Virus record (IMG/VR): IMGVR_UViG_3300025362_000004
Location: 59,583-123,582 of that record
Length of the DNA: 64,000 nucleotides
Strand: one strand, 5' to 3'
Origin: a virus
The position numbers were made by a program, and so were the translations under genes. The notes under the pieces were generated by a model. It did not search any database and was not told where the DNA came from. It saw nothing but the letters and a program-made list of their open reading frames with translations. Of this stretch, positions 1-64,000 are shown piece by piece; the first letter of the stretch is position 1, and each line of letters begins with the position of its first letter.

Positions 1-90
1 GACAAGCCTGTATCAATGTGGAAGAAAATGCACTTTGATAAGAGTAAAATATCTTTTGTAGGCAAGAGATAAAAAACTACTAATGTAGAT

Positions 91-119
91 TTGATTTTTA
101 TATCAGTTTATGATATAAT
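91..119 (+). promoter_or_regulatory. sigma70-type phage promoter (recurrent motif, about 20 copies in window)
   Basis: TTGATT-N17-TATAAT with extended -10 TG. The same architecture recurs at about 1053, 2509, 3534, 7227, 8962, 12819, 13104, 13914, 21705, 23645, 25373, 27390, 28330, 29096, 30327, 38266, 44738, 44844, 53285. Confidence 0.8.
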
Positions 120-149
120 TATATTATAAAGATAAGAAATAAATATTTT

Positions 150-1000
150 TATCTTCGGTTGAGATACCCTACGGCACAGGTCGTTAAAAGAGGCGTGTTA
201 TCCGCCATACGGCACAGGTCGTTAAAAGGAACTAAGGCGAGCCATACCCGCGTGTGGTGTAACTCCACCAAATATGGTTTCTCCATGGTAATCGCCGCCT
301 TATGAAAATGATATTTAAGTAATAAAGATACGGGTTTATACATTCTCCCAGCGATAAAAAATGTTTTGCGTTAAACTCTTATACAGAAAAGGGTGGGCTT
401 AAAGGCGGGTCAGCATAATGGTCTGGGCGTGTGGCGTCAGTAAAAATCCATGTGGCAGTTGTGGCTATGTCAATAGAAAATGTCATAAGTAGTAATACTT
501 TCATTCGAAAGACGTAAAAATTATAGTGTTACGCAAAATTAGTAGAGAACACTTAAAATAAACGATACTGACATGATTATATGTTAAATAACACAGTTCA
601 ACAGGTTAGATTCAAACCGTCGCTGAGAGTAAGAGTCGTGTCTAAGGAAGCACTCTACCTCGCTTGAAGATTAAACACTAGCGAGTAAGAAATAAGAAAA
701 GCGCTTTGGCGAAAATCCAAATGAGTCAACATAGAGGTGTTGGCCTAGAGCAAACTAGGTAGGGAAAACAACGCTGAGAGTTAGAGTTGCGTGTATTGAT
801 TAACCACTTTACTTTAAACACTCTACCGTAAGGTCTGGAAGCTGTTACCTTATGAGCAACTATATTAAAAACAGCGTATTATTTAATTGCCTGTCGAGGA
901 AAAGTAATATTAAACTATATGAGAATGACGACACGAATAAAATCCTTTCCAAAGGACTGCCCGCGATAAAGTGAACGGCGCAACGGCATGCGAAAGAAGA
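150..1000 (+). ncRNA. large unclassified structured ncRNA (about 0.87 kb)
   Basis: Lies between a promoter and a terminator, has no credible ORF, is richer in GC than the CDSs, with many hairpins and internal duplicated motifs. Confidence 0.65.
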
Positions 1001-1032
1001 CATCAAGGTTGGAAACTTGGTGTTTTTTTTTA
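1000..1032 (+). terminator. intrinsic terminator
   Basis: ACATCAAG-loop-CTTGGTGT followed by a T run. Confidence 0.8.
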
Positions 1033-1127
1033 TGAGTTTTTGGAATATAAGATTTGCTTTTTTTTTAAATCTATGATATAATAAAGTATAAAGATAAAAA
1101 TATACTATTTTTGTGAGGTGTTGAAAT

Positions 1128-1511
1128 ATGAATAAACGATATACATTATTCCTTGCTATGGCGGGGACATATGACCCAAACTTAATAACAAGCAATTTAG
1201 TGCCTGTGGAATATGATTTCACAAAAATAAAACGGTCTTATCGTAAAGTGAAAAAAATATTGAAATATAATAATGTTGTAATAGAAATTCACGATAGACT
1301 GTTAGGTTTTAAAATTCCATATATTTTAGTAATACCTGCAAAAGGAGTAGATAATACTCTATGGTATATGGAAAGAGGTTGGGTAGAAATAGATAAAAAA
1401 TATGCTTATTTTAATAAGCGAAAAGAATTGAAAAGAAAAGTACCAAGAGAACATATAATACAATTAGACAATAAAGAATTATTAAATGAATATTTAGAAG
1501 GGAATGATTAA
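1128..1511 (+). CDS. hypothetical protein
   Basis: Own promoter and GAGGTG RBS. Confidence 0.75.
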   Translation: MNKRYTLFLAMAGTYDPNLITSNLVPVEYDFTKIKRSYRKVKKILKYNNVVIEIHDRLLGFKIPYILVIPAKGVDNTLWYMERGWVEIDKKYAYFNKRKELKRKVPREHIIQLDNKELLNEYLEGND

Positions 1512-1513
1512 AA

Positions 1514-1780
1514 TTGGCAACTAAATTCAAAGAACTAATGAAATTAAAAGGTTATACACAAACACAACTAAGCAAAATTAGTGGTGTTGCTCAATCCAAT
1601 TTGAGTATTTATTGTAATCACAGAGAAACACTAGAGGTATCAACAATGGTTACTCGAGCAAGATTGGCAGGCGCTTTTAGTATGACAGTAAAAGAATTTG
1701 AAGAATATTTAGATTTAGAACCTGCAACACTAATCGCATCAAATAAACAAACAGGCAACTTTACATTACACAAAAACTAA
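1514..1780 (+). CDS. XRE/Cro-family HTH regulator
   Basis: KGYTQTQLSKISGVAQSNLSIY helix-turn-helix. Confidence 0.8.
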   Translation: MATKFKELMKLKGYTQTQLSKISGVAQSNLSIYCNHRETLEVSTMVTRARLAGAFSMTVKEFEEYLDLEPATLIASNKQTGNFTLHKN

Positions 1781-1792
1781 GAGGTGAAATAA

Positions 1793-2068
1793 ATGCCATT
1801 AACAACTACAAAGATTTTTGATTATCTCAACAAAAATGAATTAGCACACCAAGTACACATAAGAAACGATGAGATAATTTTTTATCATTGGAATAGGAAT
1901 ATGACAGATTTAATTAAATCTGTTGTTTTGCACAATGACAAAATAGAACAAGTATATTATTCAAGGAACATAATTCCCATGTTATATACTTTTATGAATA
2001 GTGGAATAGTAAATGATTTTACTGGAGCAGAGAAGTATGTTAGGGATAAAAGAATTTATGCAAGATAA
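1793..2068 (+). CDS. hypothetical protein
   Basis: GAGGTG RBS, operon context. Confidence 0.7.
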   Translation: MPLTTTKIFDYLNKNELAHQVHIRNDEIIFYHWNRNMTDLIKSVVLHNDKIEQVYYSRNIIPMLYTFMNSGIVNDFTGAEKYVRDKRIYAR

Positions 2069-2501
2069 AGAACAACTTGTGTGTGCTATAAAATATTTAT
2101 TAGATGTTGGACTACCTGAGAAATTAGTAGTTCTTGTTACTCAAGCAAAACAACCATACGTTAATAAAATTAAAAATGGTAAATTACATAGAAATACAAA
2201 AATAGAAGAAGGTTTTAAACTAAATTCTGAGCAACAAAATAAATATGAAATCGTTAAAAAGATATTATTTATGCCTGAATTACCTACATCAGGTATAGGA
2301 GAGCAAGATGTTATTTATATGCAATTATTAAAGTTTTTTATGATACCGAAAGACAAAATAATTGAACTTTATAATAATTTAGCAAAAGTTAAAGTTAGTA
2401 GGTTATTATTAAAAAAGAAAATTGACTTAGGAAACTTTGATTCAGAATTAATTGGAGTAGATAAAAAAGAATATCTGGAATTAATGATAGAATTTCTGTA
2501 G
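2058..2501 (+). CDS. hypothetical protein
   Basis: ORF overlapping the previous stop. Confidence 0.65.
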   Translation: MQDKEQLVCAIKYLLDVGLPEKLVVLVTQAKQPYVNKIKNGKLHRNTKIEEGFKLNSEQQNKYEIVKKILFMPELPTSGIGEQDVIYMQLLKFFMIPKDKIIELYNNLAKVKVSRLLLKKKIDLGNFDSELIGVDKKEYLELMIEFL

Positions 2502-2717
2502 TGTAGATTTGATTTTTTTGTGAGTTTATGATATACTATATATAGAAAGATAGAAAAGACTATCTTATTAAAAGAGGTGAAATGCATGAAAAAAGTAATA
2601 CGATTATTTAGTTATAATATTAGAACAGTTGGGCAAAACCCTAGTTTTTCAGCGCACCTTGATTATATGAGACAAATTTCTGTGAGTAGATACTAACACG
2701 ACCATAATAGGTCTATT

Positions 2718-2743
2718 AGTCCACAGAGATGTGGACTTTTTTT
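2718..2743 (+). terminator. intrinsic terminator
   Basis: AGTCCAC-loop-GTGGACT plus T run. Confidence 0.75.
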
Positions 2744-2766
2744 ATTAAAGAGAAGGAGAGGATAAT

Positions 2767-3531
2767 ATGAATAAATATTTTGTATTTGGTGATTCACACG
2801 GGCATTATGAAGCACTAATTTCAAGCCTCGAAGCCGCAGGTTTCGATATAGATAACCCTAATCACATGATAATTGGTTGTGGAGATTACTTTGACAGAGG
2901 AGATAGAAACGCACAGATATATAATTTTCTTACTTCTGAAAAACTGATTGGAAGGGTATATCTTGTATATGGCAACCATGACGCAATGCTAAAAGATTTC
3001 TTAAGCAAACAAAATGATGGCGTATTTAATGCGACATATAATGGCTTAAATAAAACTATTGGAAATTTTGCACAAGTAAGTTGTAATTCAAATATGTTGA
3101 TGTATGATGGCGATTTTTATATTAGTAAAATTAAACAAAATTATCCAAATCTAATGAAGTTCTTACAATCAATGGAAGATAGTTTTACATTAGATGAATA
3201 CATATTTACTCACGCGGGATTAAAGTATGAAAATATGTATGATACTTGGGCTAAACCAATTTGGGTAGTAGACCATTGGGCTAATACACCAACATTTGTA
3301 AATGAGTTTAAATCAGTTGGTAATTATTTAACTGAAGGAAAGAAATTTGTATTTGGACATTGGCATGCTAGAAGATTAAGAAGTGATTTCGGATTAGAAC
3401 CAAGTAACGAGACATTTAAGTATAAAAACTTTATTGGATTAGATGCTTGCACTAACGCAAGTGGTTTCGTAAATGTTTTAGTAATTGAAAGCGATAATTT
3501 ACCTCAAGTTAATAAAAATTTGGAATATTAG
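2767..3531 (+). CDS. calcineurin-like metallophosphoesterase (PPP/lambda phosphatase-like)
   Basis: GDSHG, GDYFDRG, GNHD, THAG, GHWH motifs. Confidence 0.9.
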   Translation: MNKYFVFGDSHGHYEALISSLEAAGFDIDNPNHMIIGCGDYFDRGDRNAQIYNFLTSEKLIGRVYLVYGNHDAMLKDFLSKQNDGVFNATYNGLNKTIGNFAQVSCNSNMLMYDGDFYISKIKQNYPNLMKFLQSMEDSFTLDEYIFTHAGLKYENMYDTWAKPIWVVDHWANTPTFVNEFKSVGNYLTEGKKFVFGHWHARRLRSDFGLEPSNETFKYKNFIGLDACTNASGFVNVLVIESDNLPQVNKNLEY

Positions 3532-3733
3532 ATTTGAAATTTTAGTTAGATTATGGTATAATAAAGTATAAAAATAAAGATATAAATATAGATATATGGG
3601 AAATGAACTCCCAGTCGTGCACAGACAAACTGTTCAAGGTACGTAGTCGTTCGGACCGCCAAAAGGTAAGTGAGACAAAGGTGTAGTGGGAGCTACCGAT
3701 TGGATACCTAGAAACTAAAGTTCAATCGTATAT

Positions 3734-3812
3734 TGGGATGTGGGCTAATTTGGTAAGCCACCTGCTTTGGGAGCAGGGCATCGTGAGAGTTCAAGTCTCT
3801 TCATCCCAACCA
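3734..3812 (+). tRNA. tRNA-Pro(TGG)
   Basis: Cloverleaf, encoded CCA. Confidence 0.9.
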
Positions 3813-3813
3813 T

Positions 3814-3889
3814 GGTGATATAGTAGAGTGGTTTAGAATGTCGGTTTGTCGAACCGAAGAACGGGGTTCAATTCCCCGTATCACCGCCA
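3814..3889 (+). tRNA. tRNA-Asp(GTC)
   Basis: Cloverleaf, GCCA end. Confidence 0.9.
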
Positions 3890-3902
3890 AAAAAATGAAT
3901 AT

Positions 3903-3991
3903 GTTGTCTGTGGTGGAATGGTAAACACGCTAGGTTGTGGCCCTAGTGCCGATAATTCGGTTTGCGAGTTCAAATCTCGTCAGTCAACCCA
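3903..3991 (+). tRNA. tRNA-His(GTG) with long variable arm
   Basis: G-1:C73, GTG loop, extra arm GCCGATAATTCGGT. Confidence 0.85.
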
Positions 3992-3992
3992 T

Positions 3993-4070
3993 TCGAGTGT
4001 AGCTTATGTTTGGAAAAGCACCCACCTTATAAGTGGGAGAGCGTGGGTTCAAACCCCACCACTCGGACCA
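3993..4070 (+). tRNA. tRNA-Ile(TAT)
   Basis: CCCAC-CTTATAA-GTGGG anticodon arm. Confidence 0.85.
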
Positions 4071-4074
4071 ATTT

Positions 4075-4148
4075 GGGGATATAGTATAATGGGATTACGG
4101 GTGGTTTGCAACCACTTAATCGGGGTTCAACTCCCCGTATCTCCACCA
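4075..4148 (+). tRNA. tRNA-Ala(TGC)
   Basis: G3:U70, TGC loop. Confidence 0.9.
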
Positions 4149-4156
4149 AATGAAAT

Positions 4157-4231
4157 GGATTAGTAGCTCAGTGGTAGAGCAAGCGGCTGTTAACCGCTAG
4201 GTCGTAGGTTCAAGTCCTACTTAGTCCGCCA
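4157..4231 (+). tRNA. tRNA-Asn(GTT)
   Basis: Cloverleaf. Confidence 0.9.
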
Positions 4232-4232
4232 T

Positions 4233-4309
4233 GCCGATTTAGTGTTAATGGCTTAACATAAATGCCTTGTAAGCATAAGATATGGGTTCAACTCCTGTAA
4301 TCGGCACCA
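4233..4309 (+). tRNA. tRNA-Thr(TGT)
   Basis: Cloverleaf. Confidence 0.85.
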
Positions 4310-4310
4310 T

Positions 4311-4384
4311 AGTCCTATGGTATAAAGGGAACACACCTGTTTTACAAGCAGGAATTCACGGTTCAAGTCCGTGTGGGACTACCA
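4311..4384 (+). tRNA. tRNA-Val(TAC)
   Basis: Cloverleaf. Confidence 0.85.
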
Positions 4385-4460
4385 AAAAAAAAAATAACCT
4401 AAAACAAAGAGTTTGAAGTTTAGATAGCCAGAATACTGTGTCTAAATTTGAGTTTGATAT

Positions 4461-4534
4461 GCACGTGTAGTTTAATGGTAGAACCTCTGCCTTCCAAGCA
4501 GACTATGACAGTTCAATTCTGTTCACGTGCTCCA
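4461..4534 (+). tRNA. tRNA-Gly(TCC)
   Basis: Cloverleaf, U73. Confidence 0.9.
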
Positions 4535-4535
4535 T

Positions 4536-4611
4536 GATTGGGAAGCTCATTAGGTAGAGCGACGGACTGTTACTCCGCTGGTTAAGGGTTCAAATCCCTT
4601 CTCAATCGCCA
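4536..4611 (+). tRNA. tRNA-Asn(GTT)
   Basis: Cloverleaf. Confidence 0.8.
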
Positions 4612-4694
4612 ATAAAAATAACAGGATACGACTGAACACAGGCTTGATACAAGACAGTTAATCCTTATGGGTAATCAAGATAAACCCATTATAT

Positions 4695-4769
4695 TCCTCA
4701 GTAGCAAAATGGCTTTGCAGGCGGCTTTTAACCGTCGAGATGCAGGTTCAAATCCTGTCTGAGGAACCA
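4695..4769 (+). tRNA. tRNA-Lys(TTT)
   Basis: Cloverleaf. Confidence 0.85.
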
Positions 4770-4772
4770 TAT

Positions 4773-4846
4773 CCTAGGGAGAATCGGATATTCAAGCAGG
4801 TCTCATAAGCCAGCCCTCGTAAGTTCAACTCTTGCCCCTAGAACCA
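4773..4846 (+). tRNA. tRNA-Met(CAT), C1:A72 mismatch (initiator-like)
   Basis: CTCATAA loop, CCA. Confidence 0.7.
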
Positions 4847-5003
4847 AACAAATAAAGGAATACAATATATGCCGTCCTGCAAGACGATAAAAGGCATGCC
4901 GAGTAGCTTAACAGAAGTCTGGAATTTCGAAATAAGGATGAAAATAGAGCGCCCCTGTTTGAAGGGGAATGGTAGTGTTGAGAATACACTTTCGGTTATA
5001 AAT

Positions 5004-5078
5004 GGGATTATAGTGTTAATGGGAGCACATCTGTGTTGCACGCAGATAGTCAGGGTTCAACCCCCTGTAGTTCTACCA
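5004..5078 (+). tRNA. tRNA-Ala(TGC)
   Basis: G3:U70, TGC loop. Confidence 0.8.
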
Positions 5079-5081
5079 AAT

Positions 5082-5157
5082 AGGAGTGTGGCCAAATGGC
5101 TAAGGCATGGGACTTTGACTCCCAGAATGGCGGGTTCAATTCCCCCCTCTCCCACCA
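5082..5157 (+). tRNA. tRNA-Gln(TTG)
   Basis: TGGGA-CTTTGAC-TCCCA arm. Confidence 0.85.
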
Positions 5158-5160
5158 AAT

Positions 5161-5236
5161 GCAAGCGTAGCATAATGGATAGTGCAACATCCTTCTAAGG
5201 TGTCCCGTGTGGGTTCAACTCCCGCCGCTTGTGCCA
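5161..5236 (+). tRNA. tRNA-Arg(TCT)
   Basis: Cloverleaf. Confidence 0.9.
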
Positions 5237-5237
5237 T

Positions 5238-5311
5238 GTGAGTATAGTTTAGTGGTAAAATAGGTGGTTTCCAACCATCGGTCGAGGGTTCAATCCCCTC
5301 TACTCACACCA
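5238..5311 (+). tRNA. tRNA-Gly(TCC)
   Basis: Cloverleaf. Confidence 0.85.
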
Positions 5312-5315
5312 ATAT

Positions 5316-5562
5316 TTAATTAAATGAATAGTTATTTAGACCGAAATTATATAAGTGCGCCGAATCGTAGTAGGCAACGAGTTTAGCGACTCAAGCACTT
5401 GGTTGAGAAAAGGACTTGTCCCGTTTAACGAAAATGCCGATAGGATAAGATATAGTTTTAGGAAAAGAGTAGCTCTCAATACCGAAGCAAGAAAACTTTA
5501 GAAAGGGGTCGCGACCTATCTAATGGAAACCTGTAGGTCTGAATAATTATTCATTTAATTAA
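5316..5562 (+). ncRNA. unclassified structured RNA (about 245 nt)
   Basis: About 27-bp closing helix TTAATTAAATGAATAGTTATTTAGACC / GGTCTGAATAATTATTCATTTAATTAA with G-U pairs; no ORF. Confidence 0.7.
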
Positions 5563-5579
5563 AAGGAAGAGGAGATAAA

Positions 5580-6269
5580 ATGCGAATTATATCAAACAAA
5601 AGAGACTATTACGATGGTTGGGCGACATATGATAAAACATATAAAACTAAAGTATGGGTTCGGAGACCACAAGAAATTGAATATAGCAAATATAAATTAG
5701 AAACTTTTACAGAAAATAGAGTTTGGATTAATAGTAGAGCTTTTCATATTGGTTATCTAATTATCGCTGGTATAGTTTATCCATATATCGAATACGAAAG
5801 TCTATGTGATGAAATTTGGTATAAAGGTAAGTGGATAAAAGAAAATAACAAAGAAGATAAATTCTTCTATGACTATGAAACTCTTATGAGTGAACATGGA
5901 GATTTCCTAAAAAAACATTGTTGGAATGATGCTAGAGATATTAAGAATTTCTTTGAACAAGACCAATTCGATATGACAGAAATGTGTTTAGAATTAGATG
6001 CACCAATCATTTTAATTGAATTTAAAAAGTTTCCTTGGAGACTTGCAGACACAACAAAAAGAGTTATTACAATAAATCCTAATCTAAAAGAAATTAGTTT
6101 AAGTAAGGTATTTAGTTCACCACAAATGTATCAAATATTAGACAGATTTGTTAGTAATGTTATGGTAGGAGATAAAACTCCAACATCAAAACAAACAGAT
6201 ATTGAAAAAGTTGAAGCACATGGCTTTGACAAGAAAATTTCCTTTAGAAAGGGGAAACAAAAAAAATGA
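5580..6269 (+). CDS. hypothetical phage protein
   Basis: GAGGAG RBS, 229 aa ORF. Confidence 0.8.
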   Translation: MRIISNKRDYYDGWATYDKTYKTKVWVRRPQEIEYSKYKLETFTENRVWINSRAFHIGYLIIAGIVYPYIEYESLCDEIWYKGKWIKENNKEDKFFYDYETLMSEHGDFLKKHCWNDARDIKNFFEQDQFDMTEMCLELDAPIILIEFKKFPWRLADTTKRVITINPNLKEISLSKVFSSPQMYQILDRFVSNVMVGDKTPTSKQTDIEKVEAHGFDKKISFRKGKQKK

Positions 6270-6499
6270 AGTTAAGTGAAATTAAAAAAGGTATTCAAGA
6301 AAAGGTTAAAAATTGGGAAGACGAATTAATTGAAATAGTTAATTCTCATGCTAGAGAACTTGCTGAAGAAGGGTATAATTTTAGAGAAGACGATATTAGT
6401 GATGATTTCATGTGTGATATAGAGTGTCTAATCAATGAAAGAGTTGAAATTTATAATTTATGTTATAAGGAGAAAAATAATGAACTTAAAGAAAATTAA
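6266..6499 (+). CDS. hypothetical protein
   Basis: Translationally coupled ORF. Confidence 0.7.
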   Translation: MKLSEIKKGIQEKVKNWEDELIEIVNSHARELAEEGYNFREDDISDDFMCDIECLINERVEIYNLCYKEKNNELKEN

Positions 6500-6800
6500 A
6501 GAACTAGCAGATTACATGGAAGACAATCCCTATGAATTACCACAAGCACTGATGTATAATGAAATTACTTGTTATACAGATGAAGAAATTTCTGATGAAG
6601 TAATGGAATTACTATTAGATTTCGGTGAAGAAATATTATTTGATTTTGAATATTCAACAGCAATTGCAGTTGGTTGTGTAATAGGTTCATGGTATAATAC
6701 TTTTATGCAAGATAAAGTAGATATACTTAAAAGAGATAGAGATAAATTATACAAAGATTTAAGAGAGAATTATATTTTTAGTGATTGGGCTTTAGCCTAG
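6480..6800 (+). CDS. hypothetical protein
   Basis: AAGGAG RBS before ATG 6480. Confidence 0.7.
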   Translation: MNLKKIKELADYMEDNPYELPQALMYNEITCYTDEEISDEVMELLLDFGEEILFDFEYSTAIAVGCVIGSWYNTFMQDKVDILKRDRDKLYKDLRENYIFSDWALA

Positions 6801-6808
6801 TCATTAAT

Positions 6809-6882
6809 GTCTTGATAGTTTAAAGGTAGAACTTATCGTTGCCAACGATAGAGTGGGAGTTCAATTCTCCCTCTTGACACCA
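6809..6882 (+). tRNA. tRNA-Gly(GCC)
   Basis: Cloverleaf with acceptor mismatches. Confidence 0.8.
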
Positions 6883-6888
6883 ATATAT

Positions 6889-6978
6889 GGGGATGCTGGG
6901 CATTGGTGAGCCTAAGAGACTGTAAATCTCCCGCATAAAAGTAAGACTGTGGCGGTTCAACCCCGTCCGTCCCCACCA
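6889..6978 (+). tRNA. tRNA-Tyr(GTA)
   Basis: Class II cloverleaf. Confidence 0.85.
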
Positions 6979-7070
6979 GAAGATAGTAAGATATTGAAAA
7001 GTATTTTATATATAAAATTTTTATAGAGACGGAGTTTTGCATTTCATTCTAAAATGCAAGACAACTCTAT

Positions 7071-7149
7071 GGTCTTGTAGCTCAGTTTTAGGTAGAGCAC
7101 GCGGTTGAAGCCCGCGGTGTCGAGGGTTCAAGTCCCTCTGAGACCACCA
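7071..7149 (+). tRNA. tRNA-Phe(GAA)
   Basis: Cloverleaf. Confidence 0.9.
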
Positions 7150-7169
7150 TTAAAGAAACATAGCTTTAG

Positions 7170-7189
7170 TTACGCCGCGTGCGGCGATT
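7170..7189 (+). repeat. dispersed REP-like palindrome YACRCCGCGTGCGGCGA (8 copies)
   Basis: Copies at 7170, 8064 (minus, variant), 10574 (minus), 11768, 13856, 17177, 35393, 53221. Confidence 0.85.
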
Positions 7190-7302
7190 TGGACTAAAAA
7201 TATTCCAATAAAAATGAACTATGAAAGTTGACTTTTTTCGGATTTTGTGATATAATAAATTATAAAGATAAAAAAGTAGAACTTTTTTTGAGAGGTGTTG
7301 TT

Positions 7303-8061
7303 ATGTCAATAGGTATTTATAAATACGAAAATAAAATCAATGGAAATATTTATATTGGTCAGTCAATTAATATAGAAGGAAGGCACAGTAAGCATTTATA
7401 TCGAGCTATTAGAGGCAAAGAAACAAACAGTGAATATAATACAAGTTTATCTAAAGCGATTAGAAAATATAATATAGAAAATTTTGATTTTTCAATAATT
7501 GATGAATGTAAAATTGAAGAATTAGATAAAAGAGAGATTTACTGGATTAAATATTATGATAGCTATAATAATGGTTATAATCAAACACTTGGTGGTCAAA
7601 GTGGTAATAATTATAAGTTTGACAAAGAAGTTATTATTAAAGTGAAAGAACTGTTAAAAAATACAACATTGTTATATGATACAATAAATGAATTAACTGG
7701 TGTTTCTAAAACTACTATATCAGAAATTAATACTGGAAAATATCATATTGATGAAGGTCAAGAATATCCTCTTAGGGTAACGACTAAAGAAGAAAATTAT
7801 TGCTCTAAATGCGGAAAACCAATAAGTAAAAGAAATGAAAATAATTTATGTAGGATTTGTTATAGTGAAACTACTAGAAGAGTAGAACGACCTACACCAA
7901 TAGACCTCGCTAAAATGGTTGTTGAAAAAGGTTTTAGTAGCGTTGGTAGGAATTATGGAGTGTCTCATACCAGTATAAAGAGATGGTGTAAAACATATAA
8001 AATTCCGTATATAAAGAAAGAATTAAAAGTATGGTATCAAAATCAAATAGGCTCTGAGTAG
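7303..8061 (+). CDS. free-standing GIY-YIG homing endonuclease
   Basis: GIYKY...IYIGQS, E..WI, GYN motif; C-terminal Zn-finger/HTH. Confidence 0.9.
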   Translation: MSIGIYKYENKINGNIYIGQSINIEGRHSKHLYRAIRGKETNSEYNTSLSKAIRKYNIENFDFSIIDECKIEELDKREIYWIKYYDSYNNGYNQTLGGQSGNNYKFDKEVIIKVKELLKNTTLLYDTINELTGVSKTTISEINTGKYHIDEGQEYPLRVTTKEENYCSKCGKPISKRNENNLCRICYSETTRRVERPTPIDLAKMVVEKGFSSVGRNYGVSHTSIKRWCKTYKIPYIKKELKVWYQNQIGSE

Positions 8062-8085
8062 GGCCAATCGCCGCAAGGCGTAAAT

Positions 8086-8165
8086 GCCAGTGTAGCTCAA
8101 TTAGGTAGAGCGGCCGCCCGATTAGCGGTGACACAGTAAGAGTTCGATTCTCTTCTCTGGTACCA
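8086..8165 (+). tRNA. tRNA-Ile(GAT)
   Basis: Cloverleaf. Confidence 0.8.
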
Positions 8166-8168
8166 AAT

Positions 8169-8248
8169 GCCATTAAATTAGGTCTGGGAAAACTATTGTC
8201 CTCTAAGGGTAATAGAAGTGGAAGGTTCGAATCCTTCCGTTGGCACCA
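8169..8248 (+). tRNA. atypical or degenerate tRNA, apparent CTA anticodon
   Basis: Good T-arm and ACCA; TTGTC-CTCTAAG-GGTAA arm; weak D and acceptor stems. Confidence 0.5.
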
Positions 8249-8251
8249 AAT

Positions 8252-8326
8252 GCAACTATAGTATAACGGATAATACAACATCCTTCTAAGGTGTCCGATG
8301 GGGTTCAAATCCCTCTAGTTGTGCCA
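8252..8326 (+). tRNA. tRNA-Arg(TCT)
   Basis: Cloverleaf. Confidence 0.9.
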
Positions 8327-8350
8327 TAAAAAAACAAAGGAAGTGATTAT

Positions 8351-8866
8351 ATGTCAAGATTAGATGAAGCGTTTAAATTCATGAAAACAAAACACGGAAT
8401 ACAAGAAAGAGCGACTGGTGGCTATTACTTTGAGCATCCAAGACGCGTGGCTTCGTATGTCCTAATGTATAAAGATAGTTATAGAATAGAAGATATTGTT
8501 ATAATTGCTTTATTACACGACGTAATCGAAGATACTAACGCAACATATGAGCAAGTCAAAAATGCTTTTGGAGAAATGATTGCTGATACTGTAATGGAAT
8601 TAACAAGTAATCCTTTAGATGTTAAAGAACAAGGAAAGAAAGAGTATTTAGCAGACAAAATGGTTAATATGAGTTCTTATGCGCTTGTAGTTAAATTATG
8701 CGATAGACTTGATAATGTAAGTGATTTGCATAAGATGAGCGATGGATTCAGAGAACGTTATACAAAAGAAACAAAATACATATTAGATAAGATTGATGAA
8801 GAAAGAGAAGTAATTACTATCACGCATCACAGAATTATACACCAAATCCGATTAAAATTGGAATAA
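8351..8866 (+). CDS. HD-domain (p)ppGpp hydrolase-like protein (small alarmone hydrolase/Mesh1-like)
   Basis: H..Q.R..G.YF.HP, ALLHDVIEDT, VKLCDRLDN. Confidence 0.85.
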   Translation: MSRLDEAFKFMKTKHGIQERATGGYYFEHPRRVASYVLMYKDSYRIEDIVIIALLHDVIEDTNATYEQVKNAFGEMIADTVMELTSNPLDVKEQGKKEYLADKMVNMSSYALVVKLCDRLDNVSDLHKMSDGFRERYTKETKYILDKIDEEREVITITHHRIIHQIRLKLE

Positions 8867-8867
8867 T

Positions 8868-8944
8868 GGGGATATAGGCCAATTGGAAGAGTCAATGCGC
8901 TTAAAACGCATAAAGTGCGGGTTCAACTCCCGCTATCCTTACCA
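8868..8944 (+). tRNA. tRNA-Leu(TAA), short variable loop
   Basis: ATGCG-CTTAAAA-CGCAT. Confidence 0.8.
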
Positions 8945-9075
8945 AATTCTGGAATGTCAGATTTGCATATTTTTGTAATCTATGGTATAATTATAATATA
9001 AAGAAGTAAAGTGACTATAACACTATAAAAGGCTCTTTTAATACATTTTGAGAGTAGAAATCAAAATAGGAACAT

Positions 9076-9152
9076 GCGTCTGTAGCCCAATGGAAGAGGC
9101 AAATGATTTAAGCTCATTACAGGTGGGGGTTCGAATCCCCCGAGACGTACCA
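9076..9152 (+). tRNA. tRNA-Leu(TAA), short variable loop
   Basis: AATGA-TTTAAGC-TCATT. Confidence 0.8.
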
Positions 9153-9155
9153 AAT

Positions 9156-9230
9156 GCGAGTATGGTATAATGGTATTACGACAGTCTCCAAAACTGCAAA
9201 ATGTGGGTTCAAATCCTACTACTCGTGCCA
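9156..9230 (+). tRNA. tRNA-Trp(CCA)
   Basis: CTCCAAA loop, G73. Confidence 0.9.
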
Positions 9231-9233
9231 AAT

Positions 9234-9361
9234 ATGCGAATGACGAAACGGTAAACGTAACCCTATTGAATAGGGCGACTGGTTAATAAGATTAACGACA
9301 ATACGTATAAAGTTAATTGAATGCCAGTTATCTGTAGGTTCAAATCCTGCTTCGCATACCA
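9234..9361 (+). tRNA. tRNA (apparent TGA/Ser anticodon) with about 55-nt variable arm
   Basis: ATGCGAA/TTCGCAT acceptor, D and T arms, long inserted hairpin. Confidence 0.65.
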
Positions 9362-9364
9362 AAT

Positions 9365-9439
9365 GCACTTATAGTGAAATGGATATCACGAGTCGCCACG
9401 AACGATTTATTGCGGGTTCAAGTCCTGCTAGGTGTGCCA
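9365..9439 (+). tRNA. tRNA-Arg(ACG)
   Basis: Cloverleaf. Confidence 0.85.
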
Positions 9440-9440
9440 T

Positions 9441-9518
9441 GGGAGTGTGACGCAACTGGAAAGACGTGTTAGTCTTAGAAACTAAATTTTGGGGGTTCAA
9501 ATCCCCCTACTCCCACCA
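9441..9518 (+). tRNA. tRNA-Leu(TAG), short variable loop
   Basis: TTAGT-CTTAGAA-ACTAA. Confidence 0.85.
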
Positions 9519-9537
9519 AAAAAGAAAGAGGTAAATA

Positions 9538-9828
9538 ATGAAAGAAACACTTAATGAATATTGCAAAAGAGTGCATGATTGTATTGATGGAACCTGTGAG
9601 TTTTCAAAACCTTGCTGTCTTGAATTCTTTGAGAAATATAGAAATACAGATATTTCTATAATTAGAGAGGACATTCTTAGCAACACATCTGAAGAAGACA
9701 CAAGTCCGATAGTGAGAATTAGAATGAACAATCTATGGGACATATTAAAGAGAGAATTTGAAGTTCATCTTGATTTTACGAAAGAAAAAGTAGTAAAGAA
9801 ATTCGAAGAATTTTTTGAGGGAGAATAA
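9538..9828 (+). CDS. hypothetical protein
   Basis: GAGGT RBS. Confidence 0.7.
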   Translation: MKETLNEYCKRVHDCIDGTCEFSKPCCLEFFEKYRNTDISIIREDILSNTSEEDTSPIVRIRMNNLWDILKREFEVHLDFTKEKVVKKFEEFFEGE

Positions 9829-9917
9829 ATATGAAAATTAAATTATTTTTAATTAAACACATTCACAATTTTTTAACAGTATTTTATAGCGTTCTTAAAT
9901 TGCTTTAAGACGCAAAT

Positions 9918-10001
9918 GAGTGAGTACCCAAGTGGTTTAAGGGGGTAGGTTGCAACCCTACTGCGAAAGCTTCGTTGGTTCAAATCCGACCTCATTCTCC
10001 A
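9918..10001 (+). tRNA. tRNA-Cys(GCA) with variable arm
   Basis: GCA loop, U73, extra GCGAAAGC hairpin. Confidence 0.85.
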
Positions 10002-10004
10002 AAT

Positions 10005-10081
10005 GGTCGCGTAGCTCAGTAGATAGTAGCACTTGACTTTTAATCAAGATGTCGCGGGTTTGAGTCCCGCCGCTTCCACCA
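10005..10081 (+). tRNA. tRNA-Lys(TTT)
   Basis: Cloverleaf. Confidence 0.85.
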
Positions 10082-10177
10082 AATAATTAAATAAAGAAAT
10101 AAAAGAAGGTACGATTGTGAGGTTAGACACCAACGTTAAATTGTAGAACATGTTGTTCATCGAGAGCCTTCGAACAT

Positions 10178-10254
10178 TGGCGCGTAGCTTAGTCGGTTAA
10201 AGCCCCGAGCTCATAACTCGGTGACCAGGGGTTCAACTCCCCTCGGGCCTACCA
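10178..10254 (+). tRNA. tRNA-Met/Ile2(CAT)
   Basis: CCGAG-CTCATAA-CTCGG. Confidence 0.85.
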
Positions 10255-10479
10255 CATGACCCTTATTGATACAAGTGTATCCAAGCGTTTTGAAAATGCT
10301 TGCACTAAGAGTATGTAAATAATAATATAGAGTTATTTATAGAGGGGAGACAATACTCCCGAGGGTGCTAATCTATAACAAAAAATCATACTACCACATT
10401 CGAAACCAGTATGGTATCTTTCTAGATAAGATATTAGGTGTGGCGTTAACGGGGATTCAACGATAAAGTCCCTACCAAT

Positions 10480-10566
10480 GGAAGATAAATTGCACTGGCG
10501 TGTAACCTTGATTTGAAACCAAGTGGTTCCGAAAGGGATGGGGATCGATACCTCTATCTTCCGCCA
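10480..10566 (+). tRNA. tRNA-Ser(TGA), 8/4 fold
   Basis: 8-bp acceptor GGAAGATA/TATCTTCC, 4-bp T stem, 6-bp D stem, G73. Confidence 0.75.
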
Positions 10567-10734
10567 AAAAAAACTATGCTTGAATCGCCGCACGCGGTGT
10601 CCTCAATCATATATAAAGTGTTGTCGAGACACATACATGCGACCCTTCCTCGACGTGTTGAGGAGTATCTTGTTCATAAAGAGATACTTACAGCAAGACA
10701 TGAGAATGTCGATAAAAAATTAAAGTCGCACCAA

Positions 10735-10811
10735 CGCTCAGAGGTCCTAATGGTTAGGACGCTCGCCTCATAAGCGAGAGGTAGTGGGTTCAATTCCCGC
10801 CTGAGCGACCA
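10735..10811 (+). tRNA. tRNA-Met/Ile2(CAT)
   Basis: Cloverleaf. Confidence 0.85.
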
Positions 10812-10813
10812 AC

Positions 10814-10888
10814 GGATTCATAGTTCAATGGAAGAATGGTCGGTTCTTACCCGATAAGATTAGGGTTCAAATCCCTATGAATCCACCA
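10814..10888 (+). tRNA. tRNA-Lys(CTT)
   Basis: Cloverleaf. Confidence 0.85.
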
Positions 10889-10910
10889 AAAAAGTTTTCG
10901 GAGGTGTAAT

Positions 10911-11237
10911 ATGGAACATAACAGAGCATATCATCGATACCAAACAGAAGTAAAAAAAAATAGACTAATAAAAATAAACAAGCACGTTGGTTTTAATTTC
11001 GTTAATGGTCATTTTCGCAAGGGGAAACTTCATTGTAGTTGCCCAATGTGTGCAACAAAAACAAATACAAAACATGGGACATATGATGGCGGACATAAAC
11101 CATCAGAATTAAAAAGACTTTACGATATTAGTGAAGTAGTTCTTGAAGAATATAATGAAGCGTTTATAGCGTTAGCTGAGTTCGATGAATTTATGGAAGA
11201 CGAGTGCGGCGATTCATACTTAAAAACAGTAAAATAA
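10911..11237 (+). CDS. hypothetical phage protein (HCSCPMC motif)
   Basis: GGAGGTG RBS. Confidence 0.75.
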   Translation: MEHNRAYHRYQTEVKKNRLIKINKHVGFNFVNGHFRKGKLHCSCPMCATKTNTKHGTYDGGHKPSELKRLYDISEVVLEEYNEAFIALAEFDEFMEDECGDSYLKTVK

Positions 11238-11359
11238 TTAAATATGCTGAAGTTAAAGAGTAAGATACGACCGCAAACTATATCTTACTTATGGAGAGCT
11301 CCTCCCTTTAATAGAGTCTTTTGCGGGAACTCGAGCGTGAAGCTTAGGCATTAACATAT

Positions 11360-11446
11360 AGAGAGTAATCCATGATGGTGATTGGGTCCGCCTGCTAAGC
11401 GGCACGACGTGAAAGCGTTACGGTTCAAATCCGTTACTCTCTGCCA
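11360..11446 (+). tRNA. tRNA-Ser(GCT), 8/4 fold
   Basis: AGAGAGTA/TACTCTCT acceptor, 4-bp T stem, variable arm. Confidence 0.8.
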
Positions 11447-11453
11447 AAAGAAA

Positions 11454-11762
11454 ATGACATATAAGGAAAATAGATTGGCCGCGACTGCACTGCAGAGTGG
11501 CGCGACGATTACTATTCAAGGCTTTGGTAATTCAATGACACCTATTTTATCTTCTGGACAAAAAGTGCTAGTGGCACCTATTACAGAAGAAATAAAATTA
11601 AAGAAAAGGGACATTGTTTTATGTAAAGTTAGAGGTAATTATTATTTGCATTTAATAAGTGCAAGAAAAGGAAATCAATTCCAAATTAGTAATAATCATA
11701 AGCACGTGAATGGTTGGATTACTATTAAGAACATATTTGGAGTAGTAACAGAAAGATTATAA
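11454..11762 (+). CDS. peptidase S24/S26-like beta-barrel protein
   Basis: GNSMTPIL...DIV motif. Confidence 0.7.
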   Translation: MTYKENRLAATALQSGATITIQGFGNSMTPILSSGQKVLVAPITEEIKLKKRDIVLCKVRGNYYLHLISARKGNQFQISNNHKHVNGWITIKNIFGVVTERL

Positions 11763-11796
11763 TTCTTGATACACCGCGTGCGGCGATTCAAGCAAT

Positions 11797-11871
11797 GGGC
11801 GCGTAATTCAGCGGGAGAAATTCTGTTTTACAAGCAGAAAGTCGTAGGTTCAATCCCTACCGTGCCCACCA
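11797..11871 (+). tRNA. tRNA-Val(TAC)
   Basis: Cloverleaf. Confidence 0.9.
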
Positions 11872-11891
11872 TTAAAAAATCGGAGGTTAAT

Positions 11892-12143
11892 ATGATACAT
11901 AAAAATATTGAGAACCAAAGAAGAATGAAAAAACAATGCAATAGTAAAGGACAAGAATATAATCCATTCTGTGCATGGTATAATGAAGATTTAGGTCGTT
12001 ATACTAGAGACGATAAATATCGCATGAGAATAAAACGGTTTTTAAAAAAAGCGAGTAATAAAAAAATTAGAAACTATAAAGGAGAATTAAGCGAAGGCTG
12101 TAATCATAGAAAATTATTTGATTACTGGTGGGAGTTATTCTAG
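11892..12143 (+). CDS. basic hypothetical protein (paralog of 17662-17913)
   Basis: Shared LKK.SN..IR...G..YRK..D.WW C-terminus. Confidence 0.75.
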   Translation: MIHKNIENQRRMKKQCNSKGQEYNPFCAWYNEDLGRYTRDDKYRMRIKRFLKKASNKKIRNYKGELSEGCNHRKLFDYWWELF

Positions 12144-12161
12144 ACCAGAAAGGAAAACAAC

Positions 12162-12815
12162 ATGATTACAAGATTAAAAGAAATAACAAAAGTATATACA
12201 GACCCTCATTTCGGGCATGATAGATTAAGAATTTTGGCTAGACCAGAGTTTGAAAGTCTTGAACAAATGCACGAAACAATGATAAAGGAATATAATTCAG
12301 TAGTTAAAAATACTGATGTAGTTCTTTGGCTTGGAGACCTTGGATTTAGAGATGCAGTAAAAGAAATTTTACCACAACTTAAAGGTTATAAAATCCTTAT
12401 TTTAGGTAACCACGATAACTATTCAAAAACATTCTACGCAGAGTATTTTGATGAAGTTTATGACCACCCATTATACTACAATAGAAGAATAGTATTCTCT
12501 CATATTCCTATAATGGTAAGCCCAGGCATACTAAACGTGCATGGACATACACATAACATCGTATTAAAAAGTGACCAACATTATAACATATGCGGCGAAA
12601 TTGTAGGATGGAAGCCAATCAACATTAAGAAAATTGTTTTAATGATAGGTAAAATTCCTACTGAAAATATTCACTTTTTACAAGAGTGGTATGCAGAAAT
12701 TCAAGTTCCTAATATGACTTATGATAGCAACGATGATTTAGTGTTGCGTGAAGATGGAACTATTGATGCAGAAAAAACACTAATGGCAAAATATAAGAAA
12801 AGAGCAAGCAACTAA
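12162..12815 (+). CDS. calcineurin-like phosphoesterase
   Basis: DPHFGH, LGD, GNHD, SH.P, HGHTH. Confidence 0.9.
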   Translation: MITRLKEITKVYTDPHFGHDRLRILARPEFESLEQMHETMIKEYNSVVKNTDVVLWLGDLGFRDAVKEILPQLKGYKILILGNHDNYSKTFYAEYFDEVYDHPLYYNRRIVFSHIPIMVSPGILNVHGHTHNIVLKSDQHYNICGEIVGWKPINIKKIVLMIGKIPTENIHFLQEWYAEIQVPNMTYDSNDDLVLREDGTIDAEKTLMAKYKKRASN

Positions 12816-12896
12816 AATTTGATTTTTATTATAATTTGTGTTATAATTATAGTATATAAGAAATAAGAGCCTTTAAATAGGCAAGGAGAGTGTATT

Positions 12897-13091
12897 ATGG
12901 CAGATTTATTAAAACAATCAAAACAGTATCGTGTTAATAGCGAGGCTGAAGTTGCAGACTTAATCGACTTAGCAAAAGATGAAAGTCAAGGAACTATTGA
13001 ATTTAGTAGAAAACATAAAACCAAGAAGTCAAAAGGTGAAATAGTTGACGAATGGTGAGTTGTTGAAATAACTGAAAAGTTCGTAGAATAG
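12897..13091 (+). CDS. hypothetical phage protein, TGA=Trp readthrough
   Basis: Promoter plus GGAG RBS; KGEIVDEW*VVEI reads ...DEWW... to TAG. Confidence 0.7.
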
Positions 13092-13174
13092 TAGAATTAT
13101 AGATTTGAAATATATTGTAGTTTATGATATAATATATTATAAAGGTAAGAAATATATTTAAAAAGGAGACCTCA

Positions 13175-13369
13175 ATGAAGAAATCATTAAAAGTATTTGA
13201 AGTTCATATAAAGTTTAAATATATGACAAATGATATAGGTACTGAAGTCGTGACAAAAGATGTCGTAGAGGTTGAATTCGCACAAACAAAACAAAAATTA
13301 TTAAAAATGTTAAAGAAAAAATTTAGATATTCAACAATTTTAGAATTAGAAATTATAGAACTAATATAG
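13175..13369 (+). CDS. hypothetical protein
   Basis: Promoter and AGGAG RBS. Confidence 0.7.
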   Translation: MKKSLKVFEVHIKFKYMTNDIGTEVVTKDVVEVEFAQTKQKLLKMLKKKFRYSTILELEIIELI

Positions 13370-13496
13370 ATTTTAACTCCTGAGTATGAGTATAAACTAT
13401 AGGGCGCCCGCAAGGGATAATTGTGAGATAATAATAACCTCTGCCCCCGTTATCGGCTCACTCGACGTTGTAGGTTTTCGTTAAACCTTCTTAAAT

Positions 13497-13572
13497 GTCG
13501 GCGTGGTGAAGCGGTCAACACATTGCCCTTTCAAGGCAACATGCACGGGTTCAAGTCCCGTCGTCGATACCA
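13497..13572 (+). tRNA. tRNA-Glu(TTC)
   Basis: TTGCC-CTTTCAA-GGCAA. Confidence 0.85.
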
Positions 13573-13681
13573 AAAAGAAACTAAATGACTACTAGATAAA
13601 TACTAGTTTTGAGCGGAAGCAAGAAGAATATAAATGTGCCTTAGACGTTAAGTGGGCTGTATTAAAGTCATTTACATATAT

Positions 13682-13758
13682 GCCGACTTAGCTCAGATGG
13701 CTAGAGCGCGTCACTTGTAATGACGATGTCGAGGGTTCAATTCCTTTAGTCGATACCA
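13682..13758 (+). tRNA. tRNA-Thr(TGT)
   Basis: Cloverleaf. Confidence 0.9.
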
Positions 13759-13761
13759 AAT

Positions 13762-13836
13762 GCTCCTATGATGAAATCGGTATCATAATTGCCTTGTAAG
13801 CAATATTTCGGGGTTCAAATCCTCGTGGGAGCACCA
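13762..13836 (+). tRNA. tRNA-Thr(TGT)
   Basis: Cloverleaf. Confidence 0.85.
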
Positions 13837-13973
13837 TTAAAAAGAATAACTTTAGTTACGCCGCGTGCGGCGACTCAAGCATAGAATAAATATACCAAAA
13901 TGGTTGCACAGATTTGACTTCTTTATAAGATTGTGATATAATAAATTATAAAGATAAAAAAGAGGTGTTTATT

Positions 13974-14648
13974 ATGTTAGGTTTTATTTATATAATTAAA
14001 AATAATATAAACGATAAGGTTTATATCGGTAAGACTTATCTTGCTGTCGAAAAAAGATTTGAAGACCATAAAAAAGATTGTTTTAGAGAACGTAATTCTG
14101 AAAGACCAATTTACAAAGCAATGAAAAAGTATGGTTTAGAAAATTTTTCAATATCAAAAATCGGAGAATATGAAGAAGGACTACTAGAAGAAAAAGAAAT
14201 AGATTTCATAAAAAAATATAATTCTTATATTGGCTTCGACAATTCCCAAGGTTATAACGCAACACTAGGTGGAGACGGAAGAAGATATCTCAACTTATCT
14301 GAAGAAGAAGTTATAGCAAAATATAAAGAGTTAAAATTTGTTAATAAAACCGCAGATTATTTTAATTGTTCTTATGACTCAATAAGAATAATACTGGACA
14401 ACAATAATGTAGAAATTAAAAAATATACTGAAATTGGTTTAGGTGGTCAATTCAAGAAAGAAAAAGTTACAATGATGGACAATAAAGGAAAATTTCTTTA
14501 TTTTGATTCAGTAATTGATGCCGCAAAATATTTAGTAGATAATGAGATTGCTAAATGTAAAGTTAATTCTGCTAGAGTTAGCATAGGAAGAGCAATATCA
14601 GGTTTAAGAAAAACATATCTAGGTTTTCATTGGTCAAAAGGCCAATAA
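13974..14648 (+). CDS. free-standing GIY-YIG homing endonuclease
   Basis: GFIYII...VYIGKT, GYNATLGG, NUMOD1-like C-terminus. Confidence 0.9.
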   Translation: MLGFIYIIKNNINDKVYIGKTYLAVEKRFEDHKKDCFRERNSERPIYKAMKKYGLENFSISKIGEYEEGLLEEKEIDFIKKYNSYIGFDNSQGYNATLGGDGRRYLNLSEEEVIAKYKELKFVNKTADYFNCSYDSIRIILDNNNVEIKKYTEIGLGGQFKKEKVTMMDNKGKFLYFDSVIDAAKYLVDNEIAKCKVNSARVSIGRAISGLRKTYLGFHWSKGQ

Positions 14649-14651
14649 TAC

Positions 14652-14730
14652 AGTGGAGTAGAGCAGTGGTCAGCTCGTCAGGTTCATACCCTGGAGGTCG
14701 CGTTTGGTTCGAATCCCGCCTCCACAACCA
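14652..14730 (+). tRNA. tRNA-fMet(CAT)
   Basis: GTAGAGCAGTGGTCAGCTCGTCAGG, 1:72 mismatch. Confidence 0.85.
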
Positions 14731-14746
14731 AAGAAAATAAAACATT

Positions 14747-14796
14747 AGAGCCTATACTTACTTCAAATACATTCAGCGTAGATTAGTTAGGCCTCT
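14747..14796 (+). ncRNA. Y-RNA-like (YrlA-type) small RNA, copy 1
   Basis: Bulged closing stem plus CTTACTTC motif shared with the copies at 16791-17156. Confidence 0.65.
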
Positions 14797-14817
14797 AAAA
14801 AAAAGGAGATGTTTTAA

Positions 14818-16782
14818 ATGAAAGAAAAGATTTTAATAAGACGTAATTATTTTTTAGGTAATACAAGTTATGAAGATAGCAATTACCGTAGATATTACGC
14901 AGCACAATTACTAAACAAGTTTGGTATCCTAGTTGATAGACCAAGCATGGTAACACGTAGACACGTGGAATTGACTAGTGAATTGTTTGGAGTTAATATT
15001 CCAAAGAGTTTTTATAGTAATCCACAAGATATGAGATATTTCACTTGTAGTGAATTACTTGTTGAACAAGTAATTTCATATTTTAACATTGAGTTTGTTA
15101 CAGGCGTAAGTTCTGACGATGAAAGTTCTTTTGATAGAATAGAAATCTTTAGAAAAGCCCTACCAAATTATAGAGAAGGCGATGAAGTTGTTTTTAGAAA
15201 CTTTAGAATCCTTACTGATAATGAAGCAAGTCCAATATTAGAAGAAGTTTATAGTAACTTAGCAAGTTATACAAGAAAATGGAATGAAACTGAAAATGAA
15301 GAATTTGTTTGGTTATTCAATAACCATGTCGCGAATGACACAAGAATAAAAAGCAAGGACAATGCTATTGCAATGTTCAACGCTTATCCATGCCGTTTAT
15401 TTGGTCATTCATTAGACCAAAAAGATGTTGTAAAATTAAGCGTTGAAATGATTGGTAGAGAAGAAAAACACTTTTCTTATACTCCTGAACAAAAGCAAAA
15501 ACTTGGCTATGCTTTAGAATCTTGCTATAGTGTTCCATTGACAAATAAACAAGCAAAATACTTTAATACTATTTCTAGAAAATTAGGATATAAAAGCAAT
15601 GAAACAAACGACCGTAGTCCATATAAAATGGCAACAGAGTATATGAATAAGGGTAGAGTTGTTGATGCTGCAAGAATTTTTGCAAGAAATGGTTCTTTGC
15701 TTGAAAGAAACTTAATATGGTTACTTTCAAGAGCTGATATGCAAGAAGCACAAGAAATCATGAAGTTCGTTAAAATCAAGAATCCAATTGTTGGTATTCA
15801 ATTCTTCAATGGCTTAATTGCTCAAGGAGAAAACAATGGGAGTAGAACCTTCAAATTCTACAAAAATAGATTGATTAGACAACACATTGAAACAGACGTA
15901 GAAGCAAGATACAGAAAATCTGTTCTATCTTTAGGTATGAAAAAATACTTAAAGAAAGTAATGAATGAAAAAATTGATGAATATTACAAGAATTTACCAA
16001 GTCTTGGAAAAGTATATGTTGATGATGAATTTGAAAATATTGGTTTACCAATGAATACAAGTGCATCTGGAACAGGAATTGATGTATTACCAGTAGGTAG
16101 TAGATTAATGATTACTGAAGATTACATCAGAACATTCTGTTATTGGAACGGACCAAGAGATATTGATACAAGTGTAATTTTCATACATAGAGATGGTCAT
16201 CAAGCTACATTCTATTGGGGAAATTATTACGCAAAACCATTTGGACGTAGCGCACTATATTCTGGCGATGACAGAAGTAAAAACGGTGCAGAATATGGAG
16301 ACTTTAAAATTAGTGAACTTAAAGCATTAGGTTATACACACGCTATTTATACACTAAATGGTTATAGTGATAATCTTGACGTTGGGGAAATTTATTGTGG
16401 TTATCAAAATAAAAAAGACCTACACACACAAGCTTGGGATGCTAAGAATATTCAAATGAAAATTAAAGTTCATGGAGATAGTAGAAGTTATGCTGGATTC
16501 GCTATTGATTTTGAGACAAGAGAAATCATTGTTTTAAATCAAATGGTAGACAGTAAAAATCGTGTCGTTAATCCCGAAACATTAAAATCATTTGAACCAT
16601 ATTTAAAATCTAATTTCTTAGATACATTTAATGTTGCTAGAATCGCAAGATTAAGAGGAGAAGTTGTAACAGACCCATCTAAAGCAGATTATGTATTTAG
16701 TAGAGATTATTTTGAAAATATAAAAGGTCAAAAAGTTATCAGACCATCTGATATCGAAAAGATTGTTAAGTTATTAAATTAA
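14818..16782 (+). CDS. alpha-helical Ro/TROVE-like domain fused to C-terminal TerD-like domain
   Basis: C-terminal W....DIDTSV.F...YSGDDRS..GAEYGDF resembles TerD; helical N-terminus; flanked by Y-like RNAs. Confidence 0.6.
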   Translation: MKEKILIRRNYFLGNTSYEDSNYRRYYAAQLLNKFGILVDRPSMVTRRHVELTSELFGVNIPKSFYSNPQDMRYFTCSELLVEQVISYFNIEFVTGVSSDDESSFDRIEIFRKALPNYREGDEVVFRNFRILTDNEASPILEEVYSNLASYTRKWNETENEEFVWLFNNHVANDTRIKSKDNAIAMFNAYPCRLFGHSLDQKDVVKLSVEMIGREEKHFSYTPEQKQKLGYALESCYSVPLTNKQAKYFNTISRKLGYKSNETNDRSPYKMATEYMNKGRVVDAARIFARNGSLLERNLIWLLSRADMQEAQEIMKFVKIKNPIVGIQFFNGLIAQGENNGSRTFKFYKNRLIRQHIETDVEARYRKSVLSLGMKKYLKKVMNEKIDEYYKNLPSLGKVYVDDEFENIGLPMNTSASGTGIDVLPVGSRLMITEDYIRTFCYWNGPRDIDTSVIFIHRDGHQATFYWGNYYAKPFGRSALYSGDDRSKNGAEYGDFKISELKALGYTHAIYTLNGYSDNLDVGEIYCGYQNKKDLHTQAWDAKNIQMKIKVHGDSRSYAGFAIDFETREIIVLNQMVDSKNRVVNPETLKSFEPYLKSNFLDTFNVARIARLRGEVVTDPSKADYVFSRDYFENIKGQKVIRPSDIEKIVKLLN

Positions 16783-16790
16783 AATTATAT

Positions 16791-17156
16791 AGAGCCGATG
16801 CTTACTTCAAATTTCACAGGCCTTTAAAGCCTGTACCATACAATTCTAGCTCGGCCTTATAGTAAAAATAATAAAATAGAACCAATGCTTACTTCAAATT
16901 TAATCTAATCCGCTGATGAGGTTCGAATCCTCCTAGTCGTCTAATGGTAAGACCGCGGACTCTAAAAGACAGCTTGGTCATAATTAAAAAATAAATAGAA
17001 CCGAAACTTACTTCAAATGGATATTACAGGTTCGATTCCTGTATTAGGTCCCGAAAGGGTTGCCTGATATATAAAATAGTTCGGTCAAAAATAAAAATAA
17101 ATAAATTAGAGCCTAAGCTTACTTCTAAAACAATTCGATGTTAATTAGCTAGGCCA
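16791..17156 (+). ncRNA. array of four Y-RNA-like small RNAs (copies 2-5)
   Basis: Copies at 16791-16857, 16878-16980, 16997-17087, 17108-17156; covarying bulged stem, CTTACTTC, tRNA-arm inserts. Confidence 0.7.
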
Positions 17157-17255
17157 TCTTAAAAAGAAGACTTCAGTTACGCCGCGTGCGGCGACCTAAG
17201 CCTTGAATAAAAAGTCGCGGCGACTTGGCTTTAATAAAAGCCTAAAACCGCATTT

Positions 17256-17331
17256 GGTCCTAAAGTGTTAATGGTGTGCATGGTAGCTTGTCAAGCTATA
17301 GGGGCGGGATCGAAACCCGCTAGGACCGCCA
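17256..17331 (+). tRNA. tRNA-Asp(GTC)
   Basis: Cloverleaf. Confidence 0.85.
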
Positions 17332-17405
17332 ATAAAATATGTAATTTGAAAATATAGAGTGTCATATAAATCCTCTAGTTTTATGAATTATAAGAGAGGT
17401 GTAAT

Positions 17406-17603
17406 ATGAACGGTATAGTAAAATGGTTTAATGCTGAAAAGGGTTATGGATTTATTACTGATGAAGATGGAAATGATGTGTTCGCACATTTTAGTCAAAT
17501 TCAAATTGATGGATACAGAACTTTAGAAGCAGAACAAGCAGTAACATTCGACGTAGCTGAAGGTCAACGTGGCCCACAAGCAGAAAACATTGAATTAGTA
17601 TAA
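17406..17603 (+). CDS. cspA: cold-shock protein
   Basis: [15 protein letters not shown]...DVFAHFSQI. Confidence 0.95.
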
Positions 17604-17661
17604 TCTAAAAAGAGGTGTAGTAAATGAGGAAATTAAGTATCTTCTAAGGTTTTAATTAGAG

Positions 17662-17913
17662 GTGAAAGAAATGATTAATGGACACAAAGAAACACAAAAA
17701 AGATTAAAAAAGGAATATAATAATTATTGGAAAAGCCAAGTTTCTTATAGAAAAGATGGCGATTATTATGTTGAATGCGGTAGTAATTATCCTAAAAGGA
17801 CTAAAAAAAGTTTAAAAAAGTTTAGTAATAGACGTATTAGACAATGTAAAAGAGATTTAGATGACGGTAATTATTATCGAAAAGTAGTAGATATGTGGTG
17901 GATTATATATTAG
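17662..17913 (+). CDS. basic hypothetical protein (paralog of 11892)
   Basis: Shared C-terminal motif. Confidence 0.7.
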   Translation: MKEMINGHKETQKRLKKEYNNYWKSQVSYRKDGDYYVECGSNYPKRTKKSLKKFSNRRIRQCKRDLDDGNYYRKVVDMWWIIY

Positions 17914-17925
17914 TTCACTACCCAT

Positions 17926-18002
17926 TGGAGTGTAGCTCAGAAGGATAGAGCGCACGCCTGATAAGCGTGAGGTCGAGGGTTCAATTCCCTCTTCTCCAAC
18001 CA
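17926..18002 (+). tRNA. tRNA-Ile(GAT)
   Basis: Canonical cloverleaf. Confidence 0.9.
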
Positions 18003-18005
18003 AAC

Positions 18006-18397
18006 GGGGCTGTTTATGGATTCGACAGGGTAAAAACGGATACGATTAGCATAGGTTCGATGGAACTAAAACACACGATAAAACAATCGGAAACTTATTT
18101 AACACAGTTATTTCTTGGGTAAAGGGTTTATTCTCTCCAAGAGTAGCACTTTCAGTCTAAGAAGAGACAGAACGAATTTATAACTATTACCTATAAGTTA
18201 TAATTTCGCCAGAATATAGGATACGACTACTGACTAATACAAAGTGGTAAGAGATAAATTGTATTGAACGATTCGTAATAAAGTTTGTATGTAGTAAAAA
18301 GCGAAAAGTTCTAAAACCCTCTAAAAACATACTAACTATGTAGAATATGGTATCACGAATATCGTGGACAGGGGTTCAAATCCCCTCAGCTCCACCA
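18006..18397 (+). ncRNA. ssrA: tmRNA
   Basis: GGGGCTG..GGATTCGAC 5' end, GGTTCAAATCCCCTCAGCTCCACCA 3' end, G3:U70, tag ORF 18089-18160. Confidence 0.95.
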
Positions 18398-18415
18398 AAA
18401 AAGGAAAGAAGGAAT

Positions 18416-18790
18416 ATGATAATGATAAGAAAATTAATTTTAGGTAATACAGGCTCTGGAAAAACTACAGAATTATGCAAGATAGCCGCAAAAGGTTTGC
18501 TTGATGGTGAAAATATACTTTTTATAAAAGATGGTGAAAGTAAAGACTTCTTAGTTAATAGAGTATTACATTTCGTTGCGCCTGCTTTAGGTTTTAGTTC
18601 TAAATTACAAATAAAAGGCACAGTTTTATTCATAAATAAAAATGAACTAAATGGTATTAGAGGAATGGCTTTTGATACTATATTATTTGATAATTATGAA
18701 CGACAAGACATATTTAATATCCCTGCAAAAATAGGAATATTTACTCAACAAATGAATAATACAGAATACGCAACAACAGTAATATTATAA
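18416..18790 (+). CDS. small P-loop NTPase
   Basis: GNTGSGKT Walker A. Confidence 0.7.
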   Translation: MIMIRKLILGNTGSGKTTELCKIAAKGLLDGENILFIKDGESKDFLVNRVLHFVAPALGFSSKLQIKGTVLFINKNELNGIRGMAFDTILFDNYERQDIFNIPAKIGIFTQQMNNTEYATTVIL

Positions 18791-18801
18791 AGGAGAGCAT
18801 T

Positions 18802-19002
18802 ATGGCAAAGATATTTTTTAAACAACCAAAAGCAAAGAAGATTAGAGGCGGATATATAAAACCAAAAGGTTTGACTTATAGCCGCGAACCATTTATCAAA
18901 AAAGTATTTGGGGAAGTGCGAGAATTCGCAAATCGTCAAGAATACAAAGCTTTCTATAGACGTAACAGAAGAAATAGAAAACTAGGGATTGAAATAGTAT
19001 AA
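18802..19002 (+). CDS. basic hypothetical protein
   Basis: AGGAG RBS. Confidence 0.7.
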   Translation: MAKIFFKQPKAKKIRGGYIKPKGLTYSREPFIKKVFGEVREFANRQEYKAFYRRNRRNRKLGIEIV

Positions 19003-19373
19003 TGATACTAAGAGATGTTTTAGATGAAGCAAAAGAGGGAGATTATTTCGTATTAGACGCAGAATTGCCAGGCGATATTATCAACCAATTAGATGAAATT
19101 GAGTTAGATTACAATGAAAAATACACTTGTTGCTCAGGCGATAAAGATAAAGTATTTGATTATTGTGGCGACGAAGACCTATTAGAAGAAGAAGTTACTG
19201 GTTATAATAAAAGTGGTAACAGAATTTATATCACAATAGGAGAGTTTGGTTCATACGAAATCTATGAACATTATTTAGAAATCGTAGCAACAAAAGTTAT
19301 GAATTACGAGCAATGGCTTGATGATTATAAAGACGCATTTAAAGAATTAGAAGATTTACAGAAATACAGATAA
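19002..19373 (+). CDS. acidic hypothetical protein
   Basis: TAATG coupling. Confidence 0.7.
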   Translation: MILRDVLDEAKEGDYFVLDAELPGDIINQLDEIELDYNEKYTCCSGDKDKVFDYCGDEDLLEEEVTGYNKSGNRIYITIGEFGSYEIYEHYLEIVATKVMNYEQWLDDYKDAFKELEDLQKYR

Positions 19374-19667
19374 AGAAATTGACCTAACGCACTAAGGTGA
19401 GGAAAGTCCGAACTACTATATCGCTTAACGCCGTATCTCTAATAAAGTATGGCAGGTATGGAACAGAGACGAGTAAATTTATTTGGCTTATTATTATATT
19501 ATTTTACACCGAGTATAACGGGTAGAATATTATACATGTGATTGTTACGACGTAAGCAAATAAATGGATATGAAACGGCTGTATCTGGCGAGGTAGCAAG
19601 TCAAACTATGGTAGACGCAAATAGGTAGATGTTAGGATAAAACAGAATTCGGCTTACTAATTTTTTT
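19373..19667 (+). ncRNA. rnpB: RNase P RNA
   Basis: Universal GAGGAAAGTCCG and AAACAGAATTCGGCTTAC (P4) motifs, terminal P1 pairing. Confidence 0.9.
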
Positions 19668-19697
19668 ACTTCTGAAATAAAATACAAAGGAGAATAT

Positions 19698-19892
19698 ATG
19701 TTAGCAATATTTTTAGTAATGGCGCCTTTATTGGCATCAGCATTAACAATTTTAGCAATAACAATTGGAGCGGCGATATTGTTTTATATAATGTATCATA
19801 CATTCCATGGAGATTTACCATTTATAATGAAAACCGTAATAGTAATTTTACTAATAATTGGTTTTACATTATTAGGAATAGCAATTTTATAG
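19698..19892 (+). CDS. small membrane protein (2 TM)
   Basis: AGGAG RBS, hydrophobic segments. Confidence 0.75.
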   Translation: MLAIFLVMAPLLASALTILAITIGAAILFYIMYHTFHGDLPFIMKTVIVILLIIGFTLLGIAIL

Positions 19893-19957
19893 GGTTGAGG
19901 TTAGAACCGCCGCAGAAACTATCCCTTTCAAAAAAAAGTTTTAACAGCGGCACCAAT

Positions 19958-20032
19958 GAAAATATAGTGTAATGGTTAGCACACTGAGTTCCGAACTCAG
20001 GAGTAGGGGTTCAATTCCCCTTAGTTTCACCA
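19958..20032 (+). tRNA. tRNA-Arg(CCG)
   Basis: CTGAG-TTCCGAA-CTCAG. Confidence 0.75.
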
Positions 20033-20034
20033 AT

Positions 20035-20127
20035 GGGACGGTGTATGGGCTACAAGAGGTCACGAGTCAACAATGTAAACTGATTGGCTTAACGTCGGAG
20101 CGGGTTCAATTCCCCTTCGTTCCACCA
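20035..20127 (+). ncRNA. tRNA-like RNA resembling an isolated tmRNA tRNA-like domain
   Basis: GGG..TCC-ACCA acceptor with G3:U70, T-loop, no canonical D or anticodon arm. Confidence 0.5.
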
Positions 20128-20132
20128 AATAA

Positions 20133-20342
20133 TATGAAGAGAGCGTACGACATAATTGCGTCAGGGTCTTCTCGAAGGTTCAATTCCTTCCTTCATAACC
20201 ATATTACGAAGAGCGAGTGCGACATAATTGCGCCAGAGCTAATTGGAGGTTAAATCCCTCTCTTCGTAACCATGCTGAGGAGAGTGTGCGACATAATTGC
20301 GCCAGAGTCTAATTGAGGGTACGATGCCCTCCCTCATCACCA
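20133..20342 (+). ncRNA. three tandem D-armless tRNA-like RNAs
   Basis: Units at 20133-20201, 20205-20272, 20274-20342; each has acceptor, T-arm, ACCA and a shared CGACATAATTGCG core. Confidence 0.75.
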
Positions 20343-20469
20343 AAAAATCTATAAGCGAGGTATAAAAATGGAAAATCGGAATATAAACCTAGTTTTAAAT
20401 CAAGAGAGAACCAAGAACTAGACATGGAAGTTTACTTCCATGTAAAATAAATGGAAGAGGTGCAATAAA

Positions 20470-20985
20470 ATGAGCAAATTTAAAAAAATACCATTATCAA
20501 AACAAACAAAACCATACCACTCACGGACATATGGTCAATTAATTGAAGAAGATATGTTTTTCATCCTTGGCGAAAGACTAAAAATGTCTAATAATCCTTG
20601 TATATTGTTTATAGGAACAGATAGTCAAACATTCTCACAAACAAAGGTTATTAGTGTTATTGCTGTCCATGAAATTGGACACGGCGGTTTCTGGTTCCAT
20701 ACAGTAGACTGGACAGATGCATATAGAAAAGCTAGAATTGCAGAAAAAATTGCTGAAGAAACAGTTCGTTCAATCGAATTAGCTAAGAAAGTTATTAAGT
20801 TTGTTGAAGATAATAAATTAGACGTAAGTATTAAAATCCATGCAGATGTTGGGCGTGGTAAACATAGTAAAACAAAAGAAATGATTAACTGGGTAGTTGC
20901 AATGATTGAAGCCGAAGGATTTGAAGCGGAAATCAAACCAAACTCTTGGGCTGCATCAAGTATCGCAGATAGAATTTCAAAATAA
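20470..20985 (+). CDS. RNase H-like YkuK/DUF458 family protein
   Basis: IGTDSQ, E...S, IHADVG, IKP.SWAAS.IAD. Confidence 0.85.
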   Translation: MSKFKKIPLSKQTKPYHSRTYGQLIEEDMFFILGERLKMSNNPCILFIGTDSQTFSQTKVISVIAVHEIGHGGFWFHTVDWTDAYRKARIAEKIAEETVRSIELAKKVIKFVEDNKLDVSIKIHADVGRGKHSKTKEMINWVVAMIEAEGFEAEIKPNSWAASSIADRISK

Positions 20986-21219
20986 AATTAAATAATGAAT
21001 AAAATCTAGTAATGTAGATTTTATTTTTTTTCTAATCTATGGTATAATATATATATAAGATAAACTTATAGAGGTGATTATTATTCCAAGAAAATGGACA
21101 AATAGCAAGGGAAACTCTATATTTGTTGATAAAAGCAAAGATAGAAGATTAGACAAGTTAAGAAGAGAATTAAAAGAAAAAGAAAGACAGGAAAAGGAAG
21201 CTAAGAAACGGAGATAAAT

Positions 21220-21702
21220 ATGAAACGAAAAGTAATATTTTTAGATGTAGACGGAGTATTGAATAGCGAAAAATTTTTTATAGCAAGAAAACCAGGCTTA
21301 AATAAAGATAGCAATTATCCTTATAGCCACTTAGATAATGATGCAGTTGGAAGATTTGCATATTTTGTTGCAGAACTTAAAAATAATTTTGAAGTTAAAA
21401 TAGTTATTTCTTCGTCTTGGAGAGTAATGAATTATGATGAAATCAGACAAGTTCTTGCTAAAAACTTTATTGCGAGATATGATGAATTTACAAGAACAGA
21501 GTATAGTGATGGAGATAGAGGACAAGAAATTTTAAACTATTGTGCTTTTTATGGTATTGATGTATCTGAAATAATTGTTATTGATGATGATGATTTCGAT
21601 ATTAAAGATTATATCCCCGCAGAGAACTTCATTCATACCTCTTGGAAAAACGGATTAACCTACAAATTAGTTTCAGATTTCCTAAATAAATTAGCAGTGT
21701 AG
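21220..21702 (+). CDS. HAD-family phosphatase (Swiss-army-knife RNA-repair type)
   Basis: FLDVDGVLN, ISSSWR, RG.EI, IDDD. Confidence 0.85.
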   Translation: MKRKVIFLDVDGVLNSEKFFIARKPGLNKDSNYPYSHLDNDAVGRFAYFVAELKNNFEVKIVISSSWRVMNYDEIRQVLAKNFIARYDEFTRTEYSDGDRGQEILNYCAFYGIDVSEIIVIDDDDFDIKDYIPAENFIHTSWKNGLTYKLVSDFLNKLAV

Positions 21703-21799
21703 ATTTGATTTTCTTTATGGTTTATGATATAATTATATTATAACTAAGTGAGATATATAATATTATTTAGTTATCGGTCTTTGAAAAACAAATGAGAAA

Positions 21800-23580
21800 T
21801 TATCACTCATTTCATATGAAATTAATGGTGGCCTCAAAGCTGTTCGCGGCTTAAAGGTGGGTATCAACACGAACTCCAAAGGTTCGTTCGTAGTCCAAAA
21901 GACAAGGGGATATCGCTGTTATCATTAGTTGTTGTAAATTAATACCATCGGTGGTCATTTAGTAAAGTGAGAGTAGCGTCTCAAACTATACTATGGGAAA
22001 ATGATTTTACTGCTGTTGACGGGGAGAAATGCCTCTATAACACGGGTGGTAGTTGAACGTAGAAACCAGTAGAATTTTTAAATAATTAAGCAAATGCTAA
22101 ATTTGTAGGTAATCAATCCTACCTATTACACGCCTTGTGCAATATAGAGACCTTGCTAGTCAATATATGTAATAGTCGCATAATGAATAAGTTGTATATG
22201 TATTGGACTTCCTAATCAGAAGACCCTAACGTAAGTTAGTACACTAAAACCCTAACTCTTGCTTGGAGTAAGTGGCGTATAAATGAGGTTGAAATACCTT
22301 TCGAGCCTGTTGAGGCAAATTTATACGGCGAAACATATATAATTTAATTAGTGCATCGAGAAGCGACTCAGTATCTGGGGCCCGCGACCCTCCCAGGGCG
22401 TGGATGAGACCCAAGCGTAGATATGAAAACCGTTGAAACGGGTAAAACCGTGTATAATGAGTCAAGCCAATTCGAGTAAAAGCATAAAAACGGAAAAAAA
22501 TACAGATACTTTCTTAAAGTGAAAGTTGACTTGTTTAAGACAGGTAAAATAGATTAAAGCCTACGTACTTGTGAGTAATCAATCTCACTATCCTTCGGGA
22601 TATGTAATGAACCAACACAGTTAATGAATAAACTTATTGGTAAGATAATAAATCCAATCCGTTAATTTTATATGAAATGAGTGAATAACACGAGGCAGTT
22701 TAGTGTCTCTAAAGGGAAAAGGTGGGTAACCATCTGGAAGGTATTTGACAAATATCGCTATGTAATATAGCCCGTCTAAACAAAAGTAGTCAAGTGAGAG
22801 TATTAAAAATGTAGCTCACTCTTCAAGATAGTAACGAATTGTTGGAGAATAGATACTGTTATTATGTTAAAAGGAGTCAACGGCAAGTGCTTAGATTCTG
22901 TGGTTATCTCGTGGTGGGATAATCGGCATATCCAAAAATAATAGAATTGAAAGAAAACTACAAGGGTAATAAGTATGAGGTTAGCAACTAAATGCAGTTA
23001 CCCATTAAGTAAAGTAAAAATGGAGCTTTATTTAAAGTGAAAGTACCGCGAGGAAATCACAACGGAGATATTGAATATTTTGTGTCCCAAAAGGAAACGA
23101 AGTTCAGGTTGAAGTATATCTTCTGTCAAAACAAACAATACATATGGGGGTTCGAGTCCCTCCCTAGCCTCCAATAAAAATTATATGGCTGGGTAGCTTA
23201 ATGGGTAAAGCAGTTGTCTAAGAAACAATACATTTGTATAAGCGAAATCTTCAAAGATTTAAGATGAAAATGCCTTAATTCCACAGAGTAATACTTAATG
23301 TGGAGCAGTAAAACTCGCAAGGTAATACTGTTTGATAAGGAAATGCACGGCGTCTCTAGCGAGACTTAGTGAGTCGCAAGCTCACACGGTAATGGAATTG
23401 TCGATTAATCTTAAATGACAGGGTGCTAAGCATCATCCTTCCAGAGATGGTAAAACAAAGCAGGCATGCTTCTAAACAGACCCGAGTCTGTGGATAAGTT
23501 AATTAACACGTGCAGATAAGCATCGCGTGGTACGATTAACTAAAGTAGGAGTATTAAAGATATAATCTCAGTCTTTAAAA
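21800..23580 (+). ncRNA. giant (about 1.8 kb) structured RNA locus, GOLLD-like 3' part
   Basis: Promoter at 21705, terminator at 23589, no credible ORF, 26-bp long-range helix 21803-21828/22659-22684, embedded permuted tRNA. Confidence 0.7.
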
Positions 23581-23588
23581 ACTAAACT

Positions 23589-23612
23589 AGCACTTCCGAG
23601 TGCTCTTTTTTT
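23589..23612 (+). terminator. intrinsic terminator
   Basis: AGCACT-TCCG-AGTGCT plus T run. Confidence 0.85.
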
Positions 23613-23716
23613 ATGGAATAAAAGTAAATACATAAATTAAAAATTGACTTTTGGTTTAAATTATGTTATAATTAAGTATAAAAAGATAGATATATATTTA
23701 ATATTAGGAGAGTAAA

Positions 23717-24121
23717 ATGAATAGTACTGAAGCACACATAAAATATAACGATTTAATAACTAAATTAAAATTAACTTTACCTTATGGAAATTTTAATGAT
23801 TTAAGCATTTCAGATTACTTTAAAAATCGCAAGACTGGACCAAAGCGTTGGTTATATAATCGTCATCACATCTGTGAAATAGATATAAGCGGTTCAAGAA
23901 TTATGCAATCAGGATATGCTAACTCAGAATCAATAATTGTAGATACAGATACTCATTGTGTATTACACTACTTAATTATTTTAAGTGGCAGGACTAGACC
24001 AGATTGGGGTATGCGATTACAATTCGATAACATACATGAATGGGAAGAATCAATAAGAAGAGGTTGCAGAAAATATAATATACCATTTGATTATGAATGG
24101 CAAAAAAGTATAAGGAGTTAA
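23717..24121 (+). CDS. hypothetical protein, possibly HNH-like
   Basis: RHHI.E...H...H pattern. Confidence 0.6.
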   Translation: MNSTEAHIKYNDLITKLKLTLPYGNFNDLSISDYFKNRKTGPKRWLYNRHHICEIDISGSRIMQSGYANSESIIVDTDTHCVLHYLIILSGRTRPDWGMRLQFDNIHEWEESIRRGCRKYNIPFDYEWQKSIRS

Positions 24122-24124
24122 ATT

Positions 24125-24406
24125 ATGGGATTATTTAAAAAAAGAAAAGTACAAGCTGGATATACACGAGAAAAACCAACTCATGTAAAAGCACCACCAA
24201 AGAAAGAAGTTGAAGTGCGTGACTTTTATATAGAAGGTTTAAGCAAAGAGGAAATAATTGGCTTAATAAAAACGTCAAGAATACTACAAACTACTTGCTG
24301 GAATAATACAGGTGGACCAGCATACAAACATTACGAAACATTCTATCAGATAGATTACCGATATATTAGAGACTTGGTAAATATGATGGTGGAAGAAGAT
24401 GAATAA
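24125..24406 (+). CDS. hypothetical protein
   Basis: AAGGAG RBS. Confidence 0.7.
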   Translation: MGLFKKRKVQAGYTREKPTHVKAPPKKEVEVRDFYIEGLSKEEIIGLIKTSRILQTTCWNNTGGPAYKHYETFYQIDYRYIRDLVNMMVEEDE

Positions 24407-24788
24407 AATAATTGAATGTTCAAGTAGAGGCGACAAAAGATTCAGTTCATTATACGCAAAGATGCCAGATGGATTTTCAATAGAACATCACTATCAAGTT
24501 AATATAAAAGGATATAATACTATTGCTGATGGAAAAAATAAAATTGGAAAATTATTTAGTTTTAAAAAGCAACTACGTAAATTTAAAGCACTTTGGATAG
24601 AATACTTAAGAGTTAATCCAGAGCTTTTTAAGTATCTTATTCAGAAGAGAAAAGAAGGGTACGACTTTAATGACTCATATGGTAAGCCCGGTGCGGCGAA
24701 CCAAGCTACAACACTAATGGAAATAATAGATGAATGGATAAGCGGAGAAGATTTTACAAGTTACGCAGACGACTATATTGAAGATTAA
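24399..24788 (+). CDS. conserved phage protein, possibly NADAR-like
   Basis: ECSSRGDKRFS.LYA...E.HYQ..IKG. Confidence 0.55.
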   Translation: MNKIIECSSRGDKRFSSLYAKMPDGFSIEHHYQVNIKGYNTIADGKNKIGKLFSFKKQLRKFKALWIEYLRVNPELFKYLIQKRKEGYDFNDSYGKPGAANQATTLMEIIDEWISGEDFTSYADDYIED

Positions 24789-24799
24789 AGGAGAATAGT

Positions 24800-25333
24800 A
24801 TGAGAAAACAAATGGTATTAAATTTATTCGGTGGGCCTGGGACAGGCAAATCAACAGGAGCGGCTTATATATTTAGCAAATTAAAAATTGATGGATATGA
24901 CGTAGAATTAGTTACGGAGTTTGCTAAAGATAAAGTATACGAAGATACAAAAGAAGTATGGAATAATCAACTTTATATATTCGGTAAACAGAGTTTTAGA
25001 TTATCGAGAATAGAGGGAAAAGTAGATTTGATTATAACTGATGCACCGATATTGCTTTCAGTTTATTACAATCAAGGCAAGTTAAGTTGGCACTTCGATG
25101 AAATGGTAGAAGAATTTCATAATGACTTTGATAATATAAATATATTTTTAAAAAGAGTTAAAGAATATAATCCTAAAGGAAGATTCCAGACAGAAAAGCA
25201 AGCAATACAGATTGATGATGACGTAAAACAAATGCTAAGAGATTTAAACGAATCATATATATGTTATCCTGCTGATGAAGGCGGCTATCAAAGAATATAT
25301 GAAAAAATCAAATTTGTATTAGACAACCTATAA
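24800..25333 (+). CDS. NadR/Ttd14-like P-loop ATPase/kinase
   Basis: NLFGGPGTGKST, EFAKD, ITD.P. Confidence 0.8.
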   Translation: MRKQMVLNLFGGPGTGKSTGAAYIFSKLKIDGYDVELVTEFAKDKVYEDTKEVWNNQLYIFGKQSFRLSRIEGKVDLIITDAPILLSVYYNQGKLSWHFDEMVEEFHNDFDNINIFLKRVKEYNPKGRFQTEKQAIQIDDDVKQMLRDLNESYICYPADEGGYQRIYEKIKFVLDNL

Positions 25334-25458
25334 ATGGTTGTTTTTTTATTCCATAGGCATATCAGAAAAGAATTGATTTTTTTATGAAATCGTGTTATAC
25401 TATATATAAGAAGTTGGAATATAGAGTTCCAATTAATAAATAAAAGAGGTGGAATAAT

Positions 25459-27345
25459 ATGGCAATACTTAATATTACCTATGGTTTATTTGGTGGAATT
25501 AATAATGTTGGGAACCCAGCATCATATGAAAGTACAACAGATTTACCAGTAACGCTACTAGACCCTACTAAGGAAGGATATACCTTTGTAGACTGGTATG
25601 ATAATGGAGATTTTATCGGAGACCCTATAACAGAGATTCCGTTAGGAACAACATCAGACGAAGCAGTTTATGCTGAGTTTACAATTAATTCTTATGCATT
25701 ACAATTTACAGACCATGATGATACCGTTCTTCAAACGGCAGATTATGAATTTGGAGCTGACACAAGTGGAGTGACAGCACCAGTAGCTCCTACAAGAACT
25801 GGATATGTATTTAGCGCATGGGATATATCAATTCCAGAAACAATGCCTGCGGCAGTAGTAACAATCCAAGCGATATATACAGCAGAACAACATGTATTAA
25901 GCTTTGAAAGCAATGGTGGTTCAGCAGTAACATCACTTACACAAGACACAGGTTCAGCAGTGGTTCAACCAGCTAACCCAACTAAAGAAGGATATGTATT
26001 CGATGATTGGTACAATGAAGTTGGATTATCAACAGCTTATGTATTTGATACAATGCCAGCAGTAGATACAGAAATCTATGCAGGTTGGACAGTAGTTCAA
26101 TATACAATTACTTTTGATAGTAATGGCGGTACAGTTGTAGCACCAATTACACAAGATTTTGGTACAGTAGTTACTGAACCTGCAGACCCAACTAAAGCAA
26201 ACCTAAACTTTAGAGTATGGTCTTCAGATGCAGAGTTGACTCAAGAATATATTTTTGATACAATGCCTGCAGAAGACATCACCGTATATGGATATTGGTA
26301 TGCCGTTTTAACTTATGATTCAAATGGTGGTAGTGCAGTAGCTCAAGAAAATGTTGGCGAAGGCAATACACCAGTAGAGCCTGATGCACCGATATTCGCA
26401 GGATATACATTTAATGGGTGGTATATAGATGATAATACATTCTTAGTGCCAGTTGATTTTGAAACTCCACTTACAGCAGATGAAGTATTTTATGCTGAAT
26501 GGGTAGCAGTTCTTTATTCAGCACAATATTTAGATTGGGACGGGGCAGTTCTTCAAACAGCTAACTATGAATTCGGAGCAGATACAAGCGGAGTAACACC
26601 TCCAGCTGAACCAACTAGAACAGGTTGGACATTTACAGCTTGGGATTCAGTAGCACCAGCGACAATGCCAGTTGACGGAATAACTATTACAGCTACTTAT
26701 ACAATAGATGTAATCACAATGACATTCGATACAGGTGTAGGTTCAGTAGTAGCACCGTATGTTCAAGACTATGGGACACCTGTAGTAGAACCTACAACTT
26801 CTGAAACTGGTTATACATTTGATGGCTGGTTCGAAGAAGCAGAGTTTACAACTCCTTACGTATTTACAACAATGCCTGCGGCGAATTTAACAATTTATGC
26901 TAAACTTACAGAGTTGGTATTTAATATTACTTACGTAAATGTATTAGGAATAGCACACACTAACCCTGCAACATACGAGTCAGATACGCCTGTCACATTC
27001 ACAGACCCAACAACAACAACAGGATATACTTTTAAAGGTTGGTATAATGCAATTAGACAAGGAACAGAAGTCTTAGGAACTACAACAGAAACTATTGGTA
27101 GTTTCACAGTATATGCTCAATGGGTTATGGTAAATAATCAAATTGCAATACCACAAGTTAATGCAGATGACACAGATTTAAGAATACCTACTTCTGCTAT
27201 CAGAATATCTGGTACAGCAAAAACACCAACAGGATATGCAATGTGGGTTGAAACAGATAGTTATAAAAACTATACGTTCCCTACTAAATATGTTACATTG
27301 GCAGAAGCAGTAGCGGCTAGAGATGCTTTCTTAGCACTATTATAA
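25459..27345 (+). CDS. InlB B-repeat (Listeria-Bacteroides repeat) protein
   Basis: Repeated F.SNGGS...P..PTK.GY.F..WY units. Confidence 0.9.
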   Translation: MAILNITYGLFGGINNVGNPASYESTTDLPVTLLDPTKEGYTFVDWYDNGDFIGDPITEIPLGTTSDEAVYAEFTINSYALQFTDHDDTVLQTADYEFGADTSGVTAPVAPTRTGYVFSAWDISIPETMPAAVVTIQAIYTAEQHVLSFESNGGSAVTSLTQDTGSAVVQPANPTKEGYVFDDWYNEVGLSTAYVFDTMPAVDTEIYAGWTVVQYTITFDSNGGTVVAPITQDFGTVVTEPADPTKANLNFRVWSSDAELTQEYIFDTMPAEDITVYGYWYAVLTYDSNGGSAVAQENVGEGNTPVEPDAPIFAGYTFNGWYIDDNTFLVPVDFETPLTADEVFYAEWVAVLYSAQYLDWDGAVLQTANYEFGADTSGVTPPAEPTRTGWTFTAWDSVAPATMPVDGITITATYTIDVITMTFDTGVGSVVAPYVQDYGTPVVEPTTSETGYTFDGWFEEAEFTTPYVFTTMPAANLTIYAKLTELVFNITYVNVLGIAHTNPATYESDTPVTFTDPTTTTGYTFKGWYNAIRQGTEVLGTTTETIGSFTVYAQWVMVNNQIAIPQVNADDTDLRIPTSAIRISGTAKTPTGYAMWVETDSYKNYTFPTKYVTLAEAVAARDAFLALL

Positions 27346-27436
27346 TATAGATTGTGCGACTTTTGAATAAAAAGTCGCATTTTTTATTATTGACTTTTTT
27401 CCAATTTTGTGATATAATAAATTATAAAGATGTAAA

Positions 27437-27500
27437 GGTAAAGTTATTGGGAAATAACTACACAAAATTAAGAGCCTAGAACAGGTAGTCTGATTGCCAC
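27437..27500 (+). promoter_or_regulatory. c-di-GMP-I (GEMM-I) riboswitch
   Basis: GGTAAA-stem-GNRA-stem-ACACAAAA...GCCTA..AGGTAG...TTGCC, between a promoter and an ORF. Confidence 0.75.
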
Positions 27501-27531
27501 TTTAAATCAAAAAACTTAAAGGTGGTTTAAA

Positions 27532-28005
27532 ATGAAAAATTTAAAAAGAAAACTTATTGCGACATTCACAGTAATGATGTTTGCCTTACTGGCAACAATT
27601 GGAACAACTTATGCTTACTGGAATTACTTTGTACATACAGAGTCTAGTATTACAGTAGAAGTTGGAGTAGCCGACAGAATAGTCGTAGCAATTAACACAA
27701 CAGGTGCAGGTGCTTTAGTCCCAGCAGGACAATCTACAGGTGCTGAAGTTGAATCTATTGTATTGACTTATGATGTTTCAGTTACACAAGGTGCAGTTGA
27801 CAGTGGTATTACAACATTATCTGTAACAACAGCAAATGAATCAACAGCATTAGTTAACATCTCTGTTAGCGCGCCAACAACTTTAACAGTGGCTAATCAA
27901 ACAGTTACGGTTACAGTTACATTAGATTCCCCAGCAGACCAAGCGGCTTATGATGCTTTAATTGCAGCTGGGATTACATTCGACTTAGTTTTTACTATAG
28001 CGTAA
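27532..28005 (+). CDS. secreted TasA/SipW-signal-like protein
   Basis: Signal peptide ending GTTYAYW. Confidence 0.7.
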   Translation: MKNLKRKLIATFTVMMFALLATIGTTYAYWNYFVHTESSITVEVGVADRIVVAINTTGAGALVPAGQSTGAEVESIVLTYDVSVTQGAVDSGITTLSVTTANESTALVNISVSAPTTLTVANQTVTVTVTLDSPADQAAYDALIAAGITFDLVFTIA

Positions 28006-28013
28006 GTCAGAAT

Positions 28014-28283
28014 ATGGCGAAAAGAATAGCAATCATTTGGCTTGTTATTGGAATGTTATTCCTAATGGGGATAAATCAAACTTACGCATATTCTTGGAAT
28101 ATATTACAAGAAACAAAAGCTAGTCAAATAACAGTTGGAGCATGGGATTATGCGCCTCAATGGAATTCTACAACAACTTACTTAAGGGGAGATATCGTAG
28201 AATATAATGGAATTAAATATGAGGCTAAAAAAACTAGTACAAACCAATTACCAACGAACAATAAATATTGGAGAACAGTTTAA
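28014..28283 (+). CDS. secreted protein with CBM5/12 carbohydrate-binding module
   Basis: Signal peptide; W....Y..GD.V.YNG..Y.A......P....W. Confidence 0.8.
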   Translation: MAKRIAIIWLVIGMLFLMGINQTYAYSWNILQETKASQITVGAWDYAPQWNSTTTYLRGDIVEYNGIKYEAKKTSTNQLPTNNKYWRTV

Positions 28284-28385
28284 TACGAACGCGGTTACCT
28301 TCGGGATAGCCGCATTTTGTTATTTAGATTTGATTATTTTTATAATCTATGTTATAATATAAGTATAAGAAAGGAGAATTATAAA

Positions 28386-28685
28386 ATGAAAAAATGGATT
28401 TTAGATACTTTATTTGCTTTAACACATATCCAACATTGGGTTAGGAATCATTCAACAAGTAAAGAGTTAGACAAGTGGTTTAACAAGGAAATAGAAAAAG
28501 GAACAAAGTTTAAAAGAGTTTATATATACGATACTTTAGATGAATACTGTGCGGAATTTGCTGGAATAGACTTATGGATAAAAAATATACCTTATGCTTG
28601 TTTTGTTATTAATGGTTTTATGCCAAAAAGAAGAACAGTCAATAAACTACAAAGGTTATTAATGGAGAGTTCATTAGATGTATAA
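28386..28685 (+). CDS. hypothetical protein
   Basis: Promoter and AGGAG RBS. Confidence 0.7.
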   Translation: MKKWILDTLFALTHIQHWVRNHSTSKELDKWFNKEIEKGTKFKRVYIYDTLDEYCAEFAGIDLWIKNIPYACFVINGFMPKRRTVNKLQRLLMESSLDV

Positions 28686-29061
28686 AAATGTATTTACATA
28701 TGAACCACATAAATACACATTAGCATTTATAGACTTAAACGGAACTATCTCGGGTGACCTTATGAAACAAATTAAATACCGCCAACCAAAAGTTATAGAA
28801 AAAATGCATAATTTTATTTCTTCTGTAGAACTTTCTATAGGCGATAACTTTACTATAGATGATTATGTATTTATAATTTCTCGTAAACACTACCGTAATA
28901 AAACAAATCTAATATTAACAGAAAAGGCTCTTGAGGATTTAACTTTTAATCATATGAAAACAACTCTTGAAAATTTTCCAGAATTAAAACCATTATTAGA
29001 TAAATTCAATATTGAAATTTATGAAACTTCGGAATGGGGAGTTTGGGATAAACGTGACTAA
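28678..29061 (+). CDS. hypothetical protein
   Basis: Overlapping ORF. Confidence 0.7.
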   Translation: MYKNVFTYEPHKYTLAFIDLNGTISGDLMKQIKYRQPKVIEKMHNFISSVELSIGDNFTIDDYVFIISRKHYRNKTNLILTEKALEDLTFNHMKTTLENFPELKPLLDKFNIEIYETSEWGVWDKRD

Positions 29062-29285
29062 AATATCACATAAATATTCTTTTTTTATTCCAAAGTTGAC
29101 AATTTTTTAAAATCGTAGTATAATATTAATGTAAAGATAAGAAATGCGGCGAAATTTAAACAAAAGAGCGAATATTTTATATTTCGGCAAAACACGTAAA
29201 TTTCCGTCGTACCCCCGAACTGGCAGTACCAGTTTTGGTATGGGTCAAATAGGGCGGCGCCGCAGATTTAGTCTTTATTTTTATT

Positions 29286-29363
29286 GGGAGTATAGTGTCA
29301 ACTGGACAGCACGTCGGCCTTCAAACCCGTACAGCCCCAGTTCAATTCTGGGTACTCCTGCCA
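29286..29363 (+). tRNA. tRNA-Trp(TCA), opal-reading
   Basis: CTTCAAA loop, G73, class I fold, mismatched anticodon stem. Confidence 0.8.
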
Positions 29364-29396
29364 ATATTACTGTCAAAGCGACGAGGGCGATACAAC

Positions 29397-29906
29397 ATGG
29401 ATATTTGATTAATAATAGGAACAATAACTGGGCTTTTAGTAGGTATTACAGGGCTTTTAACATACTTTGAACATAGACGAGATGCAAAAGAGAATAAAAG
29501 AAAAAAAGCTACAATTGAAAAACAAGAGGAATTTAAAAAAGAAATAATAAATGAAGTAACTCATAGAACTGCTGAAGAAAGAGAAAGTTGTTTAGAAGAG
29601 AAATTGATCGATTATCTTGATAAAAAAACATACACTGAAAGACATGAAGAAGTTATTAAAGAAATACATAAATTATCAGGACAATTAACCAAACACTACT
29701 CAGAATCAATAGAAACAGAAAGACAAAGATTGGCTTCTGAAATAATTAATTTTGCAGAAGATATAAAAAATAAATTGCCAAAATCTTCAGTCGCATATGA
29801 ACATATACATATATGTTATAAACGATATAAAGATATTGGTGGAAATCATTATATAGATAAAGTGTTTGAATATATACAAAATAGCATGGGTGAAGATGAT
29901 GTTTAA
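29397..29906 (+). CDS. holin-like single-TM coiled-coil protein, TGA=Trp at codon 4
   Basis: MDI*LIIGTITGLLVGITGLLTYF, in frame with ORF 29604-29906. Confidence 0.65.
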
Positions 29907-30300
29907 AATTATTAGTTTTATCTGACAATTACCACAGAACTTAATAGGATTATTTTTATACTTGGTATTTGGAACTGCGAAACGCTATAAATATAAAGGA
30001 AAATATGTAGCTCATGCTAAAACAAACAAATGAGGTGCAATAAGTTTAGGAATGTTTATTATTTTCTTTGCTGATTACGGCGATGGAGAATATTATACAA
30101 ATACAATAAATCATGAATATGGACATACAAAGCAATCAAAAATGTTAGGTCCATTTTATTTGTTAATAGTTGGATTACCTTCAATAATTTGAGCTAGTTG
30201 TTTTAAAGGGTATAGGGTGTCTACGGGCGCAAGCTACTACTGATTTTATACAGAGCATTGAGCTGATAAATTAGGTGGAGTTTCCCGCTGTAAAAAATAA
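29899..30300 (+). CDS. membrane-associated HExxH (zincin-like) protein, 5 TGA=Trp
   Basis: I*QLPQNLIG...NHEYGHTKQS..LGP.Y; TGA at 29923, 30031, 30190, 30241, 30259. Confidence 0.8.
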
Positions 30301-30386
30301 CAATACGAAAAGCAAGTTTATGAAATTTGCTTTTTTTTATAATTTATGGTATAATATATATATAAGATATGGAAATGGAGGTATTT

Positions 30387-30962
30387 ATGTTAGTTTTATT
30401 TAAAAATATGAAACAAGATAATATACTCGTTTTCGATGCCGAATATAATGAAGGAGACTTAATTCAATTTGCTGGGATATTATTTCGGAAAATAGAAGAA
30501 GATATTTTTCAAGTTCATAAATCAATTAATTTCTATGTAAAGTTAGATGGAACAAAAATTAATTATTTTATAGAACGATTTACTGGTATTACAGACGAGT
30601 ATTTAGAAGAAGAAGGGATTAACCTTTCAGAAGCAAAAGAAAAAATAGATGAGTTATTAAGAGAATCTAATAACACATTAATAGTTAGCCACGGATTATA
30701 TAACGATAGATTAACTTTAGAGAATAATGGTATCGATTTTTATGAAATGGAAGAATGCGTTACAGGACTATGTACATATAATATGTCCAAAAGAATATTA
30801 AAAAGAGATAATCATTTAAAATTAGAAGATGTTGCAAGTGAAGCGGGGATCTTCCTTTCACGCAAGCATAATGCTTTTGATGACACCTGGGCAACGGTTG
30901 CGGTTTTTAGCCTATTGTGTAAACTTGATGCGGAGGAAACAGATGAAAAAAGTATTTTATAA
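30387..30962 (+). CDS. DEDDh 3'-5' exonuclease
   Basis: FDAE, SHG...D, HNAFDD. Confidence 0.85.
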   Translation: MLVLFKNMKQDNILVFDAEYNEGDLIQFAGILFRKIEEDIFQVHKSINFYVKLDGTKINYFIERFTGITDEYLEEEGINLSEAKEKIDELLRESNNTLIVSHGLYNDRLTLENNGIDFYEMEECVTGLCTYNMSKRILKRDNHLKLEDVASEAGIFLSRKHNAFDDTWATVAVFSLLCKLDAEETDEKSIL

Positions 30963-31392
30963 TTATGATAAGATGGATTTAGAACGAAGAAAATCCTATA
31001 AAAAGGTAGTTTTCAATTTGAATGTTCCGAACTTTTATGGAATGGAATTTTTTCAAGAGATTGATAAAAAGATAATAGAGTTTATAAATGAACTAGATAA
31101 AAATGAGCCAACAGTAATCCAAATAGTTGGTGATTTTAGTTTGGTTAAAAATGAAGAGCCAGCAGATATTGAGGATTTTTTAACTTCAATCGTGGCTCTA
31201 TTTATTTCTGCCATTCATATTAAAACGGAAAAATCAGATAGGGAGCATAGATTGGCAGTACCTCAAAAGTTAGCCAATATAAATCTGCCCTATACTTCAA
31301 AATTAAAAATAATAAATTATAAATTAAGACTTCCGATCTTTACGATAGAAATCTTAAATGAAAAGCAAGAAATTTTGCTAAAAATATTTTAG
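30943..31392 (+). CDS. hypothetical protein
   Basis: GGAGG RBS. Confidence 0.7.
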   Translation: MKKVFYNYDKMDLERRKSYKKVVFNLNVPNFYGMEFFQEIDKKIIEFINELDKNEPTVIQIVGDFSLVKNEEPADIEDFLTSIVALFISAIHIKTEKSDREHRLAVPQKLANINLPYTSKLKIINYKLRLPIFTIEILNEKQEILLKIF

Positions 31393-31400
31393 GTGATATA

Positions 31401-31892
31401 ATGAAAATATTATTATTAACAACTGTTGAGCCAACTCAAGCGGCTATAGACTATAGAGAATTAACTGATGTAATAGATATTAAAAATATTAGTTTAATTT
31501 CAATACCATTTTTTGCTGAGATTGATTCAATGAATAATGGGAGATTATATCTTCCTACTTTATTTGCAATGTATAAAGCAATGACAGATAAACCAACTCA
31601 AAAAAAGATATTTGATAAAAGGCATACATTGATTATTGGGAACTCATATAAGAGTGAGAAGTTTGATATGATTATATCTTTAGGTGATTCTTCAGAAGAT
31701 ACCTATACAAAAATGATAAGAGATTCACAAGAATATAAAGAGTTTAATTTATTAGTAGAAGCAGAAAAATTATACGACTGGCAAGATGCAGAGTTAAACT
31801 TTCCTACAATAAGACACGTCATACTATTTTTAGAAGGAGTTATAAAAGATGGAACAATTCAACGAAAAGCAAAAACTAGCAATACAATGTAA
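31401..31892 (+). CDS. hypothetical protein
   Basis: AGGTG RBS. Confidence 0.7.
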   Translation: MKILLLTTVEPTQAAIDYRELTDVIDIKNISLISIPFFAEIDSMNNGRLYLPTLFAMYKAMTDKPTQKKIFDKRHTLIIGNSYKSEKFDMIISLGDSSEDTYTKMIRDSQEYKEFNLLVEAEKLYDWQDAELNFPTIRHVILFLEGVIKDGTIQRKAKTSNTM

Positions 31893-33117
31893 TGAAACAG
31901 AAATAGTTATTATCGCGCCTGCGGGAAGTGGTAAGACTACAACACTTGTTGGCGCAATTACAAGATATAAAAATGAAAATCCTGATTCAAAAGTAGTGGC
32001 TATTACATTCACCCGTAAAGCCGCAGAGGATTTATCAAATAAATTAATGGAATATACTAATATAAGAACGTCAACTATTCATAGTTGGGCTTATACAGAA
32101 TTAGATATATTATCAAAAAGAGTTTCAAAAGAGTTTCCTCAAAATACTTTTAAAGTAAAATTGTTAGAGGAAGATAGAATTAAAGAAATACTTAATAGTA
32201 TCATTAAAAATAGAGGTTATAAATACTTAAATATGTATCAATTATATAGTTATGTTATGGGTAATTATAATATTGAGGTTAATGATAAACTAAAAAGAGT
32301 ATTTCAGTCAGTAAAAGATAGTTATGTAGCGTATAAAGAAGATAATGGTTTATATGATTTCACAGATTTACCACAATACTTACTTGATAAGTTAAATGAC
32401 TACGGGTTAAACATTGAAAAAATAGATGCATTATTTGTTGATGAGTTTCAAGACGTAGATGAAACACAATTAGAATTATTTAATCGTGTTCCTGCGCAAA
32501 AGAAGTTTTATATTGGAGACCCACAGCAAGCAATTTATATTTTTAGAGGTGCTACTCCAGATGTTTTAGATAAGTTAGATGATTTTAAAACACACGATTT
32601 GAATATAAATTACAGAAGTTATCAAGAGATTGTAGACTTCGCAAGCAGTGTTCAAGATAAAGCAATGATTCAAGGAGTAAATTTCACTATTGAAAAAGAA
32701 TCATCAAGAAGTAATATTGAATGTATTAAAGGATATGGTGGAAATGTTTATACTCTTAATGCTTCTGGAGATGCATATAAAGTAAATGAGTATATAAGAG
32801 TAAAAGGCATTGATGTCATACGTGGATTTATTATGAGAAATTCAATGATATTGTGTAGAAAAAATAAAGAAGTAAGAGCAATAAAGAATTTAGGTTATGA
32901 TAATGTTTCAACAATACATCAAGCAAAAGGGTTAGAATACGAAAGTGTTATTATAACAAGTTTCGAACTAGCACCTGGTAATATGGAAGAAATAAATATT
33001 GCATATGTCGGAATGACAAGGGCTGAAGATTATCTATTAGCGGCTGACTACAACGCATTTATATATCTATTACCAAAAATTATGCCAGATTATAAAAAAG
33101 CAAATAGTTTATTTTAG
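31849..33117 (+). CDS. UvrD/REP-like SF1 helicase
   Basis: APAGSGKT, VDEFQD, GDPQQAIY.FRGA, TIHQAKGLE, YVGMTRA. Confidence 0.9.
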   Translation: MEQFNEKQKLAIQCNETEIVIIAPAGSGKTTTLVGAITRYKNENPDSKVVAITFTRKAAEDLSNKLMEYTNIRTSTIHSWAYTELDILSKRVSKEFPQNTFKVKLLEEDRIKEILNSIIKNRGYKYLNMYQLYSYVMGNYNIEVNDKLKRVFQSVKDSYVAYKEDNGLYDFTDLPQYLLDKLNDYGLNIEKIDALFVDEFQDVDETQLELFNRVPAQKKFYIGDPQQAIYIFRGATPDVLDKLDDFKTHDLNINYRSYQEIVDFASSVQDKAMIQGVNFTIEKESSRSNIECIKGYGGNVYTLNASGDAYKVNEYIRVKGIDVIRGFIMRNSMILCRKNKEVRAIKNLGYDNVSTIHQAKGLEYESVIITSFELAPGNMEEINIAYVGMTRAEDYLLAADYNAFIYLLPKIMPDYKKANSLF

Positions 33118-33130
33118 AAGGAGAAAGAAA

Positions 33131-34219
33131 ATGAAGATAAGTAAAGAAGAATTTAGAACAACTTACTGGAATATGCCTGCCATGAAATACTATGAAGGAG
33201 ATTTATCAAAACAAAAAGCATTAGATATGATAGATAATAACAATAATAATTGTGTTGCTATGGTTAAGTGGGATGGCGAATGGAATATGTCTATTATTGA
33301 TGAAGATGAAACATTAATGAGAGGTCGTAATAAAACTGTTAGCGGCGACTATAAGAATCGCGCAGATTGGTTACCACATATAACTAAACAACTACAATCT
33401 ATTTTTCCTTCTGGAACAGTTTTCTTAGGAGAGGTATCATTTAATGACATAACTAAAACGTCTAAAGACGTTGGAACAATAATGAGATGTAATGTTAGTA
33501 AAGCATTAGAGCGACAACAAAGAGGCCCATTATCATTCCATATTTTTGATTGTCTATGTTATGATTATGAAGACCTTCGGAAAAAAACATTTGAAGAAAG
33601 AATCCAAGTGGTCTACGATAACTATAAGCAAGTAATAGATTATATTTATCCCGTTGCTATTGTAAAAGAAAATTTTATGGATTTTGCAGAAAAAGTTTGG
33701 GCTAAAGGTGGAGAAGGAGTTCTTGTTATTAAAAGGAACGAACCTTATAGAGCTGGCTCAAGAAAAGCTTGGTCAAGTCTAAAATTGAAAAAGAAACTTG
33801 GAGAAATTAAAGTAAAAGTAATAGACCTTATTGAACCAAATAGAGACCACGAGGGAACTAGTGGAGAAGCTTGGCAATACTGGTTAATACAAAAGAACAT
33901 TAATTTCGGTGAAGTTGGTAGAGCTATTTGGATAGATGAAGAATTTTGTAAAACACGCAAAATGATTAAAGACCCATTCCATAGAACTTTACCTGTAACT
34001 AAGCCATACTGGAATAAATGGAAAAATGGTGTTTTAGTTGAACATGAAGGAAATAGAATTAGAGTAGCGTCTGGATTAGACGATGCAACTAGAGAATGGC
34101 TAGCAACGCCTGAAGCGGCTGAATTGCTAGAGAAAGAAGAATTATTCGTAAATATAACTGGCATGGAAATTACTGACGACAGTATCAGACATCCAGTATT
34201 TTTAGGAGTTATAAAATAA
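33131..34219 (+). CDS. ATP-dependent DNA ligase
   Basis: KWDG, FHIFD, EGVL, W..LKLK, RHPVF. Confidence 0.85.
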   Translation: MKISKEEFRTTYWNMPAMKYYEGDLSKQKALDMIDNNNNNCVAMVKWDGEWNMSIIDEDETLMRGRNKTVSGDYKNRADWLPHITKQLQSIFPSGTVFLGEVSFNDITKTSKDVGTIMRCNVSKALERQQRGPLSFHIFDCLCYDYEDLRKKTFEERIQVVYDNYKQVIDYIYPVAIVKENFMDFAEKVWAKGGEGVLVIKRNEPYRAGSRKAWSSLKLKKKLGEIKVKVIDLIEPNRDHEGTSGEAWQYWLIQKNINFGEVGRAIWIDEEFCKTRKMIKDPFHRTLPVTKPYWNKWKNGVLVEHEGNRIRVASGLDDATREWLATPEAAELLEKEELFVNITGMEITDDSIRHPVFLGVIK

Positions 34220-34233
34220 ATACGAGGTGTATA

Positions 34234-36747
34234 ATGCAAGTTAAAAAAAGAAATGGAGAACTTGAAGATTTTAATTTAATGAAAATCGCCAAGGCAGTAT
34301 ATAGAGCAAGGCTTGATGCGGGTTATGAAAAAGACTTAGAGCGTTGCGTTGATGAAGCAAAAATAATCATGAAAGATATTGTTAATGGTAAAACTTTAGA
34401 TATTGAAACAATTCAAGATGAGATAGAAAAGTATTTTATTAAAAATGATGATATAGAAGTATTTAAACTTTTCACTTTCTATCGTGAAAAAAGACGACAA
34501 GACAGAGCTAATCCATGAGCCAATAATGACGAGCGTCAAGATTTAATACTTCAAAAATATTTACTTCCAACAGAAACTAAAAAGGAATTTTTAGATAGAA
34601 TATCACTTGGGAGAACAGACCTTCTTAAGATTTTTAGAAATCGAGAGGGTATTTGAGGTGGAAGAAACCTTTTTGCGATAGGTAGAGACGGTAATATTAC
34701 TGGTTCTAATTGTTATGTTGCTGAAAATCCAACAGATAGTTTAGAGGATATTTATAGAGTAGCTTTTGATATTGCTAAAACTTATAGTTATGGTGGTGGA
34801 CAAGGTATGAACTTATCTAATCTTAGACCTAAGGGCGCTAAAGTAAATAATAGTAGTAATACGACACCTGGTGTCATGACTTTTGCAGAGTTATATTCAT
34901 TTATTACTTTACACACACAACAAGAAAGTAGACGTGGAGCACTAATGCTTATGTTAAATATTGACCACCCAGATATAATTGATTTTATTACTTCTAAGCT
35001 AGACTTATCTAAAATTACAGGTGCTAATATTAGCCTTGCGATTACGGATGATTTTATGGAAGCATATAATAATAATAAAGATTGAAATTTAACTTTTGAA
35101 ACGCCTTATGAGATGATAGTAAAAACTGTAAATGCAAGAGATTTAATGCATTTAATTAGTTACTCAGCTCATACAATGGGAGACCCAGGATTCATTTACA
35201 TTGATAATGTTAATAATTATCATTTATTAAGTGAATATGATGAAGTAGAATTTACAGCTACAAACCCGTGTGGTGAACTGCTTGCCTCACATTAAACATC
35301 GAGCAATATCGGTGAAGGCTTAACTGCTAATACCGAGATAAGTTACACTTTAATAGGTGTAACCATCGTAACGCATAGATAATGAAACTTTTGATACACC
35401 GCGTGCGGCGATCCGGACTGGTTCAAAAGAATATAATTTATCCACGAGTGCTCGATATATAATCCCCTACGGATTATATAAAAATATATGCTGACCTACC
35501 AGATGAATAAATCTGGAAAGCCGCGTCTAATTGTCATACGACAGTGGTTGAACGAAAGTTCTAGAAGTAGAGAATAAAAAGTCTTTACGATAACAATAAA
35601 GGAGCAACCTTTAATGGCAAATGGTTCATGCAACCTCGGAAGTATTAACTTAAATGCTTTTGTAAGAAAAAATTTTACTGAAGAGGCGTATTTTGATTCT
35701 GGAAGATTTATTGAAGTAGTTAAATCTATGATTAGTGGATTAGATGAATTATTAGATATAATGGGTGAAAGACATGCATTGGCATCTCAAAGAGAACATG
35801 TTATAGAATGGCGTGAAGTTGGATTAGGAGTTATGGGACTTGCTGATTTAGCTTTAAGTATGGGATTAGGATATGGAACATCTGAATTTATTAAAGTTCT
35901 TGATGTGATTATGTCTACAATGGCTAATGCGGCGGCGCAAGCGTCGGTTGAATTAGCGGTAGAAAAAGGAACATTCCCGAAATATGATTATGAAAAGATT
36001 TCTAGTTCAAGGTTCTTTAATGAAGTCTATTCAGAAGAAACAAAAAATATGATACAAGAGTATGGTTTAAGAAATAGTAGATTACTAAGTATTGCACCAA
36101 CTGGTAGTATATCAAATATTATTGGAGTTAGTGGCGGCGTTGAGCCTTATTTTATGCTTGGCTATCAAAGAACTATTAAGTCTATGTTCGAGGATGAAAA
36201 GACAATTTGAATTTACGAAAAAACTCCGTTAAAAATGATGAAGTATTTCAAACTTGAAAATCATTATGATTTACCTGATTGGGCTAAAATAACTTCACAG
36301 AATATTAATGTTAATTCAAGATTAAAAGTTCAAGAGACTATTCAAAAATATGTTGATACAGCAATTTCTTCAACATTTAATTTACCTAATGATGCTACAA
36401 CTGGAGATGTCGAAGGTATTTATAAAAGCGCTTGGGCTAGAGGAATTAAAGGAGTTACAGTATTTAGAGATAACTGTAAAAAAATTGGTATTCTTACAGG
36501 TGGTGGAGATAGTTTTGATAAACATCCTGCGGAAAAACCATCAATGGTTATTAAAGAGCTATGATATAATAAAGCGACTCAAGAAGAAAAACAATTTATT
36601 ACTAATATCCAAATAGGAGAAAGTGATTATCAAGTTGAAAAAATTGGTTTAGAATATTGTCCAGAGTGTGGTAGTCATTTAGTTAAAAAGAATGGCTGTA
36701 CTCAATGTAGTAGTAACGATTGCGACTACGAGAAGTGTGGAATATAA
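34234..36747 (+). CDS. nrdJ: class II ribonucleotide reductase with ATP-cone; join 34234-35274 and 35602-36747; 5 TGA=Trp
   Basis: VKKRNG ATP cone, SNC, TNPCG|EQPL, CNLGSIN, SIAPTG, C-terminal Zn ribbon; TGA at 34516, 34654, 35083, 36208, 36562. Confidence 0.9.
35275..35601 (+). mobile_element. group I intron without homing endonuclease in nrdJ
   Basis: Splits NPCG|EQPL; 5' exon ends in U, intron ends in G; guide sequence pairs both exons; AATATCGGTGAA/AATACCGAG, CGTAACG, ATATGCTGAC core motifs. Confidence 0.85.
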
Positions 36748-37061
36748 TGGATTTAGATAAAAGCTCTTTAAAGAGAGCCAGTCAAAATCAAAAATTTATT
36801 CTTGACTTTTATGCAGACTGGTGTAAAGGGTGTCAAAAAATAAAACCAATCCTTGAAGAAGAACAAGAAGTTAGTAAAGATATTAGATTTATTTATATTA
36901 ACGTTGATGACTTTGATAAAGAATTGTTAAAAAAACAATTTGGAGTCATAGCAATTCCTAACGTTCAATTCTGATACGAGGGCAGAAAAATGGATTTCAC
37001 TGTTGGCTCTGTCGCTGAAGAAAAGATAGTAGGAAAAATAGAGAAGTTTAAACAAAAATAA
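36747..37061 (+). CDS. thioredoxin, TGA=Trp at 36972
   Basis: DFYADWCKGC, cis-Pro IP; fold is complete only with readthrough. Confidence 0.85.
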
Positions 37062-37073
37062 GGAGAGCATATA

Positions 37074-37532
37074 ATGAAAATTATTAATCAAGATATTACT
37101 TTAATTGAAGAAGGGATTATTTGTCATCAAGTTAATACTTGGGGTGTAATGGGTTCGGGGTTGGCAAAGCAAATAAGAGCTAAGTTTCCTGACGTATTCG
37201 AATTCTATAATGGAGTTTGTGATAGAGCACCTAATAAAGACTCATTATTAGGGTCTGGCTTATTAGTTAACGTTAATAAAAAGTTACAAATAGCTAATTT
37301 GTTTGGACAGTCTAATTATGGAACAAAAGGGCAATTCACTGATTACAGTGCGCTTAAGGACGCTTTTGAAGGTGTACTAAGAGAAGCTAATTCAACAGGT
37401 AAAAAAGTTTATGTGCCATTAGGAATGGGTTGTGGACTTGGCGGCGGGAGCTGGATGACAGTCCAAAGAATGATAGAAAATGCCGAAAAAGAATTTAACA
37501 TTGAAGTAATAGTTTGTAGATATACAGTTTAG
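37074..37532 (+). CDS. macrodomain protein
   Basis: HQVN..G.MG.GLA, GMGCGLGGG.W. Confidence 0.9.
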   Translation: MKIINQDITLIEEGIICHQVNTWGVMGSGLAKQIRAKFPDVFEFYNGVCDRAPNKDSLLGSGLLVNVNKKLQIANLFGQSNYGTKGQFTDYSALKDAFEGVLREANSTGKKVYVPLGMGCGLGGGSWMTVQRMIENAEKEFNIEVIVCRYTV

Positions 37533-37553
37533 AACAAAAATAAATATTACGGG

Positions 37554-38210
37554 GTGAGAATTATTAGTGTTGTAGGTGTAACAACTAAAGGCAATAATGA
37601 ACAAGCAGAATTGGTTAGATTGATATTTGAAAACAATAGACCAATTATTTTTGGAACAGGTAATGCGGGGACAGGTAAGACTTTTATAGCCTTAGCTTCA
37701 GCCTTACAGTTAGTAGCGAGAGATAGAAAGTACGGAAAAATTGTATATACTCGTGAGCCTGAAGAAGTGGGTAAGAGCCTTGGCTTTTTACCAGGGGACT
37801 TAGATGAGAAGTTCGAAGTATATATGAGAGGTCTACATGACAATATTGAGCATATTACTGCATATAGCGGCATAGGTAAAATGGAAGCTATGAAGTATAT
37901 TGAATGTGTACCAATCCAATTTCTAAGAGGCGCAAGCTTTGAGAACACTATTGTTATTGTAGATGAAGCACAGAACCTAGAAATGAATAGTATTAAAACT
38001 GTCTTAACAAGGATAGGAAAATATTGTAAAGTCATATTGTTAGGTTCACTTAAACAAATTGATAATAAAGCACAACAGAAAAAACAAAAATGTGATTTTC
38101 AAATCGCATTAGAAAAATTAAGAGGCCAGCCTTTTGCTGGAGAAGTAGAATTAATTGAGAGTATGAGAAGTCCATGGTGCTCAATCATAGATGAAATACT
38201 AAGTGAATAA
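37554..38210 (+). CDS. phoH: PhoH family ATPase
   Basis: GNAGTGKT, GFLPG, FLRG, DEAQN, LTRIG. Confidence 0.9.
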   Translation: MRIISVVGVTTKGNNEQAELVRLIFENNRPIIFGTGNAGTGKTFIALASALQLVARDRKYGKIVYTREPEEVGKSLGFLPGDLDEKFEVYMRGLHDNIEHITAYSGIGKMEAMKYIECVPIQFLRGASFENTIVIVDEAQNLEMNSIKTVLTRIGKYCKVILLGSLKQIDNKAQQKKQKCDFQIALEKLRGQPFAGEVELIESMRSPWCSIIDEILSE

Positions 38211-38331
38211 TTTTTATTTTATAAGAACTAAATAGCTCTAAAACAAGTCAAATTTAAACTGAAATTTGACTTTTTTCATTATTTGTGATATAATATAAGT
38301 ATAAGAAAAGAAAAAGGAGAATTATAACATA

Positions 38332-39135
38332 ATGGAAGAGAAGAGAACAAGTTGGTCTATGTTACCATTTGAAAATTTAACAATAGCTGAAAAAATAGAA
38401 GTCTGTAGAAGAATACAGAATGATGAAGAATGTGAAAAAGGATATATTGAATTTAATGCCGTTGAGAGGTCAGGTTTTGTAAATGTATCTGATGAGCAAT
38501 ATGAAAAGTATGAAGATTATGCTGATGGGACTAGAGAATATATGTATTCAAAAATGGACTTAATCCTAGATATATTAAGAAAGAACGCTGGGACTACAAT
38601 AACGTTTAGAGATAGAATAATGCCGTTAATGAAAAAATGTGCAATATATTTATATACTGATTTGACTGATAAACAAAAAGAACTATATCATGAAAAAGAA
38701 GTGTATGGGAAAGATTTTAGTAAATTTAGAGGTTGTTGCATAGGTTGGGGACATTGCTTATTAATGTATCCTAAAGAAACTTATTATAAAGACGAGTTAA
38801 TTGAAATTTTTATTCATGACCAAAATGAAACTATAGAAAGCGCGGCTTGGATTCTTATGCACGAACTAGGTCATGCGATGATTACAAGAGATTTCTCAGG
38901 GCCTTTGGGCGGTTTTATCCATGCAATGAAATGGACACATGAAGGCCATCTTAAGGCACAGAAAATAGACAGAGTAGAATATTATAATACAGACGAAGGG
39001 CATGAAGCAGACCCCGAAGAACAATTCTGTAATATGATTGCAAATACATGGATTAATAAAAATCTAGATAGACATTGGTGGCGTAAGAATATGGCGCCAA
39101 AAGGAGAATTATATTATGAAAAGAGAAAGCACTAA
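38332..39135 (+). CDS. zincin-like HExxH protein
   Basis: MHELGH...EE.FCN. Confidence 0.65.
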   Translation: MEEKRTSWSMLPFENLTIAEKIEVCRRIQNDEECEKGYIEFNAVERSGFVNVSDEQYEKYEDYADGTREYMYSKMDLILDILRKNAGTTITFRDRIMPLMKKCAIYLYTDLTDKQKELYHEKEVYGKDFSKFRGCCIGWGHCLLMYPKETYYKDELIEIFIHDQNETIESAAWILMHELGHAMITRDFSGPLGGFIHAMKWTHEGHLKAQKIDRVEYYNTDEGHEADPEEQFCNMIANTWINKNLDRHWWRKNMAPKGELYYEKRKH

Positions 39136-39427
39136 AATGTTAAATATTTATATTGACGAGTATATGGCTTTTACTGAATCAGCTTTAATAAGTAATTTTA
39201 AACATGAGTATGGATTAGAATTTGATGGTTGGTTTAAAATAATAATTGAGACAGGTAGAAGCGGAAAAAGAATAGACAGTTTGTTTATAACGCATACAGA
39301 AGGATTTGGTTCTGGAACGTTCTTCTTTCTAGAAGAATCAAAAAGATGGATTGGAACAGTAGCTAACAGTTTTGGTGAGTATGAAAATGAATTAATAGAA
39401 AAAACATTAAACGAGTTGGAGGAATAA
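39116..39427 (+). CDS. hypothetical protein
   Basis: RBS within the repeat. Confidence 0.7.
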   Translation: MKRESTKMLNIYIDEYMAFTESALISNFKHEYGLEFDGWFKIIIETGRSGKRIDSLFITHTEGFGSGTFFFLEESKRWIGTVANSFGEYENELIEKTLNELEE

Positions 39428-39430
39428 GGA

Positions 39431-39652
39431 ATGGACAAAAAACAAAAGGTAGTTGATTACGATAGCTATGATAATCCATATATAGCTACTTTTATAGAAA
39501 AAGAATTGGATGAGGGTTATTTTATTATTGGGGTTTCTTCTCAATTCTATTATGCTTATAGTCCTCAAACAGGGGGATCAGAAAAATTTACAGTAACAAC
39601 TGTAATATATGAAAAAAAAGGAGAATTATATTATGAAAAGACAAAGCACTAA
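39431..39652 (+). CDS. hypothetical protein
   Basis: GGAGG RBS. Confidence 0.7.
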   Translation: MDKKQKVVDYDSYDNPYIATFIEKELDEGYFIIGVSSQFYYAYSPQTGGSEKFTVTTVIYEKKGELYYEKTKH

Positions 39653-39827
39653 AATGGAAAAGAATAAAACATTGAATAGTATATTGCAAGAAACTAATGA
39701 ACTTGATTTCCTTGTAGAAAATATCGGAAGCTTAGCGGGCTTCTATGATTCAATGGAGCACCCTCAAGTTATTAGAATGAGAGAACAATATGGAAAAAGA
39801 AAAAGAGAAATTATGAATGGAATGTAG
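39633..39827 (+). CDS. hypothetical protein
   Basis: RBS within the repeat. Confidence 0.65.
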   Translation: MKRQSTKMEKNKTLNSILQETNELDFLVENIGSLAGFYDSMEHPQVIRMREQYGKRKREIMNGM

Positions 39828-39838
39828 AGGTAGAAAAA

Positions 39839-40057
39839 ATGACTAAGAATAACGAATTAAAATTATTTGCTGGAGAAGAGCAAGTTATAGCTATTAAGAA
39901 TGTTTTAACAATAGACTATCAACCATATAAAGAAGAATTTGGATATATTTTATATACGAAAGAATATAATGACTTAACGGTTTATACAAGAGAAATAAAT
40001 TATACATTTAATATACCAATAACGAAAATAATATTAATCGAGGTACAAGATGAATAA
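39839..40057 (+). CDS. hypothetical protein
   Basis: GAGGT RBS. Confidence 0.65.
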   Translation: MTKNNELKLFAGEEQVIAIKNVLTIDYQPYKEEFGYILYTKEYNDLTVYTREINYTFNIPITKIILIEVQDE

Positions 40058-40415
40058 AGAAGGACAAAGATTACTAGAAGAGATTCATGACGAATATAAT
40101 AAATTAATGAAAAACTTTAGAAGATTTAAAAATACTGACAACCCTATAGACCGCCTTGAATTTTTCGGAGACGCCTATTCGGACATATTTGTTTGGTTAA
40201 AATCTCTTAATAAGCTTATTGAAGATTGTTTAGATAACGATTTTGGTGATACATTTTATAGATATATGTTATCTTATATAATGAGTTTTGAGGACGGGAC
40301 TGTAGAGGCAGAAACTATGTTTGAAGCAGTGCAACATCTAAGTGAAATAATACATCAGAATAAAGGTAAAGAAATATCAATAAAATTTGAGGTGGAAGAT
40401 GAGTTACACAAGTAA
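40050..40415 (+). CDS. hypothetical protein
   Basis: GAGGT RBS. Confidence 0.65.
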   Translation: MNKEGQRLLEEIHDEYNKLMKNFRRFKNTDNPIDRLEFFGDAYSDIFVWLKSLNKLIEDCLDNDFGDTFYRYMLSYIMSFEDGTVEAETMFEAVQHLSEIIHQNKGKEISIKFEVEDELHK

Positions 40416-42267
40416 AAATATAACAACACTCGAGGGCATTGAGGCGATTCGCTTAAGACCAGCTATGTATATAGCTAATGTAGATTCAAGCGGAATACAT
40501 CACTTAGCACTTGAAGTTATTTCAAATAGCATTGATGAAGCTTTAAACAGCCATGCCGATGTAATAGAAATAACAACAAAAGGAAAAACAATAACAGTAA
40601 CAGATAATGGCCGTGGAATACCTTTCGGTAAAACTAAAAATGGTAAAGAAGCGATAATTGAAATCTGCACAAGTTTACACAGTGGTGGTAAATTTGGACA
40701 AGGCGGATATTCAGTATCTGGTGGATTACATGGTATCGGACTAACAGCAGTTAATGCTTTGTCTGATTATTTTTACATTGAGTCAAGACGTGATAATAAA
40801 AAAGCAATGGTTGAAGCCAAAAAGGGAATCATTCAAGAGTTCGAAGTAGTTAATAAGGTTTCTAAAGATACTGGGACTACAATAGAATTTATTCCCGATA
40901 CAGAAATATTTAAAAACGAAACATTTAATCTTAAAGAGCTTGAGAGAATAGTTCAAGAATTGAGTTTCTTGACTTCAGAAGCCACCTTTATTTTAAATGG
41001 TAAGAAGTTTAAAAGTAAAGACGGTCTTAAGGAAATGATTAAAGACAAATCAAAGAAACCGCTTACCGATATTATTTACGTAAGAGGAGAAGAACCTGGC
41101 TTCATGGTAGAGCTTGCATTTCAATTTGAAGATAGAAGCATGGAAAGAATATATGCCTACACAAATAACATCCCCAATGAAGAGGGGGGAACTCACGTTA
41201 CTGGATTTAAAACTGCGTTCACAAATTCAATAAATAAACTTGCAAGAAAATATGGTATGTTAGAAGAGAAAGATGAAAATCTAAACGGAGATTTACTACG
41301 TATTGGATTGAATGCGGCTATCTCGATAAGGACAGCTGAAGCACCTATATTCAAAAGTCAAACAAAAAATAAACTAATGACGCCTGGAGCTCGTGGAGCA
41401 GTTAGTAGATTACTAACAGCTAACTTTGAAAATAGCATAACGAAAAAAGATTTAAAGATAATTGTAGACCGTGCTATATCTGAACAGAAAGCACTTGATG
41501 CGGCTAAACGAGCTAGAGAAGCCGCAGGTAAAGTTAAGTCAGGCGGCAAGGACATGAATTCTATTAAAGACTTACCAAGTAAGCTTGTAGATTGTAAAGA
41601 TAGAAATGGAGAAGTTTGGATTCTTGAAGGAGACTCAGCTGGTGGATTAGCTAAGATGTGTCGTAATCCAAAGAATCAAGCAATACTACCTTTAAGAGGA
41701 AAAGTATTAAATACACATGGAAAAGAACTAGCAGACATTATAAAAAATAAAGAAATCAAGGATATGATTACAGCCTTTGGAACAGGCGTTGCTAATCAGT
41801 TCAATATAAGGAACTTCAGATACAGTAAAATAATTATACTCGCAGACGCAGACCCAGATGGGAAACACATCAATGTCCTAATACTAACATTAATCGCAAT
41901 GCACCTGCCAGAACTAATCAAACAAGGTAAGGTTTATGTGGCTATACCGCCGCTATTCAAATCTACAACACCTAAATCAGTAAAATATTTCTTTTCTACT
42001 GATGAGTTAGATAAAGCTAGCGGTAAAGGACAAGTTACACGATTCAAAGGTATTGGTGAAATGAATGCCGAAGACTTATGGGATACAACAATGAATCCAG
42101 AAACAAGAAAGATTGTAAAATTAACTGCAGAAAACTTTGAAGATACATTAAAACTATTTGATACACTTATGGGTAAATCTTCAACAGCTCGTAGAAATTT
42201 TATTATCCAAAATACAGATAAATTAAACGAAGAAGATTTCTTTGGAGATGGAGAGGATAGTGAATAA
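40399..42267 (+). CDS. gyrB: type IIA topoisomerase B subunit (GyrB/ParE)
   Basis: DNGRGIP, GGLHGIG, EGDSA, PLRGK, DADPDG.HI. Confidence 0.9.
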   Translation: MSYTSKNITTLEGIEAIRLRPAMYIANVDSSGIHHLALEVISNSIDEALNSHADVIEITTKGKTITVTDNGRGIPFGKTKNGKEAIIEICTSLHSGGKFGQGGYSVSGGLHGIGLTAVNALSDYFYIESRRDNKKAMVEAKKGIIQEFEVVNKVSKDTGTTIEFIPDTEIFKNETFNLKELERIVQELSFLTSEATFILNGKKFKSKDGLKEMIKDKSKKPLTDIIYVRGEEPGFMVELAFQFEDRSMERIYAYTNNIPNEEGGTHVTGFKTAFTNSINKLARKYGMLEEKDENLNGDLLRIGLNAAISIRTAEAPIFKSQTKNKLMTPGARGAVSRLLTANFENSITKKDLKIIVDRAISEQKALDAAKRAREAAGKVKSGGKDMNSIKDLPSKLVDCKDRNGEVWILEGDSAGGLAKMCRNPKNQAILPLRGKVLNTHGKELADIIKNKEIKDMITAFGTGVANQFNIRNFRYSKIIILADADPDGKHINVLILTLIAMHLPELIKQGKVYVAIPPLFKSTTPKSVKYFFSTDELDKASGKGQVTRFKGIGEMNAEDLWDTTMNPETRKIVKLTAENFEDTLKLFDTLMGKSSTARRNFIIQNTDKLNEEDFFGDGEDSE

Positions 42268-42461
42268 TGACTAAAGACGAATTAAGAAAAAAATATAGAT
42301 ATACTCACAGAGTATATAGACTGAATGAAAAAGAAGTTATGATTGAGGGGAATACACACGATACAATTATAACATATAATACAGGCGAGGAGTGTTTAGA
42401 AAACTTCTTGAGAATAAAAAATGAATTCAAGGAGGCTTGGCAATTTTATGGAGATAAATAA
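42267..42461 (+). CDS. hypothetical protein
   Basis: TAATG coupling. Confidence 0.6.
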   Translation: MTKDELRKKYRYTHRVYRLNEKEVMIEGNTHDTIITYNTGEECLENFLRIKNEFKEAWQFYGDK

Positions 42462-44718
42462 AAAGATATCAGAAGATTTTCTTGAATACGCAAATGCGGT
42501 AATTACATCAAGAGCAATTCCTAAGGTTGAAGATAATCTAAAGCCTGTTCATAGACGTATTTTATATGCTATGGCAGAGAAAAAACTATGGAATAATAAA
42601 TCAATGATGAAATGCGCAAGTGTTGTTGGTGAAATAATGCACTATCATCCTCATGGAGATAAGGCAATTTACGACTCACTAATTAGATTAGGACAATCTT
42701 GGAAAATGAGATACCCTCTTATTGAAGTCGGTGGTAATAATGGTAGTATTTTAGGAGACAAACCTGCGGCTATGCGTTATACAGAGTGTAGACTTACAAA
42801 AATTGGTGAGTTAATGCTTGAAGATTTAAGTTCAGATGTTGTTTTATTCAAACCAAATTATGATGAAACCACAACTGAACCAATGATGCTACCAAGTAAA
42901 TTCCCGAATATCATTTGTAATGGCAACGCGGGAATCGCAGTAGGATTAAGTTCAAGCTTAGTTCCGCACAATTTAACAGAGGTAGTAAATGCAATTCTTG
43001 CATATTTAAAGAAACCTAATATGACAATAGAAGAATTAATGGAATACGTACCTGGTCCAGATTTCCCTACTGGGGGAGTTATAGTTGATAGCGAAAAATT
43101 AAAAGATATTTATATTTATGGTAGTGGAGCAGTAACGCTTCAGGCTAAATATGAAATAGAAAAAATTGGAACTAAACAGGCTATCCATTTCACAGAAATA
43201 CCTTATTTGATTGATGTAGAAGAAGGCGTAGTTAAAAAAATCAAGAAGCTCGTTATTGAGGATGGATTCGATTTAATCGAAGATTATGAAAATAACACTA
43301 ACAAAGATGGTATTAGTTTGAGAGTATTTTTAAAGAAAGGCGCTAATGTTTACAAAGTGCTTGACACTTTATGGAAAAATACAAGACTTCAGACAAGTCA
43401 AAGAATAAGCAATACTGTAATATATAAGGGAACACCAAAAGTATTAGGATTAATTGGTTTAATTGAACATTTTGTGAAATTTAGAAGCGAAATAATAGAA
43501 AACAAAAGTATAAAAGAGTATCAAGAAACTACAAGAAAGAGAGTTATTTCTGAAGGATTAATTAAAGCAATTGTTATTATTGATGAAATTATTGAGATGA
43601 TAAAACAATCTGATGATAAAGCTTCAGCAAAATTAACTCTAACAGAAAAATATGGATTTGTTCCAGCGCAAGCAGAAGCAATTCTTAATATAAAATTAAG
43701 TAGTTTAAGTAAATTAGATAGTGAAAAAATTCATAAAGACTTATTAGACTCTGCAAAAAGAGCGAAAGAATTAGAAAAAATATTTACTAGTGAAAAAGCT
43801 CGTTATGAAATTATAGCATCTGAATTAAAAGAAATTCAAAAGAATTTTGGAGATACAAGAAAAACTAAACTTTCAAATACTTCTATCGCAACTAACAAAC
43901 TTGCTAAGGAACCAGTGAATATCATTGTCTTTGAAAATGGGAAAGTATATACATCTCAAAATGATATAAATAAAATTCCTTTTGGTAAAAGAGGTTCAGT
44001 TTTGAACGATGCGGCTATAGCAGGAATTTTAAATGCTAAGCCAATTGATACACTTTCAACATTCTCATCAGATGGCGTTATAATTAAACATAAAATATTA
44101 AATCTAACTGTTGATGAGTTAGAAACATTAGATAATAGTATTGATGTTATTGCGGCATTTGATATAGAAAACTCAAAGAAAGATATGGCTATTTTTGTTA
44201 CAGCGAATGGAACTGTAAAAATGACAGATTTATCTGAATATGCTAAAGTAAAAACAACAACAAAAGCAATTAAACTTCGTGAAGGAGATAAATTAATTTA
44301 TGTTGGACTCGTTAGTAAAAATGATGTTCTTTATATACTTGGAGAAAAAGGAAAACTAGTTAAGTATTCTATTTCAGAAGTAACAAAAACAAGTAGGCTT
44401 ACAATTGGAACAAAAGGGATAAACGATAACGCCATTGCGGCTTTAGCGGCGAACCCAGCTGATAAAGTATTTTCTATTAATAGTGATAACCAAGCAAAAC
44501 TAACCGAAGGCAAAGATTTTAATATCACTGCTAAAGGTTCTAATGGGCAAGTAATTGCCGAAAATACAATAAAAATATTAAATGGTGAAAAAGATTATGT
44601 TATTATTTTTAGCGGGAAAAAGAATAGTTTAGTGAGTATAAAGACCCTAGCTGTTAAAAGTAAAAGTTCACTTGGAGCTAAAATAGCAAACGGCGATATT
44701 AGTAGCATAATTAACTAA
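42448..44718 (+). CDS. gyrA: type IIA topoisomerase A subunit (GyrA/ParC)
   Basis: LKPVHRR, YHPHGD, AAMRYTE, GPDFPTGG. Confidence 0.9.
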   Translation: MEINKKISEDFLEYANAVITSRAIPKVEDNLKPVHRRILYAMAEKKLWNNKSMMKCASVVGEIMHYHPHGDKAIYDSLIRLGQSWKMRYPLIEVGGNNGSILGDKPAAMRYTECRLTKIGELMLEDLSSDVVLFKPNYDETTTEPMMLPSKFPNIICNGNAGIAVGLSSSLVPHNLTEVVNAILAYLKKPNMTIEELMEYVPGPDFPTGGVIVDSEKLKDIYIYGSGAVTLQAKYEIEKIGTKQAIHFTEIPYLIDVEEGVVKKIKKLVIEDGFDLIEDYENNTNKDGISLRVFLKKGANVYKVLDTLWKNTRLQTSQRISNTVIYKGTPKVLGLIGLIEHFVKFRSEIIENKSIKEYQETTRKRVISEGLIKAIVIIDEIIEMIKQSDDKASAKLTLTEKYGFVPAQAEAILNIKLSSLSKLDSEKIHKDLLDSAKRAKELEKIFTSEKARYEIIASELKEIQKNFGDTRKTKLSNTSIATNKLAKEPVNIIVFENGKVYTSQNDINKIPFGKRGSVLNDAAIAGILNAKPIDTLSTFSSDGVIIKHKILNLTVDELETLDNSIDVIAAFDIENSKKDMAIFVTANGTVKMTDLSEYAKVKTTTKAIKLREGDKLIYVGLVSKNDVLYILGEKGKLVKYSISEVTKTSRLTIGTKGINDNAIAALAANPADKVFSINSDNQAKLTEGKDFNITAKGSNGQVIAENTIKILNGEKDYVIIFSGKKNSLVSIKTLAVKSKSSLGAKIANGDISSIIN

Positions 44719-44987
44719 GAGAAAGCTTAACTAAATTTGATTTTTTGTTTAATTTAAAGTATAATATAAGTATAGAAAGTTAAAAATAAGTAAACTTTTT
44801 TACTAAGATTTTGGAATACAAAACTGGAGAAAGGTTTTATAAATTTGACTTTTTAAGAAGTTTGTAGTATAATATTTATATAAGAGAAAAAACCTAAAAT
44901 ATTATATTTTATACGAGCGGTCTTGCCCACTGTTAGTATTTAAAACAAACTATAAAAAAATAATTACCAAACGGAGGAACACAAAAC

Positions 44988-45269
44988 ATGCCAAATGAAA
45001 CAAAAGTAGAATTAACTGAAAAAGCTGCAGTAGTATTAGAGTTTTTACAAGGTCAAGAAGAAGCAATGACTGGAGCTCAAATTGCAGAAGCAACAGATTT
45101 AAACCCTAGAGGAATTCATGGCGTTCTTAACTCATTAGTAAAAAGATTATTTGTTGAAAAACCAGCAAAAATTACTATGAAAATTATCAATAAAGATGGA
45201 TTAGAAGAAGAACGCGCATACACTACTTACCAAGTGACAGCACTTGGAGCAGAATTCGTAGCTGAGTAA
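44988..45269 (+). CDS. winged-helix DNA-binding protein
   Basis: MTGAQIAEAT.L....I.GVLNSLVKR. Confidence 0.7.
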   Translation: MPNETKVELTEKAAVVLEFLQGQEEAMTGAQIAEATDLNPRGIHGVLNSLVKRLFVEKPAKITMKIINKDGLEEERAYTTYQVTALGAEFVAE

Positions 45270-45371
45270 TAATTTAACAAGCGATATGACTTTGTTGGGC
45301 TACTAAGTCATATCACAACATTATCTTAAAAAAACGAAAATAAAAATCTAAAAGAGGAGAAAAAGAAGAAA

Positions 45372-46220
45372 ATGGAAAAAACAAACAAGACTTATGTTAT
45401 TGGAACATTAAAAGATTTAGAAGTTAGACGTGATGAAAAAGATGGTAAAAACTATATTGCAGGTAAATTCACTGTTCACGTTTCAGAAACCAATCAAGTA
45501 GAACACAAGTTTTTCTCTTACGAGTTGACTAAGAAAGACGAACCTAACAAGCGTTATAGAAACTATAATGACTTAGAAGGATATGTTGACCGTAGAGTTA
45601 AAATTACTGGTGAAATAGGAAGTAGAGCTTTCTATAATACTACCGAAGGACAAGTAATTCCTTTTACCGAAGTTAATGCAGGATTTGTTAACTTAGCGAA
45701 AGACACTGAACCAAATGTAGCAACATTTGAACTTGGTGGATATGTAATCAAACCTATTCATGAAAGAATGAATAAAGAAGAAAAATTAATTGCATATGAA
45801 ATGGAAGTTGGTCAATCAGATTATTCTGGAAACAATTTAAGAGTTATTAAATTAACTGTTAAAATGGACAATACCAAAATGGTTAATAACATTGAAACGC
45901 ATTATACTAAAGGCACAACAATCTTTGTTAATGGAGAAATCAATTACAACACTACTATTGAAGAAGTAGTAGAAGAAGTTATGTTCGGTAAGCCGATTGT
46001 TAAACATTTCCCTAAAACTATTAAGGCATTTGAAATTGTTGGTGGAAAACAACCTATCGTTTCAGGAGAAGCTTATTCTAAAGAACAAATTAGTCAATTA
46101 GAAAAATCTTATCAAGAATACCTATTAAATGTTGAAGAAGAAGGAAAAACAAGAGTACAATCTGGCGAATCAACTGTAAATAACAATCCTGACAAATCTG
46201 GCGCAGGAAGCTTATTATAA
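45372..46220 (+). CDS. phage single-stranded DNA-binding protein (double OB-fold type)
   Basis: Beta-rich, upstream of the Sak4/DnaB module. Confidence 0.6.
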   Translation: MEKTNKTYVIGTLKDLEVRRDEKDGKNYIAGKFTVHVSETNQVEHKFFSYELTKKDEPNKRYRNYNDLEGYVDRRVKITGEIGSRAFYNTTEGQVIPFTEVNAGFVNLAKDTEPNVATFELGGYVIKPIHERMNKEEKLIAYEMEVGQSDYSGNNLRVIKLTVKMDNTKMVNNIETHYTKGTTIFVNGEINYNTTIEEVVEEVMFGKPIVKHFPKTIKAFEIVGGKQPIVSGEAYSKEQISQLEKSYQEYLLNVEEEGKTRVQSGESTVNNNPDKSGAGSLL

Positions 46221-46278
46221 TCAAAAAATGGGGGTTCTTACAAAAGAACCCTATTTTTAAAAATGGAGATGAAAAGAA

Positions 46279-47250
46279 ATGAGTTTATTAGATATAAAAC
46301 CTCATCAAGTTAGTAGTTCACCTTTAGACAAGGTATTTCTTATCTATGGCGAGCCTGGAACTAGAAAAACATCTGTTGCAGTTGGAGATATAGAACATAC
46401 ACTTTTACTTGCTTTTGAAGTAGGTTATAAGTTTATACCAGGCGTATACGCAAAGAATATTATGAATTGGGTTACTCTTAAACAAATTTTAAGAGAACTG
46501 GACAATGATAATGTTAGAGAAAAATTTAAAACTATTGCTATTGATACAATCGGATTGGCATACAAAGCGTGTGTTAATTATATTTGTTCACAAAAGGGTG
46601 TAGAAGAAATTGGTAAAATCCCTTATGGACAAGGATACTCAATGGCTAAAAATGAATTTGAAAAAGTGATTAACTCAATCCCACAAAGAGGATTCGGGCT
46701 TATCATGGTTGCGCATTCTGACGAAGTAACAGACGATAATGGAATTTCAGTTAAAGTAGACATCAATAAAAGGCCTTCAAGTGTTATTAAAGGTTTAGCG
46801 GACTTTATACTTTATAGTAGAAAGGAACAACTTGATGACAAACCTGAAGAATCAACAGTTTATGCTTACTCAGAAATTAGTAAAGGACATGTTGAAGTTA
46901 AAAAGAGAGCAAGATTTTTCCCGAAAAGATTTGAATTTACTTATGAAAATCTTATTAAAGGGTTAGAAGAAGCTATCAAAAAACAAGATGAATTCTTTGG
47001 AACGCAATCTATTGAAGAAGCAGACTTTAAAGTTTTTGTAGAAGAAAAGGAAGTTGATTTAAAAGCGTTGCAAGATGAAGTAGCGGCTTTAGCAAGTTCA
47101 TTATTCGAAACTGCTGAAAAAGATATAACCATAAAAACTATTAAAGAACTATTACCTAATGTTAGAATCACTAAAACCAATAGAAATCATATCTCAGCGT
47201 TATTCGCACTAAGAGAAAGATTAACTACACTTAAAAAAGGACTTAGATAA
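46279..47250 (+). CDS. Sak4-like AAA ATPase
   Basis: YGEPGTRKT, IAIDT, YGQGY, VAHS. Confidence 0.8.
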   Translation: MSLLDIKPHQVSSSPLDKVFLIYGEPGTRKTSVAVGDIEHTLLLAFEVGYKFIPGVYAKNIMNWVTLKQILRELDNDNVREKFKTIAIDTIGLAYKACVNYICSQKGVEEIGKIPYGQGYSMAKNEFEKVINSIPQRGFGLIMVAHSDEVTDDNGISVKVDINKRPSSVIKGLADFILYSRKEQLDDKPEESTVYAYSEISKGHVEVKKRARFFPKRFEFTYENLIKGLEEAIKKQDEFFGTQSIEEADFKVFVEEKEVDLKALQDEVAALASSLFETAEKDITIKTIKELLPNVRITKTNRNHISALFALRERLTTLKKGLR

Positions 47251-47252
47251 AA

Positions 47253-47618
47253 ATGGAAAAAAAAGAGTTAGAACAATTTATTTGCTCTACTCTAGGAATA
47301 GAACTTATTAATGACACTATAAAAAGACAAATTAATAAATTCGTAACTAAGCGTGGGTTGGGATACGACGATATCGCCCGCGCTTTAACTTTCCATGTCG
47401 AAGTAAAGAAAGAAAAGTATGAACCGAGATATGGGATATCTTTTATAGAGTGGACAGCAGACGAAGCAAAAGAGTATTATGAAAAAGAAGAAAGAAGAGA
47501 AAAGGCTAAGTTGAATAGCCTTAAAAAAGAATCAACCAATATTATATTAAAAGCAGACAAGTTAAAAGAAAGAAAACCAATGAAAAAAATTGAAATAGGA
47601 GAATTAGGCGATGATTAA
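47253..47618 (+). CDS. hypothetical replication protein
   Basis: Between Sak4 and DnaB. Confidence 0.7.
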   Translation: MEKKELEQFICSTLGIELINDTIKRQINKFVTKRGLGYDDIARALTFHVEVKKEKYEPRYGISFIEWTADEAKEYYEKEERREKAKLNSLKKESTNIILKADKLKERKPMKKIEIGELGDD

Positions 47619-47638
47619 GAAATCGGGGGTAATGATTA

Positions 47639-49222
47639 ATGGCAGAAAAAACATTGTATGATTCGAATGCGATAATGTATGTGCTTGGAGTAATCATGCG
47701 TCAGCCAGATATAATCCATCAAAATGGATATATATTATCTACAACAGATTTTGAAGGATTACATGAAATTTTGTTTGGCGCCATGTACAATCTTTCGGTG
47801 GAAGGTTCAATTACACTTACGCCGGGGCAAGTAGACCTATATCTTAGACAGTTTACTAAACAATACGAGATATATACAAAAACAAACGGATACGAATATT
47901 TACAACGATTAAACACGTTAGTAGATATAAATTTTGATAAGAGTCAATTTGACTATTATTATAATAGAGTTAAGAAATTTACTATTTTAAGAGATTTTAG
48001 TAGAAGCGGTATAGACATAAGAGAATTCTATAACCCAGATGCAGATTTTCTGAAAATAGATGAAGAAAATGAAAAATTAAACAATTTAGAAGTTAAACAA
48101 ATCTTTGATAGAATTCGTGAAAGAATTGCGAATGTTGAAGATAAAAATATAAGTAAAGCAAATGTAAAAGCAATTCCTGTAGGTCAAGGACTACAAGAAT
48201 TAGTAGAAGAATTAAGTGTCCATCCTGAAGTGGGGTACCCATTAGATGGCGAGATATTAAACTTTTCTACTCGTGGTGCAAGACTTGGAAAGTATTATCT
48301 TTATAGCGCTCCGACTGGACATGGGAAGACTCGTTTTATGGTTGGTAATGCTTGTGCACTATCAATGCCATATATCAAAGATGGAAAGATTATTATTAGA
48401 GACCATTTAAGACCAATACTTTTTATTGCAACTGAAATGGAGCCTGATGAAATTCAAACATTAGTATTAGCATATGTTAGCGGAATTAATGAAGACAAGA
48501 TACTTAATGCTACTTACAGTCCAGAAGAAAAGAAAATAATTCAGATTGCGATAAGGCTAATTCAAGACTATTCAGAAAATTTTAGAATTGAAAAGATTAG
48601 TGACCCAAACATCTCATTAGTGCGTAGTAAAATAATTAAGTATATATTGTCAGATAAAATCTACAATATATTCTACGATTATATTTTCACAACGCCTTCT
48701 TTAAACATGGAATTTTCTCGTACAGGATTACGCGAGGACGTTACATTAATGATGTTATCAAATACTTTGAAAGAGCTTGCGGCTGACTATAATGTATTTA
48801 TAATGAGCGGGACTCAAGTTAATAGAGGCTGGGAAAAACGTCAATTTAGAAATGAGAATAATATCGCTGGTTCAAAAGCGATTGCAGATAAAGCAGACTT
48901 TGGTATGATTGCATTAAAACTATTAGATACAGAGTTAGAAGAAATTGCAACTTATTTAAAAGAATTAGATTTACCAATACCTAATGTGGTTATTGATATT
49001 TATAAAAACCGTAGAGGTAAAATTGTAAATGCAAAATTATTTAGAATATTTGATTATGGAACTTGTAGAGCAATAGACGTATTATTAACAGATACTAATT
49101 ATAATGTTATGCATAATCTAGGAAAAATTGAATATACTTATAAGGTAAAAGATTTATTAGAAGTTATAGTGGATAAACATAATAAGAAAAAAGATGATGA
49201 TGATGAGGGTGGTGACAAATAA
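47639..49222 (+). CDS. dnaB: DnaB-like replicative helicase
   Basis: APTGHGKT, TEM, DYI, TQVNR, KNRRG. Confidence 0.85.
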   Translation: MAEKTLYDSNAIMYVLGVIMRQPDIIHQNGYILSTTDFEGLHEILFGAMYNLSVEGSITLTPGQVDLYLRQFTKQYEIYTKTNGYEYLQRLNTLVDINFDKSQFDYYYNRVKKFTILRDFSRSGIDIREFYNPDADFLKIDEENEKLNNLEVKQIFDRIRERIANVEDKNISKANVKAIPVGQGLQELVEELSVHPEVGYPLDGEILNFSTRGARLGKYYLYSAPTGHGKTRFMVGNACALSMPYIKDGKIIIRDHLRPILFIATEMEPDEIQTLVLAYVSGINEDKILNATYSPEEKKIIQIAIRLIQDYSENFRIEKISDPNISLVRSKIIKYILSDKIYNIFYDYIFTTPSLNMEFSRTGLREDVTLMMLSNTLKELAADYNVFIMSGTQVNRGWEKRQFRNENNIAGSKAIADKADFGMIALKLLDTELEEIATYLKELDLPIPNVVIDIYKNRRGKIVNAKLFRIFDYGTCRAIDVLLTDTNYNVMHNLGKIEYTYKVKDLLEVIVDKHNKKKDDDDEGGDK

Positions 49223-50275
49223 ATGTCAAGCCAGATTAAAGAAATGAGAATGCAATTGACGCATACAGAAATTAAGAATATTTTAGGTCAATACGGCGTT
49301 CTACCATTTGACGAAAATGAAACAGAGATTATATTTCCTACTGCCTGTCATAATTTAAAAGGCGGCAGTCCGAAACTATATTATTATAAAAACGAAAAGA
49401 TGTTTAGATGTTATACAGAGTGTAATAAAATGTTTGATATATTTGATTTACTTATGAAGATGGACAAACTTCGTGGTATAGAAACTAATTTATCTCAGGC
49501 AATAAGAACAACTGGGGTTGATAACAACAAACCTGTTGATGTGGAAATATATAAAGATATTGAGTTTCTACGTAAAGTAACGCAAAAAACATCATATGGT
49601 CAGACTGAATTAACAGTATATGATAAAGATGTATTAAATAGATTTAGTTATGATTTAAAAGGATTAAAGTCATGGATTGATGAAGGAATTACAGAAAGGG
49701 CTATGAAGAAGTTTAACATATTATATGATAGCTTCCTTAATGCAATAGTAATACCTAATTTTGACCATGCTGGTGATTTAATAGGAATCCGAGGTAGATT
49801 TCTTAATCCAGACTCACCATATAAATACTTGCCTCTAAAGTCTTATAACACAACTTATTCTTTTCCTACTGGAAAGGTGCTATACGGACTTTATCAAAAT
49901 CAAGAGAACATAAAGAAAAAGAAAACCATAATTATATTTGAAGGAGAAAAATCAGTATTAAAAGCAGATGAATATTTAAAAGGTAATAATATTAGTGTTG
50001 CGACGCTAGGTAATAAAATCACATTAGACCATTTAAACTTATTATTATCATTAGAAGTTAATGAAGTTATGTTAGCATATGACAAAGATTTTACTAATAA
50101 GAAAGAAAGAGAAGAAACTATGGCAGAATGGGATAAATTATTAACTATATTAAAGCCATATTTTAAAGTTACATTTCTTATTGATACTGATAACCAATTA
50201 GATTTAAAGGATTCTCCTATTGATAAAGGAAAGGATGTTTTTATGGAATTAATAAAATACAGGGTGAAAAGATAA
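49223..50275 (+). CDS. DNA primase
   Basis: CH...C...C Zn finger, FEGEKS, YDKD TOPRIM. Confidence 0.85.
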   Translation: MSSQIKEMRMQLTHTEIKNILGQYGVLPFDENETEIIFPTACHNLKGGSPKLYYYKNEKMFRCYTECNKMFDIFDLLMKMDKLRGIETNLSQAIRTTGVDNNKPVDVEIYKDIEFLRKVTQKTSYGQTELTVYDKDVLNRFSYDLKGLKSWIDEGITERAMKKFNILYDSFLNAIVIPNFDHAGDLIGIRGRFLNPDSPYKYLPLKSYNTTYSFPTGKVLYGLYQNQENIKKKKTIIIFEGEKSVLKADEYLKGNNISVATLGNKITLDHLNLLLSLEVNEVMLAYDKDFTNKKEREETMAEWDKLLTILKPYFKVTFLIDTDNQLDLKDSPIDKGKDVFMELIKYRVKR

Positions 50276-52059
50276 TGAGTAGTAAAATTAGATATAGAGT
50301 GAAACCGAACACGAGCATTAATTTGAATTCAGCTAATCCAGTAAAGGATTATTTAGAAGCACTTGGTATAGAGAATGCGTTCAGTTTTATAGAGAGACCA
50401 AGATTAGAAGACCAAGAATTTTACGGAAATTTAGACAATATTGAAGAGGCAGCAGAATTATTATATAAGGGATTTAAAGAGAACAAAATATTTTTCCTAC
50501 AAGTCGATAGCGACGTGGATGGTATTACAAGTTCAGCAATATTTTATTCGTTTTTCAAAAGACTCTTTCCAGAAGCAAAAATAAGATATAGACTTCATGA
50601 AGGTAAAGAGCATGGGGTTATAGTGGATACAGTTCCGCTAGATACAGATTATGTTATTATACCAGATGCGGGAACCATGCAATATAAACAGCAACAAGAA
50701 ATGGTTGAATTAGGTTATCAAGTTATTATTATGGACCACCATAATGCTGATGAATTTATAGAAATGGAAAACGTATGTGTTGTAAATAACCAAATGTCCG
50801 AGAACTTTAATAACAAGAGTTTGAGTGGTGCTGGAGTAGTTTATAAAGTTATTCAAGCATTTAACTTTTTATATCAAGATGAATTTCCAATCATCTATCA
50901 AGATTTCGTTGATTTAGCCGCATTGGGGATTGTCGCAGATATGATGGATACTAGGAACTTAGATAACAATTATATTATTTATAAAGGTTTAAGTAATATT
51001 AAAAATCCTATGTTTAAAGCGTTATTAGAAAAGCAAGCTTATAGTGTCACAAGCACGGAGAATCCAACAAAGATAGACGTAGCATTTTATGTAGCACCAT
51101 TAATGAATGGAGTTATTAGATATGGAACTGAAAATGATAAAGCAGAATTATTTAAAGGATTCATTGATTACCATAATGAAGAAATAATTGAAACAACTTA
51201 TGCTGGCAATCTAAGAAGAGAAAAGTATTATGAGTTCGTTGCTAGAAATTCATATAATGTAAAAGAAAAACAGAATCGTGAGAAATTAAAATTCATGAAA
51301 TATCTTTGTGATAGAATTGATGCAGATAAAAGTTATGAGAATCAATTACTTATTGTAAAAGCTTCGAAAGAAGATGATGTAGCTATACCAAAAACAATCA
51401 CTGGTTTAGTGGCTATGGAATTATTAAAGAAATATAAGAAACCTACTTTACTATTAAGACCAAAAATGATAGATAACGAATTATATTATGCAGGAAGTGG
51501 TCGTGGTAAACAGAATGGAGATTTTACTTCATTAATGCATTTCTTAAGAGAAAGCGGATTAGTTGAATACGCCGAAGGGCATGGAATGGCGCATGGTGTA
51601 ATGATAAGAGAAGATAATATTGATAGACTAATTGAATACGCTAATAAAAAATTAAAACACATTGAGTTTGATGTAAACTCATTGGAAGTAGATTTTATGT
51701 TCACAGAAATGAATATTAATAGAAATTTAATAACTCAATTTGGTTCAATAAATCATATTTATGGTAATGGAATACAACAACCTAAATTTGCATTTGAATT
51801 AATGATAGATAAAATGGCAATTAATTTTATCGGTAGAGGAGAAAATACAGTCAAATTTAGAGTTAATGGGGTAGATTTTATTAAATTTAATAATAAAGCT
51901 CTAGCCACTCAGCTAAAAGAGATTGAAGAACCAACAATAAAAGCTACCGTTATAGGTAGAGCACAAGTAAACGAGTGGGGTGGAAATATAACTCCACAAA
52001 TAATGATAGATGATATAGAGGTGGAAGGATATGAGCAAGAACTCAACAAACTCTTTTAG
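50275..52059 (+). CDS. recJ: RecJ-like DHH exonuclease
   Basis: DSDVDG, DHH, SGAGV, GSGRG, GH..AHG. Confidence 0.9.
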   Translation: MSSKIRYRVKPNTSINLNSANPVKDYLEALGIENAFSFIERPRLEDQEFYGNLDNIEEAAELLYKGFKENKIFFLQVDSDVDGITSSAIFYSFFKRLFPEAKIRYRLHEGKEHGVIVDTVPLDTDYVIIPDAGTMQYKQQQEMVELGYQVIIMDHHNADEFIEMENVCVVNNQMSENFNNKSLSGAGVVYKVIQAFNFLYQDEFPIIYQDFVDLAALGIVADMMDTRNLDNNYIIYKGLSNIKNPMFKALLEKQAYSVTSTENPTKIDVAFYVAPLMNGVIRYGTENDKAELFKGFIDYHNEEIIETTYAGNLRREKYYEFVARNSYNVKEKQNREKLKFMKYLCDRIDADKSYENQLLIVKASKEDDVAIPKTITGLVAMELLKKYKKPTLLLRPKMIDNELYYAGSGRGKQNGDFTSLMHFLRESGLVEYAEGHGMAHGVMIREDNIDRLIEYANKKLKHIEFDVNSLEVDFMFTEMNINRNLITQFGSINHIYGNGIQQPKFAFELMIDKMAINFIGRGENTVKFRVNGVDFIKFNNKALATQLKEIEEPTIKATVIGRAQVNEWGGNITPQIMIDDIEVEGYEQELNKLF

Positions 52060-52258
52060 TCTAGAAGGGTTATTTAGAAAAAGGGGTATTTCATTATATC
52101 ACGCAGATGGTATTGAGAGAAGCCCTATAGATATAATTGAAGATTTATATATAAGACTTAACCAACGGGAATTAAGTACATTATTTTATGAAATTGGGGA
52201 AGAGGAAGATTTGGGAAATAACATTTTCCAAAGGGAGAGAGAACAGAATGAAAATTAA
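52031..52258 (+). CDS. hypothetical protein
   Basis: Overlapping ORF. Confidence 0.65.
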   Translation: MSKNSTNSFSLEGLFRKRGISLYHADGIERSPIDIIEDLYIRLNQRELSTLFYEIGEEEDLGNNIFQREREQNEN

Positions 52259-52805
52259 TTTAATTGAATTAATGCCAATACAACAAGAAGTAAATGATGT
52301 TGTTATTAAAAGACTTGGTAGAAAAGTATCAATAGATGAATACATATTAGCATTTAATGTAGAGTTATTTGAATACTTTAACGCAATCGGGACTTGAAAA
52401 TGGTGAAAACAAAGCCATAAACAAGATAGAGAAAAAATACTTGACGAGCTAGCGGATTGCTTTGCGTTTTTCTTATCTGTGCTTTTAAGGTCAGATGAAG
52501 TTATGGAAGAACGAGGTAAAAATAAGATGTCTAAAACTGCCGAAAGAGAAGTTGAAGATACGCTTAATTTACTTTTAAAAGACCAAGAAAGAGACAACAT
52601 AGATACAACAAAATTAATAAATAGTTGGATTACTATGATTGCCTGTGACCATGAGACTGAAGATAATGTATTCACAACTCAAAGATTCTCAGTAGCAATT
52701 TTTTTAGCAACACAATTATTTGAAAACATAACTTGAAGTGAAATTACTGAAGCATATAAACAAAAATCAAAGGTCAATATTGACCGACAAAACGGAGGGT
52801 ATTAA
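52248..52805 (+). CDS. dimeric (all-alpha) dUTPase, 3 TGA=Trp
   Basis: VELFE..N.IGT*KW*K...LDELAD...K..VNIDRQ.GGY; TGA at 52395, 52404, 52734. Confidence 0.85.
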
Positions 52806-52807
52806 AA

Positions 52808-53215
52808 ATGAAAAAATTTATTAATGGAATGTGGGTAGCAGATAATCTAAACGAACCAGCACCTGAACAATTATCAGGAACTTTATCAGCAACTGCAACT
52901 ATTAGCGGGACGACTCTTAATTTAACAGATTATACTACTACTGATAGTGTTGATTGGAGTGGAACCTCTATTTCTGGTACAACTACTTGCTGGCCATACT
53001 ATGACGGATATCCATACTACTGGATTCCAAATTATGGTTGGTCTTATCATTCATGTGAACAACCAGCTTATCAAGCTCTTAGTTGGAATGGAACTACTAT
53101 ACTTTATCGTTTCTTAACTAACTGTATTGAATATGCAATTATTGAAGCTGGAGAAAGTATAGAATTTGCAACAGCAGATAAGTTAGAAGAAATTTTAACG
53201 TTACTAAGAGATTAA
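52808..53215 (+). CDS. hypothetical protein
   Basis: GGAGG RBS. Confidence 0.7.
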   Translation: MKKFINGMWVADNLNEPAPEQLSGTLSATATISGTTLNLTDYTTTDSVDWSGTSISGTTTCWPYYDGYPYYWIPNYGWSYHSCEQPAYQALSWNGTTILYRFLTNCIEYAIIEAGESIEFATADKLEEILTLLRD

Positions 53216-53333
53216 TTTCTGATACACCGCGTGCGGCGATTTAAGCATGGTAGAAAATTTTCAACATTTTGCACAACCATAAAGTTGAAAATTTTCCTAT
53301 TTTGTGTTATACTATATGTATAGAGGTGATAAA

Positions 53334-54284
53334 ATGTTAGTTTATAAATTTATTAATACTGTTAACGAAAAATCTTACATAGGTATTACAACAAAAATTT
53401 TAGAAGAGAGAAAATTATTACATATAAGAGACGCTATGAACCATAATACTAATTCTATTTTTCATAAAGCGATAAGAAAATATGGAATAAAGTCTTTTAA
53501 AATCGAAGTCTTAGAAGATAACATAGAGGATAAAGAGGAATTAAAAGAAAGGGAAATATTTTATATATTAAAATATAATACTCATTATATTGAAGGATAT
53601 GGTTATAATATGACTCATGGAGGAGATTTAATGAATTCAGGTGAAGACCATCCAAGCTCTAAAATGACAAACGATGAAGTTAAAGAGATAAGAGAATTAC
53701 TTAAAAATACATCTTTGACGTATCCAGATATTGTTAAAAAATTAAACTTAAATGTAACAGGGAATCAAATCTATTACATAAACAACGGCGAACAATGGAA
53801 TGATTCGAATACAGAATATCCAATTAGAAAAAATCCAAAATCAATAAGTAAAACAGGGGAAAATAATCCAGCTGCAAAGTTGACAGATGAAAAAGTTTTA
53901 GAAATAATAGAGTTATTAAAAAATACTAGACTTAGCCAACAAGAAATTGCCGATAAATATAATATGCATAGGAATATGATTAACTATATAAATACCTGTA
54001 AGAGTTGGAAACATTTACATAATTTCAAAAACAATATAAGACAGGAATCTGGTATGAGTACAGAGAATAGAAAAATGCGGATAGGCGATAAAAAGACAAT
54101 AGAAATAATAGAACTTTTACAAACTAATATGTTACAAAAAGATATTTCAAAAAAAACTGGCATCGGTACTGTAACAATAAGTAAAATAAACAACTGCAAA
54201 GTAGGAAAATATTTACACAAATTTAAAAAGAACATTCGTAGAGAATGGAAAGGTGGTGGTACGGGTTATGAAAAAGATAAATAG
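53334..54284 (+). CDS. free-standing GIY-YIG homing endonuclease
   Basis: LVYKF...SYIGIT, GYNMT.GG, repeated KLT..V.EI HTH modules. Confidence 0.9.
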   Translation: MLVYKFINTVNEKSYIGITTKILEERKLLHIRDAMNHNTNSIFHKAIRKYGIKSFKIEVLEDNIEDKEELKEREIFYILKYNTHYIEGYGYNMTHGGDLMNSGEDHPSSKMTNDEVKEIRELLKNTSLTYPDIVKKLNLNVTGNQIYYINNGEQWNDSNTEYPIRKNPKSISKTGENNPAAKLTDEKVLEIIELLKNTRLSQQEIADKYNMHRNMINYINTCKSWKHLHNFKNNIRQESGMSTENRKMRIGDKKTIEIIELLQTNMLQKDISKKTGIGTVTISKINNCKVGKYLHKFKKNIRREWKGGGTGYEKDK

Positions 54285-57200
54285 TTATACTAGTTTACAT
54301 AACCATACGTAACTGATTATAGTAATTTACGTTTGATTGACTCAATAAACACGGTAGATAAACTTATAGACCGTGCTTTTGAGCTTAATCTGAAAGGTGT
54401 TGCTATAACTGACCATGATGCATTAAGCGGTCATGTAAAAGCAATTAACTATTATAACAAGAAGTATAAAGATGAAGATTTTAAACTTATACTCGGTAAT
54501 GAAATATATCTTACTCGTAGAGATTTAACTTCAGACAATCATGTAAAAGGCGAAAAGTTCTATCACCTATTACTTTTAGCAAAAGATAAAATAGGACATA
54601 AACAATTAAGAGAAATATCAAGTAAAGCTTGGGGTAGAGCATATTATAAAAACATAATGAGAGTCCCAACTTTCATAACAGACCTACAAAAGATTATAGG
54701 TAGAAGCCCAGGTCACTTAGTAGCAACTACTGCTTGTTTAGGTGGATATACTGGGCACATGTTCGCAATGAATGACTTTGATAAAATTACAGAGTTCCTT
54801 TCAACTATGGAAGGAATATTCGGTAAAGGGAATTTCTTTGTCGAATTACAACCGTCAAATAGTGAAGACCAAATAGCATACAATAAGCATATGATTATTA
54901 ATCATTGGAAAGATTATCCTTTTGTATTCACAACAGATAGTCATTATCTTAAAAAAGAAGATAGAGAAATGCATAAGAAATTCTTACATAGTAAGAGTGG
55001 AGATAGAGAAGTAGATGCTTTCTATTCAGCCGCATATCTTATGTCATATCAAGAAGTCGTATCTTATTTTAATACATATATCTCAATGCCAAAAATTGAA
55101 GATATGAAAAATAATACAAACAAAATACTTAATATGATTGAAGATTATGATTTAAACCATAGCCAAGTCGTTCCTAAAGTTAGATACGAACAAGAAAGAT
55201 TTGACCAAGAAAAATTAAGAATAGTAAAAGATTTATTCAAAGAGAACAACTTAGATAAATACAAATACCTTAACCTGTTTATTAATGGCCATTCAGCCGC
55301 GAACAGATACCTAATGGATTTAGTATTTGAAGGTTATTATGACAAGATATATTCTATTTCTTCTGAAATAACGATAGAAGAAAGAATGAAAAGACTTGAC
55401 TACGAATTAGAACAAATCTATGAAACATCAGTAAAAATCGACCAATCACTTTCAGATTACTTTATAACTATGGCAAAAATGATTGAGATTATTTGGAACG
55501 AAGCAGATAGTTTAGTTGGTCCAGGTCGTGGTTCAGCTGCGGGATTCTTAATCAATTATTTGATTGGTATTACTCAGTTAGACCCACAAACACAAATGTT
55601 ATACTTACCGCCATGGAGATTTATTCATGCCGATAGACCAGGGTTACCTGATATTGATGTTGATACTGAATCAACGAAAAGACTTAAAATATTCAATAAA
55701 CTACAAAGTTATTTCAATAGTATCGGTGCAGACTTAATTAATGTTTGTACATTTGGGACTGAAGGAAGTAAATCAGCATTAAGAACTGCTGGTAGAAGTT
55801 TAGAATTAGATGATTCATTCGTTGGATACTTAACATCAATGGTTCCTAGTGAGCGTGGGTTTGATTTAACTCTTACCCAATGTTTCTATGGTGATGATGA
55901 ACATAAACCTGTAAAACAATTTTTAGAAGAAATGAATAAGAATCCTGATTTATGGGAACTTGCAATAGCAATTGAAGGATTAATAACACGTATTGGGGTT
56001 CATGCCGCAGGTGTTTTAATCACGAATGAAGACCCAACCCTACATAGTTCAATTATGAAAACTAGTCGTGGTGTAGTTGTAAGTGCTTATAATCTTGATG
56101 ATAGTGAACAAATTGGTGGGCTTAAATATGATATGTTAACTGTGCAAGCACTTGACAAAATTCATGCGACAATGAACTACTTACTAGATGACCATTCAAT
56201 ACAATGGCAAGGAACATTAAGAGATACATATAATAAGTATCTACTTCCAGCAAATCTAAATTATACTGAACCTGAAATGTGGAAGAAACTTGGAGATGGA
56301 GATATAGTTGATATTTTCCAATTTGATACTGCTGTTGGTTCACAAGCAATTGTAAAAATTAAACCACAAAATATTGGTGAACTAGCAGTTGCAAACTCTA
56401 TAATGAGATTAATGTCGCAAGGTGAAATGGAACAACCACTTGAAACATATGTAAAATATAAAAATAATATAAGCCTTTGGTATAGAGAAATGGAAATGTA
56501 TGGTCTTTCAGAAGAAGAAATGGATTCTTTAGAGAAGTACTTGAAGCCACTTTACGGAGTAGCAGATTCTCAAGAAGCAGTTATGCAACTTACAATGGAG
56601 CCAAAAATAACAAACTTTAATCTTACTGAAGCAAACTCATTAAGAAAAGCGATTGCTAAAAAGAAAGCAGATATTCTTGCTAAAACAAAAACAATGTTTT
56701 ATGATAAAGGTAACGAATTAGGAACAAGTCTTAATCTGTTAAATTATGTATGGAATGTTCAAATTGGTAGACAAATTGGATACTCATTTAGTTTACTACA
56801 TACAATGGCTTATTCAACAATCGCATTACAACAAATGAACTTATCATATTTTTATCCAGATATCTATTGGAAAACAGCATGTCTTTCAGTTAATGCTGGG
56901 GCGATAAATGAAGAAGATTATTATAATTTAGTTGAAGAAGGAATCATTGAATTAACAGATGAAGATGATGTCAGAACACAAACTAAAATTCAATACGGAA
57001 AAGTAGCATCTGCTATTAGTAATTTCCGCGGCGACATCAACATAAAATTACCAGACATAAATTTATCAAGATTGGGATTTACTCCTGATGTAAAAGAAAA
57101 TACTATTCGTTATGGTATTAAAGGTATCTCAAGAGTTGGAGAACATATTATCCAAGAGATAATTTTGAATAGACCTTATACAAGTTTAGTTGATTTCTTA

Positions 57201-58175
57201 GATAAGTTAAATAATGGTAAAAAGAAAAAAGTTATTTCAAAAGAAAAAGTAGTTAATTTGATTAAAGCGGGAGCTTTTGATAAACTTGAGGATAAACCAA
57301 GAGGAGAGATTTTAATTAATTTTATGCATATGATTGCAGACCAAAAGAAAAATCTTACTTTATCAAACTTCTTAATGTTAATTAGAAAAAACTTAGTTCC
57401 TATCGAATACGAAGAAGAAAAGAAATGTTATATGTTCACGAAATATATTCGTAAGAGTAGATATGATAACTCTTATGTTCTTGACGAAGTAGCGCAAGAT
57501 TACTTCTTTGAGAGATTCCCTAAAGAAAAAACAAAGACTTTAATTCAAGATGAAGAAGAAGTTATTGTAATTTCAGAAAGTTGGTGGGATAGTGTTTATA
57601 ATACATTTATGAATAGAATACGTGAATGGTTAAAAATAAATAAAGAAGAATTATTAAAAAAACTAAATAATGAATTATATTTAGAAGAATATAATAAATA
57701 TGCACAAGGTGATATTTTAGATTGGGAACTTCAATCAATAAACTTCTTTTATAGTGGACATCCGCTTAAAGATATTGAAATACCAATAGAACATACAAAG
57801 CTTGCTGATGTAAATGACCCAGAAATAGTTGGATTTTTCCAAATCAAAGGTAAGCAAATTCCTGAGTTTAGACTTTATACTATAATCGGAACGGTTATAG
57901 ATAAAAATAGACAAAATGGTCATGTTACATTATCAACTCCTGATGGAGTAATTGATATTAAATTCTATAAATCACAATTCTCAAAGCTAGTTCATGAAGA
58001 CGAAGAATTAGCCGAAGAAAACTATTTTGAAAAAGGAAATCATTTAATGATAACTGGTATGAAACGTGGAGACATCTTCGTACCAAAAGCATATAAGAAA
58101 ACGGGTATTGATGCTGTTCTTTTAATGCACCTCGATGAAGATAGAAAATTTATAGGATTTAGAAAGAAAGCATAA
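54268..58175 (+). CDS. dnaE: DNA polymerase III alpha; N-terminal PHP motif broken by a 5-nt insertion near 54309
   Basis: SLHNHT/DYS, AITDH, GRGSAAG, PDIDVD, HAAG. Confidence 0.9.
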
Positions 58176-59338
58176 TGAAAGTAACTATTTGGGATATGGA
58201 CTTTTATAATAAAAAGTCCTTCCTACCTAATCCAACATTAATGAAAATCTCTTCTTTTCATAAACAACAAGGGCACGTTGTTAATTTTGTGGAAGAGAAA
58301 CATCACCTTAGTATGGCTTATGATATTTTCTATATTATGAGAAAGAAAAGAAAAACACCTAGACCTTCGTCAAAATTAATAGACGATAATAGAGTTAGAT
58401 TACTTGGAGAAAGTTTTAAACCGTTTGATAATTATTGGGAAATAGATGCGGTTATTGCCGCTGTTCGCCCAGATTATATGCTATACCCCGATGATGACAA
58501 ACATAATCCTTACTATAACGCTAGCTTTGTTCAATTCTACCATGATGGAAAATTACTTACGATGAAACAACCATTTGAGAATACTAAGAAGTATCACAAA
58601 AAGACGGTTGTTATAGATGAAGACTTCTGGGAACATTCCGATGAAAATGTGATTTTATGTCTAACTGAGTTAACAACTTATAAAAATGTTGCGTTTTTGG
58701 CTCCAATAAAGCTTAAAAAAATAATAGATTCAGAAGAAATTAGGAAATGTTTTCTAAAAATTATTTTTTCAAAAGGAACAATTTTTAAATTTCAAAACAA
58801 TATAGGTTCTAGCTATAAAAACGCAAGCACCATGTTCGATTTTATTGAAGATTTAAAGGAAGTAAATGAGAAATGTAAGTTAGGAAGCGTACCTATCAGA
58901 ATTGTATCTTCTAATCATTGGGAAGATAAACAGAATGCAGTTGACGATTTAGAGCGATGCTTAAAGATTATGTCAGAAGCAAAAAGAAGAAAGATACATA
59001 TTATTCTTGTCTCACCTACACGAGAAGATTTTGAAACACCTTATTGGTATTATTTTGAAATCCTGCAATCTTGGAGTATAAATTTCTATGATAAAAGTTA
59101 TATCGAACTAATGCTTTATAGTAGTGTATCTAGGTTTAATTTGCCGTGGTATGCTATATTGAATGATAGTATGAAGTGGAGTTTACCTAACGCTAATCAT
59201 TTATTAGCGGTAATTACGCAAAAAAGAGAATGGATAGAAAAATATGGTTATGTACAATGGGGCGAAAAAGAGTTAGAGAAGGAATTAATAAATTGGAAAG
59301 AAATAGAAAAATTTACAGGAGGCGAGATAATTGATTAA
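58175..59338 (+). CDS. hypothetical protein (N-terminus resembles phage radical-SAM-associated PN..LMKIS family)
   Basis: LPNPTLMKISSFHK...RPDY.LY; no CxxxCxxC seen. Confidence 0.6.
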   Translation: MKVTIWDMDFYNKKSFLPNPTLMKISSFHKQQGHVVNFVEEKHHLSMAYDIFYIMRKKRKTPRPSSKLIDDNRVRLLGESFKPFDNYWEIDAVIAAVRPDYMLYPDDDKHNPYYNASFVQFYHDGKLLTMKQPFENTKKYHKKTVVIDEDFWEHSDENVILCLTELTTYKNVAFLAPIKLKKIIDSEEIRKCFLKIIFSKGTIFKFQNNIGSSYKNASTMFDFIEDLKEVNEKCKLGSVPIRIVSSNHWEDKQNAVDDLERCLKIMSEAKRRKIHIILVSPTREDFETPYWYYFEILQSWSINFYDKSYIELMLYSSVSRFNLPWYAILNDSMKWSLPNANHLLAVITQKREWIEKYGYVQWGEKELEKELINWKEIEKFTGGEIID

Positions 59339-59894
59339 AGAGATGCATGTAGATATAGAAACAACAGGTTTTAGTAGAGAATGGGATTTTATTTTAGAAA
59401 TTGCGGCTATTATATATGATTCAGAAACAGATAAAGAATTGACTAGATTCCACGAATATATTAAACCAGGCAAAACTATATCAAAGAAAATTACAGATAT
59501 AACTGGTATCACAAACGACCAAGTTAAAAACTGTAGAAATGAGTTTGAAGTCCTAACTGATTACATAGAATGGGTATTTATAAATAAACCAGATGTAGAA
59601 ATAGGACACAATGTAAAAACGTTTGACCATCAATTCTTTGCAAGAAAATGTGAAAAATATAGAATAACTATGTATGATATAGAAATTATAGATACTTTAA
59701 AACTTGCAAGACAAATGAGTAAAGACGGAAAAATAAAAGTTGCTAATCATAAACAACCAACTATTGCACAGTATTTTAATATAGACTACCAAGCGCATAG
59801 TGCGATTGAAGATATATTAGCAAACAGAAAAATGTATAAAAAAATGACAGTTGAAACCGGCGTGAAAAGTAAGAGAAAAGAGCTAGGTTTTTAA
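59331..59894 (+). CDS. DnaQ-like DEDDh exonuclease
   Basis: DIETTG, GHN..FD, HSAIED. Confidence 0.9.
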   Translation: MIKEMHVDIETTGFSREWDFILEIAAIIYDSETDKELTRFHEYIKPGKTISKKITDITGITNDQVKNCRNEFEVLTDYIEWVFINKPDVEIGHNVKTFDHQFFARKCEKYRITMYDIEIIDTLKLARQMSKDGKIKVANHKQPTIAQYFNIDYQAHSAIEDILANRKMYKKMTVETGVKSKRKELGF

Positions 59895-59907
59895 CAGAGG
59901 TGATTAC

Positions 59908-60087
59908 ATGTCAAAATTAGATTTCACTAATATTAGTGATAAAGAATTATTAGAACTTGAGAAAAATGAAGATTCAGCGATTGGGAAAAAATTAATTAAA
60001 ATGATTTATGACCCAGAACTTGGAGAACATTATGAAAAGTTAGAAGAAATCAAGCAAGAAAAAGACCGCAGAAATTTAGATGGCTAG
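59908..60087 (+). CDS. hypothetical protein
   Basis: GAGGTG RBS, short ORF. Confidence 0.6.
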   Translation: MSKLDFTNISDKELLELEKNEDSAIGKKLIKMIYDPELGEHYEKLEEIKQEKDRRNLDG

Positions 60088-60820
60088 GTTAAGTAAAGCT
60101 CAATTCTTAGAAGAACTTGAAAATAAAAATCTGACTTTGGATACACAGTCAGAAGAATATAAAAATATAAGTTCTCCAATTCTCGTTAACTGTAAGGAAG
60201 GACATAGAATAGAAACTAATTTGAAAACAATTAGAAGAACTAATTTTAGATGTCCAGTTTGCGAAGGAGAATCGTCTACAGGATTGAGTACACCTAATCC
60301 GCAATCAGTTCCACCTAAAAAGGGATACAGAATTATTGGGATTGATAATGCGACGCAAAGTTTTGGTTTAAGTATATTCGAGAGTGGCAAATTAATTTAT
60401 TATACGTTGTTGACTTTTAGCGGCGATACGACAGCACGATTAAATGCGATAAGAGATGCCATGGAGAATATGATTATACCAGTTTGAGAACCAGATTTTG
60501 TTCAGTTTGAAGACGTGCAATTACAAGGACAAGGATTCGGCAAAGGATTTAAAACTTATGAGGTTTTAGTTAAATTAGTTGGATTACTTGAAATGAGTTG
60601 TGCTAGATTTGGAATTAGATATAGTAAAGTAAGAAGTAATATCTGGAGAAGTAATTTCTTAATTAATGGAAAGGGTAGGACTGAAGAAAAGAAAAAATCT
60701 ATTGCAAAGGTAAAAGAAATGTATGGAGTTACACTTAATGATGATATTGCAGAAGCAATACTTATTGGGAAATACAGAGTTACATTACATGAAAAAAGTG
60801 AACGAAAAGATTTATTTTAA
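60080..60820 (+). CDS. Zn-ribbon plus RuvC-like resolvase, TGA=Trp at 60485
   Basis: IIGID..T..G, V*EPDFVQFED, DDIAEAILIG. Confidence 0.8.
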
Positions 60821-60825
60821 TAGAA

Positions 60826-60859
60826 AAAGACTTAGCAAAGGCTAAGTCTTATTTTTTTT
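60826..60859. terminator. bidirectional terminator between convergent modules
   Basis: AAGACTTAGC-AAAG-GCTAAGTCTT flanked by A and T runs. Confidence 0.8.
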
Positions 60860-61163
60860 ATACTTCTACATATTGTGACGCCTGTGCAGATATACTTTTA
60901 CCAGTTGCTGTGGCTGTAGCATAAATTGTTGTATACGGAGTCGTAGAGCCTGCAACTATTTCAATAGTTTTTGATAGATAAGTAATTCCAGTGTAGTCAC
61001 TGCCGCCGCTATTAATTGTTGCCGTCACGGTGTCATTATTTTGTACTTTTCAGTAAACGTCATAGAATCTAAATCCATCATAAACAATTGAATAGTCTGT
61101 TATTGTTGGAGTCGTAGTTGGCTCTTTTTGTTGACTTAATACTCCAAATAAGATAATACTAAT
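60858..61163 (-). CDS. small virion-associated protein, one TGA=Trp, probable ATT start
   Basis: Open frame with one TGA; AGGTGA RBS. Confidence 0.55.
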
Positions 61164-63297
61164 TGTAATCACCTACTATATACCACACTGTTGAAGTATA
61201 AGCAATTAATGTAACAGCCGCATATACAGTAGAGACGACTTTGCTTGCTGAAGAACCATTTAAAGTTACACCACTACATGCTATTGTAACATCATCACCA
61301 GAAGAATTAAATACAGTTATTTGTGTCCCAGCAGTTAGAGTCGACGGTATTGTTAATGTACATTCAGCATAGGCATTTACAAAGCCGTTATTATCTGTAG
61401 CTGCAAAATTCCTAGCTGAGCCCTGACCGTCTATGTGAGCGTATAATAGTCTGTATCCTGCCTTAACATGTGCTGTAGTTGCAATCTGTGTTGTATCTGT
61501 ACCCACTGCGGCTGTTGGGGCCGTAGGGGTTGAAGTTAAAGCTGCACTTGTAAACATCGTAGCTTTTGATTCATTCGTTACATTTTGTAAAAGTAAATCT
61601 GTTTTAAAGAGTGTTGCTGTAAGCAAACTAGCAACGCCTCCAGTTGTGATTTGAATATAACTAGTTGTAGCTGGAGTAGTTTTTGTGAATAAATCTTTTC
61701 CTACATCTGTACCGCCAAGTGACGTTCTACCTGTCGCCGCTACTAGGCCAGTACTACCACCGTCTCATTTAAGCCTATCTGTGTAGGCTGTAGACCAATT
61801 AGTCTGGTTTGTAGTCGTAGGTATACTGTATCCTGCAGTAAATGATAACGCTAATGTACCAGAACCTGTAATAGGTGAATTCGAAACTGTTAAACCGGTA
61901 GGCGCAGATAATCCCACTGAAATTACTGTACCAGTATTATCTGTAGGTGTGAATCCTAAAGCCGTAGTGACATCTAATGAAACTATAGCTGAAGTATAAG
62001 TAGGCACTCCACTATCTGTAACTTTATCATCATTAGTTTGAACTCTGTATTCAAGTTTTCTAAAACTGTCTAATATCGAATCTGTTGCAATTAAATCTGA
62101 TGCACTACCGTAAGTTGTAAAGCCAGTTAAAGCCATGGCAATTACTTGAGCATTACTTAACTGTGTGTTAGGTGGTGCAGTAAATGCACCATCTCCACGA
62201 AGATATTTAGTTGTAGCTGCTGCTGCAGGTACTAAGCCACTATTCCCTTCAGCGATTGCTGAAGAATACTGTATATTTGTAGAATTAAAAGCATTACTTC
62301 CAAAACCTGAAGTTAAAGTATAATCACCGAGTGCAGTTGTTAAGTCTGATGTTACTAAATTTCCACTTGCTGTCCCTGTTAATGCTCCTTTAAAAGTTGT
62401 TGCAGTAATACTTTTATTATCTCTATTTATAGTTATACCAGTTGTAGAATAAACAGTGTCTCCTGAATTCCATACTATATTGTATTCACCAGTTCCACTA
62501 TTACTTGCATTTACATCTACTGTGTCCGCTCATTTTACATATAAATTATCAACCATTGTCGTTGATGCCACTGTAAACGGTGCTGTTCCAGTTACTATTG
62601 ATGATTCAAGTATATTCGCTTTTAATGTACCAGTCGAACTTTGTATTTGGACATTTGTTGCTGAATATAAAGCATTCCCACTATGCCAAGGTACACTGTA
62701 AAATGTTGCATCAGTTCTACCAGTTGCAACTGCTGGGGGGAATGAGGTTCTACTATCAATTCCACTTCTTGAAACCATTGCTACATTGCCAGTTCCTGCA
62801 CCAGTTAATACATAACCATTTGTAAGTGTTGTTAATCCAGTACCACCATGAGTTACTGCAACTGTCCCAGTAACATTTGATGCGTTTCCTGTTATATTAC
62901 TAGTAGATTGAATTGGTGTAAACCCTAACCCAGCAACTACTGCTGCACTTGTAACTACTGCAGTTTTAACACTTGCCAAGCTTGTTGGTCTAACATAATT
63001 ATCTGTCCCATCTCCTGGCGTTACTTGGGTCATAAAGTGATTTGGTGTTGTGTTATTTGATGTATAAGTTGGTCTAAGCAATCTAATTTTTAAATCTCCA
63101 CTGCTATCTCTTAAAGCAATTGTATTTGCCGTATTTTCAGAAGAACTAGAATATCCGTCTAATAAATCTGCATTTAAATTAGTTACTTTTGTCGTTGAAC
63201 CAATCACAAGAGGTGCTGTTCCCGTAGAAACTAAAGAGATAATTTGTCCTGTAATTTTTTGTGCTCCGTATATTTCTGTATATCCTAATTTAGCCAT
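61159..63297 (-). CDS. tail fibre protein (712 aa) with 2 TGA=Trp
   Basis: Three track ORFs are one frame joined at TGA 62530 and 61765; LNADLLDG, TAYTDRLK*DGGSTGL, TTQIATTA fibre motifs. Confidence 0.85.
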
Positions 63298-64000
63298 TTA
63301 ATCAACCTCCGAGAATTCGCCTTCTATAACAAGAGTCCCATCTATTTTTATCTCTGCGGCTTGACCGTTTGAAGTGCCGCTTACTTCGTCTATATTTGTA
63401 AAATATGCGATACTTTTTTCAGAAATTCTATAATTTTCTCCATCTGTAATATCAAATACGTTTAAATCTTTTATATATAAATCTGTTCCTAAAATTCCTG
63501 TACTTGAGTATGTAAAACCAAATTTATATTGTCTATATGTATCTCAATATCTATCAGTTTTTAATACTATCCCAGTACCACTACTTGTCGCATTATTGCT
63601 TGTAGTAAAACTTACATCTGTAGTTAAACCAGTTACTGTCGTTCCATCTGGAAAATACGAATTTGGTAAAATAGTATCTCCAACTGTGACATCTGGGGCG
63701 CTTGTGTGTTTATTTGTATAAAGTACAATATTAGAACCATTTGTTATATCTGAATTTCAACTACCATTTAATCATCTACTACCGACTGTATAATAAATTT
63801 TAATTAAAATATAATCAGCAGATTCAAAATCTGTAAAATTATAAGCCATACTAGCTGTACGAGTAGCTAATCCTATTCCCATTGTACTCCAACCAACCCT
63901 ATATGCAAAATAAGAAGATGCGTTATTTGATGTTTGCCCCTTTATTTTAAAAGTCATTACATAATCATGTTCAGGTATTAAAGCATAATCATCTAAATAT
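63298..64000 (-). CDS. virion/tail protein, 3' part, 3 TGA=Trp
   Basis: Frame open through three TGA codons to TAA at 63298. Confidence 0.7.

What the first reader, a model, noticed from the sequence alone, without database searches (positions are those of the whole stretch)
29286..64000. Gene-selective UGA-to-Trp recoding with a phage tRNA-Trp(UCA) heading putative lysis genes
Seen: in-frame TGA at Trp-compatible positions in nrdJ (5 of 8 Trp), thioredoxin, dUTPase (3 of 5), the RuvC-like gene, the holin-like gene (codon 4), the HExxH membrane gene (5 of 5), the tail genes and ORF 12897. In contrast, Trp-containing dnaE, ligase, topoisomerase, helicase, primase and the InlB-repeat gene use only TGG. 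I saw no credible gene ending in TGA. The UCA tRNA has its own promoter and directly precedes two TGA-containing genes. Established: stop-codon recoding enriched in late and lysis genes occurs in phages of standard-code hosts, and Acholeplasmatales use code 11. Inference: a code switch that here also gates dNTP supply and junction resolution.
Basis: partly seen in the sequence, partly recalled or inferred. Interest (0 to 1): 0.8.

Follow-up and report, generated by a model that had tools for sequence, protein, structure and literature searches.

The report
Opal-recoded phage with suppressor tRNA
This is a 124 kb phage genome that reads the stop codon TGA as tryptophan in its particle-building genes and some nucleotide-metabolism genes but never in its DNA-replication genes, and it carries its own TGA-reading tRNA; the pattern is real but was already described for other phages.

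Summary
The window is the second half of a complete 123,582 bp phage genome from IMG/VR (a public collection of viral contigs).

- **TGA is Trp.** In-frame TGA codons align with TGG or TGA in 115 of 169 listed cells across 14 related contigs, including invariant Trp columns of the large terminase.
- **The use is gene-selective.** Counts are TGA/TGG:
  - structural genes 56/39
  - nrdJ, thyX, dUTPase, thioredoxin and the RuvC-like gene 13/9
  - two membrane genes 6/0
  - replication genes 0/64
  - other early genes 0/69
- **It is conserved.** Two relatives of 116-118 kb keep the core replisome free of TGA.
- **The tRNA is real but atypical.** The tRNA(UCA) at 29286-29363 passes Rfam's threshold. 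Its acceptor stem is close to that of the phage's tRNA-Trp(CCA). Two of its anticodon-stem pairs are mismatched.

- Two to four early genes probably do end in TGA.
- The "lysis" label for the two downstream genes has no family support.
- The tRNA promoter belongs to the early consensus class, so a late switch is not shown.

The host is unknown. This matches the TGA-recoded phages of Borges et al. (~127 kb "Agate" type), so it is a new member of a known kind.

The parts
29096..29124 (+). Consensus sigma-70-type promoter (TTGACA, 17 nt spacer, TATAAT) upstream of the tRNA(UCA)
   Evidence: 12 of 12 matches. It belongs to the same class as 41 sites with 11 or more of 12 matches genome-wide, against 7.95 +/- 3.2 in 40 Markov simulations.
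29131..29285 (+). 155-nt structured leader between the promoter and the tRNA; family unknown
   Evidence: Minimum free energy -45 kcal/mol, z = -4.33, 0 of 200 shuffles fold as well. No Rfam match at E <= 1. No relatives found by exact-pattern scans. The G002 counterpart has no such leader.
29286..29363 (+). tRNA-Trp-like opal suppressor: anticodon UCA, discriminator G73, encoded CCA end
   Evidence: Rfam tRNA 43.5 bits against a gathering score of 29. Found by ARAGORN only at relaxed thresholds. The acceptor stem differs from the phage tRNA-Trp(CCA) at one compensated pair. Pairs 27-43 (U.U) and 31-39 (C.C) of the anticodon stem are mismatched.
29397..29906 (+). 169-aa protein with one N-terminal membrane segment and a charged coiled-coil tail; TGA at codon 4
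   Evidence: Translation. Only sub-threshold Pfam and PHROG hits. It cannot be translated past codon 3 under code 11.
29896..30300 (+). 134-aa membrane protein with an HExxH motif; all 5 Trp codons are TGA
   Evidence: no family hit. A weak homologue in G001 has 1 TGA and 1 TGG.
30369..34219 (+). TGA-free genes: DEDDh exonuclease, a 163-aa ORF, UvrD-type helicase, ATP-dependent ligase
   Evidence: Pfam. 0 TGA and 15 TGG in the four genes counted.
34234..36747 (+). Class II ribonucleotide reductase nrdJ in two halves (34234 to about 35282, and 35614-36747) around a structured insert of about 330 nt; 5 of 8 Trp codons are TGA
   Evidence: Pfam Ribonuc_red_lgC positions 1-216 and 225-522. Matches in the Protein Data Bank (PDB) continue across the TGA codons. 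Insert: -100 kcal/mol, z = -6.4, no Rfam hit.
36747..37061 (+). Thioredoxin, 1 TGA and 1 TGG
   Evidence: Pfam PF00085, E = 3.4e-15; counts.
40387..52059 (+). TGA-free replication block: gyrB, gyrA, AAA_24, DnaB helicase, primase, RecJ
   Evidence: Pfam. 0 TGA in every gene counted. Also 0 TGA in the matched stretches of G001 and G002.
52248..52805 (+). Dimeric dUTPase (dUTPase_2), 3 TGA and 2 TGG
   Evidence: Pfam E = 5.6e-22. TGA codon 53 aligns with W and codon 50 with F in a solved S. aureus phage dUTPase.
54333..59894 (+). TGA-free genes: DnaE (1280 aa, 14 TGG), a 387-aa ORF (11 TGG), a 187-aa ORF (2 TGG)
   Evidence: DnaE has 0 TGA and 23 or 26 TGG in G001 and G002.
60080..60820 (+). RuvC-like Holliday junction resolvase, 1 TGA and 1 TGG
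   Evidence: PHROG 159, E = 2.1e-15.
60858..64000 (-). End of the minus-strand structural module: a 104-aa ORF, a 712-aa tail protein, and the C-terminal part of a tail-fibre-like gene that continues in frame from the contig start
   Evidence: In-frame TGA 1, 2 and 3. The frame continues across the contig ends.
9156..9230 (+). Phage tRNA-Trp(CCA), the probable paralogue of the suppressor
   Evidence: alignment.

Best explanation
The window belongs to a complete ~124 kb siphovirus-type phage genome. It is distantly related to the SPbeta and Geobacillus E3 group of phages that infect Bacillota. The phage uses TGA as a Trp codon in part of its genes while infecting a host that most likely uses the standard code.

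Proposed course of infection (inferred, not shown):
- Early genes and the whole replisome contain no TGA, so the host's unmodified translation system can read them. A few of these genes even seem to use TGA as their stop.
- The phage transcribes a tRNA with anticodon UCA from a consensus promoter. The tRNA looks like a copy of the phage's own tRNA-Trp(CCA) and is presumably charged by the host TrpRS.
- As this tRNA accumulates it competes with release factor 2 (RF2).
- Full-length synthesis then becomes possible for terminase, portal, tape measure and tail proteins, for two small membrane proteins encoded directly behind the tRNA, for a homing endonuclease, and for nrdJ, thyX, dUTPase, thioredoxin and a RuvC-like resolvase.

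Shown: TGA stands where relatives have Trp; the sharp gene-level partition and its conservation in relatives; the tRNA gene and its promoter.

Inferred: the host's code, charging with Trp, the timing, and any regulatory purpose.
For: 1. TGA is Trp.
- G000 is the window's own genome. Its in-frame TGA codons align in 14 IMG/VR relatives with TGG (69 cells) or TGA (46). No other codon exceeds 11, out of 169 cells in the 20 listed classes.
- In a 10-sequence alignment of the large terminase (TerL), W142 and W424 are invariant, and both are TGA in G000.
- dUTPase TGA codon 53 aligns with W. dUTPase codon 50 and ThyX codon 109 align with F in solved structures.

2. Partition (TGA/TGG):
- structural genes 56/39
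- replication genes 0/64
- other early genes 0/69
- nucleotide-metabolism genes plus RuvC 13/9
- membrane pair 6/0
- GIY-YIG endonuclease 5/1

Fisher p = 1.8e-17 for structural versus replication genes, and 7e-28 for structural versus replication plus other early genes. Permutation: 0 of 20000. Uncurated block sums show the same pattern.

3. Conservation. In the whole relatives G001 and G002 (TerL about 51% identical), gyrB, gyrA, DnaB, primase, RecJ and DnaE have 0 TGA, while structural genes carry TGA.

4. Early genes read correctly under code 11. Of 27 promoter-proximal ORFs, 25 reach TAA or TAG without meeting a TGA. The other 2 meet a TGA only 14 and 8 codons before the next stop, past the end of their Pfam domains.

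5. The tRNA.
- Rfam 43.5 bits.
- G73, a CCA end, and an acceptor stem one compensated pair away from the phage tRNA-Trp(CCA).
- G002 has a tRNA(UCA) at the syntenic place, with its own promoter.

6. No RF-1/RF-2 domain and no TrpRS/TyrRS domain in the phage. It must therefore use host factors.

7. The sequence is reproduced in contigs of four other runs.

8. [quoted passage not shown]
Against: - The host is not identified. The five genome-contig hits lie in bins of discordant taxa.
- No peptidoglycan hydrolase family was found in six-frame searches (8 families in G000, 4 in G001-G003). A wall-less host, including a code-4 mollicute, therefore stays possible.
- The tRNA has two mismatched anticodon-stem pairs and is missed by ARAGORN's default settings.
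- Its promoter is of the early consensus class, so nothing shows that it is made late.
- G001 has in-frame TGA but no detectable tRNA(UCA).
- There is no protein-level or RNA-level evidence.
- Reading any stop codon through lengthens ORFs. Reading TAA through gave more ORF gain than TGA, so coding density alone proves little.
- The base after sense TGA differs only mildly from the base after TGG (p = 0.024; C is rare, T is depleted).
Confidence: 0.8

Rival explanations
1. The host is a code-4 organism, for example a wall-less member of Mycoplasmatales or Entomoplasmatales. The phage then simply shares its host's code, and no code switch takes place.
For: - No peptidoglycan hydrolase domain of 8 families in G000, and none of 4 families in G001-G003.
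- No lysin domain in the tape measure protein.
- 32% G+C.
- The phage has both Trp tRNAs, as code-4 mollicutes do (the comparison is recalled).
Against: - 0 of 133 Trp codons in replication and other early genes are TGA, against 59% in structural genes, in an A+T-rich genome. A code-4 host gives no reason for such avoidance.
- The avoidance is kept in two relatives at about 45% protein identity.
- Two to four early genes appear to stop at TGA.
- A c-di-GMP-I riboswitch is present. From recall, that signal is not typical of Mycoplasmatales.
Confidence: 0.1
2. The recoding is real but passive. Once a suppressor tRNA existed, TGA drifted into every gene whose product is not needed in the first minutes of infection or is dispensable. 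The pattern then reflects tolerance and expression level, not a device that gates lysis, dNTP supply or junction resolution.
For: - The tRNA has an early-class consensus promoter.
- nrdJ, thyX and dUTPase gave no match in G001 or G002 in the tblastn, so they may be accessory.
- Eight of 24 structural genes have no TGA. One of them matches PHROG 4088, which I take to be the major capsid protein by its place in the module. This fits avoidance in the most highly expressed genes.
- TGA positions are spread evenly along genes (Kolmogorov-Smirnov p = 0.37).
Against: - TGA at codon 4 of the first gene behind the tRNA, and 5 of 5 Trp codons in the second, look more than incidental.
- nrdJ follows the TGA-free ligase after 14 nt, so genes that probably share a transcript differ in code.
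- Borges et al. report significant TGA preference in a membrane-protein family, a tail-protein family and an intron-endonuclease family of Agate phages.
Confidence: 0.3
3. The annotated tRNA(UCA) is not the working suppressor. TGA is read by another route, such as near-cognate reading by tRNA-Trp(CCA) helped by a phage factor, or inactivation of RF2.
For: - Two mismatched pairs in the anticodon stem, and ARAGORN's default settings miss the gene.
- G001 carries in-frame TGA without a detectable tRNA(UCA).
- Borges et al. found suppressor tRNAs in only 35% of code-4 phages.
Against: - The Rfam score is above threshold, with intact acceptor, D and T arms.
- A dedicated consensus promoter.
- A syntenic tRNA(UCA) in G002 that ARAGORN finds at its default threshold.
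- The gene is unchanged in four other assemblies.
Confidence: 0.1

Closest known systems
TGA-recoded 'Agate' phages of about 127 kb (Borges et al., bioRxiv 10.1101/2021.08.26.457843; passages and section 8 read)
   Same: - Genome size class.
- TGA read as Trp.
- Replication machinery in the standard code; structural genes recoded.
- A homing endonuclease, a tail protein and a single-pass membrane protein strongly recoded.
- A suppressor tRNA encoded by the phage.
- Few or no TGA stops.
   Different: - The holding runs are labelled salt lake metagenome, whereas the paper surveyed gut microbiomes.
- Here nrdJ, thyX, dUTPase, thioredoxin and a RuvC-like resolvase are also recoded.
- No lysin was found.
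- Clade membership could not be tested. No Agate sequence was at hand, and the paper's supplementary tables are closed.
'Code change module' of TGA-recoded Jade phages (same preprint)
   Same: A suppressor tRNA, itself readable in the standard code, lies directly upstream of TGA-bearing membrane-protein genes.
   Different: - Jade phages add a TrpRS and an RF1; neither domain is found here.
- Their downstream genes are a recognisable lysis cassette, which is not the case here.
Code 4 of Mycoplasma and Spiroplasma, and the phages of these hosts
   Same: TGA = Trp, read by a tRNA-Trp(UCA) that is a copy of tRNA-Trp(CCA). This description of the mollicute system is recalled.
   Different: Code-4 genomes use TGA throughout (recalled). 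Here 133 of 133 Trp codons in replication and other early genes are TGG.
TAG-recoded crAss-like, Lak and phAss-1 phages (PMC9523058: search listing only; PMC10607447: passages)
   Same: - Late genes are recoded.
- A suppressor tRNA is present and no dedicated synthetase.
- phAss-1 TerL is 28.5% identical to this one.
   Different: The recoded codon is TAG, read as Gln, not TGA as Trp.
SPbeta-type and Geobacillus E3-type siphoviruses of Bacillota
   Same: - DnaE (YorL type) 42.7% identical.
- TerL 35.8% identical to Geobacillus virus E3 and 31.6% to the YonF-type TerL of Brevibacillus phage Sundance.
- Genomes of 120-140 kb.
   Different: - From recall, the cultured relatives use the standard code and have endolysins.
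- No integrase domain turned up among the 89 proteins scanned.

Membership tests
Stop-codon-recoded (TGA to Trp) phages of standard-code hosts | In-frame TGA in conserved genes at positions where homologues have Trp | tested here: met
   115 of 169 listed aligned cells are TGG or TGA. The invariant TerL columns W142 and W424 are TGA in G000.
Stop-codon-recoded (TGA to Trp) phages of standard-code hosts | The recoded codon is concentrated in late genes and absent from early and replication genes | tested here: met
   56/39 against 0/64 and 0/69. 27 of 27 promoter-proximal early ORFs are readable under code 11. 'Late' is assigned by gene function, not by expression data.
Stop-codon-recoded (TGA to Trp) phages of standard-code hosts | Phage-encoded suppressor tRNA for the recoded codon | tested here: met
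   Rfam 43.5 bits, anticodon UCA. Caveat: two mismatched anticodon-stem pairs.
Stop-codon-recoded (TGA to Trp) phages of standard-code hosts | The host uses the standard code (RF2 present, no tRNA-Trp(UCA)) | not testable with these tools
   Host unknown. Only indirect support from TGA avoidance and probable TGA stops in early genes.
Stop-codon-recoded (TGA to Trp) phages of standard-code hosts | Trp found at TGA positions in the proteins | not testable with these tools
   No proteomic data are available here.
Agate clade (Borges et al.) | Placement inside the clade in a TerL phylogeny with at least 95% bootstrap support | not testable with these tools
   No Agate sequences were available and the supplements are closed. 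Size and recoding pattern agree.
Phage that shares a code-4 host's code | TGA used as Trp across all gene classes | tested here: not met
   0 of 133 Trp codons in replication and other early genes are TGA.
Phage lysis cassette (holin plus endolysin) | A holin family match and an adjacent peptidoglycan hydrolase | tested here: not met
   No significant Pfam or PHROG family for 29397-29906 or 29896-30300. Eight hydrolase families are absent from the whole genome.
Bacterial tRNA-Trp | G73 discriminator and a Trp-type acceptor stem with a CCA or UCA anticodon (identity rules are recalled) | tested here: met
   G73, and an acceptor stem that differs from the phage tRNA-Trp(CCA) at one compensated pair. 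Aminoacylation was not tested.

The most novel reading that the evidence does not exclude
The 155-nt, very stable leader between the consensus promoter and the suppressor tRNA is a sensor or attenuator that decides when tRNA(UCA) is released. A c-di-GMP riboswitch operon ends just upstream with no terminator-like site between them. On this reading the phage's change of genetic code is gated by a cellular signal, in a host that may be a wall-less, standard-code bacterium of salt lakes.
Probability: 0.08. Interest if true: 0.75.

Novelty: new member of a known kind. Interest (0 to 1): 0.4.

Why it matters
- It adds a well-resolved, complete example of opal recoding whose holding runs are labelled salt lake rather than gut.
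- It shows genes that sit next to each other, and so probably share a transcript, yet differ in code: the ligase has 0 of 12 Trp codons as TGA, and nrdJ directly behind it has 5 of 8.
- It extends the recoded set to enzymes of dNTP supply.
- It shows early genes that probably still stop at TGA, which is internal evidence for a standard-code host.
- Practically, such genomes are mis-annotated under table 11. Here 12 of the 28 ORFs of 300 aa or more appear only under code 4.

Tried and rejected
- **Host identification.** The single genome-contig scan, run with a TerL alignment, gave 5 hits. They lie in bins named Gammaproteobacteria, Acutalibacteraceae, Parabacteroides, Gemmiger and Ezakiella. 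I read these as phage contigs binned by chance, so they say nothing about the host.
- **Release factor and TrpRS.** No RF-1/RF-2 domain and no TrpRS/TyrRS domain in the phage.
- **Lysins.** Amidase_2, Amidase_3, Glyco_hydro_25, CHAP, Phage_lysozyme, Peptidase_M23, SLT and NLPC_P60 are all absent from G000. The four families tested in G001-G003 are absent too. Other lysin families were not tested, so absence is not proven.
- **Leader and tRNA relatives.** Three exact-pattern scans of viral contigs returned 2, 0 and 8 loci, all unrelated chance matches.
- **nrdJ insert.** No Rfam intron model matched the insert at E <= 1.
- **Distant solved nrdJ.** The solved Thermotoga NrdJ is too distant to test Trp at the TGA sites. 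It only shows that homology continues across them.
- **Base after TGA.** Weak and ambiguous.
- **Coding density.** Not decisive, because reading TAA through gives more gain than reading TGA through.
- **ARAGORN at relaxed thresholds.** It yields many false tRNAs, including (tta) and (cta) anticodons and a false (cca) in G001. I leaned on the Rfam score instead.
- **RNA evidence.** No RNA holder listed.
- **Population variation.** Contigs of four runs showed only 4 differing positions in 9.1 kb, so there was no TGA/TGG polymorphism to use.
- **Papers.** I saw the published version of Borges et al. not at all (recalled only). PMC9523058, PMC12676247, PMC13037316 and PMC8629427 were seen only as search listings.

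Full report
**What the sequence is**

The window is bases 59583-123582 of a single 123,582 bp contig with 32% G+C. The tool describes the contig as an IMG/VR virus record that CheckV rates 100% complete. I call this genome G000.

A minus-strand ORF that runs off the contig start continues in frame in the ORF that runs off the contig end. The record therefore looks like a whole, circularly permuted genome.

The nearest cultured phages infect Bacillota:
- DnaE is 42.7% identical to the YorL-type polymerase of SPbeta-like Bacillus phages.
- The large terminase (TerL) is 35.8% identical to that of Geobacillus virus E3 and 28.5% to that of the TAG-recoded gut phage phAss-1.

The window also holds 39 tRNA genes by ARAGORN's default settings, a tmRNA, a GOLLD RNA and a c-di-GMP-I riboswitch.

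**Check of the observation**

| Gene | TGA / TGG |
|---|---|
| nrdJ | 5 / 3 |
| dUTPase | 3 / 2 |
| HExxH membrane gene | 5 / 0 |
| Membrane/coiled-coil gene | 1 / 0 (TGA at codon 4) |
| Thioredoxin | 1 / 1 |
| RuvC-like gene (PHROG 159) | 1 / 1 |
| Tail genes at the window's end | 1, 2 and 3 TGA |
| ORF 12897-13091 | 1 TGA |
| dnaE | 0 / 14 |
| Ligase | 0 / 12 |
| gyrB, gyrA | 0 / 3 each |
| DnaB, UvrD | 0 / 1 each |
| Primase | 0 / 2 |
| InlB-repeat gene | 0 / 15 |

Outside the window, the minus-strand structural module (genome 1-29415) is the richest in TGA. Two further plus-strand genes carry TGA: thyX (3/2) and a GIY-YIG endonuclease (5/1).

**TGA means Trp**

I aligned G000 proteins, with X at each TGA, to 14 related IMG/VR contigs and read the codon opposite each TGA. 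The result was TGG 69 times and TGA 46 times. No other codon appeared more than 11 times, out of 169 cells in the 20 commonest classes.

In an alignment of 10 TerL sequences, W142, W312 and W424 are invariant. G000 writes W142 and W424 as TGA.

In solved structures, dUTPase TGA codon 53 lies opposite W. dUTPase codon 50 and ThyX codon 109 lie opposite F.

Contigs from four other public runs carry the same tRNA and the same TGA-bearing genes with 0-1 differences. Sequencing error is therefore excluded.

**The partition is real and conserved**

In a curated list of 69 genes the counts (TGA/TGG) are:
- structural genes 56/39
- replication genes 0/64
- other early genes 0/69
- nucleotide-metabolism genes plus RuvC 13/9
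- membrane pair 6/0
- endonuclease 5/1

Fisher p is 1.8e-17 for structural versus replication genes. None of 20000 permutations reached the observed heterogeneity.

I drew up that list after seeing the counts. As a check, the uncurated sums over all model ORFs of 100 aa or more are:
- structural block: 69/47
- the 35.5-88.7 kb region: 18/130

Going through, the 18 TGA codons in that region lie upstream of plausible starts, at extreme C-termini, or in ORFs antisense to genes or overlapping tRNA genes.

I fetched two relatives whole: G001 (115,739 bp) and G002 (118,402 bp), both about 51% identical in TerL. They also carry TGA in structural genes and none in gyrB, gyrA, DnaB, primase, RecJ or DnaE. 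DnaE there has 23 and 26 TGG. Their UvrD and the 387-aa gene behind DnaE do carry 1-3 TGA, so the boundary is not identical in all three genomes.

**Early genes and TGA stops**

The genome has 41 sites matching TTGACA-16/18-TATAAT in 11 or 12 of 12 positions, and 13 of them are perfect. Forty first-order Markov simulations gave 7.95 +/- 3.2 such sites and 0.25 perfect ones. Most sites lie at 33-54 kb, 30-60 nt before small ORFs.

I read the first ORF with a Shine-Dalgarno sequence behind each site under code 11:
- 25 of 27 reach TAA or TAG without meeting a TGA.
- 2 meet a TGA with only 14 and 8 codons left before the next TAA or TAG. These are an NT5C nucleotidase and a GIY-YIG endonuclease, and each Pfam match ends well before the TGA.

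Window ORF 5580-6275 has 7 TGG and a single TGA at codon 230 of 231. This is the best internal sign that TGA is a stop when these genes are translated.

**The tRNA**

- Position 29286-29363.
- Rfam tRNA score 43.5 bits, against a gathering score of 29.
- It has regular acceptor, D and T arms, a G73 discriminator and an encoded CCA end.
- Its acceptor stem differs from that of the phage's tRNA-Trp(CCA) at one compensated pair. That fits an origin by duplication and charging by TrpRS.
- Pairs 27-43 and 31-39 of the anticodon stem are U.U and C.C. This explains why ARAGORN's default settings miss it.

G002 has a 97-nt tRNA(UCA) with a Trp-like acceptor stem and an insertion of about 22 nt in the variable region. 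It sits at the syntenic place, upstream of the exonuclease-UvrD block, and has its own TTGACA-17-TATATT promoter. G001 has none that I could find.

The phage encodes no release-factor domain and no TrpRS.

**What follows the tRNA**

The perfect promoter lies at 29096-29124. It is followed by a 155-nt leader that folds far better than shuffled copies: -45 kcal/mol, z = -4.33, 0 of 200 shuffles as stable. The leader has no Rfam match and no relatives that I could find.

Thirty-three bases behind the tRNA starts the 169-aa membrane/coiled-coil gene, then the HExxH membrane gene. No terminator-like site was found between 28600 and 30500.

Neither protein matches a holin or any lysis family. No peptidoglycan hydrolase of eight families exists anywhere in the genome. 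'Lysis genes' is thus a guess. The first protein does resemble the description of the recoded single-pass membrane family in Agate lysis cassettes. I could not compare sequences.

**How it most likely works**

- The host's ordinary translation system reads the early genes and the replisome.
- The phage tRNA(UCA) is charged by host TrpRS. As it accumulates it reads TGA in competition with RF2.
- This allows full-length structural proteins, terminase, the two membrane proteins, an endonuclease, and enzymes of dNTP supply and junction resolution.

The promoter class suggests that the tRNA is transcribed early, so the delay would come from accumulation, not from late transcription.

nrdJ starts 14 nt behind the TGA-free ligase. 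Genes that probably share a transcript would then differ in when they can be translated.

All of this timing is inference. A passive reading, in which TGA drifts into whatever tolerates it, is not excluded. Eight of 24 structural genes lack TGA. One of them matches PHROG 4088, which I take to be the major capsid protein by its place in the module.

**Comparison with what is known**

Borges et al. [quoted passage not shown] Their findings include:
- Agate phages of about 127 kb, with replication genes in the standard code.
- Structural and lysis genes recoded.
- An intron endonuclease, a tail protein and a membrane protein that prefer TGA.
- Suppressor tRNAs detected in only 35% of code-4 phages.

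The present genome fits this kind feature by feature.

Differences:
- The holding runs are labelled salt lake metagenome.
- Nucleotide-metabolism genes are recoded here.
- The tRNA is atypical and has a structured leader.
- No recognisable lysin is present.

Membership in the Agate clade itself could not be tested.

**Verdict**

The details on lysis, on TGA stops and on timing need correction. This is a new member of a known kind, of moderate interest.

Noticed in passing
window 23063-23574: GOLLD RNA (Rfam RF02032, 150.4 bits, right at the gathering score of 150) in the early region.
   Followed up: no
window 27427-27501: c-di-GMP-I riboswitch (49.1 bits against a gathering score of 35) in front of four small ORFs (27532-29061). 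These ORFs end 35 nt before the tRNA(UCA) promoter, and no terminator-like site was found between them. None of the four has a Pfam hit. One has a weak PHROG hit to tail fibre proteins.
   Followed up: partly
window 35283-35613: nrdJ is interrupted right after the NPCGE active-site motif by about 330 nt. The insert folds at -100 kcal/mol (z = -6.4) but matches no Rfam intron model. The second half has its own AAAGGAG Shine-Dalgarno sequence and ATG. It is either a group I-like intron without an endonuclease or a truly split gene.
   Followed up: partly
window 3734-20032: Array of 39 tRNA genes plus a tmRNA at 18006-18397 (Rfam 94.2 bits). ARAGORN predicts the tag SPEYRIRLLTNTKW, which does not look like a usual degradation tag.
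   Followed up: no
whole genome G000, mostly 33-54 kb (L002, L003): 41 near-consensus sigma-70-type promoters, 13 of them perfect, against about 8 and 0.25 expected. Most stand before single small ORFs.
   Followed up: yes
whole genome G000 and relatives G001-G003: No peptidoglycan hydrolase domain of 8 common families in G000, and none of 4 families in the relatives. The tape measure protein has no lysin domain. This could mean a wall-less host or an unrecognised lysin.
   Followed up: partly
L002:15000-15449 (genome 34000-34449): An ORF-like stretch that under code 4 reads as five repeats of CKRLHIGW, that is a 24-nt tandem repeat and probably not a gene. It accounts for 9 apparent TGA codons.
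   Followed up: no
L035:247-343 (G002): The relative's tRNA(UCA) is 97 nt long, with an insertion of about 22 nt in the variable region. Its acceptor stem and G73 are Trp-like.
   Followed up: partly
window 7228-8061, 13965-14648, 53304-54284; genome 30097-31068, 49234-50148: At least five GIY-YIG endonuclease genes. Only the one beside the structural module carries internal TGA codons (5 TGA, 1 TGG). One other probably stops at TGA.
   Followed up: partly
window 63298-63957: The C-terminal part of the tail-fibre-like protein has a sub-threshold Pfam hit to TcdA1_RBD_3 (20.3 bits against a cut-off of 27). I read this as a receptor-binding fold at most, not as a toxin.
   Followed up: no
window 28900-38000: Near-identical contigs occur in at least four other public runs labelled salt lake metagenome, with only 4 differing positions in 9.1 kb.
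   Followed up: partly
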